NCBI RefSeq assembly: GCF_039920825.1
Contig: NZ_JBDSCX010000003.1
Span: forward strand, 25,385-89,384
Direction of reading: 5' to 3'
Length of the DNA stretch: 64,000 nucleotides
Source of the DNA: Luteolibacter sp.
GTDB taxonomy: Bacteria; Verrucomicrobiota; Verrucomicrobiia; Verrucomicrobiales; Akkermansiaceae
Shown: positions 1-64,000 of the stretch, one piece after another
Layout of the letters: each line of letters starts with the position of its first letter
Numbering within the stretch: the stretch's first letter is position 1
Program-made: the position numbers and the translations under genes
Notes under the pieces: generated by a model
Told to the model about the DNA's origin: nothing
The model's input: the letters and a program-made list of their open reading frames with translations, nothing else
Database searches by the model: none

Positions 1-1
1 T

Positions 2-730
2 CGCCTTCGCCGCGGGCAATCGGGTAAATGCCGTGTTAAGCATCTCATTGCTTGAACTGTCGACCTCCGCAACAATGTCCGACGTTTCGAGATTTCCTGC
101 CAGGACGCCTTGCACGATCATGGAGGTCAGATGCTGCGAATCGAGACCTGCCGCGCGCAGTTGCCCGATGTCGTCGCGGGTTACATTGAGAGGAGCTCCC
201 GCCTGACTCCCCATCATCAAAGTCCCGACCGCTCCGCTGATCGCCGCACGATGAAGGTCTTTTTCTTGAATGGAGGCGGCGGCGTCGAAGATGCTTTTCA
301 GGTCGGAGAATTGAGCCCGCATGAAGGCATTTTGGACGATGCTCTCGGAATAGTAGCCGGGAGGAAGCTGGGAAATGAGATCGTAGATCCGGGCATCTCC
401 ATTCCGCAGCATCTGTGTCAGGTTGTTCTCCAGTTTTTCCGCACCTTCGGATTCGGGCGTGAGCTTCTTTTCCTGGATGATCTGGCTTGCGGATTGAAAT
501 ATTTCCTCCAGCGCGGCTGCGGAAGGCGGTTGGTTTTCCGCGATGGCGGCCTCCTTCATTTCGCGCATGCTTTTTTCGGCAAGCAGACGTTCTCGGGACA
601 ATTGTTCCGAGGCACGTTCCGACTTTCCGGGCCGGCTGCGGTCTGGTGTGGCCGTCTTACGCTCAGCTTTGTCGCAGGATGAAAGACATGCACCTGCCGC
701 GAGGATGACGCAAAGAGTAAGATGTTTCAT
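2..730 (-). CDS. Hypothetical lipoprotein, 3' end runs off the window start (absent from the ORF track)
   Basis: Translated by hand from ATG at 730: MKHLTLCVILAAGACLSSCDKAERK..., lipobox LSSC. The frame stays open to position 2. The + ORF 110..682 is its antisense shadow. Confidence 0.75.
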   Translation of the reverse strand, partial: MKHLTLCVILAAGACLSSCDKAERKTATPDRSRPGKSERASEQLSRERLLAEKSMREMKEAAIAENQPPSAAALEEIFQSASQIIQEKKLTPESEGAEKLENNLTQMLRNGDARIYDLISQLPPGYYSESIVQNAFMRAQFSDLKSIFDAAASIQEKDLHRAAISGAVGTLMMGSQAGAPLNVTRDDIGQLRAAGLDSQHLTSMIVQGVLAGNLETSDIVAEVDSSSNEMLNTAFTRLPAAKA

Positions 731-973
731 GGTCGGGAGAAGCGGGGAAAGAATAGTTGGAGCTGGCGAAAGGCCGATTGGGTTGGGGACGCGCGGAGGA
801 AAATGGGGCGCTCGATTTTCCCGATGCCGAGGGCGTCGGGGTGGTCGTGAAGTCGTTGATGGAATACATGTAACATCCCGCGCGGATTGTGGTAGGAGAA
901 CCACATTTTGCGGGCAGTTCGGGGTTTTTCCACCCGGATTGACAACTTGGAGCCCGCACCGCATCTTTCGCCC

Positions 974-2080
974 ATGGTATCCGAGAAGCCAAGCGTGCTG
1001 ATGGGCAGGCAACCGCCGGTTTTCGCAATTTCCTGCTGGGCACTGGGGCTGATCGCCTTTTCCCAGTTGTTGATTGCAGGAATGGCGCTGGCCACGCGTT
1101 TCGAGGAGTCGCAAGTGGTGAAAGAGGTCATCAAGGTGGTTAATAAACCATACGTCGTGCGGGTTCCCGCGGCCCAACCCGAGCCTGAGCCGGCACGTGC
1201 GACCCCGTCCCTCACTTATCGGCCGACCGCGGTGATGGCCCCGGCGGAGACGCAACTCCTGCCTGCGCCGACGCCCGTCTCGACACCGAAAATCGCCGAT
1301 CCGCGCACCGAGCGGCTCGTCACCGAGGCCAAAAAAGCCCGCGTCGCCGGTGACATGGGACTGGCGATCATGAAACTGGAAGAGGCGCTCAACCAATCGC
1401 CGGATGACCCGAACGTGCATTACGAACTCGGCCTTGTCCACGAGCTGATGGGCGTTTTCGACACGGCCGCCGCCCATTTTGAAAAGGTCTATCAGATGGG
1501 TTCGGATGCTGGCTCGCTTTATGAACTTGCGGCGGGGAAACTGAAGGAAGGCTTCACGCAGCCCGACGATCACGGGAAGGTCTCGCTTGCCAGGATCCGC
1601 GTGTTCCAGAATCCTGACAAGGTGGACGGTGAGAAGGTCATCTTGACGATCCCGTTGCAGAAGGCGCCGGGTGAGGAAATCGATACCGGCGAACTGAAAG
1701 TCGTGCCCTACTTTTTCAACCGCACGTCCAAGGGCGAGATCGTCCAGTTGGAACCGCAGGAGGAATCCTGGGTGGTTTACCAGTGGATGTCGCTGCCGTT
1801 CGACTGGGCCAATGGCGAGGAAACCCTGCGAATCACCTACACCATTCCGCCGCAGGACCAGCAAACGGAACATCTTTTCGGCGAACGCACCTACTACGGC
1901 CAGGTCGTTTCGCTGCTCTACAAGGGCGAGGTGCTTGACGTGCAGGCGTGGCCGCCGTCACTCGCGGCGAAAATTCCCCAGGCACCCGCGGCGAATCCGC
2001 AACTGCCGGAATTCCAGGACGCCTTGCCTAACGAATTTGATCCGAACCTGCCGCTTCTGCCACCGCTTCCGATCAAGTGA
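974..2080 (+). CDS. Membrane-anchored TPR-containing hypothetical protein
   Basis: N-terminal TM (WALGLIAFSQLLIAGMAL), Pro/Ala linker, TPR-like helices (AIMKLEEALNQSPDDPNVHYELGLVHELMGVFDTAAAHFEKV). ATG 974 preferred over ORF start 908. Confidence 0.7.
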   Translation: MVSEKPSVLMGRQPPVFAISCWALGLIAFSQLLIAGMALATRFEESQVVKEVIKVVNKPYVVRVPAAQPEPEPARATPSLTYRPTAVMAPAETQLLPAPTPVSTPKIADPRTERLVTEAKKARVAGDMGLAIMKLEEALNQSPDDPNVHYELGLVHELMGVFDTAAAHFEKVYQMGSDAGSLYELAAGKLKEGFTQPDDHGKVSLARIRVFQNPDKVDGEKVILTIPLQKAPGEEIDTGELKVVPYFFNRTSKGEIVQLEPQEESWVVYQWMSLPFDWANGEETLRITYTIPPQDQQTEHLFGERTYYGQVVSLLYKGEVLDVQAWPPSLAAKIPQAPAANPQLPEFQDALPNEFDPNLPLLPPLPIK

Positions 2081-2105
2081 TTTTCCCTGACGCTGTTCCT
2101 CATCC

Positions 2106-3590
2106 ATGAATCCCGCCTCCGCCGAACGCCAACTGGGTGAATACCGCCTCAAGCAACTTCTCGCAGAAGATTCCGTTTCCCGGACCTGGCTGGCGGAGCA
2201 GGTTTCCGTTTCGCGCCTGGTCCTCGTCGATGAACTTCTCGATGAGAATCAACGCGATGCTTTTCTAGCAGATGTGCGGATGAAGGCCTCGGTCGATCAT
2301 CCGTTGATCGGCTCGGTGTATGAAGCCGTCGCGGAGCCGGGACTTTGTTTTTACGCCCACGAGCTCCTCGCCGGAGCCACCCTTGAGGAGCGGGCATATG
2401 CCGGCGAGACGTTTCTCCCTGCCCGGTTGGCACATATCCTGCGCCGGGTTTCCGAGGCAGAACTCCAACACGAAACGCTCGGCCACGCGACCTCGCCGGT
2501 GGGGCTGGATGTCGTCCATCTCGACGAGCACGGCGTCATCCGAATGAAAAATCTGGCGGTCGCCGGAGTCCGTTCCGAAGAACAGTCGGCCAGTGATGTC
2601 ATCTATTTGGGAAATGCCCTCGTCCCCTTGATCGCCAGCGGCCAACCCGGTGCCACCCGCTTGATGACCTTGCTCGGTTGGATGCGGGGCGAGGGCCTCG
2701 ACGCTCCGATCGCCTGGGGCCAAATCCGCGATTTCTGCATGCAGATCGAGCATCAGCTCGCCGATTCGCTTTCCAAACTGACGCCTACCGAGTCAGTTTC
2801 AATCGTACGGAAAAAGCCCGTCACCACCATGGTGTTGGTTACCTTAGGGGTTCTCGTTGCCATCGTTTTCATGGCCTTTAGTCTGCGGCCACCCGAGCCC
2901 GCAGCTCCTCCCCGTGCCAGCCTGCCACCGCCGGTGATGATCGCCGCGGGAAATCATCCCACGCCGGATGGGTTGGAAGAACCTCTTCCCGCGTTCCGCA
3001 TTTCTGCTAACGAAATCACCATTGGCCAGTACGCCGAGTTTCTCGAAACACTCACGATCCTTGCGAAGAACAACAACGAGAAGACCTTCGACCTCCCCGG
3101 TCAGCCCGCCGAAAAAACCTCGCACCTTCCCGATGACTGGGCCGCCCTTTACGCCGCTGCGAAATCCAACGGCACCTGGCATGATCTAGCAGTTTCTCCC
3201 GACTCGCCGGTCGTCGGTGTCGACTGGTGGGACGCCGCCACCTACGCCGAGTGGAAAAAAGCCCGCTTGCCAACGCAGGAGGAATGGTTCGCCGCGCTCA
3301 GTGCCGGTGTGAAGACCCCGTCCGCCATCGAGCCTTCCACGTGGGCATCCGTCACCGCTCCCACTGCCGATCGCACGCCGTCCGGTCTCATCGGCATGGC
3401 CGGCTCCGTGAGCGAGTGGACCGCCAAACCCGCCGCCAATCCCGCCAACCCGTTAGGTGGCAAACATTCGGTCATCATCGGCGGCTCCTATCTGAAACCG
3501 GGCAGCAACGCCCTCTCCCGCGAATGGATCGATGACCGCACCCTCCGCCGCTCCGACCTCGGCTTCCGAGTGGTGTTCGATGCGGAGTGA
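2106..3590 (+). CDS. Degenerate Ser/Thr kinase-like domain + TM + FGE-sulfatase (SUMF1/EgtB/PvdO) domain protein
   Basis: LGEYRLKQLL...DHPLIGSVYEA kinase N-lobe pattern. C-terminal FRISANEITIGQYAEFL, PVVGVDWWDAATYAEW..ARLPTQEEW, GMAGSVSEW, GFRVV. Confidence 0.8.
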   Translation: MNPASAERQLGEYRLKQLLAEDSVSRTWLAEQVSVSRLVLVDELLDENQRDAFLADVRMKASVDHPLIGSVYEAVAEPGLCFYAHELLAGATLEERAYAGETFLPARLAHILRRVSEAELQHETLGHATSPVGLDVVHLDEHGVIRMKNLAVAGVRSEEQSASDVIYLGNALVPLIASGQPGATRLMTLLGWMRGEGLDAPIAWGQIRDFCMQIEHQLADSLSKLTPTESVSIVRKKPVTTMVLVTLGVLVAIVFMAFSLRPPEPAAPPRASLPPPVMIAAGNHPTPDGLEEPLPAFRISANEITIGQYAEFLETLTILAKNNNEKTFDLPGQPAEKTSHLPDDWAALYAAAKSNGTWHDLAVSPDSPVVGVDWWDAATYAEWKKARLPTQEEWFAALSAGVKTPSAIEPSTWASVTAPTADRTPSGLIGMAGSVSEWTAKPAANPANPLGGKHSVIIGGSYLKPGSNALSREWIDDRTLRRSDLGFRVVFDAE

Positions 3591-3599
3591 TGAGACAGC

Positions 3600-4094
3600 T
3601 CACTTCTTCGGCCACGGCAACGGTTTGCCCGTTTCCAACACGGTCTTCAACGACGACGCGATTCCCGGCCAACCGCCGGAGATGTCGGCGTAAGTCTGGT
3701 TTTCTATAGCGAAGCCGGAATGCGTGATGCGGAGGGAACACATGGCGTCGCCAATGGCTTTGATCTCGTAGGTGACCGTGGTGTCCGGATCTTCGGAGCC
3801 CGCGAAGTGGAAGGTATGGGATAGTTTCTTCGGCTCGTCGATTTCGGTGATGATTCCCGAGATCAGCTCGGAGTCCTTTGTGCCGTAGGCGATTTTGCCG
3901 CCCTTTTTCAACTCAAGCGTGGCAAGCGGAGCCATGTAGTAGCGGTCGATCATTTCCTTTCGAGTCAGGGCGTTCCAAACGTCCTGAGCCGGCTTGGCGA
4001 TGAAGAGGGTGTAATTGAATTCAGGTTTCATCGCGGGTTCGGCTGCAAACGTGGTCGCGGCGATCAGTTGGATGGGGAGGAGGTAGCGCAACAT
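3600..4094 (-). CDS. SRPBCC/AHSA1-like START-fold protein with signal peptide
   Basis: IAKPAQDVWNALT, TTVTYEI, LRITHSGF, GGWPGIASSLKTVLETG. Likely start MLRYLLP at 4094. Confidence 0.8.
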   Translation of the reverse strand: MLRYLLPIQLIAATTFAAEPAMKPEFNYTLFIAKPAQDVWNALTRKEMIDRYYMAPLATLELKKGGKIAYGTKDSELISGIITEIDEPKKLSHTFHFAGSEDPDTTVTYEIKAIGDAMCSLRITHSGFAIENQTYADISGGWPGIASSLKTVLETGKPLPWPKK

Positions 4095-4131
4095 GACGGT
4101 TGGAGGAGTCCGACTACTACACGGCCCGCAA

Positions 4132-4171
4132 GCTGCCGGCAACATTCGTGTTAGGAATCGGTGAAATCCGG
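4132..4171. repeat. 40-bp direct repeat, copy 1
   Basis: gctgccggcaacattcgtgttaggaatcggtgaaatccgg, 39/40 identical to 4919..4958. Confidence 0.95.
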
Positions 4172-4200
4172 TGATATGCGCTACCGGAACTCCTTGCTCT

Positions 4201-4659
4201 TTAAGAGGGATTCTTCTTCTTTGCCCGTGCGATCTCCGACATGTCGTGAAGATCTTGGGGCCGACCCGCCAAGGTTTTGGCCACGATCAGGGCATCGCAA
4301 CCCAGGAAGAAAATCGGGAACCCTTCTTCTTCCTCAGTGCTTTTCGTTTCCCAGCAATCGGCGAAAACAAGACCGGGAAGTGATGTTAGGAAATCGAAGA
4401 GCACGGGAGAACGGCCCACCATGTACTGCAGTCCTTCGTTGGCGAAATCCGCAGGCGTCACATCAATCAGTGGCATTCCGAATTCTTGAAAAACCTTCAT
4501 GACCTGGCGGGAATTTTGCTCAGTGGCTTCGAGCCAGAGATCAATGTCCTTGGTGAATCTCGGTTGGGAATAATGCATCGCGGCATATCCACCCACGATC
4601 AGATACCGCACTTCATGCGCGGCGAACAGACGTAACAGATCGCGAAAATCGGAGTTCAT
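4201..4659 (-). CDS. Nucleotidyltransferase family protein (DUF6036/MNT-like)
   Basis: YLIVGGYAAMHYSQPRFTKDIDLW (GG...DxD), LIVAKTLAGRPQDLHD. Start MNSDFRDLL at 4659. Confidence 0.85.
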   Translation of the reverse strand: MNSDFRDLLRLFAAHEVRYLIVGGYAAMHYSQPRFTKDIDLWLEATEQNSRQVMKVFQEFGMPLIDVTPADFANEGLQYMVGRSPVLFDFLTSLPGLVFADCWETKSTEEEEGFPIFFLGCDALIVAKTLAGRPQDLHDMSEIARAKKKNPS

Positions 4660-4768
4660 CGGGGTCGAGTTTGTTCGCCTGCCAATATTCAAGCACCAGC
4701 TCCCATGCCGCCTGGCGGATCACCGCGCCGCCTTGGGCCTGCCAGAACAGGATGTTCTGTGTCCGCAT
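4613..4768 (-). CDS. Small (~51 aa) partner protein upstream of and overlapping the nucleotidyltransferase
   Basis: MRTQNILFWQAQGGAVIRQAAWELVLEYWQANKLDPDELRFSRSVTSVRRA is the C-terminal part of ORF 4613..5251. It resembles small proteins I recall preceding such NTases. Confidence 0.6.
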   Translation of the reverse strand: MRTQNILFWQAQGGAVIRQAAWELVLEYWQANKLDPDELRFSRSVTSVRRA

Positions 4769-4918
4769 GTCGTCCAAGCTGGAACACCTGACGGCAGTCC
4801 ACTCGCTTTTGGACGGGGTGCTGGCGACATTTGACACGCCAGCATGGTATCGCGACCGGACATGGATGCAAGGCGGTATTGGCCGCTCTTCAGCCGCAAA
4901 TCTCCCGGTTCTCCGGCG

Positions 4919-4958
4919 GCTGCCGGCAACATTCGTGTTAGGAATCGGTAAAATCCGG
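4919..4958. repeat. 40-bp direct repeat, copy 2
   Basis: gctgccggcaacattcgtgttaggaatcggtaaaatccgg. Confidence 0.95.
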
Positions 4959-5024
4959 GGTGCTGTGTTAAGCTTGGGTAAAGTTGATTGCCTTGGGCGG
5001 AGTGGCGGGTGTTTGAATCGTGGC

Positions 5025-6404
5025 ATGAAGCGATCAACGACATTCGCCATTGTTGCGGGCTCTGTGGGTCTTGCCGCCATTTCAAATGCCCAGTTGCCCA
5101 CTTCGTCCTCCCTCGCGATCAGCCCCGGCGGCGCGGGCTTCCGCATGGAGCTGTCCGACCCCGGAAACCACGCGTGGCGGATGGAGCAGTCCGCCAACCT
5201 CCGCGATTGGACGCTGGTCACCACAACCAAGGTGCACAACGGCCGCTTCATCTATCAATGGGCCGCAGGTTCGGGAAATACCTACTATCGCGCGGGCTAC
5301 GATGCCAACGTGCAGAACCTTACCAGCACGCTGCTGACCGCGGTGAAGCTCGCGGCGACTCCGGCGAACTATTCCGTCATCCCACTTCCTCCGCACCTGC
5401 TGAACGGGCAGATCGCCGGGCAGAACAACACGCCGGCCACCAACCCGACGACCGATCCCGGAGCCGAGCTGGGCCGCGTGCTTTTCTATGACAAGCGGTT
5501 GTCCTTCAACCAAACCGTTTCCTGCTCGTCATGCCATCAGGCCGAACATGGATTTTCCGACCCTCGTCCGTTCAGTCCGGGTTTCGCGGGCGGACTGACT
5601 TCGCGAAACTCGATGGGCCTGACCAGCGCCCGCTATTATGTTCGCGGCCATTTCTTCTGGGACGAGCGGGCGAACACACTTGAAGACCAAGTGCTTCAGC
5701 CGATCCAGAACAGTGTGGAAATGGGCATGACCTTGACGGCGCTCAACACCCGCCTTGCAGCCGAGCCGTTCTATGCGGATCTCTTCCAGCGGGCTTTCGG
5801 AACGACGGCGGTCACATCGAACCGCATCTCGCTGGCGCTCGCCCAGTTCGTGCGCTCGATCGTTTCCTATCAGACGAAGTTTGATCAGGGCGTGCCGGTG
5901 AATTTCAGCAACTTCACCTCGCAGGAAAACCTCGGCCGCCAAATTTTCAACGGCCAGGTTGGAAACGCCACCTGCAATGCCTGCCATGGCAGCGACAACT
6001 TCGTCCCGGGCAATGTCGTCAACAACAACGGCCTTGAAAATCCCTATATCGACAAGGGAATCGGCGAGCTAACAGGACTGCCGCAGGACGAGGGATTGTT
6101 CAAGGTGCCGTCGCTGCGCAATATCGCGCTCACCGCACCTTACATGCACGACGGACGGTTCGCGACGCTGGAGCAGGTGGTGGAATTCTATAACTCCGGA
6201 GTCGTCGCCCATCCGAACCTCTCCGTTCCGTTGCGGGCCGGCCCGCCACCCGGCCCCGGCCAGCCACCGCCGCCCGCGGTGCCGCTCCGGTTGAATCTAA
6301 CCGCAGGACAGAAGGCCGCGCTCGTCGATTTCCTCAAGACCCTGACGGACACGGCCGTGACGACCGATCCGAAATTCCAAGATCCTTTCAACTACGGCCA
6401 GTAG
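5025..6404 (+). CDS. Di-heme cytochrome c peroxidase (CCP/MauG family), secreted
   Basis: Two CxxCH motifs (CSSCH, CNACH), LGRVLFYDKRLS, FFWDERA, FKVPSLRNIALTAPYMHDGRFATLEQVVEFY. Signal peptide from ATG 5025. Confidence 0.92.
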   Translation: MKRSTTFAIVAGSVGLAAISNAQLPTSSSLAISPGGAGFRMELSDPGNHAWRMEQSANLRDWTLVTTTKVHNGRFIYQWAAGSGNTYYRAGYDANVQNLTSTLLTAVKLAATPANYSVIPLPPHLLNGQIAGQNNTPATNPTTDPGAELGRVLFYDKRLSFNQTVSCSSCHQAEHGFSDPRPFSPGFAGGLTSRNSMGLTSARYYVRGHFFWDERANTLEDQVLQPIQNSVEMGMTLTALNTRLAAEPFYADLFQRAFGTTAVTSNRISLALAQFVRSIVSYQTKFDQGVPVNFSNFTSQENLGRQIFNGQVGNATCNACHGSDNFVPGNVVNNNGLENPYIDKGIGELTGLPQDEGLFKVPSLRNIALTAPYMHDGRFATLEQVVEFYNSGVVAHPNLSVPLRAGPPPGPGQPPPPAVPLRLNLTAGQKAALVDFLKTLTDTAVTTDPKFQDPFNYGQ

Positions 6405-6408
6405 AGGC

Positions 6409-7236
6409 TCACTTCGCTGCGGCAGGCTCGTATCCGGCGGCGGGCTTGCCGTCCTTGTCGAGCTTGTTGCAGGTCCAAAGCAGGCCGCGGGTCACGAGAT
6501 CGAGATAACGCGTGTCGGAAACCGTTTCGTTGTTATGGCCGAGGGTGGTTGAAAAAACGCGGGTCTTCTTGTCACCGTATTCATTGGTCCAGACGATGAC
6601 GGTTTCCGAGTCACCCTGTTTGCCCTTGGCAAGAGCCTTGGCGCTGTCGTGGACGCGGATGTTGTTATAAAGCTCTTCCTTGATGGTGGTCCAATTTTCG
6701 AAACCCTTCGTGATCGGGCTTCCCGAATCGGTATAGCTGACCGCGATCGGCAATTGCGATCCGTGGCCGCTCGACTGAAGACCGAGATAGTCGAACCACA
6801 TCGCGCCCTCGGCACCATCGGCGAGAGGTTTTCCGAAATCCGGCGAGGTCCGGTAGCAATGCATGGCGCAATGGAGATTCACGCCGGGCACGCCCTTGCG
6901 GTGCGCGTCGAGGATGCGGTTGACGACGGCGGGATCCTTGATGTCGGCCGAGCACTCGTCGTGGATGATCACGTCGTAGCCTTCCGCCCAGTTTTCCTTT
7001 TCATAACAGGTGAAGGTCGCCTTGGTGCTCTTGTCGTCCGAATAACAGACATCGACCTGAATGTTGGTGCGCGCCTCGATGCCCGCTTCGAGAATGCCCT
7101 TCTGCACGCCGTAGTCGTGGCAGCATCCGCCGATGACCAGCAGGGCTTTGAGTGGTTTCGCGGCCGGTGCGGCGGAGGCGGAAAGGGTCATCGCGGCGGC
7201 GATGGCGGGGACGAGCAGTTTGAAGGTCGATTTCAT
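6409..7236 (-). CDS. ThuA-like domain protein, secreted
   Basis: ALLVIGGCCHDY, NLHCAMH, KEELYN, RVFSTTLGHN...YLDLVTRGLLW. Signal peptide. Confidence 0.85.
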   Translation of the reverse strand: MKSTFKLLVPAIAAAMTLSASAAPAAKPLKALLVIGGCCHDYGVQKGILEAGIEARTNIQVDVCYSDDKSTKATFTCYEKENWAEGYDVIIHDECSADIKDPAVVNRILDAHRKGVPGVNLHCAMHCYRTSPDFGKPLADGAEGAMWFDYLGLQSSGHGSQLPIAVSYTDSGSPITKGFENWTTIKEELYNNIRVHDSAKALAKGKQGDSETVIVWTNEYGDKKTRVFSTTLGHNNETVSDTRYLDLVTRGLLWTCNKLDKDGKPAAGYEPAAAK

Positions 7237-7363
7237 GAGATTGGTTTTAGGTTGGTGGGATTCAAGGTCTCCGGTGCGGGTGGCACAAGGAAAACAGACG
7301 GCAGGGATTACCGGAGGGCGGGCGGGGTTCTTTCGCCACCGGACCCTCCCATTTGGGTGAATT

Positions 7364-8455
7364 TCAGTCCTTTGCGCGAAACAACAATGGAGCGAAATCC
7401 CTGAGGTAGCTGCGCCAGACCGACCATTCGTGGGTGCCTTCGGTCAGCGTCCATTGCGAACGGATGCCGTGCTTTTCGAGAAGCGCGTGAAATTTCTCCG
7501 CGTCCTTGAGCAGAAAGTCGTCTTTGCCGATGGAAATCCACAGCAGTTTGATTTCGTCGTTCAGTTGTTTGTTACCAAGTCCCTTCGAAATCAGATCAGT
7601 GGGATCGGGGACGTAGGCGCTCATCCCGCCGATCCATGCGAACATATCCGGGTGATTGATTCCAATTTCCAAGGACTGCATGCCGCCCATCGAGAGACCG
7701 TTGATCGCGCGGCCGGCGGAAGTGGCGATCGTTCGATAACTTGAATCCACCAACGGCACCACCGAGCCGAGCACGTCCGCCTCGAACTTGACGAAGTTCG
7801 CCTTATGATCGCCCTCCTCCTCCTGCAGGTCGGCGTGCCCGTCCGGCATGACGATCAGCATCGGCAGCGCTTTTCCATCGGCGATCAGATTGTCCATGAT
7901 CAAATGGGCGTGGCCGAATTCCGTCCACGTGGCTTCGGTGTCACCGGTGCCATGGAACAGATAGAGAACCGGATAGTGGCGCTCGGTTTCCTGATCATAG
8001 CCGGGCGGCGTGTAAACCCGGACGTGGCGCAGGCGCTTCAGGGACTGGGAATAGTATTCGTGCAAATGAATCGTTCCATGGGGGACATCCCGCCACTGAT
8101 AGAAAAGAGGCGTGTTGGTGGTGATTTCCAGGGTGCTGGTGTCGGGGTTTACTTCCGGTTTCACCGCCGCGTTCGAAGGGTCGATCACCTGGTCGCCATC
8201 GACCATGAAACTGTAGTCATAGATCCCGGGATCCATCGGGCCCACCGTGACCGACCAGATGCCCTTCTTGTTTCGCTTCATTTCCACCAACGTGCGGCGG
8301 ATTCCCTTGAGCATCACGGTTTCGGCCGTCGGATCCTCGAAGCGGAAGGTCACCCGGTTGTCTTTCAGGATCTGCGGCGATTCCGGTGGCTCGGCCCCTT
8401 GCGCCGCCGTCAGCATGAGGACTGAAATCAGCGCGGGCAGAAACCTTGAAAACAT
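7364..8455 (-). CDS. Esterase (E-set/CBM48-like domain + alpha/beta hydrolase)
   Basis: YPVLYLFHG, nucleophile GLSMGG, GTHEW. N-terminal VTFRF...GIWSVTVGP...Y.FMVDG. Start MFSRFLP at 8455. Confidence 0.88.
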   Translation of the reverse strand: MFSRFLPALISVLMLTAAQGAEPPESPQILKDNRVTFRFEDPTAETVMLKGIRRTLVEMKRNKKGIWSVTVGPMDPGIYDYSFMVDGDQVIDPSNAAVKPEVNPDTSTLEITTNTPLFYQWRDVPHGTIHLHEYYSQSLKRLRHVRVYTPPGYDQETERHYPVLYLFHGTGDTEATWTEFGHAHLIMDNLIADGKALPMLIVMPDGHADLQEEEGDHKANFVKFEADVLGSVVPLVDSSYRTIATSAGRAINGLSMGGMQSLEIGINHPDMFAWIGGMSAYVPDPTDLISKGLGNKQLNDEIKLLWISIGKDDFLLKDAEKFHALLEKHGIRSQWTLTEGTHEWSVWRSYLRDFAPLLFRAKD

Positions 8456-8571
8456 GCGCCTACACAAATCCAATTCTCCGGGTTTTCCAGTCAATTTCCC
8501 GGTTTTGGCGGACAAGTTCGGAGGAGCAGGGATAAGGCTTGTCACGGGCAGACTGCTGTCAACAGTTAGTC

Positions 8572-10065
8572 ATGCGTTTGCGTGCCGTCGCCGTTGTTCT
8601 TTTCGCAACCCTGTCCCCGTGCCTTGCGGGTGGAAATTGGATCGCCGTGGTGGCTCCGGCATTGCAGGACGCGATCAAGCCTTTGGTCGAGCGGCACCAG
8701 GCGGAGGGGTGGCAGGTGACCGTCATTATCGCTGAAGAAAATCCCGCGGCTGCCATGCAATCCATTGCCGCCCTTGCCGCGGACGGCGGTCCTTGCTGTG
8801 TGCTGCTGGCGGGTGATTTTTTCCCCGAAGCAGGAGCAAATCGGGTTCCTCCCGGCACCGGAATCCACCTGCGGATGAAGGACAAGATGACCGACCTGCC
8901 ATGGTCCGCCGGTGGGAAAAAAGGCAACATTGAGGTCGGCCGGCTTCCCGCGAGAAATCCGGGCGAGGCGGGCGTGATGGTGCGCAAGATCCTAGCCTGG
9001 CCAGCCGATGAGGCACACAGGAAAACATTTCCCCGGGCCGAGCTGGTGGTCGGCCATCACGGCGCACCACCCGCGCTGGATGCGATGGCAAACAGCGTGA
9101 TCAACTCGCTGACCCTGCGCCTCGTCGGACAACTGGCGCCCGCCTGGCGATTTGATGGTGCTGCCCATATCGACGGCAGCCCCTGGCAGGTTTCCCCAGA
9201 AAGTCTAACAGCCACGTCGGCACGGATGATGACCACACGTGCCACCTTCCTCGCCTACATGGGCCACAGCGCGGTGAACGGCGCGGTTTCCAAAAACACC
9301 CTTCTTCTATCAGACGCAGCTTGGTACGCCTTGCCAGCGGAAGGCCCCCGGCCCGGGCTGTTCTTCACCTGCGGTTGCCACAGTTGCGAACTTACTCACC
9401 GGTTAGAATCCTTTGGTTTCGCCGCGATGCGCTCGCCGGGAGGACCACCCGCGGTGATCGGCAGCACTGGTGAAACATGGTCGGCGATGGGCTATCTCGC
9501 CGCTTCAGGACTCATCGACCGGCTGGCCGGAAATCCCGCGCCCGTCCGCTTGGGAACACTGTGGCTCGGCGTGCAGCAGGGGCTGGCGAGGGGGAAAATC
9601 AATGCCGCAACGTTTGCGATATTGGACAGAGCCGATGGTACTGATGGCAAGATCCCGCTCGACCAACAACGTCTGGAGCATTTGGAATCGTGGATGCTCC
9701 TCGGTGATCCGGCGATGCCACTGCTTCCTCCGCCATCGGTGATTCAAATCAATCCGCCACCAGCTCCTGTCCAAGGCCAGCCATTCGTTGTCACTGGCAC
9801 GCTGCCTGCCGGACTCGCCGGGGCAGGAGTCCATGTCACTCTGGAACGCCATCCTTCCGCGGTGCGTCGTGCGCTGCCGGGAAAGGACAACGAACCGGCT
9901 CTAACAGTCATGGAAATCGGTATCGCAGCTTCGGACGTCACCGCAACCGGAACCACGTTTTCCGCGAGCATGGATTTGCCTTCACCACTTCCCGCGAAGC
10001 CATGGACGCTGCGCGTGGAAACCACCAAACCGTCGGCGGCCGGTGGAGTGCTGCAGATTAAATAG
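8572..10065 (+). CDS. C25 (gingipain-like) cysteine peptidase family protein
   Basis: LLAGD, VGRLPA, YMGHS, FTCGCHSC, LLGDPAM. Signal peptide from ATG 8572. Confidence 0.75.
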   Translation: MRLRAVAVVLFATLSPCLAGGNWIAVVAPALQDAIKPLVERHQAEGWQVTVIIAEENPAAAMQSIAALAADGGPCCVLLAGDFFPEAGANRVPPGTGIHLRMKDKMTDLPWSAGGKKGNIEVGRLPARNPGEAGVMVRKILAWPADEAHRKTFPRAELVVGHHGAPPALDAMANSVINSLTLRLVGQLAPAWRFDGAAHIDGSPWQVSPESLTATSARMMTTRATFLAYMGHSAVNGAVSKNTLLLSDAAWYALPAEGPRPGLFFTCGCHSCELTHRLESFGFAAMRSPGGPPAVIGSTGETWSAMGYLAASGLIDRLAGNPAPVRLGTLWLGVQQGLARGKINAATFAILDRADGTDGKIPLDQQRLEHLESWMLLGDPAMPLLPPPSVIQINPPPAPVQGQPFVVTGTLPAGLAGAGVHVTLERHPSAVRRALPGKDNEPALTVMEIGIAASDVTATGTTFSASMDLPSPLPAKPWTLRVETTKPSAAGGVLQIK

Positions 10066-10170
10066 AAAGTCGGCCCCGTCCGCTTGATTGGGTTCCGAAG
10101 TGAAATGAGGAACCGTGCGGCATCGGAAATTTTCTCGTTTCGTCATCGTGGTTTGGTGTTTCCTCTCCTC

Positions 10171-11643
10171 ATGCCCGATCCGGTTCATGCCCTCTATCAA
10201 GCTCGCGCGTACCCGGCCGTCAGTCATCCGTCGACCGATCCGGCGTCCACGGCGGTCGCGGCAAAGTTGGCGGGGCTGGACGTCACGCCGCCATCGCGGG
10301 CCCGGATTCTGGACATTGGATGCGCCTCGGGGCAAAACCTGCTGCCACTGGCCGCAAGGTGGCCGGGCAGCCGTTTTACCGGGATTGATTTTTCAGAAAC
10401 GGCGATCGAAGAGGCCCGCGAAATCGCGGGTCTTGCAGGGTTGACGAACGTGGAGTTCATTCATGCCGATCTGCGGGATTTCGATCCGGGCGACGCGGTG
10501 AGCTACGATTTCATCATCGCCCACGGCGTTTATTCCTGGGTGCCGGATGAGGTGAGGCAGGCGTTGCTGGATTTCTGCGGCGCGAAACTTTCCAGCAACG
10601 GAGTGGCGCTGATCAGTTACAACACTCTTCCCGGGTGGTCGCTGCGAAAGACGATTGCCGATCTGACGGAAACGCTGATTCGGCGGCCCATTGCCAAACA
10701 GATCGGACAAGAGCCCGAAGCGATTCTGGGGCTTTTCGCCACGGCGGCGGGAAATCACACCCCTTATGCCCGGTATCTAACATCGGTGTTGCACGACATG
10801 TTCGGAAAGGGCGACAACGCGCACGTGTTCGATGATTTCGCGCCGATCAATACGCCTAGTAACTTCCTAGATTTCACGGATCACGCGGGCCGGTCCGGTT
10901 TGCGGTATCTGGGCGAGTCCCGGCTTGCCGAAGACTTTCCAGCCTCGCTGGCTCGCGAAGCTGCGGAAATTCTCAAGCCAATGGCAGGTGATCCTTCCGC
11001 GCTCCAACAGACCATCGACGTGCTGACGAACCGCACGTTTCGCAGCTCGCTGCTGTGCCGCGCGGATGCGCCGGTTCAGAGCCGGGTCGCGACGGCCGAC
11101 ATCCTCGATTTCTCCATCAGGACTCCGCACGCTTTCGAATTAACCTCGGATGGCGCGCGTTTGCTGGGGAATGCGGGTGAGGAGCTTGCCCGATTCGTCC
11201 ATCCGGCGGAGGTGGCGTTTTTCTCCGCTTTATCGAAGACCCGGCCCGAATCGGTGCCGGTTCACGAAGTGATCGCGAACATGGCGGAGAATTCGTTCGA
11301 TGTCTCCGGAAGCGTGCCATTGCTCGTGCGGTTGGTGATCGACTCGGCCCGCCGGGGGCTCGTTTTACTGCGAACCGAACCGGTGCGGTTTGATGCGGCA
11401 CCACCCGCATTTCCCAATCTCGGCCCGCTGCGCCTGCTGTCTGCTAGAAGAGGCAGGGCGGTGGTGGATACTTATCATTCATTCAGCGAACTCGATGATT
11501 CACGGAGAAAAATCGCCGCCGCGATGGACGGTTCGCGCTCGGCGGATGAATTGGCGGCTTTGGCGAAGACGATGCTGCCGGATCTTGATTTCCTTGCATG
11601 GCTCCGTCATCTCGCCGCACGGGGAATGTTTGCCGGTTGTTAG
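10171..11643 (+). CDS. Class I SAM-dependent methyltransferase with methyltransferase regulatory domain (PKMT-like)
   Basis: ILDIGCASGQN, FTGIDFS, YDFIIAHGVYSWVP, ISYNTLPGW, NRTFRSSLLC. Start likely 10171. Confidence 0.85.
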   Translation: MPDPVHALYQARAYPAVSHPSTDPASTAVAAKLAGLDVTPPSRARILDIGCASGQNLLPLAARWPGSRFTGIDFSETAIEEAREIAGLAGLTNVEFIHADLRDFDPGDAVSYDFIIAHGVYSWVPDEVRQALLDFCGAKLSSNGVALISYNTLPGWSLRKTIADLTETLIRRPIAKQIGQEPEAILGLFATAAGNHTPYARYLTSVLHDMFGKGDNAHVFDDFAPINTPSNFLDFTDHAGRSGLRYLGESRLAEDFPASLAREAAEILKPMAGDPSALQQTIDVLTNRTFRSSLLCRADAPVQSRVATADILDFSIRTPHAFELTSDGARLLGNAGEELARFVHPAEVAFFSALSKTRPESVPVHEVIANMAENSFDVSGSVPLLVRLVIDSARRGLVLLRTEPVRFDAAPPAFPNLGPLRLLSARRGRAVVDTYHSFSELDDSRRKIAAAMDGSRSADELAALAKTMLPDLDFLAWLRHLAARGMFAGC

Positions 11644-13859
11644 GAGAAATTCAACGCGTCCATGTCGAAGACCACGGTGACATCTTCAGGCAGGCTGGTT
11701 TTTGCAAGGATGGCTTGAACGTGGTTTGTCAGCGGCCGGGCACGGTGGGAGCGCAAGGTGATCTGGAACCGAAATTGGCCGTGGGAGCGGATCAGCGGCG
11801 AGGGCAGGACCTCGCCGAGGGTGATGCCGTTAGGAATATTTTCCGCGAGGCGGAGATGCAGGGTTTGCAGGGTGAACTCGGCGCGACGCTCGTGGGTGGA
11901 GCGGCTTGTTAGCACGGCGCAGTGTGCGTAGGGCGGGAAGGAGAACTGGCGGCGGAACTCCATTTCCTGTTCGGAGAAACCGTCGAAGTCATGTTTGCGG
12001 GCGAACTGGATCGATGGCGAATGAGGGGTGAACGTTTGGACGATGACTTCGCCCTCGAGATCGCCACGACCCGCGCGACCGGCCACCTGGGTGACGAGCT
12101 GGAACGTGCGCTCGCCGGCGCGGAAATCGGGGACATGCAGGCCGAGGTCGGCATTCAAAATCCCAACGAGCGTGACGTTGGGGAAATGCAATCCCTTGGC
12201 GATCATCTGCGTGCCGATCAGGATGTCGATCTTGTGCGCCTTGAATGCTGATAGCGTATCCCGCAGCGCGTTTTTCCGGCGCATGGCATCCGCATCGATG
12301 CGGGCGAATTTCGCTTTTGGAAACACCTTTGCCATTACCTCCTCGACCTTCTGCGTGCCGTAGCCTTGCAGGAGGATGTTGGGATCGCGGCACTCGGGAC
12401 ACTTGCGCGGGACGATGGATTGATAGCCGCAAACGTGGCAGACCAGCCGTTCGTCGGTGCGGTGATAGGTGAGAGCGACGGCACAATGCGGACACTGGCA
12501 GACATGGCCGCAGGCGGTGCATTGCAGCGAACGGGCGAAGCCGCGGCGGTTGAGAAAGAGGATGGCTTGCTCGCCTTTTTCCAGCCGTTGTTCGAGAGCG
12601 GTACGGAGCTTGTCGGAGAGAATCGCGGGACCGCCCTTGTGTTTGGTTTGTTCCAGCCGCATGTCCACGACTCTAACCAAAGGCATGGAGGCGCCGTCGG
12701 CGCGCTGGTCGAGCCGGAGAAGATCGTATTTGTCCGTGAGCGTGTTGTTCCACGATTCCAACGATGGAGTGGCAGAGCCTAATACAATCGCGCAAGGCTC
12801 GAAAGCGGCCCGCAAAACGGCAACATCGCGGCCATGGTAGCGCGGGACGTTTTCCTGCTTGTAGGTGTTCTCGTGTTCCTCATCGACGAGGATCAACCCG
12901 AGGTCGGGCAGCGGTGCGAAAACGGCGGAGCGCGCACCGATGACGATGCGGGCGATTCCCTTTCGGATGCGATGCCATTCATCGAAACGCTCGCCTTGAG
13001 AGAGATTGGAGTGGAGCACGGCAACGTGGTCCTGCATCGCGGCGAAGCGGGACTTGAACCGGCGGACGGTTTGTGGTGTTAGGGAAATTTCCGGAACGAG
13101 GACGAGCACGGTTTTTCCGAGATCGAGCGCGTGTTGGGCGGCTTGCAGATAAACTTCGGTTTTCCCGGAGCCTGTGACGCCGAGCAGCAGGATGGGTTTT
13201 GATTCTTTCGGGTTGGCGACCGCGGCGAGAACCACTTCGAGCGCGGCGGCTTGACCCGGGTTGAGTTCGAGCGGCTTGGACTCGAGGATTTCATCGACGT
13301 TGTCGGCGTCCGGATCGCGGCGGACTTCCTCGGCCTCGAGTCGGAGCAGGCCGGCCTTCTCCATCGATTTCAAAGCGGCGGCATTGCCATCGCCGAGGTC
13401 GGCGACGGCCATCCGCAGATCGGGAGCATGGGCTAACAGCGAGAGGATGGCAAACTGGCGCGGCGCGCGTTTTTCCAATTTCGCGAGCGTCTCGGGATCC
13501 GGCGCTGCATCCAGTACGGCCACCCGGCGGGTCTTCGCGGAGTTTTCCTCCGATCGCACGCCTTCGGGCAGAACCGAACGAATGACCGACTCGATACTGG
13601 AGCCGTAGTAGTGAGCGATCCATTCCGCGGTGCGCAGCAGCACCGGCGTGATGAGTGGCTCCGGGTCGATGAGCGATTCCAGCTCGCGCAGGGCGAAATC
13701 CGCCTGCTCCGGCTCGCCGGTGGAGAGCACGGTGCCGGTCGCCGATTTCCGCCGCAGCGGAATACGCACGCGGCAGCCCGGACGCACGTTGAGTCCTGCC
13801 GGAATGGCATAGTCGAAGACGAGCTCCGAGGGGCCGTCGATCAGGACACGGGCGTTCAC
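11640..13859 (-). CDS. priA: Primosomal protein N' (replication restart helicase)
   Basis: GVTGSGKTEVY, VPEISLTPQ, DEEHE, LGSATPSLES, CxxC motifs, GTQMIAKGLHFP, QVAGRAGR. Start GTG 13859 or TTG 13895. Confidence 0.97.
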   Translation of the reverse strand: MNARVLIDGPSELVFDYAIPAGLNVRPGCRVRIPLRRKSATGTVLSTGEPEQADFALRELESLIDPEPLITPVLLRTAEWIAHYYGSSIESVIRSVLPEGVRSEENSAKTRRVAVLDAAPDPETLAKLEKRAPRQFAILSLLAHAPDLRMAVADLGDGNAAALKSMEKAGLLRLEAEEVRRDPDADNVDEILESKPLELNPGQAAALEVVLAAVANPKESKPILLLGVTGSGKTEVYLQAAQHALDLGKTVLVLVPEISLTPQTVRRFKSRFAAMQDHVAVLHSNLSQGERFDEWHRIRKGIARIVIGARSAVFAPLPDLGLILVDEEHENTYKQENVPRYHGRDVAVLRAAFEPCAIVLGSATPSLESWNNTLTDKYDLLRLDQRADGASMPLVRVVDMRLEQTKHKGGPAILSDKLRTALEQRLEKGEQAILFLNRRGFARSLQCTACGHVCQCPHCAVALTYHRTDERLVCHVCGYQSIVPRKCPECRDPNILLQGYGTQKVEEVMAKVFPKAKFARIDADAMRRKNALRDTLSAFKAHKIDILIGTQMIAKGLHFPNVTLVGILNADLGLHVPDFRAGERTFQLVTQVAGRAGRGDLEGEVIVQTFTPHSPSIQFARKHDFDGFSEQEMEFRRQFSFPPYAHCAVLTSRSTHERRAEFTLQTLHLRLAENIPNGITLGEVLPSPLIRSHGQFRFQITLRSHRARPLTNHVQAILAKTSLPEDVTVVFDMDALNFS

Positions 13860-13919
13860 TGCCCGGAGCCTGCCCGCCGGAACCGGGCTGGCCAAGATTC
13901 AATTCTTGATCTGATGAAT

Positions 13920-13947
13920 TGTTCGCATGAAAATGTTCTTGTGAACA
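13920..13947. promoter_or_regulatory. Tandem Verrucomicrobia-type LexA (SOS) boxes
   Basis: TGTTC-GCAT-GAAAA (13920-33, one mismatch) abutting a perfect TGTTC-TTGT-GAACA (13934-47). TGTTC-N4-GAACA is the reported Verrucomicrobia LexA consensus as I recall it. Confidence 0.8.
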
Positions 13948-14011
13948 CTTTTTCCTTGCCGCGATCTGGATCCCTGTGTCAATTTGCACACGAAATTAGC
14001 CACTCGATCCC

Positions 14012-14476
14012 ATGAAAGACACCGTCCTCGATTCCTCCCCGACCACCGAACGTGCCGTCGAATACGCGATCTACAAACCGAACTCCCGCGGTACCGGTGG
14101 TGTGGTTCGGTTCGGCCTGAACAAGGCGAAGGCCTCGCTCTTTGTCGATGCAACCAACCAATCCGGTGAAAAGCAATTCGACTGGGAAAACAAGATCACC
14201 ATGAAATGGGGCCTGTCCGATCTCGGTACTGTCATCGCAGTGCTTCAAGGCCGCGTGCCGCAGGCGAAGCTCTTTCATCAGTCGGAAAAGGCGAACAGTG
14301 CCTTCGAGCTGACACGCCAGGATGACCCGGAGCGCGCTCCCTATCTGTTGACGATTTCCCGTCAAAACTCCGCGGACAAAGCCCTGCGGAAAATCACTCT
14401 CCCCCTCAGCCACGGTGAAGCCGCCATTTTGGAAACCGCGTTGCAAACCGCGGTGACCCGGCTGATCGGATGGTGA
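14012..14476 (+). CDS. Whirly-like putative ssDNA-binding protein (154 aa)
   Basis: YAIYK, GEKQFDWENK, LSDLG, KLFH and ITLPLSHGEAAILETALQTAVTRLIGW parallel recalled plant Whirly motifs in the same order. Confidence 0.7.
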   Translation: MKDTVLDSSPTTERAVEYAIYKPNSRGTGGVVRFGLNKAKASLFVDATNQSGEKQFDWENKITMKWGLSDLGTVIAVLQGRVPQAKLFHQSEKANSAFELTRQDDPERAPYLLTISRQNSADKALRKITLPLSHGEAAILETALQTAVTRLIGW

Positions 14477-14488
14477 GATTGCAACTGG

Positions 14489-14525
14489 CTTGACCGGTCG
14501 GATCCAACGGGTCCGTCCGGTCAAG
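14489..14525. terminator. GC-rich hairpin between convergent genes
   Basis: cttgaccgg-t-cgga-tccaacggg-tccg-t-ccggtcaag. No clear U-tract. Confidence 0.45.
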
Positions 14526-14542
14526 TTCAGCTCACGGGTGCC

Positions 14543-16534
14543 TTAAGGAATGATATTCACCCGGTCGCCTGATTGGGTCATGGTGAAGAGTTTCTGCGCA
14601 TTTCCCTCCGGCACGCGGATGCAGCCGTGCGATGCGGGGTAGTCGGGGACGTTGCCCTGATGGAGGCCAAAGTCGCCGCAACTGAGGCGTTGGAAATACG
14701 GCATGCTCGCATGATAGAGCGTGGATTTCCAAGCGGGGTATTTGTTGGTGATGACGTATTCGCCGGTGGGTGTATCGTGGCCCTTTTTGCCGGTGGAAAC
14801 CTTGGTGGTGAAAATTTCGTTACCGACCGAGTCGAATACGTGGGCGCGTTGTTCCGACAGGCGGATCTCGATGCGGCGCTCCTCATGCAGGGGATCGCGG
14901 CCGAGGAACAGACGCATCATTTTGACGTCGTTGCGGCGGGAAGCGAAATTGATCGGCCAGATATCGGTGGCACGGGTGCGGACCTCGCTTTTCGCGCCGG
15001 CTCTCATCAGGTAACGGGCGGATTGGATCACTCCGGCGTCCGCGGCCAGCATGAGCGGCGTGACGTTGCGGTCGTATTTCAAGACCCAGCGCAGGACGCC
15101 GGGGCGGACGGATTTAAGGAAAGAGTTCGACACCGGGAGCTCGAATGGCGTGTTAGGATCGATTCCGGCATCGAGCAGAGCTTTCACCGTGAGATGGCAA
15201 CCGGTGGCGATGGCGAGGTGCAGCGGTGTCTGGCCTTCCGGCAACCGAAGGTCCATATCAGCGCCGTTCTCCAGGAGAAACGCGGCGACCTTGTCCTGCT
15301 TCCGGCGGATCGCGGCGGCGAGTGGCGTGTCGAGCGACGGGATGCGGGTGACGTTCACCGGTGCCCCGCAGGCGACGAGCAGGCTGACCATTTCCAGATC
15401 ACCGCGGGCCGCTGAGTGATAGAGGGCGTTGCCGACCGGATGGCCGTAATCGGTTAGCATTTTCACAAGAGTGGCGTCGCCGGCGAGCGCGGCTGCTTCA
15501 ACCACACCAAGCGCTTCAGCATTGCGACTCGTCGCCCTCGCACCGTGCGCTAACAGGATGCCGGCTGTTTCGTGATTCCGGTTTTCAAAAGCCTTCCAAA
15601 GCCATTCGTCCCAGACTCCGCCGGGCGGTTTCGCACCGTGGTCGAGGAAGACCTGGAACATTTCCGGAGAGCTTTCACGGAACGCCCGTTCGAGCGGGGT
15701 GGGGGAATTTCCCGTCGAGTAACGGTGGTTCGGATCAGCGCCGACTTTCAAAAGCAGCGCGACCTGGCCGGTGTTTCCCGAGGAAATCGCCCGGTCTAAC
15801 AAAGTGAATCCATCCACTCCAGCCGCATTCGGATCGGCTCCGGCGGCGGCGAGCTTGGGAACGGCATCGAGCCAACCGTTGCGGAAAGCCATCTGGATTG
15901 TTGTTTCCCCTGCGGCATTCGTGGCACCCGGGTCGGCACCGAGTTCGATGAGCGCGTCCACGAGATCGCGGCGCTTCACTTCCATGGCGACGTGCAGAAG
16001 GGGATTTCCGATGCGGTCCTTGAGATGGGGATCGGCACCGGATTTCATCATGGCTCGGACGAAAGTCAGGCGGCCTTCGCGGATGGCCCAGGGCAGGATT
16101 TTCTCGCCGTCCGGCATCAGGCCGTCGGTGCGGGCACCGGCTGTTAGCAGCTTCTCAACGATGGCGGTTTCACCGAGTTCGACGGCGATGCCAAGAACGC
16201 TGACGTGGTCGGCCGTGGAGGCGTTCACGTTCGCCTTGGCATCGAGGAGTTTGAAAACCGAGCTGATGTCGTGGTTTTCCAGCGCGATGCGCATGGGCGT
16301 TTTACCATTGGCGTCGCACTGTTCGGTGTGAACGCCGACATCGATCAGCCAGCCTGCGCGCTGCGTGTCGTGTTCGGAAACCGCTTGCAGCAATGCTTGT
16401 CCGGACGGCTCGATCCCGCGTTTGGACAACTCGCGGAGGCCGCGTTTCTGAGGAGTATCGCAGGAGACCAGCAACCCTGCGACGAGCAGGATCGGGCAGG
16501 CCTTGTAGAGTTTCAACCTCAGCGCGGGATTCAC
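14543..16534 (-). CDS. Lipoprotein with multiple ankyrin repeats and C-terminal L,D-transpeptidase (YkuD) domain
   Basis: Lipobox LLVSC. Repeated TPLHLAI..G/GADPN motifs. KVSTGK..HDTPTGEY and FGLHQG...ASHGCIRVP. Confidence 0.9.
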   Translation of the reverse strand: MNPALRLKLYKACPILLVAGLLVSCDTPQKRGLRELSKRGIEPSGQALLQAVSEHDTQRAGWLIDVGVHTEQCDANGKTPMRIALENHDISSVFKLLDAKANVNASTADHVSVLGIAVELGETAIVEKLLTAGARTDGLMPDGEKILPWAIREGRLTFVRAMMKSGADPHLKDRIGNPLLHVAMEVKRRDLVDALIELGADPGATNAAGETTIQMAFRNGWLDAVPKLAAAGADPNAAGVDGFTLLDRAISSGNTGQVALLLKVGADPNHRYSTGNSPTPLERAFRESSPEMFQVFLDHGAKPPGGVWDEWLWKAFENRNHETAGILLAHGARATSRNAEALGVVEAAALAGDATLVKMLTDYGHPVGNALYHSAARGDLEMVSLLVACGAPVNVTRIPSLDTPLAAAIRRKQDKVAAFLLENGADMDLRLPEGQTPLHLAIATGCHLTVKALLDAGIDPNTPFELPVSNSFLKSVRPGVLRWVLKYDRNVTPLMLAADAGVIQSARYLMRAGAKSEVRTRATDIWPINFASRRNDVKMMRLFLGRDPLHEERRIEIRLSEQRAHVFDSVGNEIFTTKVSTGKKGHDTPTGEYVITNKYPAWKSTLYHASMPYFQRLSCGDFGLHQGNVPDYPASHGCIRVPEGNAQKLFTMTQSGDRVNIIP

Positions 16535-16788
16535 AGTGCCCGGCAGACTACTTAGCCATTCTTGAAATGCAAGTTCGCTGAAAGCGTTCTCACGGAATCG
16601 TCACCGGAACCGGTGGGTTCCAGCTTTTCCGCCACAGAGCCGCTTCGGGGATCCAGTGGCTGCCCTCACAGAATATCCCCAGAAGATGAATCCGTCTTAA
16701 GCCGGATGGCCGAAGCAGACGATCAGGCTGCCGCACAAAAATCGGCGGCGAGCGTGTGTCGCCGTTGGTCGCGGAGCGGACGGACGAT

Positions 16789-18627
16789 CTAACGTTCCTT
16801 CAAGGACTCCGTTTCTTCCGTGGGATCAGCGAGTGCGCTGATCACCGCCGCATGGGATTGCAGCAATGCAGAGTAAGCTGCTTCCTGTGCGGCGCTGATA
16901 CTACCGGTGCTGTAGGGATCCGGGCGGGCCTTCGCGGCTCGGTCCAAGGGCCGCAGCAGAGTTACCATGTCCTGCACTTGATCGACCAGTGCACGGTCCC
17001 CCTTGTCGGTATAGCGGAGCAGGTGTTCGATCTCGCTGCGGCAGGCTTCGAAACTGGTGCCGATGGCCTCCACTTCCGCCGGCAAGAAAGGAGTGTGGCC
17101 ATGCTTGACGAGCCATTCCATTGGCTCGATGGCCCGCCGGAGTTCGCTCACCAGTACCGGCCGAATGACGAAGATCGGCCGGTTTCCGGCACCCTGAATG
17201 GCCAGCATTCTCGCGGAGTAGTGGAAAGGTGCCGCCTGACCGATCTCGGCGAGCCGGCGGCGGATAAAGCTGTTAGCCACGTATTGTCCCAGCGGCTGGG
17301 TGCCCGCCTTTTCGCGGATTTCCTGGAACTGGGCCGAAATTTTCCCGAAGGCATCGTCCCGCGACTTGGCGGATAGCTCAAGGAGCTGTTGGAAATTCGC
17401 AGCCAGCAGGACTTCGTGATCCATGAAAAACCGCGGGTTCTCCATCGCCAGCATGGATGGCAGATAGGTGGCTGCCTCCGCTGGCAGGATCAGGCGTTTG
17501 CCAGTGCCGGTGCCGTTGCCCACCGCCCTGAGCTGCTCCCAGAATCCGGTTGGCAGCTTGAAGGCGCCCGTCGCATCGACCGAGCCGATGATGGTGGCGT
17601 CCGGTTCGCGTCCGGAAATCGCCGCGCTGGCCAGCACCGCGGTGGCGGCGCTGATGGATTGTTTTTTCTTGGATACGAGCGACGCTTCCAGTTCGGGGCT
17701 GTCAATGTGGACGGTGCATCCCACAGGAAGCTTGCCGTGCTGTTGGAGAAGCACGCGGAGAACGGGACCTGTTAGCGGTGTGAGCTGGCTTCCTTCCGCC
17801 GGTTTCCCCATCACGATGGAAAACGGCGCTTTGGCGGCATTTCCCTCGGGCGCCGACTCTGCCGTCATGTGTAGCGGTGCCAGTGTCAGAGCCCACTTCG
17901 CGTTTTCGGATTTGTCCGTCTGTCTCCAGAGCGGAGTCATGACGGTGGCATTGTTCAGGAGAATTCCGGGCTTCGCGATCGGCACCTTGGGACCTTCATC
18001 GTCAGGAGATTTGGTGGCCAGCGTCACCTCTTCATATGCGGCGGTCGCCGGGATCCAATCTGTCCATGCGCCGCCCTCGCCTTTTTCGAGAATATCCTTC
18101 GAGCGGGGATCCTGCGGATCGGAAATCACCACGACGTCCTTCAGACAAGCCGCGAGGGCCAGCCCGTCGGGCCCGGCTTCGGGCGATTCCAGCCAGCCGA
18201 TGGATTGCCAGATTCGCGCGCGGCTGTTCGCGGTTTTTTCCGTATCGGCGTCGGCATGGTGCTTCTCCTTTTCAAATGAATCGAGCAAGGCCCGGGCTTT
18301 CGTATTCGCAGGATCGAGGGCGATCGATAGGGCGAGCATTTGGGCTGCCCCGCGACGTTCCCGCGCGGTTCCACCGGCCATTCCGTCAGCAAGATTCGTG
18401 AGCTGTGCCGACAATTTTGCCATCGTATCGACGTCCAGCGGTACCCGGTCGCGGCGGAAAGCCACTGGTCCTTCCGCGGGCTGCGCGAAATTTCCGGCAA
18501 TCAACGGAACTGCGGTTCCTGCCAGCAGCCATGCGATCATCAGCAAATGGAATTTTCGTTGAAACACTTTAAGTAATGTAAAGCAACCGATACGCCGACC
18601 CACAAGCGAAGATTGCAGATCCGTCAC
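16789..18627 (-). CDS. Secreted hypothetical protein with degenerate Lon (S16)-like protease domain
   Basis: QSISAATAVLASAAISGREPDATIIGSVDATGAFKLPTGFWEQLRA...RLILP resembles the Lon proteolytic core. Real start may be ATG 18540 (MIAWLLAG). Confidence 0.6.
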   Translation of the reverse strand: MTDLQSSLVGRRIGCFTLLKVFQRKFHLLMIAWLLAGTAVPLIAGNFAQPAEGPVAFRRDRVPLDVDTMAKLSAQLTNLADGMAGGTARERRGAAQMLALSIALDPANTKARALLDSFEKEKHHADADTEKTANSRARIWQSIGWLESPEAGPDGLALAACLKDVVVISDPQDPRSKDILEKGEGGAWTDWIPATAAYEEVTLATKSPDDEGPKVPIAKPGILLNNATVMTPLWRQTDKSENAKWALTLAPLHMTAESAPEGNAAKAPFSIVMGKPAEGSQLTPLTGPVLRVLLQQHGKLPVGCTVHIDSPELEASLVSKKKQSISAATAVLASAAISGREPDATIIGSVDATGAFKLPTGFWEQLRAVGNGTGTGKRLILPAEAATYLPSMLAMENPRFFMDHEVLLAANFQQLLELSAKSRDDAFGKISAQFQEIREKAGTQPLGQYVANSFIRRRLAEIGQAAPFHYSARMLAIQGAGNRPIFVIRPVLVSELRRAIEPMEWLVKHGHTPFLPAEVEAIGTSFEACRSEIEHLLRYTDKGDRALVDQVQDMVTLLRPLDRAAKARPDPYSTGSISAAQEAAYSALLQSHAAVISALADPTEETESLKER

Positions 18628-18647
18628 AGTTGCAGCAAAATCGAGCC

Positions 18648-19058
18648 ATGCCCGACAGCATCCCGACCCACGAAACCCGCGAGGAAGTCATGTTCTTCGA
18701 CACCGATTGCGGTGGCGTCGTCCACAACATCGCCTACCTGCGGATGATCGAAACCTGCCGCACCCGCCTCGCTGCCAAACTCGGAATGGATCTCCGCACC
18801 ATGTCCGAAACCAGCATCTATCCGGTCGTGACCCGCACCGAGATCGACTACAAGCGCCCGGCCAAACTCGGCGACTGGCTCGTCATTCGCGGCCGCCTCG
18901 GTGAAATCACCAAGGCCCGATTCTGGTGCATCTTCGAAATGACTCGCGAGGCCGACGGCGCACTCCTCGTTAACGCCCGCCAGTCGCTCGCACTCGTTCA
19001 GATGCCGGAAGGAAAGCCTCTGCGCCTGCCCAAAGAATGGGCGGAGCAGTGGGGGTGA
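18648..19058 (+). CDS. Acyl-CoA thioesterase (4HBT/YbgC family)
   Basis: FFDTDCGGVVHNIAYLRMIETCR, EIDYKRPAKLGD. Confidence 0.92.
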   Translation: MPDSIPTHETREEVMFFDTDCGGVVHNIAYLRMIETCRTRLAAKLGMDLRTMSETSIYPVVTRTEIDYKRPAKLGDWLVIRGRLGEITKARFWCIFEMTREADGALLVNARQSLALVQMPEGKPLRLPKEWAEQWG

Positions 19059-19102
19059 GTGTGCTTGCCGGACAGGTGGGCACGCCTTCCGCACCCGTTT
19101 AC

Positions 19103-19134
19103 AAAAAACACGGGCACCATGCGGTACCCGTGTT
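19103..19134 (-). terminator. Rho-independent terminator for the YXWGXW gene
   Basis: aacacggg-c-acc-atgc-ggt-a-cccgtgtt hairpin with an A-run on the left (U-tract on the - strand). Confidence 0.65.
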
Positions 19135-19167
19135 GGGAAGTCAGGTCATGATCGACGTGCTAAGTTC

Positions 19168-21396
19168 TTAGCCGTCCTTCTGCTTTTTTTTCCGGTCCTC
19201 CTCATCTTTGGTTTCCTCGGAAGTGGAGGCTGGTTTGGCCTTCTTTCCTGTTGGTGAGGCAGTAGGTTTGGGTTGTGTGTTTTTCCGGGCGACCTGCGCC
19301 TCGGGTTTCGGAGCTTGTTGACGTTGCGGTTGGGCTTGAGTGGCCGGCTTGCGCTCGGTGTGTTGAGCCACAGGTTGGTGATTCATCTTGCGGTCGGGAG
19401 CCGCCGAGGATTCGCGATTATCGTCAGGATTCTTTGCCTTCTTCTTTTCTGACTCCGGCTTGCGTTCCGGAGCTGGCTCGGCTTTGGGTTTTGGAGCGGG
19501 AGTTGCCTTGCGTTCAGGAGTTGGTTCAGCCTGCCGTTTTGGAGCGGGCGTTGCTTTGTGTTCCGGAGTTGGCGAGTCCTGACGATTTCCTTCGGGCTTG
19601 GCCTTTCGCTCAGGTGTTGGATCAGCTTCATGTTTTGGCGCGGGCGTTTCCTTCCGTTCGGTGTCTGGATTGGCTTCACGTTTCTGGCCGGGTTTGGTTC
19701 GGGTTTCCTCGGCGGGATTGGATTTCTCTTTGGCACCGGGTTCACCCTTGGTTTCGGTGTTTGGATTGGCCTCACGCTTCTGGCCGGGCTTCGTCCGGGT
19801 TTCTTCGGCGGGATTGGATTTCTCTTTGGCACCGGGTTCACCCGTGGTTTCGGTGTTTGGATTGGCCTCACGCTTCTGGCCGGGCTTGGTCCGGGTCTCC
19901 TCGACGGGTTCGGATTTTCCCTTGCCACGAGGCTCTCCCTCACGATCGGCGTTTTCCTTCGTCTTCGGTTTTGCCGGATCCTCGCGGTCGGCTTTCGCTA
20001 CTTTGCCATTCTTGCCGGATGGCTCGTCAGCTTGGTCCTTTTCAGACATCCGTGGCTGCAATCTTTCCGGCGGTCCACCGTCTTTGTCGGAGCGATCGGA
20101 TTTCCGTGAGGCAACCGGCGAGCGGTCGATTTTCTGGCGGGTCACCTGGCCTTTGTCGTTGTCTCCGCCTTTCGCACGGTCGCCGGTGGTTTCAAGTTGC
20201 TCACGCTCCTTGCCGAATTTGCGGATTTCCTGTCTTTGTGAGACGAAACGTTCGCGTTCTTTCTGACCAACCGCTTGGAAACGCTGATCGCCTTCGCCGT
20301 GTTTACCTACGACCCGGTCGAAACGATCGGCCACGCCGAAATCCCCACGGGCACGATCCTCTTGAGAACGGTTGTTCAACTCAGCCCAAGTGCGGGGCGG
20401 GCGGGCATCCGCATGATCGCGGCGGTATTCGAAATATTCTTGGCGGTGGCGGTCCCAGTTCCGGTCGTTACGGTTTTCCCAGCGATAGTGCGCATAGATC
20501 GGATCATAACCGCGGTAACCGGAGTTATAGGAATATGAGGCGAAAAATCCACGGTCGCGGTATCTTGGTTCATAGTAGTCGCCGAAGTAATAGTGGCCGT
20601 AGTTGGGTCTGAGGAACAGATGGTTCGAGAAGACGGAAAGGGCGATCACTGTTAGCGGCGAGTAGTAGAAGTCGGGACGCGAAATATAGGCCCGGTTGAA
20701 ATGAACCGGTGCGAAAACGACTCCGCGTCGGGCGACCGGATAGTCCCAATAACCGTCCACATATACATAACCGCGATGGGTCCACCGATAGTAGGCAGGC
20801 GTCCACGCCCAATTTTCGCGGGCCTCGACCCAATATCCGGCCCGCCAAGCGTAGCGGTCGTTCCGATAGGCCCAGTTGCCTGGAATCCATGTCTGATTGT
20901 CGGAAGCGGCTACGATGTTAGGTCCCGATTCGACACTGCGTGGCGGCTCGGGCAGATAAGAAACCGTGGCGGCTTGCTCATCCTCCCAGTAGCCTGAAGT
21001 CCATTGGTGCCGACCTTCGGTTTCGGCCCAGTAACCGGGAACCCATTCGCGGCCCGGCGGCAGATTCCGCCAAATGCCACTCACCCATAGAAAGTCGTTT
21101 TGATCCTCATCCCATGCCCAATACCCCGGAATCCATGCGACATTGTCTCCGACCGGCCGTTGTTCAGGCGGAACTTCCTCGATCAGCGCGGGCGGCGCTT
21201 GGTCGACTATGATCCCTGCTTCAGGATTGAAACTGACGGTTCCGGCGAATGCCTCATGCACCGGCCCCCGCGTCAGGACTTCGGCTCCGGGTGGGTTTTC
21301 GGCTTGTTGGGCAAATCCGATGCCCGAGCCGAGTATCGTTGCTCCCATCGCCATAGCGGCGAGGGCTCTTGTTATACTATATTGATGTGTATTCAT
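19168..21396 (-). CDS. Secreted YXWGXW-repeat protein with long charged, Pro-rich disordered tail
   Basis: Signal peptide. WIPGYW, WVSGIW, WVPGYW, WTSGYW, WIPGNW, WRAGYW, YVDGYW repeats. Low-complexity C-terminal half. Confidence 0.88.
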   Translation of the reverse strand: MNTHQYSITRALAAMAMGATILGSGIGFAQQAENPPGAEVLTRGPVHEAFAGTVSFNPEAGIIVDQAPPALIEEVPPEQRPVGDNVAWIPGYWAWDEDQNDFLWVSGIWRNLPPGREWVPGYWAETEGRHQWTSGYWEDEQAATVSYLPEPPRSVESGPNIVAASDNQTWIPGNWAYRNDRYAWRAGYWVEARENWAWTPAYYRWTHRGYVYVDGYWDYPVARRGVVFAPVHFNRAYISRPDFYYSPLTVIALSVFSNHLFLRPNYGHYYFGDYYEPRYRDRGFFASYSYNSGYRGYDPIYAHYRWENRNDRNWDRHRQEYFEYRRDHADARPPRTWAELNNRSQEDRARGDFGVADRFDRVVGKHGEGDQRFQAVGQKERERFVSQRQEIRKFGKEREQLETTGDRAKGGDNDKGQVTRQKIDRSPVASRKSDRSDKDGGPPERLQPRMSEKDQADEPSGKNGKVAKADREDPAKPKTKENADREGEPRGKGKSEPVEETRTKPGQKREANPNTETTGEPGAKEKSNPAEETRTKPGQKREANPNTETKGEPGAKEKSNPAEETRTKPGQKREANPDTERKETPAPKHEADPTPERKAKPEGNRQDSPTPEHKATPAPKRQAEPTPERKATPAPKPKAEPAPERKPESEKKKAKNPDDNRESSAAPDRKMNHQPVAQHTERKPATQAQPQRQQAPKPEAQVARKNTQPKPTASPTGKKAKPASTSEETKDEEDRKKKQKDG
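19660..19912. repeat. 96-bp tandem repeat (~2.7 copies) inside the YXWGXW gene
   Basis: ggattggc(t/c)tcacg(t/c)ttctggccggg recurs near 19667, 19763 and 19859. It encodes EETRTKPGQKREANPNTET(T/K)GEPGAKEKSNPA. Confidence 0.92.
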
Positions 21397-21607
21397 CTTG
21401 TGTCATTGGTTGGCTTTCTCAAATAGAGACGGGAGGGTCCGCTGATTGATTCAATATATTCCTCCATGGAGAATGGATTCGCAAATCAATCGCGATGGAT
21501 TCGCGAATTGCGCGATTTCAACGCACATTGCACGACGCTCCGGAACGGTCGTCATGTCCCGGCGGACGCGAGCTGATAGATGATGGGCCCGCTGCGGGGC
21601 ATTTGTC

Positions 21608-23170
21608 TTACGCCATCGGCACTTCGCTCGCCGCGGCATCGGCAAGCGGTTCGTCACGATCCCCCCAACTGCGCCAGCCTTCTTTCAATTCGAGGGCAGC
21701 CCACTTGGCGAGCATGGGGAAGAACGTCAGCATGTTGCCGCGGTTCAGCTTGAAGCCGGGAATCAGGCAGCGGTTGCCGCGGTTCGTCATTCCTAACCGT
21801 CCTTCCTTGCGACGGCGGCGCGCGATCTGCGCGAAGCGGCGGTTATAAGTGCCCATCAGCGCGGCGAAAATTTTTCCGCTCGGCGGAGAGAACGGCGGAT
21901 AGTGGAGGGCGGTTTCCCCGGTGTTGAACGGCACCTCGACGACGCCCCAGTAGTAGAGTCCGAGGTCCATGTTAAAGGCCAGGCTCATGAGGTCGTATTC
22001 GCCCATGTATTCGTACTTGTCCTTGTAGAGCGAGGTGAACCAACGGCGATGGCTGATGGAAAAATCACGGTTATACTTTTCGTAAGTTTCCGCCGTGTTC
22101 ATTCCCTTGCGCTGTTGCGTGATGAGATTGGCCGCGCTGCTGGTGGTGAAGGAGATCCAGTCCATGCCCGGACTGTAGAACGGGTCCATGAATGCGGCGG
22201 CGTCGCCTACTAACACAAATCCGTCACCGGCGAAGGTGGTGCTGTAATAGGCGAGATTTTTCCGCCAGAGCTGGTCGTCCTCGTGGTAAGTCGCATCGAC
22301 GAGCATTTCCTTTCCAACAGGGTGCTCCATCAGGAACGCCTTCACCCGGTCGCCGATGCTGCCGCCGTCTTTCGGGAAATCGACAAGACGTTGGTCCCAT
22401 ACGACACCGACGCTAACATCTCCCCCCTTGAGAGGAATCCACCAACTCCACCAGCCGTCGCCGATGATGTGGTTCGTCGCGGTATTGCGCATGCCGTAAA
22501 CCGCCTTCGACCATTCGGGAAATTTCAATGCCAGCTCGCGGCTGTCCCAATCCTTCACACCGCTCCAACGCGACCAAGCCGCCGCGGTTGGATGCTCGGT
22601 GTTGGATTTCCACCAGCCTTCCTTGCGAGCCAACATGGCGGCAAGTCCGGAGCCATCGACGACCCAGCGCGCGGTGACGGTCTGCCGCTTTTCACCGTAG
22701 CGAACTTCCATCGTTTGTTCGCCGCCGGGGTTGAGCTGGATTTTCGAAACGGTCGCAGGGCGTAAAATGGTAGCTCCGGCCTCAACCGCGCGACGCAGCA
22801 CTTCCTCATCGAAGGCCGCGCGGTCGAGTTGGAAGGACGGGATTCGTGATAGATATTTCGCACCGAGTTCGCTGGCCTCGTCGAGCGATTTCACCTGATC
22901 GTTCTTGAACCAAAAGCGTAGACCCTGCTTCACGAGATGGTTCTCGTTGAGATATTGCGTCATTCCTAACACCCGGCACATGAAGAATCCGCTGATTTCC
23001 ACCGTCGCCTCGCCCACCCGGCGGGTGAGCTTCTCCGTTTTTTCCACGATGAGCACGCGGATGCCGGGATTCTGCCGGATCAACAGCGTGGCCGTGGCCG
23101 CACCGGAAAGCGCGCCGCCGATCACGACGACGTCGTAGCTCGCGGTTTCGGGAAAACTCTCGGAATTCAT
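21608..23170 (-). CDS. FAD-dependent oxidoreductase, flavin-dependent halogenase family
   Basis: YDVVVIGGALSG, VGEATV, LVKQGLRFWF, WSWWIPL, GDAAAFMDPFYSPG. Start MNSES at 23170. Confidence 0.82.
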   Translation of the reverse strand: MNSESFPETASYDVVVIGGALSGAATATLLIRQNPGIRVLIVEKTEKLTRRVGEATVEISGFFMCRVLGMTQYLNENHLVKQGLRFWFKNDQVKSLDEASELGAKYLSRIPSFQLDRAAFDEEVLRRAVEAGATILRPATVSKIQLNPGGEQTMEVRYGEKRQTVTARWVVDGSGLAAMLARKEGWWKSNTEHPTAAAWSRWSGVKDWDSRELALKFPEWSKAVYGMRNTATNHIIGDGWWSWWIPLKGGDVSVGVVWDQRLVDFPKDGGSIGDRVKAFLMEHPVGKEMLVDATYHEDDQLWRKNLAYYSTTFAGDGFVLVGDAAAFMDPFYSPGMDWISFTTSSAANLITQQRKGMNTAETYEKYNRDFSISHRRWFTSLYKDKYEYMGEYDLMSLAFNMDLGLYYWGVVEVPFNTGETALHYPPFSPPSGKIFAALMGTYNRRFAQIARRRRKEGRLGMTNRGNRCLIPGFKLNRGNMLTFFPMLAKWAALELKEGWRSWGDRDEPLADAAASEVPMA

Positions 23171-23264
23171 TGCAGCGATATTTCGCCCGATCCGGCCGAA
23201 ATGCAATCCCCGCAGTCAAACAAGCGGTTGCGTGGAAATCGGGATTCTTGCACAGTGCGCCCGC

Positions 23265-24545
23265 ATGCCAGCCACTGAAGCCACGACTTCCGCCGCAGAA
23301 CATTGGGACGCCATCATCATCGGTGGCGGCCCGGCCGGTTCGACGGCGGCGTCCACTCTGGCGATGGCGGGACGGCGTGTGCTGGTTTTGGAAAAGGCGA
23401 AATTCCCGCGCTTCCACATCGGTGAGTCACTGCTGCCCTATAACCGCAAAATTTTCGACGATCTCGGCGTCTGGGAAAAAATCGCGGGCGCGGGGTTCAC
23501 GAAAAAACGGGCCGCGCAGTTCGTCATGGGCAACGGCTCGCGCGCCAACCGTTTGGATTTTTCCAAAGGCTCGTTCACCGAATACCCGGAAGCCGTGCAG
23601 GTCGAGCGGGCGAAATTCGACGACATTCTGCTCCACCATTCGCGGGAAAAAGGCGCCGCAGTCCGCGAGGAAAGCACCGTAATCGAACACCGCGTCGAAG
23701 CGGACCGCGTCGTGATCAAATACCGCGCGGTGGACGGATCGGAACACGAAGTGACCGCGCCTTATCTGATCGATGCCAGCGGCCTGACCAATTTCACCGC
23801 GAACCGCGAGTCGTTGCGCGAATATTATCCGGGCCACAAGAAGATCGCGATCTTCAGCCACTTCTCCGGCATCGACATGCCGACCGGCGAGGAGGAAGGC
23901 GACATCCTCATTGTAAGGCGCGAGAAATCGTGGTGCTGGCTAATTCCGTTAGCTCCGGACAAGACCAGCGTCGGCCTCGTCATTGATGCCGGAGATTTCA
24001 AAGCGCTGGGGAAAAAACCGCAGGAAGTTTTTGATGAAGCGATGGCGGACACCCCGGCGATCAGCAAGCGCTTCGGGAACGCGCGGATTTCTGAGGAAAT
24101 GCACGTCGTCGCGGATTTCTCCTACAAGAACGAGACGTTGGTTTCCCCGCGCGTCATCCGCGTCGGTGATTCCTCGGGTTTCATCGATCCGATGTTTTCC
24201 AGCGGAGTGCTGTTAGCCATGACCAGCGGCCAGCAGGGCGCGCGGGTCATCCATGAGGCTCTTGAGACCCGCAAGCCCCTAACCGCCGGCATGAAGCGCT
24301 ACGAAAAAGACAACCGCAAGCGCATCGCCATCTACTGGGAGTTCATCGACAATTTCTACAAATTCCACTTCGCCCAAATTTTTTTCCAGCCCTACAACCG
24401 TTGGGGACTGGTCTGCTCGATCAACGCCGTGCTCGCGGGCCGCACGACCCTATCCTTCGCCGTCTGGTGGCGCCTGCGCGTCTTTTTCTTCCTCGCCTGG
24501 TTGAACAAACACATCCCGGTGGCGAAGCGGATCAAGGTGAGTTGA
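23265..24545 (+). CDS. FAD-dependent halogenase family protein
   Basis: IIGGGPAG, FPRFHIGESLLP, GFTKKRAAQF, WCWLIPL, GDSSGFIDPMFSSGV. Start MPATE at 23265. Confidence 0.88.
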   Translation: MPATEATTSAAEHWDAIIIGGGPAGSTAASTLAMAGRRVLVLEKAKFPRFHIGESLLPYNRKIFDDLGVWEKIAGAGFTKKRAAQFVMGNGSRANRLDFSKGSFTEYPEAVQVERAKFDDILLHHSREKGAAVREESTVIEHRVEADRVVIKYRAVDGSEHEVTAPYLIDASGLTNFTANRESLREYYPGHKKIAIFSHFSGIDMPTGEEEGDILIVRREKSWCWLIPLAPDKTSVGLVIDAGDFKALGKKPQEVFDEAMADTPAISKRFGNARISEEMHVVADFSYKNETLVSPRVIRVGDSSGFIDPMFSSGVLLAMTSGQQGARVIHEALETRKPLTAGMKRYEKDNRKRIAIYWEFIDNFYKFHFAQIFFQPYNRWGLVCSINAVLAGRTTLSFAVWWRLRVFFFLAWLNKHIPVAKRIKVS

Positions 24546-24605
24546 ACAAGGCGATTCCGCCACGTTTTGCCTTGAAAGCTTGGGCAGGGAAGACAACTTG
24601 GGAGG

Positions 24606-25259
24606 ATGAATCCAAACCCAAGTTTCCTAACCGCCATTTTCGCCGCGGCCTGTTCTTTAACCACTGCCTTCGCGGAAATCCCGACGGCGAAAACCTCTCT
24701 CTTCAATGGCAAGGACACCGCAGGTTGGGTTTCCTTTCTGAAAAACAACGCTCCGGCGGATCAGACATGGTCCGTGAAAGACGGACTGCTTGTCTGCACC
24801 GGCTCGCCAGGCGGATTTCTGCGGACGGAGAAAAGCTACGAACAATACAAGTTCACCGTGGAATGGCGTTTCACCAAACCCGGCAATACCGGCGTCGTCG
24901 TCCACATGACGCCGCCCGACGCGGTCTGGCCGAAGAGCATCGAGTGCCAGGGCATGAACAAGAGCCAGGGCGATTTCTATCTCTGGTCCGGTGCCACCGC
25001 CGCGAACACCACGCCGCTGAAGGACAAGGAAGGCAAGATCTTCGGCTACCGGATCGGCCGTGCCGGAGAAGACGCGGAAAAACCTTCCGGTGAATGGAAC
25101 ACCTTCACCGTCATCTGCGACAAGGACGCCGTGACCATCTTCGTCAACGGCAAGGAAGTGAACAAACTCACCGGCGCGAACCTAACATCCGGCTTCATCG
25201 GTCTTCAGTCCGAGGGCGGCGCCTTCGAAGTGAAGCAGGCGGTGATCGAGCCGCTTTAA
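24606..25259 (+). CDS. DUF1080 (3-keto-disaccharide hydrolase) domain protein, secreted
   Basis: SLFNGKDTAGW, WSVKDG, GEWNTFTV, GFIGLQSEG. Confidence 0.9.
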   Translation: MNPNPSFLTAIFAAACSLTTAFAEIPTAKTSLFNGKDTAGWVSFLKNNAPADQTWSVKDGLLVCTGSPGGFLRTEKSYEQYKFTVEWRFTKPGNTGVVVHMTPPDAVWPKSIECQGMNKSQGDFYLWSGATAANTTPLKDKEGKIFGYRIGRAGEDAEKPSGEWNTFTVICDKDAVTIFVNGKEVNKLTGANLTSGFIGLQSEGGAFEVKQAVIEPL

Positions 25260-27968
25260 TCAGTTAGCCGGCGCCTTCCAGATCAGCCGCACCGCGTCGA
25301 GCCGGACACGGGCGTTTCCGATGACGGAAGCGAGTTCCGCTTCGCGCAATTCGAGCATGGTGATTTCCTCCGGATTGATGTGGTCGTTCACCTCCGACAA
25401 ATCCCGCAGGCGGGCAATGGCAGCGGCCATTTCGTCGCGCATCTGTGCCATCGCGGTGCCGATGATGTCATGGCTCCTCCCGCTCCCGAGCTGGCGGGCA
25501 TGATCGAGCATGGCGGGCAGGAACGAGCGTTTCACTTTTTCATTCCGTAGCAATCCGGCGGCATCGCCTTTTCGCAGTGGAGGCCTTTCGAATACAGGAT
25601 TCGTCGAGTGATCTGTGCCCTTGTGATCAACCATGATTCGAAGCGGGGTTTGTGGCAAAAACCGCTCGACGTGCAGCTCCGCCGGAGCCACGCATTCCAC
25701 CACCAACCAGGCTTCCAAAAGGATCGTTTTTTCGCCCGGCGAGTCCCACACGGCGAAGGAGGCGTTGCCGGCTTCCGAACCTAACATGAGGTCCAGCGCG
25801 CCGCGCACCATCGGATGATCCCACGTGAGAAACGCTTCCTGCTCGCGTTCCAGCGCGCGTTGACGATCGAATGTCACGGTCATCCCCTCATGCGGCAGTG
25901 CGGGGAACGCATCGGATTTCAAATTCCCCGGCAGCAGGAAATAACGGCGCGGCCCGTGGTCCTCGATGTGCAGGCCCGAATATTCAAACAGCCGTAGCAA
26001 AAAGTCCTCGAAGTCCGCGCTCTCGTCCCACTCGCGGATACGTTTCACCAGCCAAGCCGATCTTTCGGGCCGATGAGAACTTCGTTCTAGCAGACGATCC
26101 TGCCCGTGTGCGAGTCGTTCCGAAATCTGCTTCCGGCAAGCGAGTGTTTTTTCAATCAGCTCGTCGATGCCTTCGCGTTCACCGATCGCTTCCTCCAGAT
26201 CGAAGCGCAGCTCGCGCTGGATTTCCGCCGCGCCGGGAGGGCTGGCGCGGAAGGCATCCAGTCCTTCCTCCAGCCAGCGCACGCGAACTTCATCGCCACT
26301 CCCGGGTTGATAGGGAACATGCACCTGGATCGTCCCACGCTGGCCGATGCGGTCGAGTCGTCCGATCCGTTGCTCCAACAGATCCACGTCCTCCGGCAGA
26401 TCGTAGAGAACGAGGTGCCGGGCGAATTGGAAGTTCCGTCCCTCGCTGCCGATTTCCGAGCAGACCAGAACCCGCGCGCCTTCCTCCTCGGCGAAAAACG
26501 CTGCGTTGCGGTCGCGCTGGAGCAGTGAAAGATCTTCATGAAACAAGGCTCCAACCACGCCCGTGGTATCGCGGAGCTGTTCAAGAACCTCTTCCGCAAG
26601 TTCGCGGGTGCGGGTGATGACGAGAATTTTTTCTTCGGCCAGTTTTGCTAACAAATCGCAAAGCCATTTCAATTTGTCGTCCACCGGAGCAAGGCGTGGC
26701 TCGCGCTCAGGAAATCCACCGAGTTTGGTCCGCGTATTGCGGAACATCACGCGGCCGACACCGAAGCTGTCCAACAGATCGGAAATCAATCGCTCGCGGG
26801 CGTCCGGTTTTCCATCGATCAAATCCCGCACCCTGTTTTCCAAACGTCCGCGTCCGGCGACGAATGCTTTCAGTGTTTCGTCCGGCATTTTGCCAACTGC
26901 CAGAGCTTCGACGAAATTCGCGACCTCTTCATAATGTTGGGTTTCCTCGCGGTATTTTTCCAAATCCGAATGTCGCTCCGGGTCCAACAGCTGAAGCCGC
27001 GCGAAGTGTCCTTCCGGTCCGAGCTGTTGAGGCGTGGCAGTTAGGAGAAGCAACCCCTCCGTGATCTCCGCAAGGCCGCGCACCATTTCGTAGGCTGTGC
27101 CGGGATTGCCCGGCGACCATTCGAGGTGGTGTGCCTCATCAACGACGAGCACATCCCATCCCGCCTCGCGGGCCTGTGCCGCGCGGCGTTCGTCATTCGC
27201 CAGGAAATCCACCGCGGCGAGCACCCATTGGCTATCGATGAAGGGGTTGCATTCGGGATCGCCATACTCGATGGCCTCGCAGCGCTCCTCGTCGAAGATG
27301 CTGAAGGAGAGCTGGAAACGTCGCAGCAGCTCCACGAACCATTGATGCACCAGCGGCTCCGGGACGAGGATGAGCACGCGCTGGGCCCGGCCAGTTAGGA
27401 TTAGGCGATGCAGGATGAGGCACGCTTCAATGGTTTTTCCGAGTCCCACCTGATCCGCTAACAAAACTCTGGGACGCGGCCGGTTCGCCACCTCATCTGC
27501 GATGAAAAGCTGGTGAGGAATGAGATCCATCCTCGCCCCAGCCAAGCCGCGGATCGGCGCGCGCCGCATTTCCGCGCGCCGGCGGAGAGCTTCGCCACGC
27601 AGATCGAAATCACCCAGCTCGTCGAGCTTGCCGCCGAAGAGTCGGTCCTGCGGCTTGCTGAAGCTGATGGAGTCGGAGAGTTCGGCTTCCTTGGTTTCGC
27701 CGGAGCCGGTCTGATAGATGAGCAGTCCGTTCTCCTCCCTGACGCTGAGCACCTCCATTTCCTCGCCGGAGTGGACCTTGATCCTGTCACCGGGCAGGAA
27801 TTTCACCCGTCGCAGCGGCGCGGTGTCGGTGGCGTAGCAGCGCATCTCCCCAGCGGCGGGAAAACGGATGTCCACGCGACCGCCGCCACTGGCCGTGATG
27901 ATGCCGAGACCGAGTTCCGGCTCGCTGTCGCTGACCCAGCGCTGGCCGCGCGTCCACGTGTTTTCCAT
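25260..27968 (-). CDS. rapA: RNA polymerase recycling SWI2/SNF2 ATPase RapA/HepA
   Basis: GQRWVSDSEPELGLG start, GLGKTIEA, VVDEAHH, LLLTATP, SEIGSEGRNFQFA, LEQRIGRLDRIGQ. Confidence 0.93.
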   Translation of the reverse strand: MENTWTRGQRWVSDSEPELGLGIITASGGGRVDIRFPAAGEMRCYATDTAPLRRVKFLPGDRIKVHSGEEMEVLSVREENGLLIYQTGSGETKEAELSDSISFSKPQDRLFGGKLDELGDFDLRGEALRRRAEMRRAPIRGLAGARMDLIPHQLFIADEVANRPRPRVLLADQVGLGKTIEACLILHRLILTGRAQRVLILVPEPLVHQWFVELLRRFQLSFSIFDEERCEAIEYGDPECNPFIDSQWVLAAVDFLANDERRAAQAREAGWDVLVVDEAHHLEWSPGNPGTAYEMVRGLAEITEGLLLLTATPQQLGPEGHFARLQLLDPERHSDLEKYREETQHYEEVANFVEALAVGKMPDETLKAFVAGRGRLENRVRDLIDGKPDARERLISDLLDSFGVGRVMFRNTRTKLGGFPEREPRLAPVDDKLKWLCDLLAKLAEEKILVITRTRELAEEVLEQLRDTTGVVGALFHEDLSLLQRDRNAAFFAEEEGARVLVCSEIGSEGRNFQFARHLVLYDLPEDVDLLEQRIGRLDRIGQRGTIQVHVPYQPGSGDEVRVRWLEEGLDAFRASPPGAAEIQRELRFDLEEAIGEREGIDELIEKTLACRKQISERLAHGQDRLLERSSHRPERSAWLVKRIREWDESADFEDFLLRLFEYSGLHIEDHGPRRYFLLPGNLKSDAFPALPHEGMTVTFDRQRALEREQEAFLTWDHPMVRGALDLMLGSEAGNASFAVWDSPGEKTILLEAWLVVECVAPAELHVERFLPQTPLRIMVDHKGTDHSTNPVFERPPLRKGDAAGLLRNEKVKRSFLPAMLDHARQLGSGRSHDIIGTAMAQMRDEMAAAIARLRDLSEVNDHINPEEITMLELREAELASVIGNARVRLDAVRLIWKAPAN

Positions 27969-28241
27969 CCTGCCTTGCTCCACCATTTTACCCAAACGAA
28001 CTGCTTTCGGGAAAAAAGGGAAGCGCAAAGCCTGTGCTCCAAGGCATCTGGATTTTGGAAGACCAACCGAATGGACGTCGAAGAACACAGACTGCGCCGG
28101 ATTCGGGTCAAACCGGTGCAAATTCGCCATTTGCCTGTGTCGTTCAGAATCGAGTCCGCAACCCGGCACGGAGCGCTTGGCTGTGGACGATACGTTGCCT
28201 CACCTTCAAGCCATGGAGAGCTTCCTCATGATAGTTGCCAG

Positions 28242-28868
28242 TCACGATTTGGAAAAAAGCTCCTGACAAAGCATGCAGCGCTTTCCGTCACATCCACGAG
28301 CGGTGCAATATTCGCGGCCGTAGAAGATGATCTGAAGGTGGAGCTTGTTCCACGTGTTGCGCGGGAAGAGCTTTTTCAAATCGCGCTCGGTCTCGACGAC
28401 GTTTTTTCCGGAGGTGAGTTTCCAGCGCGTGGCGAGGCGGTGGATGTGGGTATCGACAGGGAACGCGGGGACTCCGAAGGATTGTGCCATCACGACGGAG
28501 GCGGTCTTGTGGCCTACGCCGGGAAGGGCTTCGAGCGCGGCAAAATCCTGCGGAACCTCGCCGCCGTGTTTTTCTACCAGAATTTTCGAAAGCTCGGAAA
28601 TGGCGGCGGACTTGCGGGGTGATAGACCGCAGGGACGGATGATCGCTTGGATTTTTCCCAACGGAACATGCATCATGTCGTGCGGGTTGTCGGCGAGTTT
28701 GAAAAGGGCGGGTGTGACCAGATTGACGCGGACGTCGGTGCATTGCGCGGACAGCAACACGGCGATCAGCAAGGTGTAGGGATCCTTGTGGTCGAGCGGA
28801 ATCGGCGTTTCCGGATAGAGTTCTTCGAGCCGCCGCCGGACGTGGTCGGCGCGTTGTTGCTTGAGCAT
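28242..28868 (-). CDS. nth: Endonuclease III
   Basis: LLIAVLLSAQCTDVRVN, HhH LPGVGHKTASVV, FPVDTHIHR. Confidence 0.95.
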   Translation of the reverse strand: MLKQQRADHVRRRLEELYPETPIPLDHKDPYTLLIAVLLSAQCTDVRVNLVTPALFKLADNPHDMMHVPLGKIQAIIRPCGLSPRKSAAISELSKILVEKHGGEVPQDFAALEALPGVGHKTASVVMAQSFGVPAFPVDTHIHRLATRWKLTSGKNVVETERDLKKLFPRNTWNKLHLQIIFYGREYCTARGCDGKRCMLCQELFSKS

Positions 28869-28941
28869 GCGCGAGTGTTTCGCGTGAAGGACGGGGATGC
28901 AAGGCGGGGCAAATTTTTGAGAGACGGAAAAAATCCTTGCT

Positions 28942-28966
28942 AGTGTTACAACGTAACTGTAACACC
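28942..28966. promoter_or_regulatory. Palindromic operator upstream of the GntR gene (YtrA-type spacing)
   Basis: GTGTTACA-acgtaac-TGTAACAC perfect 8-bp inverted repeat ending ~15 bp before the ATG. The outer hexamers are 13 nt apart, as in the YtrA site AGTGTA-N13-TACACT as I recall it. Confidence 0.7.
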
Positions 28967-28980
28967 TATAACACAAGCCA

Positions 28981-29358
28981 ATGCTCCCCTTTTCCTTCCA
29001 GCTCCGCGATGGCGATCCGGTCTCCGACCAAATCGTCCGTGCCGCCCACCGCGCTTTGGCGAGCGGCGAGCTGCGGGAGGGTGACCTGTTTCCTTCCGTC
29101 CGCGCGTTGGCGCAGGAGCTGAAAATTTCCCCGACCACAGCGCACAAGGTGATGCAGCAATTGAAAGACCTCGGCTTCCTCGTCAGCCGGCCGGGCATCG
29201 GAATGGTCGTGCAGGCCCCTCAACTTCCGGCCTTGGAACAACGCCTTGCCATGATGGAGCCGGCGGCCCGCCGGTTTCTCGACGAGGCCCGCTCATTGCA
29301 TCTCACCGCCGACGACTTGGAGCTGCTGCTCCGTCGTCTCCAGGATCCCAACCGCTAA
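28981..29358 (+). CDS. GntR family regulator (YtrA subfamily)
   Basis: PVSDQIVRA..ALASGEL.EGDLFPSVRALAQELKISPTTAHKV, 125 aa. Confidence 0.92.
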   Translation: MLPFSFQLRDGDPVSDQIVRAAHRALASGELREGDLFPSVRALAQELKISPTTAHKVMQQLKDLGFLVSRPGIGMVVQAPQLPALEQRLAMMEPAARRFLDEARSLHLTADDLELLLRRLQDPNR

Positions 29359-29363
29359 AATTC

Positions 29364-30266
29364 ATGATCACCATCCGCAGCCTTCAAAAACGCTTCCAAG
29401 GCAACGATGCCCTGCGTGGCGTCGATCTCGACATCCCGCAGGGAAAAGTCACCGCCTTCCTCGGTCCTAACGGCGCGGGCAAGACGACGACCATCAAGTG
29501 CGCGATGAACCTCATCGACCGCGATTCCGGCGAGGTGTCGGTGATGGAAACCGATGCCCGCGAGCTGGGTCCGAAGCAATGGCAGCGGATCGGTTACGTT
29601 TCGGAAAACCGATTGATGCCGGAGTGGATGACGGTGCCGAAGCTGCTCGACTACGTGAGGCCGATGTATGGCGAATTCTGGGACCGGGATTTCGAGAAAA
29701 AGTTGCTCGCGGGATTCGAGCTGCCGTTGAAAACCAAGCTGCGCTCGCTCTCCCGTGGCCAGAAAATGAAAGCAGCGCTGCTCACCGCGCTGGCCTACCG
29801 GCCGCAGCTCATCGTCCTCGACGAACCCTTCACCGGCCTTGATCCGCTGGTGCGCGACGAATTTCTAACCGGCCTGCTTGAACTCACCGAAACCGAAGGC
29901 TGGACTGTGTGGATTTCCTCGCACGACATCGAGGAGGTCGAGCGCTTCGCCGACCGCGTGGCGATCCTCAACAGCGGGCGGGTGGACTTGCAGGAGGACG
30001 TCGAAACGTTGCAGGCCCGCTTCCGTGCCATCGAGCTGTGGTTCGACGACACCGCCACCTTGCCGGGAAATCTGCCGGAAACGTGGATCAATGCTCAAGC
30101 GAACGGCCGGACCATCCGTTTCATCGACACCCACCACGACGAGGCCAGATTTTCTGGAATGTTAGTATCTATCTTCCCCGGCCATCAACGTTACGAAGCC
30201 CGCCGCATGACCTTGCGCGAGATCTTTGTGGCCCTCGCCCGCAACTATCGCACTCAACCTTACTGA
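29364..30266 (+). CDS. ABC transporter ATP-binding protein (YtrB-like)
   Basis: GPNGAGKTT, LSRGQ, LDEPFTGLDP, SSH. Confidence 0.93.
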   Translation: MITIRSLQKRFQGNDALRGVDLDIPQGKVTAFLGPNGAGKTTTIKCAMNLIDRDSGEVSVMETDARELGPKQWQRIGYVSENRLMPEWMTVPKLLDYVRPMYGEFWDRDFEKKLLAGFELPLKTKLRSLSRGQKMKAALLTALAYRPQLIVLDEPFTGLDPLVRDEFLTGLLELTETEGWTVWISSHDIEEVERFADRVAILNSGRVDLQEDVETLQARFRAIELWFDDTATLPGNLPETWINAQANGRTIRFIDTHHDEARFSGMLVSIFPGHQRYEARRMTLREIFVALARNYRTQPY

Positions 30267-30270
30267 ACTC

Positions 30271-31902
30271 ATGCCGCGCTCACCACTCACCCTTGCCCTC
30301 GGTCTCGCGATCGTAGCCGGCTTTTTCATCTTCCTCCTGTGGCCCGGTCAAGAGTTGCAGGAATGGGGGCTATACGCGGCGATGTCGCTACCTGTCATCA
30401 TCGGATTGTTCACATGGTGTGCGGTGCGGGATGCTCCGCCGCTGGATGACCAGGCCTTCCACCGCACGCTGCCGCCGGGGGATGGTCATGCTTTTAGAAA
30501 GGTGCTCGCCATGCATGGCTGGGTGTTGCTCGGCATCGCGCTCTCCGAGGTGATCTATTGCTGGATCTATAACTTTGGTTGGCCGGTGATGTCCTACGGC
30601 TTGTTGATACTGACATTGCCGGTGTGGGGCCTGATGGGGGCGCTTGGCGTCGCTTCAAGCCTGGCGACCTCCCGCCAATTCGGAAAAACCTGGGGCTACG
30701 CTGCGGTATTCGGGCTGCCGCTGGTCTCGGCTGCGATCCCCTATCATCTCCGTGACGGATTCCGGCCTGAGGAATACGCCGGAGACCAATATTTCAACTC
30801 CCACCGTATGATCGTGCTGGTTGCGACGGTTCTCTATCCGATGATCTGGTGGTTGGCGGCGGTTCGACGTCGGAATGTGACGGCGCTGTGCCTGTCGGCA
30901 GTGATCGGTGCCTTGATCCCGGTGATCCATGTTTACGGCGGGTTCTTCAATGCATCGGAAGTCTCTGCGCCGGAACAGCCCGAGGTGCCCAGAGTATCTA
31001 TCGAACGCAAGTTCGTCCCGCCGGGCGACGATCGTTGGATTCCCATCGAATCCATGATCTCGGTGGGTGGCCTTCGCGATGGAGAAATCATCCAACTCGG
31101 GAGAATGGGGGCGGATAGTCGATACATTCGTTTCTACGGAGTGCCCGATGACGAGCGGCTGAGGGAAGAAGGTTTGTTCAATGCCTATTCGTTGAAGGCG
31201 TCCATGGAAAACGGACAAATCACCTGGGGCGAGGCCGCGGTGTGGAGGCAGCTCCAGAAGCAGCTTCCCGGGCTTGAAACTCTCGATTACTTGGGCGGAG
31301 GAATGGATGTGCCCATGCATGTTTCCACTCTCCGGCCAGGCGAGACCGCGCTGATCCGCCAAAGAGGGGAACGCTCGAATCTCAAGCCGCAGTCGTTTGA
31401 ACAGAAAGTGACCGAAGAGGATTTGAACTCCGCCATGTGGGGATCCATCGGAGCATCGGTCTATAAATTCGAGAAGGTGGGTGTGGTGAAGGTGGCGAAT
31501 GGTGGCGATATCCGTCTGCCGCAGGGTGGCCTGCTCCGAATCGATCCACTGGCTCGGGAAAAAGGACATATTTCCATCCGGATGGAGAATTTCCAACAGG
31601 CCATGGTAGATGCGGATGGACCGTGGTTTGGAATAAAGGGGGAGGAACAGTTTTGGCCAGGGCAACCGTGGTTGGTCGCAGTGGACAGCTCCGGGAAGCA
31701 CGCCTTTGCGCTATCCGAATTTTTTTACGAAAACGGCAGAAGGTCTCTGTTAGGTCGGGTGATCGTCTGTGGCTTCCAAGCGGAAGACGTGTCGGAAACC
31801 GAGAATCTTGCCCGCATTGAAATGCTGCGCGGCTGCAGCCTCCACGTGTTTTTTCCAAAGGTGGAAGGTCAGTTTCTACAGAGTCTGCCGCCGCCACGAT
31901 GA
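30271..31902 (+). CDS. Multi-TM membrane protein with large soluble C-terminal domain (probable ABC permease)
   Basis: About 7-8 hydrophobic segments in the first 240 aa. Directly follows the ATPase gene. Confidence 0.65.
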   Translation: MPRSPLTLALGLAIVAGFFIFLLWPGQELQEWGLYAAMSLPVIIGLFTWCAVRDAPPLDDQAFHRTLPPGDGHAFRKVLAMHGWVLLGIALSEVIYCWIYNFGWPVMSYGLLILTLPVWGLMGALGVASSLATSRQFGKTWGYAAVFGLPLVSAAIPYHLRDGFRPEEYAGDQYFNSHRMIVLVATVLYPMIWWLAAVRRRNVTALCLSAVIGALIPVIHVYGGFFNASEVSAPEQPEVPRVSIERKFVPPGDDRWIPIESMISVGGLRDGEIIQLGRMGADSRYIRFYGVPDDERLREEGLFNAYSLKASMENGQITWGEAAVWRQLQKQLPGLETLDYLGGGMDVPMHVSTLRPGETALIRQRGERSNLKPQSFEQKVTEEDLNSAMWGSIGASVYKFEKVGVVKVANGGDIRLPQGGLLRIDPLAREKGHISIRMENFQQAMVDADGPWFGIKGEEQFWPGQPWLVAVDSSGKHAFALSEFFYENGRRSLLGRVIVCGFQAEDVSETENLARIEMLRGCSLHVFFPKVEGQFLQSLPPPR

Positions 31903-31955
31903 CGAAAGGCGGGCCGGAGCTTGTGGCTGCGGTGAAATGGAACCACACTCGCTCC

Positions 31956-32729
31956 ATGCGAAAACGCTGGCTCATCCCGATCGCGCTGCTGGCCTTGGCC
32001 GGTGGCGCGGGGTGGTGGTTTCGCGGGGCGTTGGGCACCTGGATCCATTCGAATTTGGGCGGCGTGGAGTCGGTCCTGCTGAAAAGGCCCAAGCCGGATC
32101 CGAAGACTTACGCCACTCTAACTAACGATCTCGAACGCCGGAGGAAGGATCTGGCGGCTCGTCATGCCAAAGCGAAAACCGCAGGGGAGCGGGCGGCAAT
32201 CGAAGCGGATGCCCGGGCCCTGTTGGAGACATCGTTGCCGGCGATGATGCGTTGCTGGCTCGGCACGCCGTGGGATTTCAACGGGACGGCGAAAGGGCCG
32301 GGGGATGGCAAAATTGCCTGTGGTTATTTCGTGGCGACGGTTTTGAAAGATGCCGGATTCCAAGTGGATCGCTATCAGCTCGCACAGCAGGCGTCGGAAA
32401 ACATTTTACGCTCGTTCATTCCGCGCGAGTCCTGTGCGTTGAGCGTTGGCAAGGAATTCAAATCATTCGCCGAGGAAGTCGGGAAACGCGAACCCGGGGT
32501 GTATGTGATCGGACTCGACACCCATGTGGCCTTCATCGTCGTCGGGGATGGCGGCTTCCGGTTCATCCACTCCTCCGGCTCGAAACCTTGGTGCGTGGTC
32601 GATGAAAGCCCGGATCAGGCAGGCGTGTTGCAACGCTCGAATTGGCGGATGCTCGGCAATCTAACCGCCGATGCCGCCGTGCTGAGACATTGGCTGAAGG
32701 CGGACAAGATCGTGGTCCGCGGGACCTGA
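31956..32729 (+). CDS. NlpC/P60-like (papain-fold) membrane-anchored protein
   Basis: WLGTPWDFNG, IACGYFVATVLKDAG, DTHVAFIV, FIHSS (Cys/His pair). Confidence 0.65.
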   Translation: MRKRWLIPIALLALAGGAGWWFRGALGTWIHSNLGGVESVLLKRPKPDPKTYATLTNDLERRRKDLAARHAKAKTAGERAAIEADARALLETSLPAMMRCWLGTPWDFNGTAKGPGDGKIACGYFVATVLKDAGFQVDRYQLAQQASENILRSFIPRESCALSVGKEFKSFAEEVGKREPGVYVIGLDTHVAFIVVGDGGFRFIHSSGSKPWCVVDESPDQAGVLQRSNWRMLGNLTADAAVLRHWLKADKIVVRGT

Positions 32730-32734
32730 TTCGA

Positions 32735-34831
32735 TCAAGCCAACGCGGGTTCCGCCAGACCTGCGCGGACGAGGAGCGGTTCCTGGTCGGGATCGCGGCC
32801 CATGAAACGGCGGTAGAGTTCGTCGGGCGGGACGGAATTTCCCTTGCTGAGGATGTGCTCGCGGAAGGCGGCGCCGGTGTCGGAATTGAGCACGCCTTCT
32901 TTTTGAAAACGGGTGAACGCATCCGCATCGAGCACCTCGGCCCACTTGTAGGAATAGTAGCCCGCGGCATAACCGGTGGGGCTGCTGAAGAGGTGGTTGA
33001 AACGCCGCATCATCGAGGGCGGCTGGGTTTTCAGCGGAGCGAGATAATCGGCGAGTACTTCGCGGTCCACGGAATCGAGATCCTTGCCGGCGAAATCGGA
33101 TAGACGGATGTGGAGTTCCAGATCGAGCTTGGCGAACGCGAGCTGGCGCATGAAACCGGAGGCGCTCATGTAGTTTTTCGCGGCGACCATTTTCACGAAC
33201 AGATCTTCCGGGATCGCCTCTTCGGTTTCGAAATGGCGGGCGAAGAGATCGAGCGATTCGCGGTCCCAACAGAAATTCTCCATGATCTGCGAGGGCAGCT
33301 CGACGAAATCCCATGGGACATTCGTGCCCGCCAGCGATTTCACTGCGACCTCGCTGAGAAGGCCGTGGAGCAAGTGACCGAACTCATGGAAAATCGTTTC
33401 CACCTCCCGGTGTGTTAGGAGCGCCGGCTTGCCGTCCACCGGCGGGCTCATGTTGCCGATGATCAGGCCGAGGTGCGGTTCGCCGAGGGCTCCGGTGTGG
33501 AGCGAGTTCATCCAGGCTCCGCCGCGTTTCGATTCGCGTGGATGCCAATCGGCATAGAACGAACCGAGATGGGCAGAGGTTTTCGAATCATGGATCTCGT
33601 AGAATTTGCACTCGGGGTGCCATGTTTCTACGAGAGTTGATGGTTGAGAGTTGATGGTTGATAGAGAAGAACCGGGTTCGATGTAAACCGTTTCCAATTC
33701 GCGGATGGTGATGCCGAACAACCGCGAGGCGATTTCAAACATGCCGGCCATCACGCCATCGACCGGGAAATACGGACGCAGCGCTTCCTCGTCGAAATCG
33801 TAGTTTTCCTGGCGCTGTTTCTCCGCCCAGTAGCCGACTTCCCATGGTTCCAGAGCGTCCACCGGTTGGCCGGATTTCGCGGCCTTGTATTGGGCGAGCT
33901 GTTTGTATTCCGCGAGGAATTCCGGATGAATGCGGGCATGAAGGTTCTCGATGAAACCGAGGGCCGAGCCGCCGGTCTTCGCCATGCGGCGCAAGAGCGT
34001 TAGGTCGGCGAAGTGTTCGTGGCCGAGGATCTCCGCTTTTTCGTGACGCAGTTCGAGGATGCGCCAGACGAGCACGGTGTTGTCGTATTCGGCATAAGCA
34101 CCGACTTTCGATGATGCTTCCCACACCTGATGGCGGATTTCGGCATCGTGCAAATGCTGCATGATCGGGAACATCGACGGGAGCTGAAGCGTGAATCGCC
34201 AGGCGTTTTCATGGCCCTTCGACCGGGCGTTCGCGGCGGCACCGGCCTTGGCGGAATCGGGTAGGCCGGCAAGTTTTGTTTCGTCGGTGATGACGAGTTC
34301 CCACGCGTTGGTCGAGTCGAGCACGTGCTCGGAATACTCCTTCGTGATCTGCGAAAGCTCGGCCTCGATGGCTGCGATGCGTTCTTTTCGGTCGGCGGGG
34401 AGATCTGCGCCGGAGTTGCGGAAATCGGCGAGCGTTTCCTCGACGAAACGCTTTTGCACCGGCGGGAGCGTGGCGATTTCCGGACTTTCTCCCGCAGCTT
34501 TGATGATGGCCCACAGGCGGTCGTTGAGTGCGAGCGAAGAATAGAAATCGGTGACTTCGGGAAGCATTTTCCCAAGCGCCTCGCGTTGGGCGGGGTTGTC
34601 GCTAACAGAGTCGAGGTGGTTAAGTCGGCCCCAGCCGTCGTTGAGTTGCTCGCTGGCTTTTTCAAAAGCAAGGAAAGTGGATTCGAACGTCGCGGCGGCG
34701 GGATCCTGGGCGCAGATGGCTTCGATGTTGCGCTTCGCAAGCTCAAGAGCGCGGCGGATGTCGGGCTCAACAGCTTCGGGGATGAGCGTGGACCAGCGGA
34801 TGTGGAAATCGGGAGCGAGGAACGGGTGCAT
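32735..34831 (-). CDS. prlC: M3 family metallopeptidase, oligopeptidase A
   Basis: FYADWHPRESKRGGAWM, FHEFGH, VELPSQIMENF, GYYSYKWAEVLDADAF. Confidence 0.93.
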   Translation of the reverse strand: MHPFLAPDFHIRWSTLIPEAVEPDIRRALELAKRNIEAICAQDPAAATFESTFLAFEKASEQLNDGWGRLNHLDSVSDNPAQREALGKMLPEVTDFYSSLALNDRLWAIIKAAGESPEIATLPPVQKRFVEETLADFRNSGADLPADRKERIAAIEAELSQITKEYSEHVLDSTNAWELVITDETKLAGLPDSAKAGAAANARSKGHENAWRFTLQLPSMFPIMQHLHDAEIRHQVWEASSKVGAYAEYDNTVLVWRILELRHEKAEILGHEHFADLTLLRRMAKTGGSALGFIENLHARIHPEFLAEYKQLAQYKAAKSGQPVDALEPWEVGYWAEKQRQENYDFDEEALRPYFPVDGVMAGMFEIASRLFGITIRELETVYIEPGSSLSTINSQPSTLVETWHPECKFYEIHDSKTSAHLGSFYADWHPRESKRGGAWMNSLHTGALGEPHLGLIIGNMSPPVDGKPALLTHREVETIFHEFGHLLHGLLSEVAVKSLAGTNVPWDFVELPSQIMENFCWDRESLDLFARHFETEEAIPEDLFVKMVAAKNYMSASGFMRQLAFAKLDLELHIRLSDFAGKDLDSVDREVLADYLAPLKTQPPSMMRRFNHLFSSPTGYAAGYYSYKWAEVLDADAFTRFQKEGVLNSDTGAAFREHILSKGNSVPPDELYRRFMGRDPDQEPLLVRAGLAEPALA
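33632..33667. repeat. Heptamer-based tandem repeat inserted in frame in prlC
   Basis: (gagagttgatggtt)x2 + gatagaga. Encodes SLSTINSQPSTL. The same motif occurs at 39135..39220. Confidence 0.85.
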
Positions 34832-35190
34832 GCGGGGAAGATTGTGTGAATTCGGTATTCAGTAAAAAGTGGCGGGGCGTATCTTCGGTGGAGAACCGAG
34901 GTTGTCCATTCTTTGATGGCGGAGTATTGGGACAGGAGGCAAATCAAGCCGGACTATTTCCACCTCCCGCCAAGCTCGCTCACCAGCCGCGCTACCTCGG
35001 GCCGTCGTTTGAAAACCCGCCCGTTCCATCCGAGCCGGAGCTCGTGCCGATATTCGTCGAGACCGGGCAGTGACTGGGTGTGTGGCAACCATTCCTTGCA
35101 TCACCCAGATCAAATACGCCTCATGTCCGGTCACCTAATGTATCGAACCGGGACTCGCCCAAGGAATGTAAGGAACACTTTCCTGTTCGC

Positions 35191-35376
35191 CTACGGCTCG
35201 GGAATCCCCAGATCCTTGCAAATCTTCTTCACCAAGAGGTCGTTGACTTCGGCATGACGGGGAACCGCGGAACGACGGTTGGTCGTGCGGTTTCTCCACC
35301 ATGAATGATTTCCTCCTTCGCGGACCAGTTCGCAATCGTGTTTGGCCAAGTGGCTGATGAACGCCCGCCGCTTCAT
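35191..35376 (-). CDS. hicA: HicA family toxin
   Basis: 61 aa, LVREGGNHSWW (GxH), VPRHAEV..LVKKICKDLGI. Confidence 0.9.
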   Translation of the reverse strand: MKRRAFISHLAKHDCELVREGGNHSWWRNRTTNRRSAVPRHAEVNDLLVKKICKDLGIPEP

Positions 35377-35585
35377 ACGGTGACAGGCTCTTCGGTGTAG
35401 CTGCCGTTCGCGCTTGCCCTCGCCTCCTCACGATTGAACTCCAAAGCTTCCATGAGGATTTCCCGCAGGGACGCCATCAGCTCTTCCTTGGTTTTTTCCT
35501 GTGCGTTGACGCCCGGGATCTCCTCGATCCATCCAACCCACCAGTCGCCGTCCTGTTGGGTGATTGCCGTGTAGGTTGATTTCAT
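35373..35585 (-). CDS. hicB: Short HicB family antitoxin
   Basis: YTAITQQDGDWWVGWIEEIPGVNAQEKTKEELMASLREIL, 70 aa, 4-nt overlap with hicA. Confidence 0.88.
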   Translation of the reverse strand: MKSTYTAITQQDGDWWVGWIEEIPGVNAQEKTKEELMASLREILMEALEFNREEARASANGSYTEEPVTV

Positions 35586-35854
35586 GAATGGATGATTGGC
35601 ACGAATCCGGCGCTTGGGCAACCGCCGAAGCGTTTTGCCAGCAACGCGTCATAGAGCGGATCGGTGCCCCGCAAAGACACGCGGAGGCTGGCGGTCCCGA
35701 CCATGCTGGCGACGATTCCACGCTTTGCGGAAGCGGTTTCCGACCGGAGCAGCAATTCGATCAACCGGGAAACGGTGGTGTGTTTCTCCCGTGCCACCTT
35801 CTTCGCGAGACGGAGGATTTCCGGGTCGAGCGTGATGGAGGTTCGCTTTTTCAT
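35582..35854 (-). CDS. Ribbon-helix-helix antitoxin-like protein (DUF6364-like)
   Basis: MKKRTSITLDPEILRLAKKVAREKHTTVSRLIELLL...DPLYDALLAK. Its stop overlaps the hicB start. Confidence 0.72.
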   Translation of the reverse strand: MKKRTSITLDPEILRLAKKVAREKHTTVSRLIELLLRSETASAKRGIVASMVGTASLRVSLRGTDPLYDALLAKRFGGCPSAGFVPIIHS

Positions 35855-35930
35855 GAGCAGGTAATTAACCCAATTCATGCCTAACGGCAAGATCGCGCTT
35901 TGAAATCGAAGGGACGAGACGTCCCTTCCC

Positions 35931-37019
35931 CTATGGTGTTTCCGGCTCATCCGCCGGTTCATCTGATGCGGGAGGCGCGGGCGGCGGGACAAAAGCGGCC
36001 AGTGGCTTCACCAGGTTCGTCGGCAGCGGGAAAACCCGGTCGTAGATGCCGGGAGCGACCTCGGTGGACTGCGAGTAGGCGTCGCGGATCATTTCCATCT
36101 TCGCGTCGAGGTTGTCGATGTAGTGGAGGGCGAAGGCTTCCGGTGTGCGCGGCAGGACGGGCGAGCCGAATTCGTACTGGCCGTGGTGGCTGCCGATGAG
36201 GTGGAGCAGGTGGAGGCGGGTCATTTCCGTGGACGGCTTGAGGCCTTTCCACTCATCGGTTTCCACGCTGTCGACGAGGTCGTTCCAGAGCTTGTTGACC
36301 AGCTCGATGCCGAGCGGGATATGCCCTAACATTTCTCCGTGGATGCTGTGGATCTGGGCGAAACCGTCTTCGGGATAGGAATTTTCCCAGAGCTTGCCGC
36401 AGTCGTGGAAGAGCACGCCGGCGAGCATGAGGTCGCGGTTGAGTTCGGGATAAACCGGGCACAGCGCATCGGCGGAACGCATCATCTGTGCGACGTGTTC
36501 GACAAGTCCGCCGCGGCGGGCGTGGTGATTCTTTTTCGCGGCGGCGGTGCGGCGGAAGCGATCACCTAACTGGGAAAGGAAATGGGCGCAAAGTCCGTGG
36601 AGCCGCGGGTCCTCGATGGAGTCGCACAGCCGGCGGATTTCCGCGAAGTCGCGGTCCTGTTTTTCACGGGTTTCCGGATCGCCTGCCAGAAAATCCGCGA
36701 TGGCGGCATCTTCCAGATTATACCACCAGAGCTTGTTCGGATTGACGCCATATTGGTTTTGCGTCCATTCGGCTTCGAGGCGGACCACGGTGCCTTCGGC
36801 AAGTGTTTCAGCGGCTTCGGACATCGGCGAGTCCGACCAGATTTTCAGGGAAAAATTTCCGGTGGAGTCCGCGAAGACGAGTTCGAAATATGGCTTTCCG
36901 CCCTTCGTCGTGCGGGTCGCCCGCGACTGGAGCTGGGCGTGGATCGCGGCATGAATGGGGATTTCTCCGGCTTGTTCCTTGACGGCGGCAATGGTGATCG
37001 GGCTCACGGGCGTTAGCAT
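35931..37019 (-). CDS. OB-fold + HD domain 3'-5' exoribonuclease (YhaM family)
   Basis: TTKGGKPYFELVFADSTG, HHARRGGLVEH, LFHDCGK, HLIGSHHG..EFGSP, LHYIDNLDAK. Confidence 0.9.
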   Translation of the reverse strand: MLTPVSPITIAAVKEQAGEIPIHAAIHAQLQSRATRTTKGGKPYFELVFADSTGNFSLKIWSDSPMSEAAETLAEGTVVRLEAEWTQNQYGVNPNKLWWYNLEDAAIADFLAGDPETREKQDRDFAEIRRLCDSIEDPRLHGLCAHFLSQLGDRFRRTAAAKKNHHARRGGLVEHVAQMMRSADALCPVYPELNRDLMLAGVLFHDCGKLWENSYPEDGFAQIHSIHGEMLGHIPLGIELVNKLWNDLVDSVETDEWKGLKPSTEMTRLHLLHLIGSHHGQYEFGSPVLPRTPEAFALHYIDNLDAKMEMIRDAYSQSTEVAPGIYDRVFPLPTNLVKPLAAFVPPPAPPASDEPADEPETP

Positions 37020-37047
37020 GGCAGGTGATGCCGCCGTGTCACGTTCA

Positions 37048-38481
37048 TCATGAATCCATCAGCGCCGGCAGGCTCACCCGGAACGTCGCGCCTTCACCGG
37101 GAACGCTTGCGACTTCGACGGTGCCATGGTGGTTTTCAACGATGGCCTGGACGATCGCGAGCCCGAGTCCCGAATGTCCGCTGGACGGACCGCGCACGGG
37201 ATCGACCCGATAGAAACGGTCAAACAGTCGCGGCAGGTGGTCCGCGGAAATGCCCGGGCCGTGGTCTGCGACTTCGAGGATGACGCGGTTGTCATTGAAG
37301 AAAACGCTTACCGTCGCATCGCCGCCGTTTTGCTGGTGGCTGATGGCGTTGGAAATCAGATTGCCGGCGACAATCGAAAGCGCCTGCGGATCGGCATGGC
37401 AGCGGGCGGTCTGGAGATTGGATTGGAGCCGGATCCCGTTCTGGTCGGCGAGCGGCTGGAGGAGCTGGATGGAGTCTGCGGCGATCAATGAGAGGTCGAC
37501 GGTTTCGCGGCGGATTTCCGGACTGCCATCCTGCCGCGCTAACAACAGCAGCGATTCCACGAGCGAACGCATGCGGGTGGCGGCGTGGCCGCAGTTGGAA
37601 AGGATCTCCCGGTATTCGTCGGCGCTGCGCTCGCGTTTCAACCCGCGCGAGGTTTCCGAGAGGATGACAGTTAGAGGTGTGCGAAGTTCGTGCGAGGCGT
37701 CGGCGGTGAATTCCCTCTGGCGCTCGATTCCGGCGGCGAGCCGGTCGAAGGTTTCGTTGAGCACCTGGCTGAGACGGGTCAGTTCGTTGTCGGTGCCGGC
37801 GATGTCGATGCGTTCCGATAGTTTTCCTCCTGCGATTCTCGATGCGGTCTGGCTGATCGCGTTGATCGGCTGGATGGCGCGGCCCGCGAGCCACCAGCCG
37901 CCGAGCAGGCCTAACAGCCACAGCAGCGCGCCGCTGCCCGCGATCTGCCAGCCGAGTTGCTGCAGCGCGGCGCGGTCCGCGGAAATATCGCGGCCAACCA
38001 CGACCCGGAAACCGCGCGGTCCGCCGTGGACGAGTTCACGAAAGTTCCCGCGCATCCGGGTCAGTTGATCCTGATTCGCAGGAAGTTTCGGAAACACCAG
38101 GCTTTCCGGGGAATTCACCGAACGGAAAAGTGTCTGGCAACCACCGTCCCAGAAGGCGATGTAAGTACTTTCGGAAGCCTCGGGATCGAAGAGATCACGC
38201 ATCTCCAGGGGAAATTGCGAAGCATCGTCGATGCTCAGGAAACGCTCGCGAATCTCAGTGGTGGTCGGCGGACGATCATCCTTTTTTTTCTGAGAGGGAA
38301 ATTCCCAGAAGCTTTTCATGAATGCCCGCTCGAACGCCTCGAGCTCGCCATCAATACGCTCCCGCCGGGCATCCGCGGCCAACCGATGCGCGAGCATGCA
38401 CAGCGCGGCAATCACGCCCATGAGAATGAGCGCATGCCAGAGCTGGAGCCGCCAGCGGACCGAATGGAAGAGGTATTTCAT
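37048..38481 (-). CDS. Sensor histidine kinase with HAMP domain
   Basis: FTADASHELRTPL, NLISNA, VADHGPGI, LFDRFYR, SGLGLAIV. Confidence 0.95.
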   Translation of the reverse strand: MKYLFHSVRWRLQLWHALILMGVIAALCMLAHRLAADARRERIDGELEAFERAFMKSFWEFPSQKKKDDRPPTTTEIRERFLSIDDASQFPLEMRDLFDPEASESTYIAFWDGGCQTLFRSVNSPESLVFPKLPANQDQLTRMRGNFRELVHGGPRGFRVVVGRDISADRAALQQLGWQIAGSGALLWLLGLLGGWWLAGRAIQPINAISQTASRIAGGKLSERIDIAGTDNELTRLSQVLNETFDRLAAGIERQREFTADASHELRTPLTVILSETSRGLKRERSADEYREILSNCGHAATRMRSLVESLLLLARQDGSPEIRRETVDLSLIAADSIQLLQPLADQNGIRLQSNLQTARCHADPQALSIVAGNLISNAISHQQNGGDATVSVFFNDNRVILEVADHGPGISADHLPRLFDRFYRVDPVRGPSSGHSGLGLAIVQAIVENHHGTVEVASVPGEGATFRVSLPALMDS

Positions 38482-39128
38482 TCGATGGAATAACCGTGGC
38501 CGCGACGCGTGGTGATGAAATCCGCGCCCAGTTTTTTCCGGATGTTGGAAACATGTACATCCAGAAGGTTGGAAAGCGTGTCGTCATCCTCGTCGAAGAG
38601 ATGCTCGTAAAGCTCGCTGCGGCTGACGACCTGGCCGCGATGAAGGGCGAGGTATTCGACCAATGCGTATTCGCGGGCAGTTAGGGAAATTTCCCCGCCG
38701 TCCTTGCTGACGGTCCTTGCCGCGGTGTCGATGGTGATGCCGCTGACTTCCATCAGGCTGGACGCTTGTCCGGAACTGCGCCGGATCAACGCGCGGATGC
38801 GGGCTAACAACTCGTCGCTGTCGAAAGGTTTCGTCAGGTAATCATCCGCTCCGGCATCCAGTCCGCGGATCCTGTCGGGCACCGCGTCGCGCGCGGTGAG
38901 CATGAGGACCGGTGTTTTCTTGAGCGGGCGCAAACGGCGGAGCACTTCCCAGCCGTCGAACACCGGCAGCATGCCGTCGAGGACGATGCAGTCGTAGTCG
39001 GACGCGCTCGCCTTGAAGAGACCCGCCTCGCCGTCATCCGCGGTATCGACGGCGTAGTTCTCCTCGCGCAGGCTCGCGGCGAGACTGCGTTGCAGGAGTT
39101 GGTCGTCTTCGATGATGAGCAGGCGCAT
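38478..39128 (-). CDS. OmpR-family response regulator
   Basis: LLIIEDD, IVLDGMLP, LMLTA, GADDYLTKPF, VHVSNIRKKL...TRRGHGY. Confidence 0.95.
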   Translation of the reverse strand: MRLLIIEDDQLLQRSLAASLREENYAVDTADDGEAGLFKASASDYDCIVLDGMLPVFDGWEVLRRLRPLKKTPVLMLTARDAVPDRIRGLDAGADDYLTKPFDSDELLARIRALIRRSSGQASSLMEVSGITIDTAARTVSKDGGEISLTAREYALVEYLALHRGQVVSRSELYEHLFDEDDDTLSNLLDVHVSNIRKKLGADFITTRRGHGYSIE

Positions 39129-39134
39129 GGAGAA

Positions 39135-39220
39135 GAGAGTTGATAGTGGATGGTCGATTGTTGATGGAAAGATGCGGGTGGTGGATTTTTTCTATCAACC
39201 ATCAACTCTCAACCATCAAC
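39135..39220. repeat. Imperfect palindromic (REP-like) element built from TCAACCA/TCAACTC heptamers
   Basis: Left arm gagagttgatag...ttgatggaaa, right arm tttctatcaaccatcaactctcaaccatcaac. It fills the permease-regulator gap. Confidence 0.8.
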
Positions 39221-40438
39221 CTATTCATGCCGCAAGGCATCGATGGGGTCGAGTCCGGCGGCGCGGCGCGCGGGCATGAAGCCGAAGATGATGCCGATGG
39301 CGGCGGAGAAAACGAAGGCGACGATGTTGATTTTCGGGTCGAAGAGGAACGGCGCGCCGACCACTTCGGCGAGTGCGATGCACAGGCCGTAGGCGAGGGC
39401 GATTCCGGCCACTCCGCCGATGCAGGAAAGTGTCACCGCCTCGACCAGGAACTGCAGCAGTACCTCCCGCGCCCGCGCGCCAATGGCGAGGCGGATGCCG
39501 ATTTCGCGGGTGCGTTCGGTGACGGAAACCAGCATGATGTTCATGATGCCGATGCCCCCGACAAGCAAACTGACACCCGCGACCGCGCCTAGCAATGATG
39601 TCATCACCTTGGTGCTGGAACTGATCACTTCGGCGAGTTGCTGCGAATCGAAAACGTTGAAATTGTCCCCCTCGTTGGCAGTGATTTTGCGGCGTTCCCG
39701 CATCAGTGCGCTAACGTCCGCCACGATATTCGCACTGGGGTATTCCTGTTCCCCGGAGATCATCACCTGGTTGAAACTCTTGCCGCCCTGGCGACCTGAA
39801 AGTCGGTGGATGATGGTGGTGTAGGGAACGATCATGTTGTCGTCCAAGTCATCGCCGAAGCCGCCCTGGCCTTTCACCGCGGTGACGCCGATGACTTCCA
39901 GCGTCATGCTTTTCACCCGTACCTTGCTGCCAACAGGATCCACCTGTTCGCCAAAGAGTTCCTTCCGGATTGTTTCCCCGATGACGCAGACGGGTGCGGA
40001 CTCGTCCACCTCGGTCTCCGTGAAAAACCGGCCCGTGCCCACCGTCCAGTTCGCGATGGCGAAATAGTTGGGCGTGGTGCCCTGGATGTCGTAGGTGCGG
40101 CTTTCGTCCTGATAGACCACTTGGGCGTTGTTGGAAACGAACGGCGCGACCGATGTGATGCCGGGAATCTGATCGCGGACGGCATCGACATCCTGCAGGC
40201 TGAACATCGGTGCCGCGCCGCCGCCCCAACCCTGGCCGGGACGGAGGACGAGCAGGTTGTTCCCCATTTTGGAAATCTGTTGTTTCACGGTCTCGGTGGC
40301 TCCCCGGCCTAGCGTGACCATCGTGATCACGGCGGCAACGCCGATGACGATGCCGATCACAGTTAGAAACGAGCGGGTCAGGTTGCGCCGGATTTCCCGG
40401 ATGGCGATGAGCAGCGCGTTGAAGGTCATGGCGATCAT
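39221..40438 (-). CDS. MacB/FtsX-type ABC permease
   Basis: RSFLTVIGIVIGVAAVI, GGIGIMNIMLVSVTERTREIGIRLAIGA, PARRAAGLDPIDALRHE. Confidence 0.95.
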   Translation of the reverse strand: MIAMTFNALLIAIREIRRNLTRSFLTVIGIVIGVAAVITMVTLGRGATETVKQQISKMGNNLLVLRPGQGWGGGAAPMFSLQDVDAVRDQIPGITSVAPFVSNNAQVVYQDESRTYDIQGTTPNYFAIANWTVGTGRFFTETEVDESAPVCVIGETIRKELFGEQVDPVGSKVRVKSMTLEVIGVTAVKGQGGFGDDLDDNMIVPYTTIIHRLSGRQGGKSFNQVMISGEQEYPSANIVADVSALMRERRKITANEGDNFNVFDSQQLAEVISSSTKVMTSLLGAVAGVSLLVGGIGIMNIMLVSVTERTREIGIRLAIGARAREVLLQFLVEAVTLSCIGGVAGIALAYGLCIALAEVVGAPFLFDPKINIVAFVFSAAIGIIFGFMPARRAAGLDPIDALRHE

Positions 40439-40449
40439 AACGGAAAGTT

Positions 40450-41145
40450 CTAGCGGGTTACGATGTCGTCGGAGATCAGTCCGTCGCGGACGTGGATGAT
40501 GCGGCGGGCGCAGGCGGCGACCTCATCTTCGTGGGTGACCATGATGATGGAGATGCCGCGGTCCGAGTTGAGCTTGCGGAGGAGCTCCATGATCTCGACG
40601 GTGGTTTTGGAATCGAGGTTGCCGGTCGGTTCGTCGGCGAAAAGCGTGTCGGGTTTGGTGACGATGGCACGGGCGATGGCGACCCGCTGCTGTTGGCCGC
40701 CGGAAAGTTCTGCCGGGGTGTTGCGCTCCTTGTCCGACAGGCTGACCTGAGCCAGCGCCTCGCGGGCCATCTCATGGCGTTGTTTTCTGGAATAGCCGCG
40801 ATAAAGCAGCGGAAGCTCCACGTTCTCAAGCGCCGAGGTCCGGGCGAGCAGGTTGAAGCCTTGGAAAATGAATCCCAGCGCGTGCCGGCGGAGCAGCGAG
40901 CGCTGGTCCTTGTTGAGGTGCTCCACGGCGATTCCCTTGAACAGATAGGAGCCGGCGGTGGGGGTGTCGAGGCAACCTAACAAATTCATGAGCGTCGATT
41001 TCCCCGAGCCGCTGGGACCCATGACGGCGACGAACTCGCCACGATGGATAGTTAGATCCACTCCGCGGAGGGCGAGGAACGCGGCCTCGCCCGAGCCGTA
41101 GCGTTTGGTCAGGCCGTGCAACTGGATGAGCTTTTCGGGGTTCAT
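40450..41145 (-). CDS. ABC ATP-binding protein (MacB/LolD type)
   Basis: GPSGSGKST, LSGGQQQR, ADEPTGNLD, VTH. Confidence 0.95.
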   Translation of the reverse strand: MNPEKLIQLHGLTKRYGSGEAAFLALRGVDLTIHRGEFVAVMGPSGSGKSTLMNLLGCLDTPTAGSYLFKGIAVEHLNKDQRSLLRRHALGFIFQGFNLLARTSALENVELPLLYRGYSRKQRHEMAREALAQVSLSDKERNTPAELSGGQQQRVAIARAIVTKPDTLFADEPTGNLDSKTTVEIMELLRKLNSDRGISIIMVTHEDEVAACARRIIHVRDGLISDDIVTR

Positions 41146-42476
41146 TCGGTCTTTGGTGGCTTGATGCTGATGATGACGGGAGTGCCTGCGGCCAGCCCCT
41201 CACTGGTGATTTCGGTAACGCGGCCGTCGGTGATACCCGGAGTGACCTTGATTTCCAAAGGTTCCCCGTTCTTGAGCGTCCACACTTTGGGAGTGGAGTC
41301 CGAGGAGCCCGCTTTCGCTGGAGGAGCGCCTCGCCAACGTCTGCCACCACCGGGAGAAAGGCTCTGGACGAGGGTCCGTTTGGTGGTATCCGGTTTGCCG
41401 ATTGCAGCGGCGGCGACGGGGTCGAAGCGGAGGGCGGAATTGGGGACGACGAGGATGTCCCTCTTGTCAACGATCGCGATGTCCACAGTGGCGGTCATGC
41501 CCGGGCGGAGGGATAGATCCTCGTTGGTCACTTCCAACTCGGTGCCGTAGGTGACGACCGCGCCGGATGCCGTGCCAGTGGCCGCGTTTGCGGTCGTTCC
41601 GGTGCCCACGGCTCCGAACGCCACCTTCTTAACCTTGGCAGTGTAGCTGCGGCTCGGCCAGGCATCGACACTGAAGGTCGCGGTCTGGCCAACCTCGATA
41701 CGGCCGATGTCGGCTTCGGACACGTTGACGAGCAGTTCCATTTTTTTCAAATCCTCGGCGATGGTGAAAAGCGTGGGCGCGGTGAAAGAAGCGGCTACGG
41801 TCTGACCGACTTCGATGGAACGCGCGAGCACGATGCCATCGACCGGCGAGCGGATGATGGTTTTCGCCAGGTCGCTTTCAAACGCACGGACGTCCGCCTC
41901 CGCTCCGGTCACCGCCGCTTGGGCACTTCCCAAATCCGCCATGGCACGGGACAGGGTGGCGCGGGAGGTTTCCATGGTGGCCCGCGAGGGAGTTTTTCCG
42001 CCACTGATCTCGAGGAGTTCCTCCTGGCGTGCCAGCGCGGCTTTGCTCTCGGCGACGGTGGCATCGGCCTGGCTGACCCTGGCTTTAGCGGCGAGCAGGG
42101 CGGCGCGGCTGCGGTCGGTCTGCTGGTCGAGCTTGGTGGTGTCGAGCTTGGCCAGGGTCTGGCCTTTTTTCACCTGATCGTTGGTGTCCACCAGCACTTC
42201 CTTGGCGGTGCCGGACAGCTCGCTGCCGACGATGATCTGATTGGTCGGAGCGAGGTTGCCCGCGGCGGTGACGATCAGCGAGATACGGCCGATCTTGGAT
42301 TCCCCCGTCTGATAGTCCGCCTTCTGTTCTCCACCGTTGTTACGGCGCAGATAGTACCAGACGCCCGCCCCGATCAGGGCGACGGCGAGAGTGATGAAAA
42401 TCCATTTCCTCAACGGGCGCGAGGCCCCGCTGGCGACGATGGTGGCGAGATCTTCTGATGAATCGAATGAAGTCAT
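41142..42476 (-). CDS. Efflux periplasmic adaptor (MacA-like)
   Basis: N-terminal TM, VGSELSG, VKKGQTLAKLD, IIRSPVDGIV, LRPGMTA. Start MTSFDS at 42476. Confidence 0.92.
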   Translation of the reverse strand: MTSFDSSEDLATIVASGASRPLRKWIFITLAVALIGAGVWYYLRRNNGGEQKADYQTGESKIGRISLIVTAAGNLAPTNQIIVGSELSGTAKEVLVDTNDQVKKGQTLAKLDTTKLDQQTDRSRAALLAAKARVSQADATVAESKAALARQEELLEISGGKTPSRATMETSRATLSRAMADLGSAQAAVTGAEADVRAFESDLAKTIIRSPVDGIVLARSIEVGQTVAASFTAPTLFTIAEDLKKMELLVNVSEADIGRIEVGQTATFSVDAWPSRSYTAKVKKVAFGAVGTGTTANAATGTASGAVVTYGTELEVTNEDLSLRPGMTATVDIAIVDKRDILVVPNSALRFDPVAAAAIGKPDTTKRTLVQSLSPGGGRRWRGAPPAKAGSSDSTPKVWTLKNGEPLEIKVTPGITDGRVTEITSEGLAAGTPVIISIKPPKTE

Positions 42477-42504
42477 TGAATTTGATAGATGTTTGAAAAT
42501 GATC

Positions 42505-43911
42505 TCAGGAGCCGGCCGACCAGCCGCCGCCGAGGGCCTTGTAGAGCTGGATGTAGGCGATGGTGCGGTCCGCCCGGACGGAGAAAAGATTGGACTCCAG
42601 CCCCAGAAGAGAGCGCTGGGCATCGAGCACGGAAACGAAATCGATCTCACCGGTCTGATAGCGCTGACGGGCGATCTCATCCGCCTCACGGGCGGCGGCG
42701 GTTGCCTTTTCGAGGGTGTCCAACCGCTCGGCGGTGCGGCGGCAGGCGATGAGCGAGTCCTCGACTTCGGAGAGAGCGGTCAGGACGGTGGAGCGATAGG
42801 CCTGATAGGTTTGTTCCTCGGCGGCGCTCTGGGCCTCGATGTTCGAGCGGATGCGGCCGGCATCGAAGATCGGGCTGCTGATTCCCGCGATGATTCCGGC
42901 GGTGGCGGTCTCCGGATTGAAGAGTTTGCTGGAAGCAAGCGTGTTCAGGCCTAACGAACCGGCGAGGTTGAGCGAAGGATAGCGTTCCGCATCGGCGGCG
43001 CGGGTGCTGGCGGCGGCGGCGAGGAGCTGATAGCCGGCGATGCGGACATCCGGGCGCTGGCGCAATGTGTCGACGGGAATGCCGACGGCCAGGCTGCGCG
43101 GGGGATTCGGAATCGCTTTTTTTCCGGAGGACAGCGTACCGTCGAGACTGCCGGGAGCTTGACCTGATAGAAGCGCGAGGAGATTGCGTGATTGGGATAT
43201 GTTTTGTTGCAGCGCGGGAATGGAGGCCCGAGCCTGCTCGAGACTGCTGAGGGCCTGGCTGGATTCGAGCGAATCCGCCTCCCCGGCCTGGGTGCGCCAA
43301 CTGGCGAGTTGCGAGGTTTCCTCGCGAGTCTTCACATTGCTGAAAAGGACTTCGAGAGCGGCTTCGTTGGCGCGGAGGTTGGTGTAGGCGATGGCGATTT
43401 CCGAAGCGAGCGAGGCTTGAACCGAGTTGAAATTTTCCTCACTCGCGCCAAGCTGCGCCGATGCGGCTTCGACCGAGCTTCGGGTCTTGCCGAAAAGATC
43501 GACTTCCCACGAAGCGTTCAATCCGGCGGAGTAGGAGGTGTCGGAATTCCGTCCCGAAACATCCCTATCAGAGGTATTGGCGTTGGTGGAGGCCGAGCCG
43601 CTGAGCGAGGGAAAAAGCGAAGCCCTCGTCGCATTGCGCTGGGCGCGGGATTCCTTGATCCGGGCGGAGGCGGAGGCCATGTCCGGGCTGTTTTTCAGCG
43701 CGTTCGAAATGAGGTGGGTCAGCGTCGGATCGTCGAAACGGCTCCACCAGCGCGAGAGGTCCTGGGTCGGCGACGCCACCGGGAAATGATGCGCGTTCTT
43801 CCAGTCCGCAGGCACGGAGACCGGTTGTTTAGTGATGATGGAATCGACGCCGCAGCCACTCAAACCAAGGAGGGCGAAGCTGGAACAGAGGAAAAATCGG
43901 GCGGATTTCAT
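42505..43911 (-). CDS. TolC/NodT family outer-membrane efflux lipoprotein
   Basis: Lipobox LSGC, WWSRFDDPTL, SWEVDLFG, RQRPDVRIA, LYKALGGGW. Start MKSARF at 43911. Confidence 0.94.
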   Translation of the reverse strand: MKSARFFLCSSFALLGLSGCGVDSIITKQPVSVPADWKNAHHFPVASPTQDLSRWWSRFDDPTLTHLISNALKNSPDMASASARIKESRAQRNATRASLFPSLSGSASTNANTSDRDVSGRNSDTSYSAGLNASWEVDLFGKTRSSVEAASAQLGASEENFNSVQASLASEIAIAYTNLRANEAALEVLFSNVKTREETSQLASWRTQAGEADSLESSQALSSLEQARASIPALQQNISQSRNLLALLSGQAPGSLDGTLSSGKKAIPNPPRSLAVGIPVDTLRQRPDVRIAGYQLLAAAASTRAADAERYPSLNLAGSLGLNTLASSKLFNPETATAGIIAGISSPIFDAGRIRSNIEAQSAAEEQTYQAYRSTVLTALSEVEDSLIACRRTAERLDTLEKATAAAREADEIARQRYQTGEIDFVSVLDAQRSLLGLESNLFSVRADRTIAYIQLYKALGGGWSAGS

Positions 43912-44064
43912 GGCGGAAACTGGAGGCAAGCTAGCCGCCGGAACCTTTAGAAAAGGTGAAGAGGTGGATTTCTTCCGGCGGAATTCGCCGCAGATACGCC
44001 TCTTCAGTGGCGAAGCTTGCCGCAACGTGCGAATAGTCACTCAGTCTCACGACGAATCACCGAA

Positions 44065-44817
44065 ATGCCCTTGGAAAAACAAAAGACGGTCCCGCCATCC
44101 ACGCCTGCGGGAAGCCACTTCCGCTTCGCGCGGATCGGAACCGTTCTTTCGAAGCCGCCCGGAATGTTTTACGATGTCTGCCGGGTGCTCGGACTCGGCG
44201 TATTCGGGATGACGATGCGGGTGAAAAGCAAGGGCCTGCGTTCCGTGGATCACGAAGGCGGCATGCTCGTCGCGGTCAGTCACGTGAGCCATCTCGACCC
44301 CATCGTGGTGAGTGCGATGCTCGGCCGCAGGATCAGTTGGGTTTCGCGGATCGAATTCTATCAGCACTGGTTCATGCGCACGCTGTTGTACCACGGCGGC
44401 GCGTTTCAGGTGAACCGGACCGGCGCGGCGCGTCCCATGATCCGCGAGGGACTGCGACGTCTCAAGCGCGGTGAAGCCGTCGGTATTTTCCCCGAGGGCG
44501 AACTGATGCGCGGCAAGAACTCGGTGCTGCGCGGTGCTTCCATCAAACAAGGCGTCTGCATGCTCGCCGCGCTCTCGGGACGTCCGGTGCTGCCGGTCAT
44601 CGTTCTCGGCACCGAACAATTGATTCGCATCGGCCCCTGGCTCCCTGCGAAACGCGGCAAGCTCTGGATCCTCGCGGGAAATCCCATTCACGCGGTCCCT
44701 AACTCCCGCGGCCGCCGGTCGCGTGATGAATTCGCGCAACGCCTCATCGCGGAATACACCCGGCTCTATGCGGAAATCCGGTTGGAGTTCAACCTGCCGG
44801 AAGACATCGCCCCGTGA
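44065..44817 (+). CDS. Lysophospholipid acyltransferase (PlsC family)
   Basis: SHVSHLDP (HxxxxD), GIFPEG. Confidence 0.9.
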   Translation: MPLEKQKTVPPSTPAGSHFRFARIGTVLSKPPGMFYDVCRVLGLGVFGMTMRVKSKGLRSVDHEGGMLVAVSHVSHLDPIVVSAMLGRRISWVSRIEFYQHWFMRTLLYHGGAFQVNRTGAARPMIREGLRRLKRGEAVGIFPEGELMRGKNSVLRGASIKQGVCMLAALSGRPVLPVIVLGTEQLIRIGPWLPAKRGKLWILAGNPIHAVPNSRGRRSRDEFAQRLIAEYTRLYAEIRLEFNLPEDIAP

Positions 44818-44879
44818 GCCGCCGCCCTTGACGTGCCTCCACCCCTGACTTGTGATGGCCGGATGAAATTCGCAAGGCC

Positions 44880-45650
44880 ATGACGCGCTCCCCGCTTTAC
44901 CTCAGCTACGGCATGCCGAAGTCGGGAAGCACGCTCGCTTTCGAACTGACGCGGACGATGCTCGAACTCGCCGGAGTTCCCCAAATCAAAATCGGCGAAG
45001 GCGTCACCGATCCGGAGGCGAAGATCAATTTCGTCCACAAGCTCGATGGCCCGGGATACGAAAAACTGCGCGACGAGGCGAAGACCATTTCCCGTCCGAT
45101 CGTGATCAAAACCCATTCGCGATTGTTTCCGCGTCTGGAGAAACTGCTGCAAAGCGGGAAATTGTTAGGCCACGCCATCTGCCGCGATCCGCGCGACATG
45201 GCGCTCTCCATGTTGGACGCCGCACGCGAAGGCCGCGCCTGGGGCGGCAGCGAGGAAACCCGTTTCAAGACCGTGGCGGATACCGAGAAACGCCTTCACA
45301 AGAGCATCGAGATGTTTACGAAATGGGCCGCATCGCCTAACATCATGCCGATCCACTATGAGCGCCTGGCCTTCGATACCGAGACCGTCGCCGCCGAGAT
45401 CGCCGCGCAACTCGGCATCACGGTGGACATTCCCAAAGCCATCGAAATCGCGACCGGCACCAAGTTCACCCAGCTCAACCAAGGCGTTTCCCAACGCTGG
45501 AAAACCCAGATGGATCCCGCCGACGCGAAGCGGCTGGAGGTGACGTTCAAGGATTACATCCAGACCTACTGTCAGGATGTGCCGTCCGCACCCAAGGAAC
45601 GCAAGCCTCCCTCGGGATTCCTCGCGAAGTGGCTGCCGCGTAAGGGTTAG
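44880..45650 (+). CDS. Sulfotransferase-fold protein
   Basis: SYGMPKSGST (5'-PSB), IKTHS, CRDPRDMALS (3'-PB), IHYERL. Confidence 0.78.
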   Translation: MTRSPLYLSYGMPKSGSTLAFELTRTMLELAGVPQIKIGEGVTDPEAKINFVHKLDGPGYEKLRDEAKTISRPIVIKTHSRLFPRLEKLLQSGKLLGHAICRDPRDMALSMLDAAREGRAWGGSEETRFKTVADTEKRLHKSIEMFTKWAASPNIMPIHYERLAFDTETVAAEIAAQLGITVDIPKAIEIATGTKFTQLNQGVSQRWKTQMDPADAKRLEVTFKDYIQTYCQDVPSAPKERKPPSGFLAKWLPRKG

Positions 45651-45705
45651 AAATCCGGATGGATCTCCGTCCCCGCTGTGTTTGTCGAATTAAGACCTGC
45701 CTGTG

Positions 45706-46065
45706 TCATCGCCGCCATGTTTCCCGCTGGTAACACGCGGGAGTCACCTGATGGAAGGCTTGGAACTCACGCCTGAAATTCCCGACCGCCGAAAAGCCAA
45801 GCGCCAACGCGACGTCGCCCGGCGATCTTCCACCTGCCAGCATCCGGCGCGCCACCACCATCCGCTCGTTCCTCATCCACTCCTTCGGCGGCAGGCCCAC
45901 GTCGTCCAGAAACACTTTGTAAAAATAGCGCTCACTGCATTCCAGCGACGCACAAACCTCGCCGATCCGATAGCCACATTTGAGCACCAGACGTTGGAGG
46001 CAGGCTGTTTTACCCGGTTGCACGAACAGAATTCTCCACGTCCTCTCCGCCCTCACGATCCGCAT
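45706..46065 (-). CDS. Stand-alone AraC-family HTH protein
   Basis: CSERYFYKVFLDDVGLPPKEWMRNERMVVARRML...VALALGFS...FRREF...TP. Confidence 0.8.
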   Translation of the reverse strand: MRIVRAERTWRILFVQPGKTACLQRLVLKCGYRIGEVCASLECSERYFYKVFLDDVGLPPKEWMRNERMVVARRMLAGGRSPGDVALALGFSAVGNFRREFQAFHQVTPACYQRETWRR

Positions 46066-46467
46066 TGGGAAACAGCTAACCGGACCCTCCGCCGCCAGCA
46101 AGCGGAAGTTAGATTATTTCGGGAAAATAACGATGGCAGGGGCCGACCTCCGGGCGGTCCGCGTGAATGACTGGCGAATGCCCGGCTAAGGAAAAAACCT
46201 GCCCGGTCCTCGCCGCTGTTTTCATTCTCATCCCTTTCGCCTGACCGTTGCGCTCTAACTAAGGATTCCTCGAATATCAGAAAACACGGAACCCTGTTCC
46301 GAATTGGCATCTCTCAGTTCCTTGCCCGCGCCCCCGCCGCCGGATTGGATCCGCGATGACGGGCCACACCTGATAGGCCGACTGCGGACAACCTTTCCAA
46401 CAGGAAGGAATCCGCCAGCCGCTTCGAAGACTCCCCGTCGATTGAAAACAACAACCTAACCACCACC

Positions 46468-46950
46468 ATGCCCTACACCAATATCGACGCCACCATCACC
46501 GACGCGCAACGCACCGCCGTTTTCGCCGCCATCACCGACATCGAGACCAATCTCAGTTTCCTCGTCAACCTGACCAACTCCGAGCGCCAGGCGCTGCCGA
46601 AGATGGGCAGCGCGACCCAGTCATTCGTTTCCAAAGCCCTGGAAATCGCCACCAACAACCCGCAATTCGTGCCGCCTTATGCCGATGTGGCCGGAATGAA
46701 AAAGGACTACGACCTCGCCGTCCGCCTGCAAGGCATCGAAATGCAGCTCGCCTCGCTCCACGAAAAGGTGTCCGACACAAATCTCGCCGCCGGTTCCGAG
46801 GCGTATGTGACCGGCCTCACCCTCTACAACTCGATCAAGGCCGCTGCAAAGGTCAATGTGCCCGGAGCCAAAGCCCTCGCGACCGAGTTGGCCGAGCGCT
46901 TCGCAGCAACCACAACCACCCCGGCCGCTCCCGAACCCGTCCCAGCCTGA
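46468..46950 (+). CDS. Conserved all-helical hypothetical protein (160 aa)
   Basis: Clean high-GC3 codon use. FLVNLTNSERQALPKMG, FVSKAL, DTNLAAGSEAY resemble a family I recall as unannotated in several phyla. Confidence 0.85.
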   Translation: MPYTNIDATITDAQRTAVFAAITDIETNLSFLVNLTNSERQALPKMGSATQSFVSKALEIATNNPQFVPPYADVAGMKKDYDLAVRLQGIEMQLASLHEKVSDTNLAAGSEAYVTGLTLYNSIKAAAKVNVPGAKALATELAERFAATTTTPAAPEPVPA

Positions 46951-46981
46951 TCTAAACTCCATAAATCTCTGATTTTCAAAC

Positions 46982-47019
46982 AACCACCACCGGAGAATTC
47001 CGGTGGTGGTTCGTTTTTT
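46982..47019 (+). terminator. Rho-independent terminator
   Basis: 13-bp stem aaccaccaccgga-gaat-tccggtggtggtt followed by cgtttttt. Confidence 0.9.
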
Positions 47020-47049
47020 ACGGGGTGGAACACGCCCCAAAGCGCCACC

Positions 47050-47310
47050 TTACCCCCACCTCCGAAGTGGGGGTGCCCACTTCCGAAGTCCCCCCTCCCA
47101 CTTCGGAACCGTGACCCCGGAGTTCTGAACTGCGGTAGCCGAGTCCCAGCCTGCGACGGCGCGGTCCCGAACCACGAAGCCCGAGCTTGGAACTCCGGTG
47201 CCTGACTTCCGAACCGCCCGCGCCCGGTTGGGAACCTCGGTGGCGGAGTCCATCACCGCAGCCTCGGAGTTTGGAGCTCCACTCACGCGGTCCAGAACTC
47301 CGCTCGCCAT
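47050..47310 (-). CDS. Possible 86-aa heptad-repeat ORF coinciding with the array (may be non-coding)
   Basis: ATG directly abuts unit 12 and TAA follows unit 1: MASGVLDR-VSGAPNS-EAAVMDS-ATEVPNR... Confidence 0.3.
   Translation of the reverse strand: MASGVLDRVSGAPNSEAAVMDSATEVPNRARAVRKSGTGVPSSGFVVRDRAVAGWDSATAVQNSGVTVPKWEGGLRKWAPPLRRWG
47056..47307. repeat. Degenerate tandem array, 12 x 21 bp
   Basis: Units in exact 21-nt register, e.g. ccacctccgaagtgggggtgc / ccacttccgaagtcccccctc / ggagttctgaactgcggtagc / tgacttccgaaccgcccgcgc. Confidence 0.85.
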
Positions 47311-47430
47311 GTTTAGAGGTGGGGCAATGCCACCCACGGCCTGTTTTGGATAGAAACACCGTCGCCTGCGCGGGGAATGAGTCGGATATTCTTCTTGCCC
47401 GCATAGTACTGCCCCGGTTGACTTAGTGCG

Positions 47431-47620
47431 TCCATTCCGGTGGATGGGGTCTGAAAAACTTCGCAACTAGCGGTCGGCATCGACCGCAAACCGATGCCGC
47501 AAAACCGACCCAAGGGCCGGGGGGGCGGTGGCGTATGTCCAGGCCGCCTCTTCGGGGGAGGCTAAAGGCCACGGCGGTCGACTAGTTGCGACTTTTTCAC
47601 TCCCCGTCCACCAGGAAGGA
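47431..47620. other. ~190-nt element bounded by ~40-bp imperfect inverted repeats, with internal hairpins
   Basis: tccattccggtggatggggtctgaaaaacttcgcaactag (47431-70) versus the reverse complement of 47582-47620, tccttcctggtggacggggagtgaaaaagtcgcaactag. Confidence 0.75.
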
Positions 47621-47657
47621 CTCGATCACTTCCTCATTTTATTTTATCCGATTCATT

Positions 47658-50600
47658 ATGAAATCTCTTCCGGTCGTTTTGTGCCTGTCGCTTGCAACCC
47701 TCGTCTTCGGTCGCGATTTCCGCCCGGAGTCGCATTTTGAAAACATCCCGTTGGAAGACTCCTCGATCCAGCAGTGCTACGTTTTCCACACTACGGCGGG
47801 AGTGGAATATCGGGTGGAATCCTCAAACGATCTGATCCACTGGACCACGCAGGATGAAATCTACGGCTTGGGAAACGAATATGTCGTGACCATGCGGGAA
47901 TACACCCCGCCGCCTCCGCCACCACCGGGCACTCCACCAGCAGTGCGGCCCGCTCCGGCCAAAAACACCAGTGTCCTGTTTCATCGGTCTTCCGGCGCGT
48001 CGGGCGGCACTGTTATTTCGTGGCGGTCGTTGGATCATGGCGGCCCGGTCGTCGTCAGGATTGCCGGGGAAATGGTCGCCGGTTGGGATCTCATGCCCCT
48101 TTATTCGGACCGCTACGACGCCTATTATTTCTTCATCATGTATGCGGGGGACGTGGCCAATCCGCCTGCGGAAAACCCACCGCTCGGTCCTAACGACACC
48201 GCGATGCTTGCGGTGTTGGAGGCCAGCCTGCCGTCGATGAACCAGAAGGTCTCCGATTCCGCCGCCCGCGCCCGCAATTCACCCCCGCCAGCGCCGGCGG
48301 ACCCTGATTCCAAGCGGTTCTGGCGCGTCCATGTGGACGCCGGCATCGACTCCGATCTCGACGGCAGCCCGGATTGGGCGGAGTTTGAAATCGCGGCGCG
48401 TGGGACCGGCAGCTTGGTTTCCGGCGTTTCGGGCGATGCTTTCGATGCCGATACTAACGCCGACGGCATCCCCGACGGAGACCAGCTGGATGCGGATCTG
48501 GATGGCGTTTCTGACTCCCAAGATCCCAAACCATCGGATAGCTCCGCCTTTTTTCCTGTAGGCCCCATCCCCCGCTACGCCTTATTCCCCATCCTATATC
48601 AACCCGAGTATCCGGATCCTTTCCAGATCAGTGATAAAGGCCGCGTGCTCTATCGAACGGGGTCTTGGTGTGCCGGAATCTGGACCCCTCTCGTTCCCCC
48701 GGCGGGTGGCATCCAAGGCAGTTCCCAGCCGGCCCACGCCTACGCGATCAATGACAACGACGTGATTGTGGGCGAGGGGACCTATCAGCTGAGTAGCGAC
48801 CCTGAATACCATGCGCGCATGGTTTATTATTGGCCAACGCCTGACGCCTCGCCTCGGCCGGTGCAAAACAGTCAGGATTTAAATGCGGGTTACGCATCTC
48901 ATTTCGTGGGCGACTATTACTACCACGGGTTCGCCCCGCGTCCTGTTCTTTCCAAGGACGGCCGTTTCACCGCGGTGACAAAGGAGTGGTCGGAGACTTC
49001 TGGCGGATATTCCACGACAAGCGTGCAGGGTAGCGATGGTACGTTCTACGAGAACGAACTCCGGGTAAGTGTTTGGACCTTGCCGATCGGAGCCGGAAAT
49101 CAATCAACTGAAGCCGATGGCTCCATCGAGATGCCATTTCATCGCGAATCCGGCCTTAACTGGGGATACACCGTGGCGCATGACCAGGACGGCAATGAAA
49201 CCGGGCCTCGCGAGGGTAAAGTCCTCGCTCCCGGAGAGTTGCCGAAGCTGCCTTTCGAGCCATACAACGTCTTCTCAACCACTAACGGTATCCTCGCTCT
49301 GCCACCCACGCATTTGGAAGAGTCACCGAAGCTGTTCCGCAACAACACCTGGCACGACAGTCCTTCATACCAATACGCTGCGGACATGGCCGACGACGGA
49401 GTGGCTATTGCCGACGGAAACGGAGCCGCCAAACTCGGCCTGACCGCGCCCATCCTCCTCAATGGAAAATGGGAGGGGATCGAACGCAGCACTCCAGGCT
49501 TGCCGCCAACAGAACCAACCGACCCCGTGTTGAGACTCCTCGATACCACTCCAAGCGGCTGGATCCTCGCCCAGACTGGAACTGGTGTAACAAAAACAGA
49601 CGCCACGATGTTACCGATTACGGTGAAGGGAAAATCCAGCGACACCTCGCTCGCCGACGGAGCGACCGGCGTGGATGAGTTTTCTATCCTTTGCGACAAT
49701 CCCGGCCCTTCGGTTCAGGACCGGATCTGGATCATGGCACCTTTGACGGAGGGCCAAACTAAATTCACCCTGAAAGCGCCAGTGAACCCCGCAGCACCGT
49801 TGAAGCTCAAGTTGGATACGGAAGGCATCCGTTTCGACGGCGCCACTGAGAAAATATTAACTGCTCCCGAGAACGAGGTTCTCATGGAATGTGTGTCCGC
49901 TAACGAAACCACCCGCGATGTGGAGTTGAACCTTTCGCTCGGCTCAGTGGAATCCATCAGCAAGCCTCTGGGAGTCAAAATCATGAAGGACCGGATCGTC
50001 AGGGTGAAGCCCTTCCTCGTCACCCAACGCACGGTGGTTCCCGATCCCGCCAACCCCGGCCAGTCTTTGATCAAAACCAATACACCAGACCTCACTCCCA
50101 CCCGCGCTACTCTGGAGAAGTATCTGAACGACGTTTTTGAACCGCAGGTGAACACCACGTTCGTTGTGGAGGAACCGACCGATCTGCAACTGGAGTGGGA
50201 TGCGAACGGCAACGGCTCGGCGGATCCAGCGAGTCCTGAAACTCCAGGTGCGGAACTCCAGCCCATGCTGGATCTGGCGGACGGATTTGCGGGGGACGCT
50301 GACATCAAGGTATTCTTCCTCGGGACCGACAAGAAGATCTATAAAGATAAAGCACGCGGACTGACAATGCCCGACACGAATAGCTGCTGGATTGTGGCGG
50401 ATACGCTTGCCAAACCTGACAAGCCCGAAACTGGCATTACCCTCTATGAGGTTGCCCAGACTACCGCTCATGAGATAGGTCATGTGATGGTGGGTTCCGG
50501 ACATCCCGATGGCGGTGATGGTCCAGCGCCGTTGCCAGGGACCGACCACCTCGAACGCCTGATGGTGGACGGAGAAAAGCTGCCGCACCTTAAGGTTGGT

Positions 50601-50705
50601 GATGTGACCCGTGCGATAGCCCGCAAGCATCGGCTCGTCAAAGGCGAGTGGGATGCAGCGGAGATTTGGCTGAGGGACAATGTCGACAATCACGGTGGGC
50701 TATGA
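47658..50705 (+). CDS. Large secreted protein with Ca-binding Asp repeats and C-terminal zinc metallopeptidase motif
   Basis: Signal MKSLPVVLCLSLATLVFG. DSDLDGSPD/DTNADGIPDGD repeats. TTAHEIGHVMVGSGH and a downstream RLM Met-turn-like motif. Confidence 0.82.
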   Translation: MKSLPVVLCLSLATLVFGRDFRPESHFENIPLEDSSIQQCYVFHTTAGVEYRVESSNDLIHWTTQDEIYGLGNEYVVTMREYTPPPPPPPGTPPAVRPAPAKNTSVLFHRSSGASGGTVISWRSLDHGGPVVVRIAGEMVAGWDLMPLYSDRYDAYYFFIMYAGDVANPPAENPPLGPNDTAMLAVLEASLPSMNQKVSDSAARARNSPPPAPADPDSKRFWRVHVDAGIDSDLDGSPDWAEFEIAARGTGSLVSGVSGDAFDADTNADGIPDGDQLDADLDGVSDSQDPKPSDSSAFFPVGPIPRYALFPILYQPEYPDPFQISDKGRVLYRTGSWCAGIWTPLVPPAGGIQGSSQPAHAYAINDNDVIVGEGTYQLSSDPEYHARMVYYWPTPDASPRPVQNSQDLNAGYASHFVGDYYYHGFAPRPVLSKDGRFTAVTKEWSETSGGYSTTSVQGSDGTFYENELRVSVWTLPIGAGNQSTEADGSIEMPFHRESGLNWGYTVAHDQDGNETGPREGKVLAPGELPKLPFEPYNVFSTTNGILALPPTHLEESPKLFRNNTWHDSPSYQYAADMADDGVAIADGNGAAKLGLTAPILLNGKWEGIERSTPGLPPTEPTDPVLRLLDTTPSGWILAQTGTGVTKTDATMLPITVKGKSSDTSLADGATGVDEFSILCDNPGPSVQDRIWIMAPLTEGQTKFTLKAPVNPAAPLKLKLDTEGIRFDGATEKILTAPENEVLMECVSANETTRDVELNLSLGSVESISKPLGVKIMKDRIVRVKPFLVTQRTVVPDPANPGQSLIKTNTPDLTPTRATLEKYLNDVFEPQVNTTFVVEEPTDLQLEWDANGNGSADPASPETPGAELQPMLDLADGFAGDADIKVFFLGTDKKIYKDKARGLTMPDTNSCWIVADTLAKPDKPETGITLYEVAQTTAHEIGHVMVGSGHPDGGDGPAPLPGTDHLERLMVDGEKLPHLKVGDVTRAIARKHRLVKGEWDAAEIWLRDNVDNHGGL

Positions 50706-51688
50706 AGATATTAGGCATTTTACAACTCATTTTTTTGTGTCTGTCTTGTTTTTCGCATGGAGATATTGATCGATCATGGAGTCGAACTGACACCGAGATT
50801 GACGCATCATTTGGATCGGCCGCAGCTCAAAGAGGCGCTTTGTCTCAACATGAGGCAATTGCTGATTGGAAGGAGAAGATAGATGCTTCGATAAACCTGC
50901 CTCCACAAGAATCCATTCCTCTCTTGGGAGAAGCTGTCAATAAACTTGCAAAAAAGAATATTTTCCAAGTCGAAGAACGTATTGAAGTTTACGATCAGGC
51001 ACGCGATCTCCTCCTTTCCACACCCGGCCACGCGGAATACTATCGTGACAGGATCAACGAAGCGCGGCTCAAGATGGAAAATTCGCGGGGCGATGCCGGA
51101 GATTATCCTTATTATAAAAATAAATTACGGGAGGTCATCCTATACGATTTTCCGATCTTTGAGCAACTCCCGAGTCCTGAAACCGTGAGGGTACTTGGCG
51201 AATTCCTTTTTGATGAACGGGGCTATGTCCGCGTGGACAACCCGAAGGATGAGAATGAGTTGTTCAAAATGATTGCCCAAGGCCCCGTCTTTGGTCGTGC
51301 GGCAAGGTCACTATTGGCGCTCCCGTTAGAGCACAAGCCGGTAGTGGACACGAGGTATCCCAGCTATACCAATCCCGAGGACATACTGCCGTGGCGGCAG
51401 TGGATTGAAGAGATCAAGGCTGGTAAACGCACCTTCCGCTTCGTGGGAGACCCGACGGAATACGATCTCAACGGCCCGGCCTCACAGGAAAAGCTGACTC
51501 GCCTCGCAATGAACAGGGAGCGGGATGAGGAGCGTGCGGTGGGGCACAACAGACCTTCGTCTGCTCCAGAAGCCGAGTCTGCCGTCACTCGAATTGGCAA
51601 GCCATCCACCATCGCCGGGATTCTTGCGGGTTGCGCCCTTGTTGCGGCTGCGGTTTGGTATTTTCTCAGAGGGCGAAAGACCGCGTAA
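50702..51688 (+). CDS. Secreted, C-terminally anchored hypothetical protein coupled to the metallopeptidase gene
   Basis: ATGA overlap at 50702-05. Signal MKILGILQLIFLCLSCFS. C-terminal TM + basic tail IAGILAGCALVAAAVWYFLRGRKTA. Visibly AT-richer. Confidence 0.8.
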   Translation: MKILGILQLIFLCLSCFSHGDIDRSWSRTDTEIDASFGSAAAQRGALSQHEAIADWKEKIDASINLPPQESIPLLGEAVNKLAKKNIFQVEERIEVYDQARDLLLSTPGHAEYYRDRINEARLKMENSRGDAGDYPYYKNKLREVILYDFPIFEQLPSPETVRVLGEFLFDERGYVRVDNPKDENELFKMIAQGPVFGRAARSLLALPLEHKPVVDTRYPSYTNPEDILPWRQWIEEIKAGKRTFRFVGDPTEYDLNGPASQEKLTRLAMNRERDEERAVGHNRPSSAPEAESAVTRIGKPSTIAGILAGCALVAAAVWYFLRGRKTA

Positions 51689-51774
51689 GGAAAAGTTAGA
51701 AGTGTGTTCCGGCTGTCTCAGCCGGAATATTCAGCGGCTTCGCACCCGGCTGAGACAGCCGGGACACATTATAG

Positions 51775-53088
51775 TTAGAAATCCAGATAGATCTCCGTCC
51801 GGCGGTTGGCGCGGCGGCCTTCGGGATTGTCGTCGCCGGTTTCGGTGGTGTTGGGGCGGCGCGGCTGGCTGTCGCCCTTGGCCACGGTGATGATCTGTTT
51901 GGCATCCACACCCGCCTTGGTGAGATAGTCGCGGACGACATCGGCGCGGCGGGAGGAGAGCTGGTTGTTGTAGTCCTTGGTGCCGAGCGCGTCGGTGTGG
52001 CCGCTGAGCGTGATCTTCTTGCCGGGATCGGACTTGAGGATGAGGGTGACGATTTCCAACTGGCGGCGCGTGCGGGGGTTCATCACGTCCTCGTTGAACT
52101 CGAAGTAGAGCGCGAGCGTGTCGCCACCGGCGGGATTCTTGACGAGCGGCGAGTAGTAGATGTCGCCGCCGGCGACGCGGCGGGCGTAGTCGGCGAGGAG
52201 TTGGTTGAGATTGATTTCCGAGACGATCCAGTTAGACGGCGCGGGAGGTTGTTTGAGGGTCATCGCGAATTGCGCGGTTTCCTTGCCGTCGGTGCTTTCG
52301 ACATTGGCGAGATAACCGACGGTGTCCTGGCGCTGGAACATCGAACGCAGCGGCTTGGATTTGCGGAGCCGGTAGTTGCCCTCTTCAAACAGAATGCACA
52401 GCCCGGCGATCTTGGCGTCCGATACGGTCGCGGGATCGACAAAGGCGCGGGCGAACTCGAAATCCTGCTTCAGCACGGCTTGGAGAAACGCATCGGCCAC
52501 GCCTAACGAATCCGCGAAGACCGCCTTGGGAATCGGCTCGCCGGGACCGGGGGGCAGAGTGATTTTTTCGACCGCCCACTTGCCCTGGTTGCGGCGGAGA
52601 TCGAGGAAAATGCTGTCGCGGCCGGGTTCCTGACCGGCGAGTTCGAGAGCCCAGCGCGAGCGGGCGTTGAGCTCGAGTTCGCCGACTTCGCGCACGCCGT
52701 CGGGCTGGCGGAGGCGGAGCGGCGTGGCGGAAAGTTCCTTGAGGCGGGCGATGGTTTGCGAATCGAGCGCGTCCTTGCCGATGAGGCGGCCGACCTTCGC
52801 GAGATCACCCGCTTCGAGCGCCTTGGCGATTTGTGAAACGAGCACCGCTGGATCCGCGGCGGTCACACCGACGCCGAGATCTGCTAGGACGGTGTCGGCA
52901 TCCTCGGGTGCGACCGGCTCGGCCAGGCCATTGATTTTTGGCGGAGCCACCGGTGATGCGACTTGCGGATGAACGGCTTCGGGTGTCTTCGGATGGACGC
53001 CGGGGCGGACGATCAGCAAGACCAGGGCCGCTGCGGAGATCACCGCCGCAAGACCGAGGAAAAAGTAGGGAAGCTTGGATCGTTGCAT
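51775..53088 (-). CDS. OmpA/MotB-like peptidoglycan-binding domain protein
   Basis: LYFEFN, LSGHTDALG..YNNQLSSRRADVV..YL, NRRTEI. N-terminal TM. Confidence 0.9.
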   Translation of the reverse strand: MQRSKLPYFFLGLAAVISAAALVLLIVRPGVHPKTPEAVHPQVASPVAPPKINGLAEPVAPEDADTVLADLGVGVTAADPAVLVSQIAKALEAGDLAKVGRLIGKDALDSQTIARLKELSATPLRLRQPDGVREVGELELNARSRWALELAGQEPGRDSIFLDLRRNQGKWAVEKITLPPGPGEPIPKAVFADSLGVADAFLQAVLKQDFEFARAFVDPATVSDAKIAGLCILFEEGNYRLRKSKPLRSMFQRQDTVGYLANVESTDGKETAQFAMTLKQPPAPSNWIVSEINLNQLLADYARRVAGGDIYYSPLVKNPAGGDTLALYFEFNEDVMNPRTRRQLEIVTLILKSDPGKKITLSGHTDALGTKDYNNQLSSRRADVVRDYLTKAGVDAKQIITVAKGDSQPRRPNTTETGDDNPEGRRANRRTEIYLDF

Positions 53089-53141
53089 GTGAGGCTCGGT
53101 TAAAACGACAGGGAGACTTGGTAAATTTCAGCCAATCCGGA

Positions 53142-54659
53142 TCATTGCTGGCGGGGCAGCGCCGGGATCAATGCGCGGAAGAGCTGCCCTTCCCGGACGA
53201 CATTGAGAGTGGTATCCTGCGCCGCGGCGAACGCGGACAAATCGATTCTGAATTTGTTCGCACTGATCACGGGAGAATTGTTCATCGTGACGATGAGATC
53301 TCCGGGGAGGAACCGGGATTTTGCGATTCCATCATCGGTGAGGCTGGTCACGAGCACGCCTTGGAAGCCACCGGCGCGCTCGGCGGGTTCAAGGTCACGA
53401 ACCGTGATGCCGAGTGCTTTCCATGCCTCGTCGGGAGTCATGGTGCGGGACTGGGCCGTGGGATTGGCCGGGACAGCGATGGCTGGATTCGCGACTCCGG
53501 CCTCGGCGATAGTGGCGGAGATTTTCAACGACTTTCCTTTGCGCCAGACATCGAGGTTGATGACGGTGCCTACTTTGGTGCGCTGCAGAAGTGATAGAAG
53601 CTGGGTGGTGGAATGGATTTTCTCGTCGTTCACCACGCGAACGATATCACCGGCCTGGAGTCCTGCGGATTGGGCGGGTGAGCCTTGGAAAACGTTCAGG
53701 ATCAGCACGCCGTTTTCCTCCTGATAGCCAAGGATGGCGCGCGACCGCTGGTCGAGGTCATTGAGTTTCACGCCGAGAAATCCGCGGATCGGTTTGCCGC
53801 GTTCGAGGATCTGGAACAGCGCGTCCTTGACGTCGTTGGACGGGATGGAAAAGCCGACGCCCTGAAACGCGGGCTTCTCTTTGTCGCGGGAGAAAATCGC
53901 GGCGTTGATGCCGATGATCTCGCCGCGCAGGTTGACGAGCGGGCCGCCGGAGTTGCCGGGGTTGATGGCGGCGTCCGTTTGGAAGAGGTCGCGCTGGGTG
54001 TCCGAGAGCGAGCGTTCTTTGGCGGAAATGATGCCCTGCGTGACGGTTTCGCCGAGGCCGAATGGATTGCCCACGGCGAAGACGATTTGCCCGACTTGGG
54101 CTTGGGAAGAGTCGCCGAGTTTCAGCGGAACGAAGGTTTCGTTGGAATCGATTTTCAAGACCGCGATGTCGAGAAGCGTGTCCTCGCCGACCAGCGTGGC
54201 ATCGTAAGTTTTTTCGCCGTGGAGGGTGATTTTGATTTTCTGCGAGCCGGCGATGACGTGGTGGTTGGTGACGATGTAGCCTTCCTTGGCGACGATCACG
54301 CCGGAACCCTGGCCCTGGGTCGGATAGTCACGGATGCGAATCTGGCCGAAGATGTCGATTCCCTGCTCTCTGCCGATGCCGACGGTATCGATGCTGACGA
54401 CGGAAGGCACTACGGCTTCGGTCAATTTCGCATACTCGTTGTTGAGGCGGGAGAGCAGTTCGACGTCGCCGAGATCCAGCGGCGCCTTTTCCGGCCAGGT
54501 GACCTGCAGGGGGTGGAAATCGCCGGACTTCTTGGAGAGCCATGGCAGGAGGGTGCGCAAACTACCGCCGGAATTCCAGGTCCGGATGGCGGTGACGGCG
54601 ACAAACGCGATGGCGAAGACGGCCGCGAGCGCGAGCAAGCGTCGGAAAGATAGCTTCAT
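53142..54659 (-). CDS. HtrA/DegP-family serine protease with PDZ domains
   Basis: GSGVI, VTNHHV, DIAVLKI, QTDAAINPGNSGGPL, GLQAGDIV. Start MKLSFRR at 54659. Confidence 0.93.
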   Translation of the reverse strand: MKLSFRRLLALAAVFAIAFVAVTAIRTWNSGGSLRTLLPWLSKKSGDFHPLQVTWPEKAPLDLGDVELLSRLNNEYAKLTEAVVPSVVSIDTVGIGREQGIDIFGQIRIRDYPTQGQGSGVIVAKEGYIVTNHHVIAGSQKIKITLHGEKTYDATLVGEDTLLDIAVLKIDSNETFVPLKLGDSSQAQVGQIVFAVGNPFGLGETVTQGIISAKERSLSDTQRDLFQTDAAINPGNSGGPLVNLRGEIIGINAAIFSRDKEKPAFQGVGFSIPSNDVKDALFQILERGKPIRGFLGVKLNDLDQRSRAILGYQEENGVLILNVFQGSPAQSAGLQAGDIVRVVNDEKIHSTTQLLSLLQRTKVGTVINLDVWRKGKSLKISATIAEAGVANPAIAVPANPTAQSRTMTPDEAWKALGITVRDLEPAERAGGFQGVLVTSLTDDGIAKSRFLPGDLIVTMNNSPVISANKFRIDLSAFAAAQDTTLNVVREGQLFRALIPALPRQQ

Positions 54660-54790
54660 GTGGTGGGTGGGTGACGGCTCCAGCATGCGTCAGAATCGCA
54701 AAGATCCAAGCGCGGAAACGATTCGCCCGACTCGCAAGGAGGGCGAAATTTATGGATACTTCCGCCTTGGCCCGGCGTATGGGATTTGCA

Positions 54791-55783
54791 ATGAAATCAA
54801 TCATGCGAGTCCCCATTCTCCTGCTTTGTTCGGCCGCCATGCTTCACACTGTGCGCGCCGAAACCCTTTCCGACGCTGATCGCGAGGCGTTGTTGGACAG
54901 TCTCTCGAAACTCCATGATGAGGCGGAATCCAAGGTGGACGGGAAATTCCGGATCGCGCTGGCTGCTTTCAAGAATGCCATGGGCAGCGACGATGCCGCC
55001 ATCGAGCTCTATCTGAACTGCATGGAGCGGGTGAACTTCGACGAGGAGAAAAAGAAAGCCGCCGATTTCCGCGATTGGAAACGCAAGGAAGCCGAGAAGC
55101 TGTCCGATCCCGGAATGCGGCTCGCGCTTCGCCATCAGCTGCGGTGGTTGATCCTCACGATGCAGTCGATCCCGGAAAAGGCGGACAGGACGAAACTCGC
55201 TGCCGAGGCGCAACAGGCCGTCGACACGATTTTCGACGAAATCGAGAAACTCAAAGGCCAGGAGGAAATTCTCGGCCAGTCCGTGATGTCCACCGTGTTT
55301 GCGAGAGCTTACGACATCAACCACATCAAGGTGGAGAACTGGCCGCTCAATCCGGTCGAGTTGGATTCGATTTATGGTGAAGTCATCCTGCCGCCGCTCC
55401 GCCGCCCCTCGCAGTTGGCCGGGCTGCGCGCGGCGTGGATCAAGCGCATCCAGCAGGAAGGGTCCAAAGCTCAATACTGGTCGGGCCGGCGAGGAGGAGG
55501 GGGCGGAGAGGAACGGAAAGGTGCCCCCGCACCCAGCGGCCCGTCGCCCGCCTACACCAGATTTCTCGAAGAAACGCAGCCCAAACTCCAGTGGGACATG
55601 GAGATCGATCTCTACCGCAGCGGCGATGAAAGCGGCGCAGCTACACGGATGCTCGCCCATTTGGAAAAACACATCGCGCATCCGTCCGCCAAGGCATGGA
55701 GCGACCAGCTCAAGCAACTCCTGAAGCCAGCCGCCGCGCCCGCACCTGCGGCCCCGCCGGAAGCCGGGACTACGGCACCTTGA
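54791..55783 (+). CDS. Secreted helical hypothetical protein
   Basis: Signal-like MRVPILLLCSAAMLHTVRA, long ORF with typical codon use. Confidence 0.7.
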   Translation: MKSIMRVPILLLCSAAMLHTVRAETLSDADREALLDSLSKLHDEAESKVDGKFRIALAAFKNAMGSDDAAIELYLNCMERVNFDEEKKKAADFRDWKRKEAEKLSDPGMRLALRHQLRWLILTMQSIPEKADRTKLAAEAQQAVDTIFDEIEKLKGQEEILGQSVMSTVFARAYDINHIKVENWPLNPVELDSIYGEVILPPLRRPSQLAGLRAAWIKRIQQEGSKAQYWSGRRGGGGGEERKGAPAPSGPSPAYTRFLEETQPKLQWDMEIDLYRSGDESGAATRMLAHLEKHIAHPSAKAWSDQLKQLLKPAAAPAPAAPPEAGTTAP

Positions 55784-55870
55784 TTCGCTTCCGGCGCTTG
55801 GGTTTGAATTTACCTGTTGAATCCCTTCAACAGGCGTGTTAGGTCTGCCGATGGTAAAACCCACACGATC

Positions 55871-56404
55871 ATGAAAAAATTCATCAGCCTCGCCGTCGCC
55901 TGCACGCTCGTCTCTCAAGTCATCGCCCAAACCCCGGCGCAAGCACCCGCCCCCACCTCGGACTCGCTCTTGAAGCAAGGTCAGGCTGCTGAAAAAGCCG
56001 GTGATCCAGTTGCGGCCAAGGAGTTTTATACGAAATCCCTGAAAATGAATCCTAACAACGCCAATGCCATCTACAGCATCGGCCAGTTGAAGGTCAATTC
56101 CGCTTCCATCGCCGCCAAAGGCCGCGAGGCGAAATTCGGTGCGGTGGTCGTTCCCGTGTTCCAATTGGACGCCGCTTCTTTGCAAGAAGCCCTCGATGCC
56201 CTCAGCGTCGTGATCGAGAAGGAATCCAAGCAAACCGTCACTCCGAATTTCATCATTCAGGATCCCAAGCTCGTTCTCGCCGACCGCAAGATCACACTCA
56301 ATCTCAAGAACATGCCGTCTAAGGCCGTGATGAAATATCTCATGGATCAAACCGGCGCTAAAGCACGCTACGACGAACACGCCGTGGTCGTCACCCCGCT
56401 CTGA
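55871..56404 (+). CDS. Secreted TPR-containing hypothetical protein with STN/secretin-N-like C-terminal domain
   Basis: MKKFISLAVACTL. AKEFYTKSLKMNPNNANA. ITLNLKNMP..AVMKYLMDQTG. Confidence 0.7.
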   Translation: MKKFISLAVACTLVSQVIAQTPAQAPAPTSDSLLKQGQAAEKAGDPVAAKEFYTKSLKMNPNNANAIYSIGQLKVNSASIAAKGREAKFGAVVVPVFQLDAASLQEALDALSVVIEKESKQTVTPNFIIQDPKLVLADRKITLNLKNMPSKAVMKYLMDQTGAKARYDEHAVVVTPL

Positions 56405-56405
56405 A

Positions 56406-57764
56406 TCACTTCATCCGGGCGGCGTTGAGGATGGCCTGATGGACATCCTCCGCCGTCGTCACGGGGTAGGCCGATCCTAACAAAACCGGGCGTTCGCCTT
56501 CCTGAACCACATCCCTGCCGTGCGATCCCTTGACGAGCGACGCGTCGAGCGGAATCACGTCCAACAAACCGCGCAGTCCGAGCTTTTTCTTCAACAGGAA
56601 TTTCGCGATCCGCAGCTTGGGAAACGCGATCGCCGGATCGACGAAAAGCTCGCACGGATCATAGCCCGGCTTGCGGTGGATATCGATGGTCCGCGCGTAA
56701 TCCGGCGCGACCGCGTCGTCCTCCCAGAAATAGTAAGTGAACCAGGCGTCTTCCGCCGCGATCGCGATGAAATCACCACCGCGTTCCGAGCCGACGCCTT
56801 CGCCCCATTCGCCCGTCGAGGTCCGGACCTCATCGACGCCCGGCGTGCTTTCTAGCAGCATTCGCACATCCTCGCGGATCGACGGATCATTCACATAAAC
56901 GTGAGCCACCTGGTGCTCCGCAATGGCGAAGGCCTTTGATGCTCCGCAATCCAGCGTTTCCAAACCGAGTTCGTCCTTGATCTGGATCCAACCTTTTTGC
57001 CGGAACAAGCGGTTGAGATGAATCGTGCGGCTCACCGGAGAAATCCCGTATTCGGATAGAACCAGCACCCGGATGCCGCGCGACTCGTAGAAATTAATGA
57101 GGTCCGTGGCCAAGGCGTCGATTTTCCGGCACTCCTCCGGAATGTTAGCCGCCAGCGGCCCGTCTTTCTGCAACGGGTAATCAAGATGCGGCAGATAAAC
57201 CAAGCTCAGCGTCGGCGAGTGTTTTTCCTCCACCCACTTCGCGGAAGCGGCGATCCATTCGGAGGAAGCAATCCCTGCCGCCGGTCCCCAAAATGCTTGG
57301 AAGGGAAAAGGACCGAGGTCTTTTTTCAACTCCTCCCGCATGCCCATCGGCTGCGTGTGCACGTCGAAAACTTTCCGCCCGTCCGCCGGATAGAGCGGCC
57401 GCGGGGTGATCGAAAAATCCGCCGTGGAATGCATGTTGTACCACCAGAACAACTTCGCGCAGGTGAAGCCGGGAATCTCCCGCCGCAACTTGTCCCACAG
57501 CTTTTCGCCGCGGACGATGTGGTTGCTCTGTTTCCAGAAACGCACCTCCGCGTTTTCCCGGTCATACCAGCCGTTGGCCACAATTCCGTGCTCCGACGGC
57601 GAAGTCCCGGTGACCACCGACGACTGCGCCGTGCACGTCACCGCCGGGAATGCTGGCTTGTAAGTCTGCAACCCGTTCTTCTCCGCGAACTTTGTCAGCC
57701 CGGGCATGTTCGCGCCGAGCAGCGACTTGGAAAGTCCGACGAGATTGATGACGGCGAGGCGCAT
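56406..57764 (-). CDS. Alkaline phosphatase/nucleotide pyrophosphatase family protein (EboF-like)
   Basis: MRLAVINLVGL, FPAVTCTAQS, YLPHLDY, LSEYGI, HRKPGYDPCELF, VKGSHG. Confidence 0.85.
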   Translation of the reverse strand: MRLAVINLVGLSKSLLGANMPGLTKFAEKNGLQTYKPAFPAVTCTAQSSVVTGTSPSEHGIVANGWYDRENAEVRFWKQSNHIVRGEKLWDKLRREIPGFTCAKLFWWYNMHSTADFSITPRPLYPADGRKVFDVHTQPMGMREELKKDLGPFPFQAFWGPAAGIASSEWIAASAKWVEEKHSPTLSLVYLPHLDYPLQKDGPLAANIPEECRKIDALATDLINFYESRGIRVLVLSEYGISPVSRTIHLNRLFRQKGWIQIKDELGLETLDCGASKAFAIAEHQVAHVYVNDPSIREDVRMLLESTPGVDEVRTSTGEWGEGVGSERGGDFIAIAAEDAWFTYYFWEDDAVAPDYARTIDIHRKPGYDPCELFVDPAIAFPKLRIAKFLLKKKLGLRGLLDVIPLDASLVKGSHGRDVVQEGERPVLLGSAYPVTTAEDVHQAILNAARMK

Positions 57765-57774
57765 GGGGTTGGTT

Positions 57775-58179
57775 TCAGTCGTGGGTGATATACCAGCCGA
57801 TGGAGTGGTCCTTTGAATCGTAAAAGACACGGTGGTAGTAAACGACCGCTGCAAAACCGCTGATTCCTCCAAACGCGAAACGGTCCACCCTAGGCACCTC
57901 AGTCTGATAAGCTTGTTCCTGAAGAAGCTCCCACGATTTGGGTTCCCACCCTTCCTTGGGTTTGTATCGGGTTTGGTCGGCCAGCATCGGCTTGATCCCC
58001 GCCTTGCGGATCGACTCCCGGATTTGGGAAGGCGTCTGTCCCCGCTTATAAACCTGCTGGAAACGGGAATACTCCTGCTTCTGCTCCGAAACAGAGGCCT
58101 GATAATCCGCTGGCGTCATCGGGCTGCACGATGCCAGCACCAACCCGAGCAATCCGATCCAAGGCAGATAAATTTTCAT
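57775..58179 (-). CDS. Small lipoprotein, hypothetical
   Basis: MKIYLPWIGLLGLVLASC lipobox. AT-richer than its neighbours. Confidence 0.7.
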   Translation of the reverse strand: MKIYLPWIGLLGLVLASCSPMTPADYQASVSEQKQEYSRFQQVYKRGQTPSQIRESIRKAGIKPMLADQTRYKPKEGWEPKSWELLQEQAYQTEVPRVDRFAFGGISGFAAVVYYHRVFYDSKDHSIGWYITHD

Positions 58180-58191
58180 GGCAAAAGGAAA

Positions 58192-59073
58192 TCACGCTCC
58201 GATCTGCCTCGCCGCTTGCAGCGTGTTTTTCATCAGCATCGCGATGGTCATCGGGCCGACGCCGCCGGGGACGGGTGTGATGGCGGAGCAGAGCGGGGCG
58301 ACTTCGGCGTAGGCGACGTCCCCGGTGAGGCGGAAGCCGGATTTTTTCGTGGAATCCTCAACGCGGTTGATGCCGACGTCGATGACGACGGCACCGGGTT
58401 TCACCCAGTCGGCTTTGACCATTTCCGGACGACCGACCGCGGCGATGAGGATGTCCGCGCGGCGACAGATCGCGGGCAAATCTTTGGACCGCGAGTGGGC
58501 GATGGTGACAGTCGCGTTTGAGTTTTTCGAAACTAACAACGATGCCACGGATTTGCCCACGAGCATGCTGCGGCCGAGCACGACGGCCTCCGCCCCGCTG
58601 GTTTCGATGCCGGAAATTTCTAATAATTTCATACAGCCTGCCGGGGTGCAGGGGACGAATCCGGTGGGATCTTCCAACACCAACTTGGCGACATTTTCCG
58701 GGTGAAATCCATCCACGTCCTTGCGTGAATCAAGACCTCGGATGATGGCTTCCTCGTTGATGTGCTTGGGCAGTGGGAACTGGACAAGGATGCCGTGGAC
58801 TTTCGGATCCGCATTCAAATCCCGCACGACTTGGAGCAGTTCGTCCTGCGTGGTTTCCGCGGACAGCTCGATTTTTACCGAGTGGAAACCCAGCTCGGCG
58901 CAGGTGCGGGCTTTCGACCCGACATAGACTTGCGACGCCGGGTCGGCGCCGACGAGTACCACGGCCAGGCCGGGCTGGATGCCTTTGGCTAACAGTTCGG
59001 CTGTTTCCGCGCGGCACTCGTCGAGCACGGCGGCGGCTACGGATTTTCCATCGAGGATTTTCGGTGAGTTCAT
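58192..59073 (-). CDS. folD: Methylenetetrahydrofolate dehydrogenase/cyclohydrolase
   Basis: [46 protein letters not shown]. Confidence 0.97.
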
Positions 59074-59083
59074 GAGAAAAATT

Positions 59084-59752
59084 TCAGGCATCATCGGTCC
59101 CGGCGAGAAGGATTTCCCGGATGCGGTCGCTGTGCTGTTGGAAGGCAGCTTCATCAAGCTTGGGCGGGACGGCAAGAGTCTCGTCGAAAATCACGGTGAC
59201 CCGGCTGAACGGTTTCGGGATCACGAGGCGGTCCCAGGTTTTCAATCGCCAAGCGGAATGAAACCGGGCGTGGATCGGTAAAATGGGCGCGCCGGAGGAC
59301 TCGGCGAGCTTGATCATGCCCGCATGGAAGCCATAGCGGGGCCCACGCGGCCCGTCCGGGGTGATGCAGACATCAACGCCTTCCTTGAGCTCGCGCTTCA
59401 TCCCGATCAAGGCGGCGACGGCCCGCCGCGAGGATGAGCCGCGCACCGAACCGATGCCGAAAACAGCCATTGCGCGGGCGAGAATCGCGCCGTCCTTGCT
59501 CGCGCTGGTGAGCACCACAGCCCTGCGGTGGCGGCCACAGTTTTTTCGCCAAATCGATGGGATGACGAAGATCCGGTTGTGCCACATCGCGTAGATGACG
59601 GGCGGCAAATGGTTGTCCGGACCGGTGATCCCGCAACGGTCATCGACCTCGAAGCGCAGGGTGGCGTTCCAGAGTTTCATGAGCCACCCCGCGAGGGTTC
59701 CGAGGATTTCCGCCTTGCGGCTGCCGCGGATCTCGGTGCTTTTAGAACTCAT
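59084..59752 (-). CDS. DUF374 / lysophospholipid acyltransferase family protein
   Basis: [38 protein letters not shown]. Confidence 0.9.
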
Positions 59753-59755
59753 CGG

Positions 59756-61255
59756 TTAGAGGAAGCCGGCGGGATGAAGCGTGTCCACGAGGTATTGCTG
59801 GCGGGACATCAGTTCCTGATACATCTCGTGTGCCTGCGGATCCGGGTCGCAACGGGATTCTGAATCGCCCGCGACCAGGTAGCTGGCGATTTCCTCAAAA
59901 CCTAACGACTCACCGCTCTGATGGAAAAACGCCACCGCCGCCTGCATCGCCGCGCCCACGGCGGCTCCCTGCCTGCTGGAAACAGGAACCACCGGCGCGC
60001 CGAAGACGTCGGCCAGCAGTTGGCGCGTCACCGGACTGGCCACACCCGGACCTAACAAACGAATTTCCGGTGGATCGAAACCCAAATCGCGCAGCCGGCT
60101 CATCGCGTAACCAAGACCTAACGCCACGCCCTCCGCCGCCGCCCGGGCCATGTGCGCGGGGGTGAAATTTTCCGGAGTGATGCCGTGCAAGACACCAGTG
60201 CCATCCGGCAGGCGGGGGATCGATTCACCGGTGAAATACGGCAAAAGTAGCAGTCCGTCCGCACCCGGCGAAACGCTCGCGACCATCGCTTCGAACTGTT
60301 GCGGACTCCAGCCGTAGTGACGTCGCAGGACTTCGGGAGCCACTGCCGCGTTCGTCGTCGTTGCAAGACCGAGCCAACTGCCCGTCGCGCTGCAAAGCGG
60401 GGTGATTTCTCCGCGGAAATCGATCACCGGAGCATCGCCGACGCCGACAATCACGCCGGACGATCCGAGTTCGACCGCCACCGTGCCGTTCGTGACACAT
60501 CCGGCGGCGAGCGCGGCCAACATTGGCGACGCGCTGCCGGCACCGACCTGCACCAGTTCCGAAACGCCCCATTCGCGGGCCAGCGCCGGACGCAACAAGC
60601 CGCGAGGTTGATCGGACGGACCGATGGGTGCCAGCAGCGAGGCCAGAGCCGGGTCAATGAAATCAATGAGCTCCGCCGACCACTTCCGCGTGCGGATGTC
60701 TAACAATCCGGTTCCCGACGCGCTGCCGGCCTCGGTGGAACGTTCGCCCGTCAGCCAGTAGGCGATGAAATCCTGCGCGGTGAGCAGGCTGGCGGCGCGT
60801 TGAAAATGATAGGGTTCGTGCTGTTTCAGCCACAGGCATTCCGCTGCCGCCGACTCCACTCCGGGTGCTTGTCCCGCGACCTCGATCAATCCGGGTGCGC
60901 CGCCGAACGCGCGGGCGATTTCGTCCGCCTGCTTCTTTACCGAGACGTCACCCGCGAGTTTCGCCGGGCGGATGATGCGGTTGGCTTCGTCCAGCAAAAC
61001 AAGCCCGCGTTGGGGGCCTGCCACGCCGATGGCCGCGACGCGATCTTTCTGGCCTTCGAGCGCGGCAAGGCATTGGCGCACCGCGCGGTCCACGGCGTCG
61101 ATCCACTGCGCCGGACTCTGCTCGCGATAGCCTGCCGGAAGTCCTTCGATCCAATCGTGGGGGACCCACGCTTCGGCACGGATCACCGCGGATTCCAGAT
61201 CCAAGGCTACGGCGCGGGTGCCGCCATGGCCGATTTCAATCCCCAGAAAGTGCAT
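59756..61255 (-). CDS. FGGY (xylulokinase-like) family protein with degenerate active site
   Basis: EQSPAQW..AV..AV, WLKQHEP, DFIAYWLTGE, LLLLPYFTGE. Phosphate-1 and catalytic motifs are altered. Confidence 0.85.
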   Translation of the reverse strand: MHFLGIEIGHGGTRAVALDLESAVIRAEAWVPHDWIEGLPAGYREQSPAQWIDAVDRAVRQCLAALEGQKDRVAAIGVAGPQRGLVLLDEANRIIRPAKLAGDVSVKKQADEIARAFGGAPGLIEVAGQAPGVESAAAECLWLKQHEPYHFQRAASLLTAQDFIAYWLTGERSTEAGSASGTGLLDIRTRKWSAELIDFIDPALASLLAPIGPSDQPRGLLRPALAREWGVSELVQVGAGSASPMLAALAAGCVTNGTVAVELGSSGVIVGVGDAPVIDFRGEITPLCSATGSWLGLATTTNAAVAPEVLRRHYGWSPQQFEAMVASVSPGADGLLLLPYFTGESIPRLPDGTGVLHGITPENFTPAHMARAAAEGVALGLGYAMSRLRDLGFDPPEIRLLGPGVASPVTRQLLADVFGAPVVPVSSRQGAAVGAAMQAAVAFFHQSGESLGFEEIASYLVAGDSESRCDPDPQAHEMYQELMSRQQYLVDTLHPAGFL

Positions 61256-61412
61256 GGTTGGTGTCCTAAGAATCGCAAGGTCCGTCAAACAAGGTGGGAG
61301 GACGGGTGCCGCGAGTTTCAACACGATGGAGGATTTGACAAGTCCCGCCGTCGTGGAAATCCGCAGGGACCGCGGGTTTGACATGATTTATAGAATTAGA
61401 TATTCAGCATCC

Positions 61413-62180
61413 ATGAACGACACGCCGCAAGATGCTTGGTTTTACTCGGGAGAGGGCGAGAGGATCGGGCCCGTGACCCTTTCCGATCTGCGGATCAAGG
61501 CGACAGACGGGGAATTGAACCCGCGCCTCGACATGGTGTGGACGCAAGGCATGGACGCTTGGAAACCCTCGGGCGAAATCGAGGGGCTGTTCGAGCGGCG
61601 GACGGCTCCCGAGCCCGCGCAAACCTTGGGACCGCCGACGGATCCCTACTCGCCGCCCAAGCAGGAAACCGCTGCGGAAGTGATGGGCAAGGAAGGCGGA
61701 TGGCCGGGAGCGAGACGGCGGAGTTACCTGCTTATCACATTGTTCTTCCCGGGCTTGTGGGTGTATGGAGTTGCGGCGGCGATGCCGTTTCTCACGTCAC
61801 AATTCGGTCCTCAAATCATGATATTCGCCTCACCGGGGATCCGTTTGATTCCTGCTCTGGTATTTATCTTTATCGGGCTGAGGCGCTTGGTGAATTTGGG
61901 CATGAGCCGCTGGTGGTTTCTCGGGAATTTTGTCCCGATCCTTGGCTTCTGGGTCGGCTACCGTTGTTTCGCCTGTCCGGGCGGATTCGCCTATCACAAG
62001 AAACTCGATGGTGCGGGGATCTTTCTTGCGATTGTTTACTGGCTTCTGTTAGCCATCGGACTCGTGGTGATGGGACTCTTGATCGCGATTTTGCTGGGTG
62101 CCTTCGGCTCTCCCGAGCTTCGGGACCAAATCCGTGAAATCATGCGCCATGCGGCGAATGGTTCCCCACCGAAACCGTGA
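61413..62180 (+). CDS. GYF_2 (DUF4339) domain membrane protein
   Basis: WFYSGEGERIGPVTLSDLR...VWTQGMDAWKP, followed by TM helices (RRLVNLGMSRWW). Confidence 0.82.
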   Translation: MNDTPQDAWFYSGEGERIGPVTLSDLRIKATDGELNPRLDMVWTQGMDAWKPSGEIEGLFERRTAPEPAQTLGPPTDPYSPPKQETAAEVMGKEGGWPGARRRSYLLITLFFPGLWVYGVAAAMPFLTSQFGPQIMIFASPGIRLIPALVFIFIGLRRLVNLGMSRWWFLGNFVPILGFWVGYRCFACPGGFAYHKKLDGAGIFLAIVYWLLLAIGLVVMGLLIAILLGAFGSPELRDQIREIMRHAANGSPPKP

Positions 62181-62224
62181 TCCAATATTCCAAACAGACC
62201 GACGAACGCCGCGAGGCCGGACCG

Positions 62225-62962
62225 ATGGAATGTTGGTGTCTCCACGGGGCCGTCGGCATGGCGGCGGATTGGCGCGGCTTTGCGAAAAGCATGGCCGCCA
62301 CCGGGATCGGGACCCGCGCCATCGATTCATGGCGGTTTCTCGAATGCTGCCCCATGCCGCTAACGGATTTCGGGAAGGCGCTCAATGCCGACGCCAGCGG
62401 CGAAGTCTTCCGTGGGAGCAGCCGTGCTCTTCTCGGTTACTCGATGGGTGGTCGGATGGCATTGCATTCTTTGTTAGAAGACGGTCATCCGTGGCAGGCG
62501 GCCATCATCGTTTCCGCCCATCCAGGATTGGATTCCGAAACAGAGCGAGCGGACCGCCGCGCCTCCGACGCCGGATGGGCAACTCAAGCACTGGCTGGTG
62601 ATTGGCAGAAATTTCTCACCGCATGGAATGCCCAACCCATCCTAGGTGATGCGGCGATGCGTGATCCGCAGGCCTCCGGCCGGCTCATCATGCGCCGCCG
62701 GGAAATCGCCCGCAGCTTTGTCGATTGGTCGCTCGGGGCCCAGGAGCCGTTGTGGGATCGTCTCGGCAAGATCACGATTCCCGTCCTGTGGGTCGCCGGG
62801 GAAAACGACACGAAATTCCGCGCTCTCGCCGAACGCGCCTCATCCCTGATACCGAAGGGCTGCGTCGCGATCGCTCCTGGAACTGGTCATCGCGTGCCTT
62901 GGGCAGCGGAAACGTGGTTTGCCGAGACGGTCGGCAGTTTCCTGAAACTTGGTTACGTTTGA
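62225..62962 (+). CDS. menH: Alpha/beta hydrolase, probable SHCHC synthase
   Basis: LHG, LLGYSMGGRMAL, RRASDAGWA, GENDTKF, GHRVP. Directly upstream of menB. Confidence 0.75.
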   Translation: MECWCLHGAVGMAADWRGFAKSMAATGIGTRAIDSWRFLECCPMPLTDFGKALNADASGEVFRGSSRALLGYSMGGRMALHSLLEDGHPWQAAIIVSAHPGLDSETERADRRASDAGWATQALAGDWQKFLTAWNAQPILGDAAMRDPQASGRLIMRRREIARSFVDWSLGAQEPLWDRLGKITIPVLWVAGENDTKFRALAERASSLIPKGCVAIAPGTGHRVPWAAETWFAETVGSFLKLGYV

Positions 62963-63013
62963 GCCCGCATCGGAGTTGCGGGCGCATGGTCGATCGTCCA
63001 AACTGCTGCCCTT

Positions 63014-63829
63014 ATGTGGACCACTGTGCGCGAATTCGAGGACATCCGTTTTGAAACGACGGATGAGGGAAGTATTGCCAAAATCACCATCAACCGCCCC
63101 GAAGTGCGCAACGCCTTCCGCCCGCAGACGGTGAAGGAAATGCTGATCGCTTTCGATCTTGCCCATGAAGATCCCAAGGTCGGCGCGATCATCCTCACCG
63201 GCGCGGGCGATCTCGCATTCTGCTCCGGCGGCGACCAGAAAGTCCGCGGCCACGCCGGCTACATCGGCGAGGATGGCATCCCGCGCCTCAACGTGCTCGA
63301 TTTGCAGAAGAAAATCCGCTCCCTGCCCAAACCCGTCGTCGCGATGGTCGCCGGTTACGCCATCGGTGGCGGTCACGTTTTGCACATTGTCTGCGACCTC
63401 ACCATCGCCGCCGACAACGCCCGCTTCGGCCAGACCGGTCCCAAGGTCGGCTCGTTCGACGGCGGCCTCGGCTCCAGCTACCTCGCCCGCATCGTCGGTC
63501 AGAAAAAAGCCCGCGAAATCTGGTATCTCTGCCGCCAATACGACGCCCAACAAGCTCTCGACATGGGCCTCGTCAACACCGTTGTCCCGCTCGCCGATCT
63601 CGAAAAGGAAACCCTCCAGTGGTGCCGCGAAATGCTCGCCCATTCGCCACTCGCCCTGCGTTGTTTGAAATCCGCGCTCAACGCCGATTGCGACGGCCAG
63701 ATGGGACTTCTCGATCTAGCAGGAAACGCCACGCTTCTCTACTACATGAGCGAGGAAGGCCGCGAAGGGAAACAAGCCTTCCTTGAAAAACGGAAACCGG
63801 ATTTCTCGAAATTTCCACGGGTGCCTTGA
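63014..63829 (+). CDS. menB: 1,4-dihydroxy-2-naphthoyl-CoA synthase
   Basis: [42 protein letters not shown]. Confidence 0.97.
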
Positions 63830-63862
63830 TCCGGCCCCGGTGTTTTCCAACTCCCATTCCCC

Positions 63863-64000
63863 ATGCCCGCCAAGAAATCCCGCGCGAAGAAAAAATCCGC
63901 CGCCATCCCGCTCCCATCCGCCGCCGATTGGCGCACCACGGACCAGGACGAGATTCTCCGTCGAGTCCAGCGCGCCCGCGATGAGAAACACGGCATCACC
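63863..64000 (+). CDS. 5' fragment of a CDS running off the window, possibly a SWIM/SNF2-type helicase
   Basis: MPAKKSRAKKK...WRTTDQDEILRRVQRARDE. Family guess from memory only. Confidence 0.45.
   Translation, partial: MPAKKSRAKKKSAAIPLPSAADWRTTDQDEILRRVQRARDEKHGIT

Follow-up and report, generated by a model that had tools for sequence, protein, structure and literature searches.

The pentamer CTAAC (GTTAG on the other strand) is a lineage-specific genome word of this Luteolibacter-like bacterium and many of its relatives, and it has the appearance of a 'self' tag, of the DUS, USS or HIP1 kind, that has not been described before. Its frequency in native DNA has been raised by a process that is sequence-specific and works on double-stranded DNA. 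The window, that is, the whole 64,000-nt stretch of DNA analysed here, contains 99 copies (56 CTAAC and 43 GTTAG; ~1.5/kb), close to the roughly 95 copies, split 55/42, of the manual tally in the first-pass annotation, which gave about 8-12 each for the siblings CTAAG, CTAAT and CTAAA (9, 8 and 13 counted; 30 in total) and about 30 for GTAAC (31 counted). In 100 dinucleotide-preserving shuffles of the window the word appeared 29.6±5.6 times (maximum 50), and the same null predicted 93±9 copies of the siblings CTAAD, of which 30 were seen. The copies in the window are dispersed and lack a long consensus in their flanks; position -1 seldom has A, and +1 has A or G.

The genome (6.76 Mb) carries 8,656 copies of CTAAC (1.3 per kb, ~1 per 800 bases), 4,290 on the plus strand and 4,366 on the minus strand. 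Against a maximal-order Markov null it is the top pentamer genome-wide (O/E 1.99, z 65), and against a within-gene synonymous codon shuffle it is 2.36-fold enriched (z 72), with CTAACA at 5.1-fold. The genomic excess over the TA-containing siblings is 7.5-fold, the log-linear sibling expectation being ~1,150 copies. The total was rightly described from the letters alone as near the naive base-composition expectation (O/E 0.84), compared with 0.09 for CTAAG, and the genomic TA dinucleotide has an O/E of 0.41. These results showed that CTAAC is strongly over-represented in both orientations, as is expected of an uptake word, and that the excess persists genome-wide under Markov and codon-shuffled nulls.

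We found CTAAC enriched over the codon shuffle in all five legal frames of the two strands (O/E 4.2, 1.5, 1.5, 2.8 and 3.6), with 4.2 for CTA-AC and 3.6 for antisense G-TTA-G; CTAAG in its coding frames reached 0.12-0.46. Short spacers hold 345 copies, where 99 were expected. Genome-wide, xCT codons make up 9.7% before Asn (followed in 93% of these cases by AAC) versus 1.9% before Lys, CTA accounts for 19.1% of the Leu codons preceding Thr and for 2.9% elsewhere, and 86% of the TTA codons ahead of a G-starting codon come after a G-ending codon. Stop codons follow the same pattern: 251 of the 965 TAA stops of the genome lie in C-TAA-C, and 72 TAG stops lie in GT-TAG where 26 were expected. The word is thus reached against codon preference. 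Since the enrichment extends to all legal frames of both strands, to stops and to spacers, its cause acts on DNA and not on translation. This supports the earlier proposal of an iterated word, similar to HIP1, that is arrived at by choosing among synonymous codons and among stop codons. Individual sites of the window, taken from the site list and, where marked, also from the ORF lists, illustrate these choices:

29467-29471, plus strand: xCT-AAC over Pro-Asn of a Walker A motif (GPNGAGKT, GGT-CCT-AAC-GGC) in the ABC ATPase at 29364-30266 (site and ORF lists).
6069-6073, plus strand: CTA-AC(A) over Leu-Thr (GAG-CTA-ACA), with the rare Leu codon CTA (site and ORF lists).
40977-40981, minus strand: antisense G-TTA-G (TTG-TTA-GGT, Leu-Leu-Gly), with the rarest Leu codon, TTA (site list).
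38804-38808, minus strand: a further G-TTA-G, in GAG-TTG-TTA-GCC (site list).
11639-11643, no single strand: one GTTAG that supplies both the TAG of the plus-strand gene 10084-11643 and the TAA of the convergent priA, 11640-13895, minus strand (site and ORF lists).
45646-45650, plus strand: stop TAG of gene 44880-45650 within GTTAG (site and ORF lists).
51774-51778, minus strand: stop TAA of gene 51775-53088 within C-TAA-C (site and ORF lists).
59755-59759, minus strand: stop TAA of gene 59756-61384 within C-TAA-C (site and ORF lists).
32118-32126, plus strand: the sole overlapping tandem pair of the window, CTAACTAAC; close pairs are otherwise rare (site list).

The four codon examples and the four stop-codon sites that the first-pass annotation had named all agree with these lists.

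Of the CTAAC copies, a fraction of 0.429 falls on the G-rich strand, in the middle of the range spanned by 30 words of identical composition. A hand tally in the complete genome G101 gave strand shares of 0.55 and 0.40 versus 0.53 and 0.41 for a control word, so that the word tracks GC skew there exactly as the control does. A replication-co-oriented strand bias of the Chi type was sought in this genome and in G101, and none was found. CTAAC therefore has no replication polarity, in agreement with the earlier statement that it is not polarised like Chi or KOPS. Like Chi (RecBCD/AddAB) and KOPS/AIMS, it is a short, over-represented, asymmetric word on core DNA; unlike them, it shows no preferred orientation with respect to GC skew or replichore. 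RecC (PF04257) was found in none of the 43 genomes searched (0/43), which makes a RecBCD/Chi-type reader improbable.

The spacing of the copies was evaluated by permuting occupancy among synonymous opportunities within each gene. The results showed 27 gaps below 20 bp where 130 were expected (z -9.2), a reduction of gaps of 20-50 bp to 0.44-fold, and an excess of gaps of 200-400 bp (1.28-fold, z +10.5); genome-wide, gaps of 6-20 bp have an O/E of 0.27. All four orientation pairs behave alike, and the pattern was repeated in loci from 35 relatives, whereas it is weak or absent in G138 and G101, the genomes in which the word is densest. A second CTAAC within ~100 bp is thus disfavoured in either orientation, a form of local saturation. 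The word is also scarce in recently acquired mobile DNA: a 56-kb conjugative element with a TrwC relaxase, a coupling protein and ArdC holds 34 copies of CTAAC versus 109 siblings (the genome ratio is 2.4), and such mobile islands total ~450 kb.

Many Akkermansiaceae carry the excess, and its strength is graded and continuous among relatives, with densities of 2.0-2.7 per kb in G101 and G138 and 1.9 per kb in G452. The extended form is YCTAACR in this genome and (W)TCTAACAG(A) in low-GC relatives, and one genome of another family has GCCTAACGA with the same core. Around the shared 5-bp core, the flanks are T-CTAAC-A-G/A in family f1 and GC-CTAAC-GA in G452, and information reaches 7-9 bp with lineage-specific flanks; in this genome the flanks are weak (~0.1-0.2 bit per flank position). 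Under-representation in acquired DNA together with lineage dialects (TCTAACAG versus GCCTAACGA) is what an uptake word would be expected to show, and the dialects parallel those of DUS (PMC3630211).

The reading that we tentatively favour is that CTAAC may be a self tag for DNA uptake or recombination that molecular drive has spread. It would work like the uptake sequences of the Neisseriaceae (DUS, read by the minor pilin ComP) and the Pasteurellaceae (USS), a role now also proposed for cyanobacterial HIP1. A putative DNA-binding component of a type IV pilus/ComEC uptake or recombination pathway would prefer CTAAC-bearing DNA, alleles carrying the word would be re-imported and recombined more often, and the word would accumulate by molecular drive and mark self DNA, with flank preferences drifting between lineages into dialects. 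In density and spread CTAAC resembles uptake words. Like DUS and USS, it has thousands of copies (~1 per kb) that lie on both strands, show no replication polarity and occur in genes (all frames) as well as in spacers; it is likewise scarce in mobile DNA acquired recently, its core is conserved and its flanks vary with the lineage, and uptake machinery genes are present. Its spacing is relatively even, as is that of USS at ~1 kb (PMC7811141). Unlike DUS and USS, it has a core of 5 bp (7-9 informative positions at most) rather than 9-12, it does not form paired copies as terminators, and no competence or receptor is known in Akkermansiaceae, for which we found no report of natural competence in the literature. 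The machinery genes ComEC (69 of 70 genomes) and PilM (78 of 80) are present as such a pathway would demand, but they do not co-vary with CTAAC and do not discriminate, because they are just as present in genomes without the excess. Among the genes profiled across relatives, no candidate for a reader of CTAAC was found. Three further points are against a self tag: a core of 5 bp with weak flank preferences is a poor means of telling self from foreign DNA, the ~100-bp range of the repulsion is shorter than typical uptake or recombination tracts, and the repulsion is weak or absent in the two densest genomes.

HIP1 (GCGATCGC) and the alternate cyanobacterial palindromes offer a second comparison. 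They too are hyper-abundant short words at synonymous sites in all frames; HIP1 is likewise clade-wide with exceptions, and its function was long a puzzle. A recent study correlated HIP1 abundance with type IV pilus and competence genes and found no significant link to methyltransferases (PMC13756078). CTAAC differs in being asymmetric, with neither a palindrome holding orphan methyltransferase sites nor an evident cognate methyltransferase. Its fold excess is smaller (~2-10x versus 15-300x), and it shows short-range repulsion, whereas the spacing effect of HIP1 is a periodicity of 10-90 kb (PMC5861425). As a broader form of the self-tag reading, and a somewhat more doubtful one, CTAAC might be the conserved core of a previously unrecognised Verrucomicrobiota family of self-recognition (uptake/recombination) words, with TCTAACAG as the dialect of Luteolibacter-like Akkermansiaceae and GCCTAACGA as that of another family; a putative DNA-binding protein with conserved core contacts would then read it. 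As the word is identical with the integron R-box core, this reader might be a relative of integron-type tyrosine recombinases or be exploited by them.

Less probable, though the most serious of the alternatives, is that an abundant DNA-binding protein of the chromosome docks at CTAAC. It could be a nucleoid-associated protein, or the word could be a protective site without polarity at which a nuclease or translocase is halted; weak selection would keep about one site per few hundred bp. The orientation-independent repulsion below 100 bp and the excess of 200-400 bp gaps fit a footprint, or a situation in which one site is enough; the lineage-specific flanks fit a co-evolving protein, and the involvement of both strands, all frames and spacers and the scarcity in mobile DNA are also in its favour. 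However, there is no candidate protein, a RecBCD/Chi-type reader is made improbable by the RecC result noted above, the upkeep of ~7,500 weakly beneficial sites by selection alone would be demanding, and the repulsion is weak or absent in the genomes where the word is densest.

We consider it improbable that a context-dependent mutation bias, namely a hypermutable precursor word without reader or benefit, produced the excess. The graded, continuous trait among relatives and the lower level in young foreign DNA, as slow amelioration would give, are compatible with it. Independent mutation, however, cannot cause mutual avoidance of sites (z ~-9). Getting from the common Leu codons to G-TTA-G takes two or three coordinated changes, yet G-TTA-G is 3.6-fold enriched, none of the single-step precursors CCAAC, CTGAC, CTCAC and CGAAC is depleted, and the information spans 7-9 bp with lineage-specific flanks.

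Maintenance by methylation-linked repair, which the first-pass annotation had proposed, fared poorly. A methyltransferase would mark CTAAC and short-patch repair would convert near-cognates, as in the Elhai model for HIP1 and in Vsr/Dcm shaping, where one word is similarly favoured over one-letter neighbours (E. coli CCWGG versus CTWGG). A solitary Vsr is encoded in a native-looking part of the genome (contig C18, 183345-183770), there are also three C5 methyltransferase hits and several N6 methyltransferases, and HIP words have been linked to methyltransferases (PMC4390886). Across genomes, however, neither Vsr, nor C5, nor the tested N6 methyltransferases track the trait. Vsr is absent from G138, G130, G170, G095, G003, G117, G062, G072, G092 and G051 and present in the non-enriched G113, G007 and G075; C5 methyltransferases are absent from G130, G062, G072, G051, G117, G091 and G452. 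The MmeI/Eco57I-type and PF01555 methyltransferases of this genome are either strain-specific or conserved irrespective of the trait: those of the MmeI/Eco57I type have no counterpart in strongly enriched genomes, a 279-aa PF01555 enzyme is conserved whether or not the trait is present and is absent from G138, and further PF01555 hits form a heterogeneous set. Depletion of the T-for-C neighbours CTAAT and TTAAC does not exceed that of CTAAG or CTAAA, CCWGG itself is avoided here, and repair bias does not predict mutual repulsion of sites. We therefore regard this explanation as quite unlikely.

Just as unlikely, in our view, is that an integron integrase or related tyrosine recombinase reads CTAAC, in which case docking sites or secondary (attG-like) sites would be scattered over the chromosome. 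The R-boxes of attC (RYYYAAC/GTTRRRY) have CTAAC/GTTAG as their core, and the word and both dialects lie inside the consensus of the attC/attI R-box and attG: GCCTAAC complements GTTAGGC and (A/T)TCTAAC complements GTTAGA(A/T), both fitting YYYAAC. This agreement with a degenerate 7-mer consensus is a post hoc observation. Integrases and a CTAAC-type attC array do occur in Akkermansiaceae. Of 49 family genomes, 31 have a true IntI (TIGR02249 above cut-off), among them this genome (contig C7, 1678-2589); G452 has one too, and the congener G002 has a cassette array whose ~83-bp attC sites start with GCTAACAAG and end with GTTAGC (GCTAAC...GTTAGC). IntI1 is able to insert cassettes at loose genomic sites (bioRxiv 10.1101/2022.09.11.507474). 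The integrase is nevertheless neither necessary nor sufficient: no IntI was found in G138 or G130, both strongly enriched, although absence from draft assemblies is weak evidence, and G002 and G114 carry it in two or three copies with flanks that are not enriched (index 1.0 and 1.1). Moreover, CTAAC copies are single words in ordinary genes and not folded attC sites. In this genome CTAAC...GTTAG pairs at attC spacing show depletion instead of excess, and opposite-orientation pairs within 120 bp, as a folded attC (R''...R' 50-130 bp) would require, are depleted. No route is known by which a recombinase would enrich its own core through silent substitutions.

It is hardly credible that translation, codon pairing or an artefact of assembly or recoding explains the excess: the related word CTATC is enriched in some frames only, so that codon-context effects do exist in this genome, but CTAAC is enriched antisense, in spacers and at stops as well, and an artefact, which had been left open at first, is excluded because the same excess occurs in dozens of independent assemblies from different studies.

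To our knowledge, only two bacterial families (those with DUS and USS), and arguably the cyanobacteria with HIP1, mark their own DNA in this way, and we know of no documented natural transformation in Verrucomicrobiota. If CTAAC is a self tag, it would represent a third self-marking system, in Verrucomicrobiota, and such tags would be more widespread than thought. With a trait that varies by degrees within a single genus, and with two dialects, the reader should be findable by phylogenetic profiling. A true self tag would also provide an aid for spotting foreign islands in Verrucomicrobiota genomes and a handle for genetic tools, with CTAAC added to donor DNA, and it would predict natural transformation in Verrucomicrobiota, including relatives of Akkermansia of applied interest.

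Exact counts in the window gave 56 CTAAC and 43 GTTAG, 99 copies together, compared with 9 for CTAAG, 8 for CTAAT, 13 for CTAAA and 31 for GTAAC. In 100 dinucleotide-preserving shuffles of the window, 29.6±5.6 copies of CTAAC were expected, with a maximum of 50, and the three sibling words (CTAAD) were observed 30 times versus 93±9 expected. The first-pass annotation had claimed an excess of CTAAC/GTTAG over its TA-containing siblings, and both the counts and the shuffles confirmed it. When the site list was overlaid on the ORF list, the examples named there were all correct: the Walker A CCT-AAC, a CTA-ACA, two TTG-TTA-G and four stop codons. At 11639-11643, an unnamed plus-strand gene and priA are convergent, overlap by 4 bp and have one common GTTAG, which is a TAG stop on one strand and a TAA stop on the other.

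The genome of the window (G000) is a draft of 6.76 Mb in 91 contigs with 58.6% GC, in which the window is C3:25385-89384. It contains 8,656 copies of CTAAC/GTTAG (4,290 and 4,366). Under a maximal-order Markov null, CTAAC ranked first among the pentamers (O/E 1.99, z 65), and CTAAA, CTAAG and CTAAT were at O/E 0.42-0.49. The genome is strongly TA-depleted (TA O/E 0.41), and the total of CTAAC, as had been stated, was close to the naive expectation (O/E 0.84 genome-wide, while CTAAG was at 0.09). From the remaining NTAAN words, a log-linear model predicted about 1,150 copies, giving a specific excess of 7.5x. With flanks the word rose above the naive expectation, GCTAACAG reaching 3.2x. In the flanks, A was rare at -1 (12%), A or G occupied +1 (70%) and G or A +2, with no long consensus. 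A long repeat or mobile element was rejected as the source of the copies, since there was no conservation past -2 to +4.

Our gene set for G000 consisted of approximate ORF-based calls (3,932 genes, 79% of the genome). One open frame, at C44:12567-13722, has periodic RVIPTLVGKA, GHPHAGGES and SSPRWWGK, a single DNA repeat in three phases, and is probably a CRISPR array or other tandem repeat rather than a gene. Within-gene synonymous codon shuffling showed that CTAAC was raised 2.36x (z 72), and longer words more so (CTAACA 5.1x, TCTAAC 4.7x, CCTAAC 3.4x). All legal frames on both strands were raised: CTA-AC 4.2x, xCT-AAC 1.5x, GTT-AG 1.5x, the stop frame xGT-TAG 2.8x and G-TTA-G 3.6x; CTAAG/CTTAG stood at only 0.12-0.46 in coding frames. 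The Leu codon CTA had a share of 19.1% preceding Thr versus 2.9% elsewhere, and xCT codons made up 9.7% before Asn (93% of these then AAC) versus 1.9% before Lys. TTA codons preceding a G-starting codon came after a G-ending codon in 86% of cases, and 251 of the 965 TAA stops were C-TAA-C. In short spacers (30-300 bp), 345 copies were found versus 99 expected, a density of 1.8 per kb compared with 1.24 per kb in genes. Because the excess was also antisense and intergenic, a codon-pair effect was ruled out; the cause of the CTAAC excess acts on DNA, not on translation.

The density of CTAAC doubled just past gene ends in both orientations: over the 60 bp that follow stop codons, the two 30-bp bins contained 277 CTAAC and 190 GTTAG, whereas a 30-bp bin within genes had about 75 and 55. 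CTATCAG/CTGATAG and TCTATCA were also among the most over-represented 7-mers of G000 (2,287 copies, 4.6x the reversed word, and 0.9x in the relative G113). The excess of CTATC/CTATCAG depended on frame (NNC-TAT-C and CTA-TC up, xCT-ATC down) and is therefore, at least partly, a coding-context effect.

The word had been described as lacking polarity of the Chi or KOPS kind, and strand shares bore this out. In G000 its share on the G-rich strand was 0.429, mid-range of 30 same-composition words. Because local GC skew in this draft mainly follows gene orientation (r -0.55), the complete genome G101 was chosen for polarity, and there the strand share of CTAAC tracked GC skew as did that of the control word CAATC. 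Polarity of this type was thus ruled out. Density was fairly even (12.9 per 10 kb) outside about 450 kb of islands in which siblings were more numerous than CTAAC. The largest island, C42:308-364 kb, had 34 CTAAC versus 109 siblings, and is a 56-kb conjugative element (C42:308000-364000) with a TrwC relaxase, a TraG/VirD4-type coupling protein, an ArdC antirestriction protein and an N6 methyltransferase fragment. Its GC content is 52% versus 58.6% for the genome, and it adjoins an RHS/YD-repeat protein of about 1,850 aa.

We found that CTAAC sites avoid one another. In G000, gap O/E was 0.27 at 6-20 bp, 0.55 at 20-50 bp and 0.78 at 50-100 bp, and CTAAC was the lowest of 185 similarly abundant pentamers in the two shortest bins (pentamer medians 1.1-1.2). 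The pattern held under a strict null, in which occupancy was permuted among same-class synonymous opportunities within each gene.

Gaps between CTAAC sites in G000 under the strict null
Under 20 bp: 27 observed versus 130 expected, z -9.2
20-50 bp: 0.44x, z -8.9
50-100 bp: 0.73x
200-400 bp: 1.28x, z +10.5

The behaviour was alike in all four orientation pairs. It recurred in loci of 35 relatives (under 20 bp 0.17x, z -3.1; 200-400 bp 1.36x, z 4.6) and was weak or absent in genomes G138 and G101. Mutation bias set by sequence context alone cannot account for such spacing.

The organism is Luteolibacter-like, within Akkermansiaceae. In 35 related assemblies (557 kb), CTAAC was counted 737 times versus 130-238 for each sibling. 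Whole-genome counts of YCTAACR relative to the reversed word ranged from 0.05 to about 3 in Akkermansiaceae and from 0.02 to 0.2 across most of the phylum, rough rankings since GC and TA depletion both distort this ratio. A high ratio was seen for genus g19 (43-45% GC), yet its sibling index was just 1.3-2.0. Because of the GC confounding, the sibling index was used on sampled genomes.

Sibling index of CTAAC (count over the log-linear expectation from sibling NTAAN words)
G000, genome of the window: 7.5
G452, of another family: 6.7
G138: 6.5
G117: 4.7
G062: 4.4
G130: 3.4
G101, complete genome: 3.1
G113, same genus as G138: 1.4
G215: 1.3
G114: 1.1
G002, a congener: 1.0

Within one genus, the density was 0.083 copies per kb in G113 versus 2.7 per kb in G138. 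For TCTAACA, 314 kb of G138 yielded 351 copies, compared with a naive expectation of about 34, and 400 kb of G113 yielded 3. The flanks form T-CTAAC-A-(G/A)-A in G138 and G-C-CTAAC-G-A in G452; the core is therefore conserved and the flanks are lineage-specific. Orthologue comparison of site positions was too noisy and non-independent for use.

GTAC is nearly banned in the clade: its O/E was 0.02-0.26 among the 35 relatives and about 0.1 in G000, and 314 kb of G138 had just a handful of copies. G000 also strongly avoids GGCGCC, GTCGAC and CCWGG, and G113 avoids ACGT instead. These avoidances look like long-standing restriction-avoidance signatures and have no connection with CTAAC; GTAC avoidance, tried as a linked trait, showed no correlation.

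Among Vsr, MmeI/Eco57I-type enzymes, a 279-aa PF01555 enzyme, C5 methyltransferases, the PF01555 family, ComEC, PilM, RecC and IntI, no gene was both necessary and sufficient, absence from a draft MAG being weak evidence. The first-pass annotation had proposed maintenance by methylation-linked repair. Vsr is present in G000, missing from most enriched genomes and found in non-enriched ones; the G000 copy (C18:183345-183770) is solitary, its surroundings look native and no C5 methyltransferase gene lies next to it. C5 methyltransferases were not found in the enriched genomes G130, G062, G117, G452 and others. Two paralogous MmeI/Eco57I-type proteins of about 1,060-1,100 aa (one at C3:92496-95675, which is 3 kb past the end of the window, the other at C38:98549-101977) are strain-specific type IIG/IIL or BREX PglX-like N6 methyltransferases, without counterparts in enriched relatives. 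The 279-aa PF01555 N6/N4 methyltransferase (C89:146758-147597) is an orphan-looking core gene at 64-85% identity, kept in four Akkermansiaceae genera whatever the trait and missing from three others; other PF01555 matches were heterogeneous. Because these enzymes fail to track CTAAC enrichment, the methylation-repair model lacks support.

A tie to integron integrase recognition is kept as a lead of low probability. CTAAC/GTTAG forms the core of integron R-boxes (RYYYAAC/GTTRRRY), and the integrase, called above the TIGR02249 cut-off, is widespread, occurring in 31 of 49 Akkermansiaceae genomes, G000 included (C7:1678-2589). G002 has a chromosomal cassette array (in the interval C1:1947066-1967065) with attC sites of about 83 bp and the form GCTAACAAG...GTTAGC. 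However, the integrase was not found in enriched G138 and G130, G002 and G114 have it but no genome-wide enrichment, and G000 has fewer site pairs at attC spacing than expected. Genomes with the integrase include G000, G002, G101, G062, G092 and G159. The gene is often close to a contig start (at about 0.6-1.7 kb), and genus g23 has the domain inside open frames about 620-770 aa long, possibly a fusion.

An abundant chromosomal binding protein as the reader of CTAAC was placed second and seems unlikely. RecC was absent from every genome tested. For the reading placed first, an uptake or recombination self tag, ComEC (69 of 70 genomes) and PilM (78 of 80) were near-universal; the gene content allows the uptake model without specific support for it. 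No paper on the CTAAC word was found in the literature. The DNA uptake sequences of Neisseriaceae and Pasteurellaceae (DUS/USS) and HIP1 of cyanobacteria, as now interpreted (PMC7811141, PMC3630211, PMC13756078, PMC5861425), share with CTAAC a DNA-level cause, occurrence on both strands without polarity, a density of about 1 per kb, saturation at short range, dialects and a low frequency in mobile DNA. We tentatively suggest that CTAAC may be such a self tag, spread by molecular drive.

Follow-up and report, generated by a model that had tools for sequence, protein, structure and literature searches.

A predicted verrucomicrobial-type LexA operator upstream of a Whirly-like gene in Luteolibacter

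The window, by which we mean the whole 64,000-nucleotide stretch of Luteolibacter DNA analyzed here (C3:25385-89384 of a 6.76-Mb assembly from rhizosphere metagenomes, with 58.6% GC in 91 contigs), carries two divergent genes, priA and a Whirly-like gene. On the ORF map, the intergenic region between them is 152 bp long and holds two boxes that resemble LexA-binding sites. The features of the locus are these:

11640 to 13859, minus strand: priA, replication-restart helicase, with PriA_3primeBD, DEAD, Zn_ribbon_PriA and PriA_C domains
13867 to 13895, minus strand: putative priA promoter, TTGGCC (13895-13890), 17 nt, CAGGCT (13872-13867), then 7 nt to the GTG
13920 to 13933, no strand assigned: box 1, TGTTCGCATGAAAA / tgttcgcatgaaaa, TGTTC-GCAT-GAAAA, one mismatch (C13 to A)
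13934 to 13947, no strand assigned: box 2, TGTTCTTGTGAACA / tgttcttgtgaaca, a perfect TGTTC-TTGT-GAACA LexA-type palindrome
13949 to 13961, plus strand: T-tract (13949-13953) and -35-like TTGCCG (13956-13961) of the Whirly promoter
13980 to 13985, plus strand: -10-like CAATTT, 18 nt after the -35
14012 to 14476, plus strand: Whirly-like gene, 154 aa; Pfam PF08536 Whirly, 30.6 bits against a cut-off of 23

Box 1 directly abuts box 2, with 0 nt between them. Box 2 starts 78 nt upstream of the Whirly ATG at 14012 and ends 64 nt before it, and its end lies 8 nt upstream of the conserved Whirly -35. On the other side, the start of box 1 is 61 nt from the priA GTG at 13859. An earlier note on this DNA had described two abutting boxes at spacings of about 64 and about 60 bp from the two genes, and we confirmed their sequences, their coordinates and these distances (64 and 61 nt). 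The note had also seen no second perfect copy in the window; our pattern search of the whole window agrees, with no further perfect TGTTC-N4-GAACA besides box 2. The sole other near-match in the window is CGTTCCGAAGAACA at 2571-2584, with one mismatch and nothing pointing to function. Counted at one mismatch or fewer, the window has 3 sites against 1.8 expected, which is not significant alone. The significance of the boxes comes instead from the small number of perfect sites in the genome (seven, including those at lexA, recA and two imuA genes), from the exact abutment and from conservation among orthologues.

The gene downstream of box 2 encodes a protein of 154 aa that we assign to the Whirly family (PF08536). 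Compared by sequence with solved structures, it matches AtWHY2 (4kop_A, E=1.8e-6), 3n1h_A (1.2e-5) and 1l3a_A (1.8e-4); StWHY2, WHY1 and p24 also match. Since the next gene converges on it, the Whirly-like gene is monocistronic. Plant Whirly proteins bind single-stranded DNA and suppress error-prone repair of breaks in organelle DNA (PMC4758235), and published accounts describe the family as essentially confined to plants or eukaryotes. With the plant organellar members (AtWHY1/2/3, StWHY2 and p24 of PBF-2) the protein described here shares the PF08536 match as well as the sequence matches to WHY2, WHY1 and p24. Unlike them, it is bacterial, lacks a transit peptide and stands under predicted LexA control. 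Among sequencing runs containing this sequence there are no RNA runs; only rhizosphere metagenome DNA runs match.

A search of the whole 6.76-Mb genome returned only seven perfect copies of TGTTC-N4-GAACA, box 2 being one of them, and 80 sites with one mismatch. Five of the other perfect sites lie at the following positions:

C58:28320, 15 nt upstream of lexA (lexA1)
C42:23025, 74 nt upstream of recA
C84:35115 and C88:23200, upstream of two separate imuA-imuB cassettes
C38:261166-261179, 16 nt upstream of a D12-class Dam-like DNA methyltransferase

The set of seven thus comprises lexA, recA, two imuA-imuB cassettes, the Dam-like methylase, the Whirly-like gene and one site without a clear gene. 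In both cassettes imuB matches the IMS family. The region around the Dam-like methylase looks prophage-like, with small ORFs close by. LexA1 itself (C58:27691-28305) has both expected halves, the winged-HTH domain PF01726 (LexA_DNA_bind) and the self-cleaving peptidase PF00717 (Peptidase_S24), each at 73.9 bits. Erill, Campoy, Kilic and Barbe reportedly defined TGTTC-N4-GAACA as the LexA-binding motif of Verrucomicrobia, along with the SOS regulon, in 2016. The earlier note had named the same motif and expected a genome-wide scan to find it at lexA and recA. It is present at both, and at both imuA-imuB cassettes; because the perfect sites lie directly upstream of lexA and recA, absence of the motif from these promoters is excluded. 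With only seven copies in the genome, box 2 is not a dispersed repeat.

The genome encodes a second LexA paralogue, of 202 aa, about 2.4 kb past the end of the window (C3:91831-92439; L002 1447-2055). It has LexA_DNA_bind and Peptidase_S24 domains, and its own promoter carries GAAC-ATTT-GTTC, a LexA palindrome of the Gram-positive type and not TGTTC-N4-GAACA. A search for GAAC-N4-GTTC gave no genome-wide enrichment (136 found, 92 expected). We assume that LexA1 rather than this paralogue is the binder of box 2, given the perfect box in front of lexA1.

To judge whether the boxes are conserved, as the earlier note had proposed to check, we gathered Whirly orthologues from 30 relatives and 80 GTDB genomes, which belong to Verrucomicrobiales of the Luteolibacter/Akkermansiaceae type. 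Across 75 non-identical Whirly promoters the box lies at -72 to -88 from the ATG, most often at -77/-78, with no mismatch in about 70 promoters. In these orthologues the ten arm positions of box 2 hold 1.8-2.0 bits, and the four spacer positions, at about 0.1-0.9 bits, are essentially free. When we took the 250 bp upstream of every Whirly gene (27,176 bp in total), we counted 82 perfect and 45 one-mismatch sites; the rest of the same loci, 522,564 bp of flanks, had 0 perfect and 3 one-mismatch sites. The density of perfect sites is thus about 3000-fold higher in the upstream windows than in the flanks, and 82 sites against none excludes a chance origin.

Not every relative has this arrangement. 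In one clade (L025-L030) the box has been relocated to -18 from the Whirly ATG and not lost. In L025, the one sequence that we read, a CTTGCG -35 stands upstream of the box and the box covers the -10/+1 region, as in lexA. By its layout the promoter in this clade is a rebuilt one in which predicted LexA control is retained. Whirly loci of the Prosthecobacter clade (L097-L112) are without the box or have a degenerate remnant only; two of them, L101 and L109, show a degenerate TGTGC-N4-GAACT at the operator position. The loci of this clade share another conserved element, a CAGCAnnTGCTG palindrome that precedes a CTTGTCA -35, in the region about -60 to -100 from the ATG. A PF08536 scan of 300 genomes across the phylum returned only four weak, distant homologues, with 28-29% identity and from other verrucomicrobial families, and none of the four has the box. 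The predicted SOS regulation of the Whirly gene is therefore lineage-specific, as the box is absent from both the Prosthecobacter clade and the distant homologues, and SOS control outside this lineage is unsupported.

The orthologues also locate the Whirly promoter. The sequence cTTTTTnCTTGC is conserved immediately 3' of the box in Whirly orthologues and recurs at recA within the genus. In 56 of 74 orthologous promoters, TTGnnn is followed 16-19 nt later by an nAnnnT hexamer; shuffled sequences gave a mean of 17.6 and a maximum of 28. Transcription would then start at about 13992, with a leader of about 20 nt, and relative to this putative start box 2 occupies about -45 to -58 and box 1 about -59 to -72. 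Both boxes therefore precede the conserved promoter (TTGCCG, 18 nt, CAATTT), which puts the operator immediately 5' of the -35. The earlier note had placed the promoter elsewhere, with TTGATC (13906-13911) as a -35 and the -10 under the boxes. That hexamer is present but holds about 0.1-0.2 bits among the closest orthologues, and we discarded this promoter in favor of the conserved -35/-10 pair downstream of the boxes.

We compared this arrangement with recA and lexA in relatives from the genus. At recA, nearly all loci examined have a perfect box at -58 to -79, in the layout TTTTT-[box]-TCTTTTTnCTTGC, as at Whirly. At lexA, a perfect box at -25 to -31 is followed by C and a TGTTCA half-site. 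A T-tract with CTTGC comes 8-9 nt after the box at Whirly and recA, and about 26 nt before the box at lexA. Because it precedes the box at lexA, this element belongs to the promoter (a UP-like tract plus the -35) and not to the operator. One regulon therefore has two operator layouts: at lexA the box covers the core promoter, and at recA and Whirly it precedes the -35. We also considered AAA-N-box-N-TTT as an extended LexA motif and rejected it, the upstream flanks at recA and lexA being T-rich and not A-rich. The local promoter grammar (T-tract-CTTGC as -35, CAnnnT as -10) and the two layouts should help to predict regulons in a phylum that has received little study.

On the opposite strand, the likely start of priA is GTG 13859. 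The frame from TTG 13895 to this GTG is broken by +/-1 indels in many priA orthologues, which, together with TTGGCC behaving as a -35, rules out TTG 13895 as the start. The distance from TTGGCC to the GTG is 35-38 nt in 41 of 47 loci, CAGGCT/CACGCT is conserved, and the whole conserved arrangement reads aaatgaayC-TTGGCC-N17/18-CAGGCT-N7-GTG. A recognizable form of the element is also found in at least three priA loci away from Whirly. It looks like a promoter whose transcript would be leaderless. From the priA -35, box 1 is 24 nt further upstream, at about -61 to -74 for priA, and this placement casts doubt on direct repression of priA.

The earlier note had put the Whirly-like gene and/or priA in the SOS regulon. 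The part about Whirly is supported by the motif at lexA, recA and both imuA-imuB cassettes and by the box conserved in about 70 orthologues; the part about priA is not supported. One could imagine a shared bidirectional operator, in which LexA represses Whirly through box 2 and priA through box 1, and priA would have joined the SOS regulon in this lineage. Both boxes do lie in the divergent intergenic region, and within the closest subclade box 1 keeps a constant 24-25 nt from the -35-like TTGGCC of priA. Box 1 is also found in 21 of 49 loci where priA is adjacent and in 3 of 26 where it is not, but this association is confounded by phylogeny. On the priA strand, a sigma-70-like match runs across the boxes; the bases that it needs lie in spacers and flanks that differ between orthologues, so it is not conserved, and the conserved priA promoter leaves box 1 far from its core, on the upstream side. 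In 25 relatives in which Whirly is absent or not next to priA, there is no perfect box within 300 bp of priA, and the only one-mismatch site in these 25 promoters is at -247. Depending on the locus, the nearest box lies anywhere from 14 to 140 nt from the priA promoter, but its distance to the Whirly ATG is constant. The box is also retained in about 26 Whirly loci without a priA neighbor. The fixed Whirly distance, the box kept without priA and the boxless priA elsewhere assign the operator to the Whirly gene. We consider the bidirectional arrangement quite unlikely; priA is probably no LexA target.

If the operator serves Whirly, the question becomes whether one box or two are bound. Box 2 may be the only LexA site, with box 1 an unbound A-tract or UP-like element (AAA, at -4 to -2 of box 2) that happens to follow a chance TGTTC. 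Box 1 is perfect in none of the 75 loci and found only in the closest clade, and more than half of the orthologues have box 2 alone. In every case the right arm of box 1 reads GAAAA, and the A at position 13 coincides with an A-tract that is kept even in loci without box 1, whereas all recA and lexA sites examined keep the C there. Other observations speak against an unbound element. Among 32 loci picked solely by at least 76% Whirly identity, 21 have TGTTC-N4-GAAAA with one mismatch, 4 have two mismatches and 7 have five to seven, a bimodal distribution (1-2 against 5-7). The arms hold 1.1-2.0 bits (0.9 at the base adjoining box 2), against 0.2-0.6 in the spacer and 0.1-0.2 in the upstream flank, which are randomized; the TGTTC arm and the G at position 10, at 1.1-1.4 bits, are conserved at an exact offset of 14 nt, sometimes 15 nt. 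Paired sites 14-15 nt apart also occur at lexA and at two secretin genes of this genome, and the second, weaker site 15 nt away at these promoters makes pairing a recurring design. An unbound box 1 thus strikes us as unlikely, and we think there is a good chance that box 1 is a functional weak site, probably an auxiliary operator weaker than box 2, whose mismatch may be a compromise between the constraints of a LexA site and those of the A-tract. Of the tandem LexA boxes in the earlier note, box 2 is perfect and conserved, and box 1 is always imperfect. It is very improbable that a different regulator (the second LexA, for example, or an unrelated factor) recognizes the palindrome in place of LexA1, or that the palindrome is a chance or repeat sequence. 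The gene for the second LexA is indeed near, but its promoter carries a different palindrome, and co-occurrence of the TGTTC-N4-GAACA motif at lexA1, recA and imuAB is a LexA signature; the counts in the flanks and in the genome speak against chance and repeat.

Our preferred reading, to which we give a probability of a little under 0.9, is that box 2, helped in the closest clade by the weaker box 1, is the operator through which LexA1 controls the Whirly-like promoter. In undamaged cells, LexA1 on box 2, and cooperatively on box 1, would keep the Whirly promoter down. The operator does not overlap the -35 and -10 hexamers, and for this reason simple occlusion is not the self-evident mode of repression. 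LexA1 would probably act by blocking upstream contacts (UP element and alpha-CTD) and by crowding the -35 of a promoter that has weak hexamers and a T-tract. Upon DNA damage, LexA self-cleavage stimulated by RecA would release the promoter, allowing the Whirly-like protein to be produced along with RecA and the ImuA-ImuB mutagenesis cassettes. We infer LexA binding, repression, its exertion from an upstream operator and induction by damage alike from the DNA sequence. Taken together, the conservation and the company of the box indicate that the locus is a real verrucomicrobial-type LexA operator and the Whirly-like gene a predicted new member of the SOS regulon, very likely switched on by DNA damage.

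Dual SOS boxes, overlapping or adjacent, occur in the colicin and lexA promoters of E. coli, where sites for LexA dimers lie about 14-21 bp apart, center to center. One of the two is often weaker, and the pair is thought to tighten repression and delay induction. The E. coli boxes have the motif CTG-N10-CAG and overlap the -10/+1 region; here the motif is another, box 1 is always imperfect, and the pair is found in one clade only. The SOS regulon of Verrucomicrobia described by Erill et al. in 2016 is closer: it is said to have the same TGTTC-N4-GAACA at lexA, recA and imuA-imuB, with paired or tandem sites at some promoters, as here. The present case differs in its target, a gene of the Whirly family of single-stranded-DNA-binding proteins, and in an operator upstream of the -35 and not over the core promoter. 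Proteobacteria have SOS-regulated ssb and further SOS genes that handle single-stranded DNA; here too, a single-stranded-DNA-binding protein is under LexA, divergent from a replication or repair gene. In that system, however, the fold is the OB-fold of SSB and not Whirly, and the neighbor is uvrA and not priA.

In literature other than the 2016 study of Erill et al., full-text searches for a link of Whirly to LexA or to bacteria, and for the motif itself, gave no relevant hit. The Whirly-like gene appears to be a new regulon member, with an operator that adds one more case to a published motif. The operator is ordinary, but its target is not, being a bacterial member of a family that is treated as plant-specific and that guards organelle genomes from error-prone repair of breaks. 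Membership of the small set of perfect sites is strong evidence, based on regulation, that the Whirly-like protein acts on damaged DNA, and it gives a testable entry into the ancestral function of the Whirly family. A bolder proposal, which we hold tentatively and with more doubt than conviction, is that bacterial Whirly is a core damage-inducible single-stranded-DNA-binding factor in Luteolibacter/Akkermansiaceae, kept under LexA through promoter rebuilding and functionally coupled to PriA-dependent replication restart, and that the break-repair role in plants was inherited from it. If so, the coupling to PriA would explain the recurrent head-to-head arrangement of priA and Whirly and the second box facing priA, and Whirly-dependent break repair in plant organelles would be an inherited bacterial function, not a plant invention.

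The genome holds further LexA-like boxes. Two paralogous TPR-secretin genes (about 840 aa, Pfam Secretin) each have two of them upstream, at C47:5721-5749 and C58:7813-7841. Both pairs, AGTTCATTGGAACA-c-TCTTCCCATGAACA and AGTTCATGCGAAAA-g-TGTTCACATGAACC, are near-consensus and have a spacing of 15 nt, and they could mean that secretion or pilus genes are linked to the SOS response. A one-mismatch box, TGTTCAAAAGATCA (C22:8001-8014), lies 16 nt upstream of an ORF for a RecQ-like helicase of 726 aa, which is a candidate additional SOS gene.
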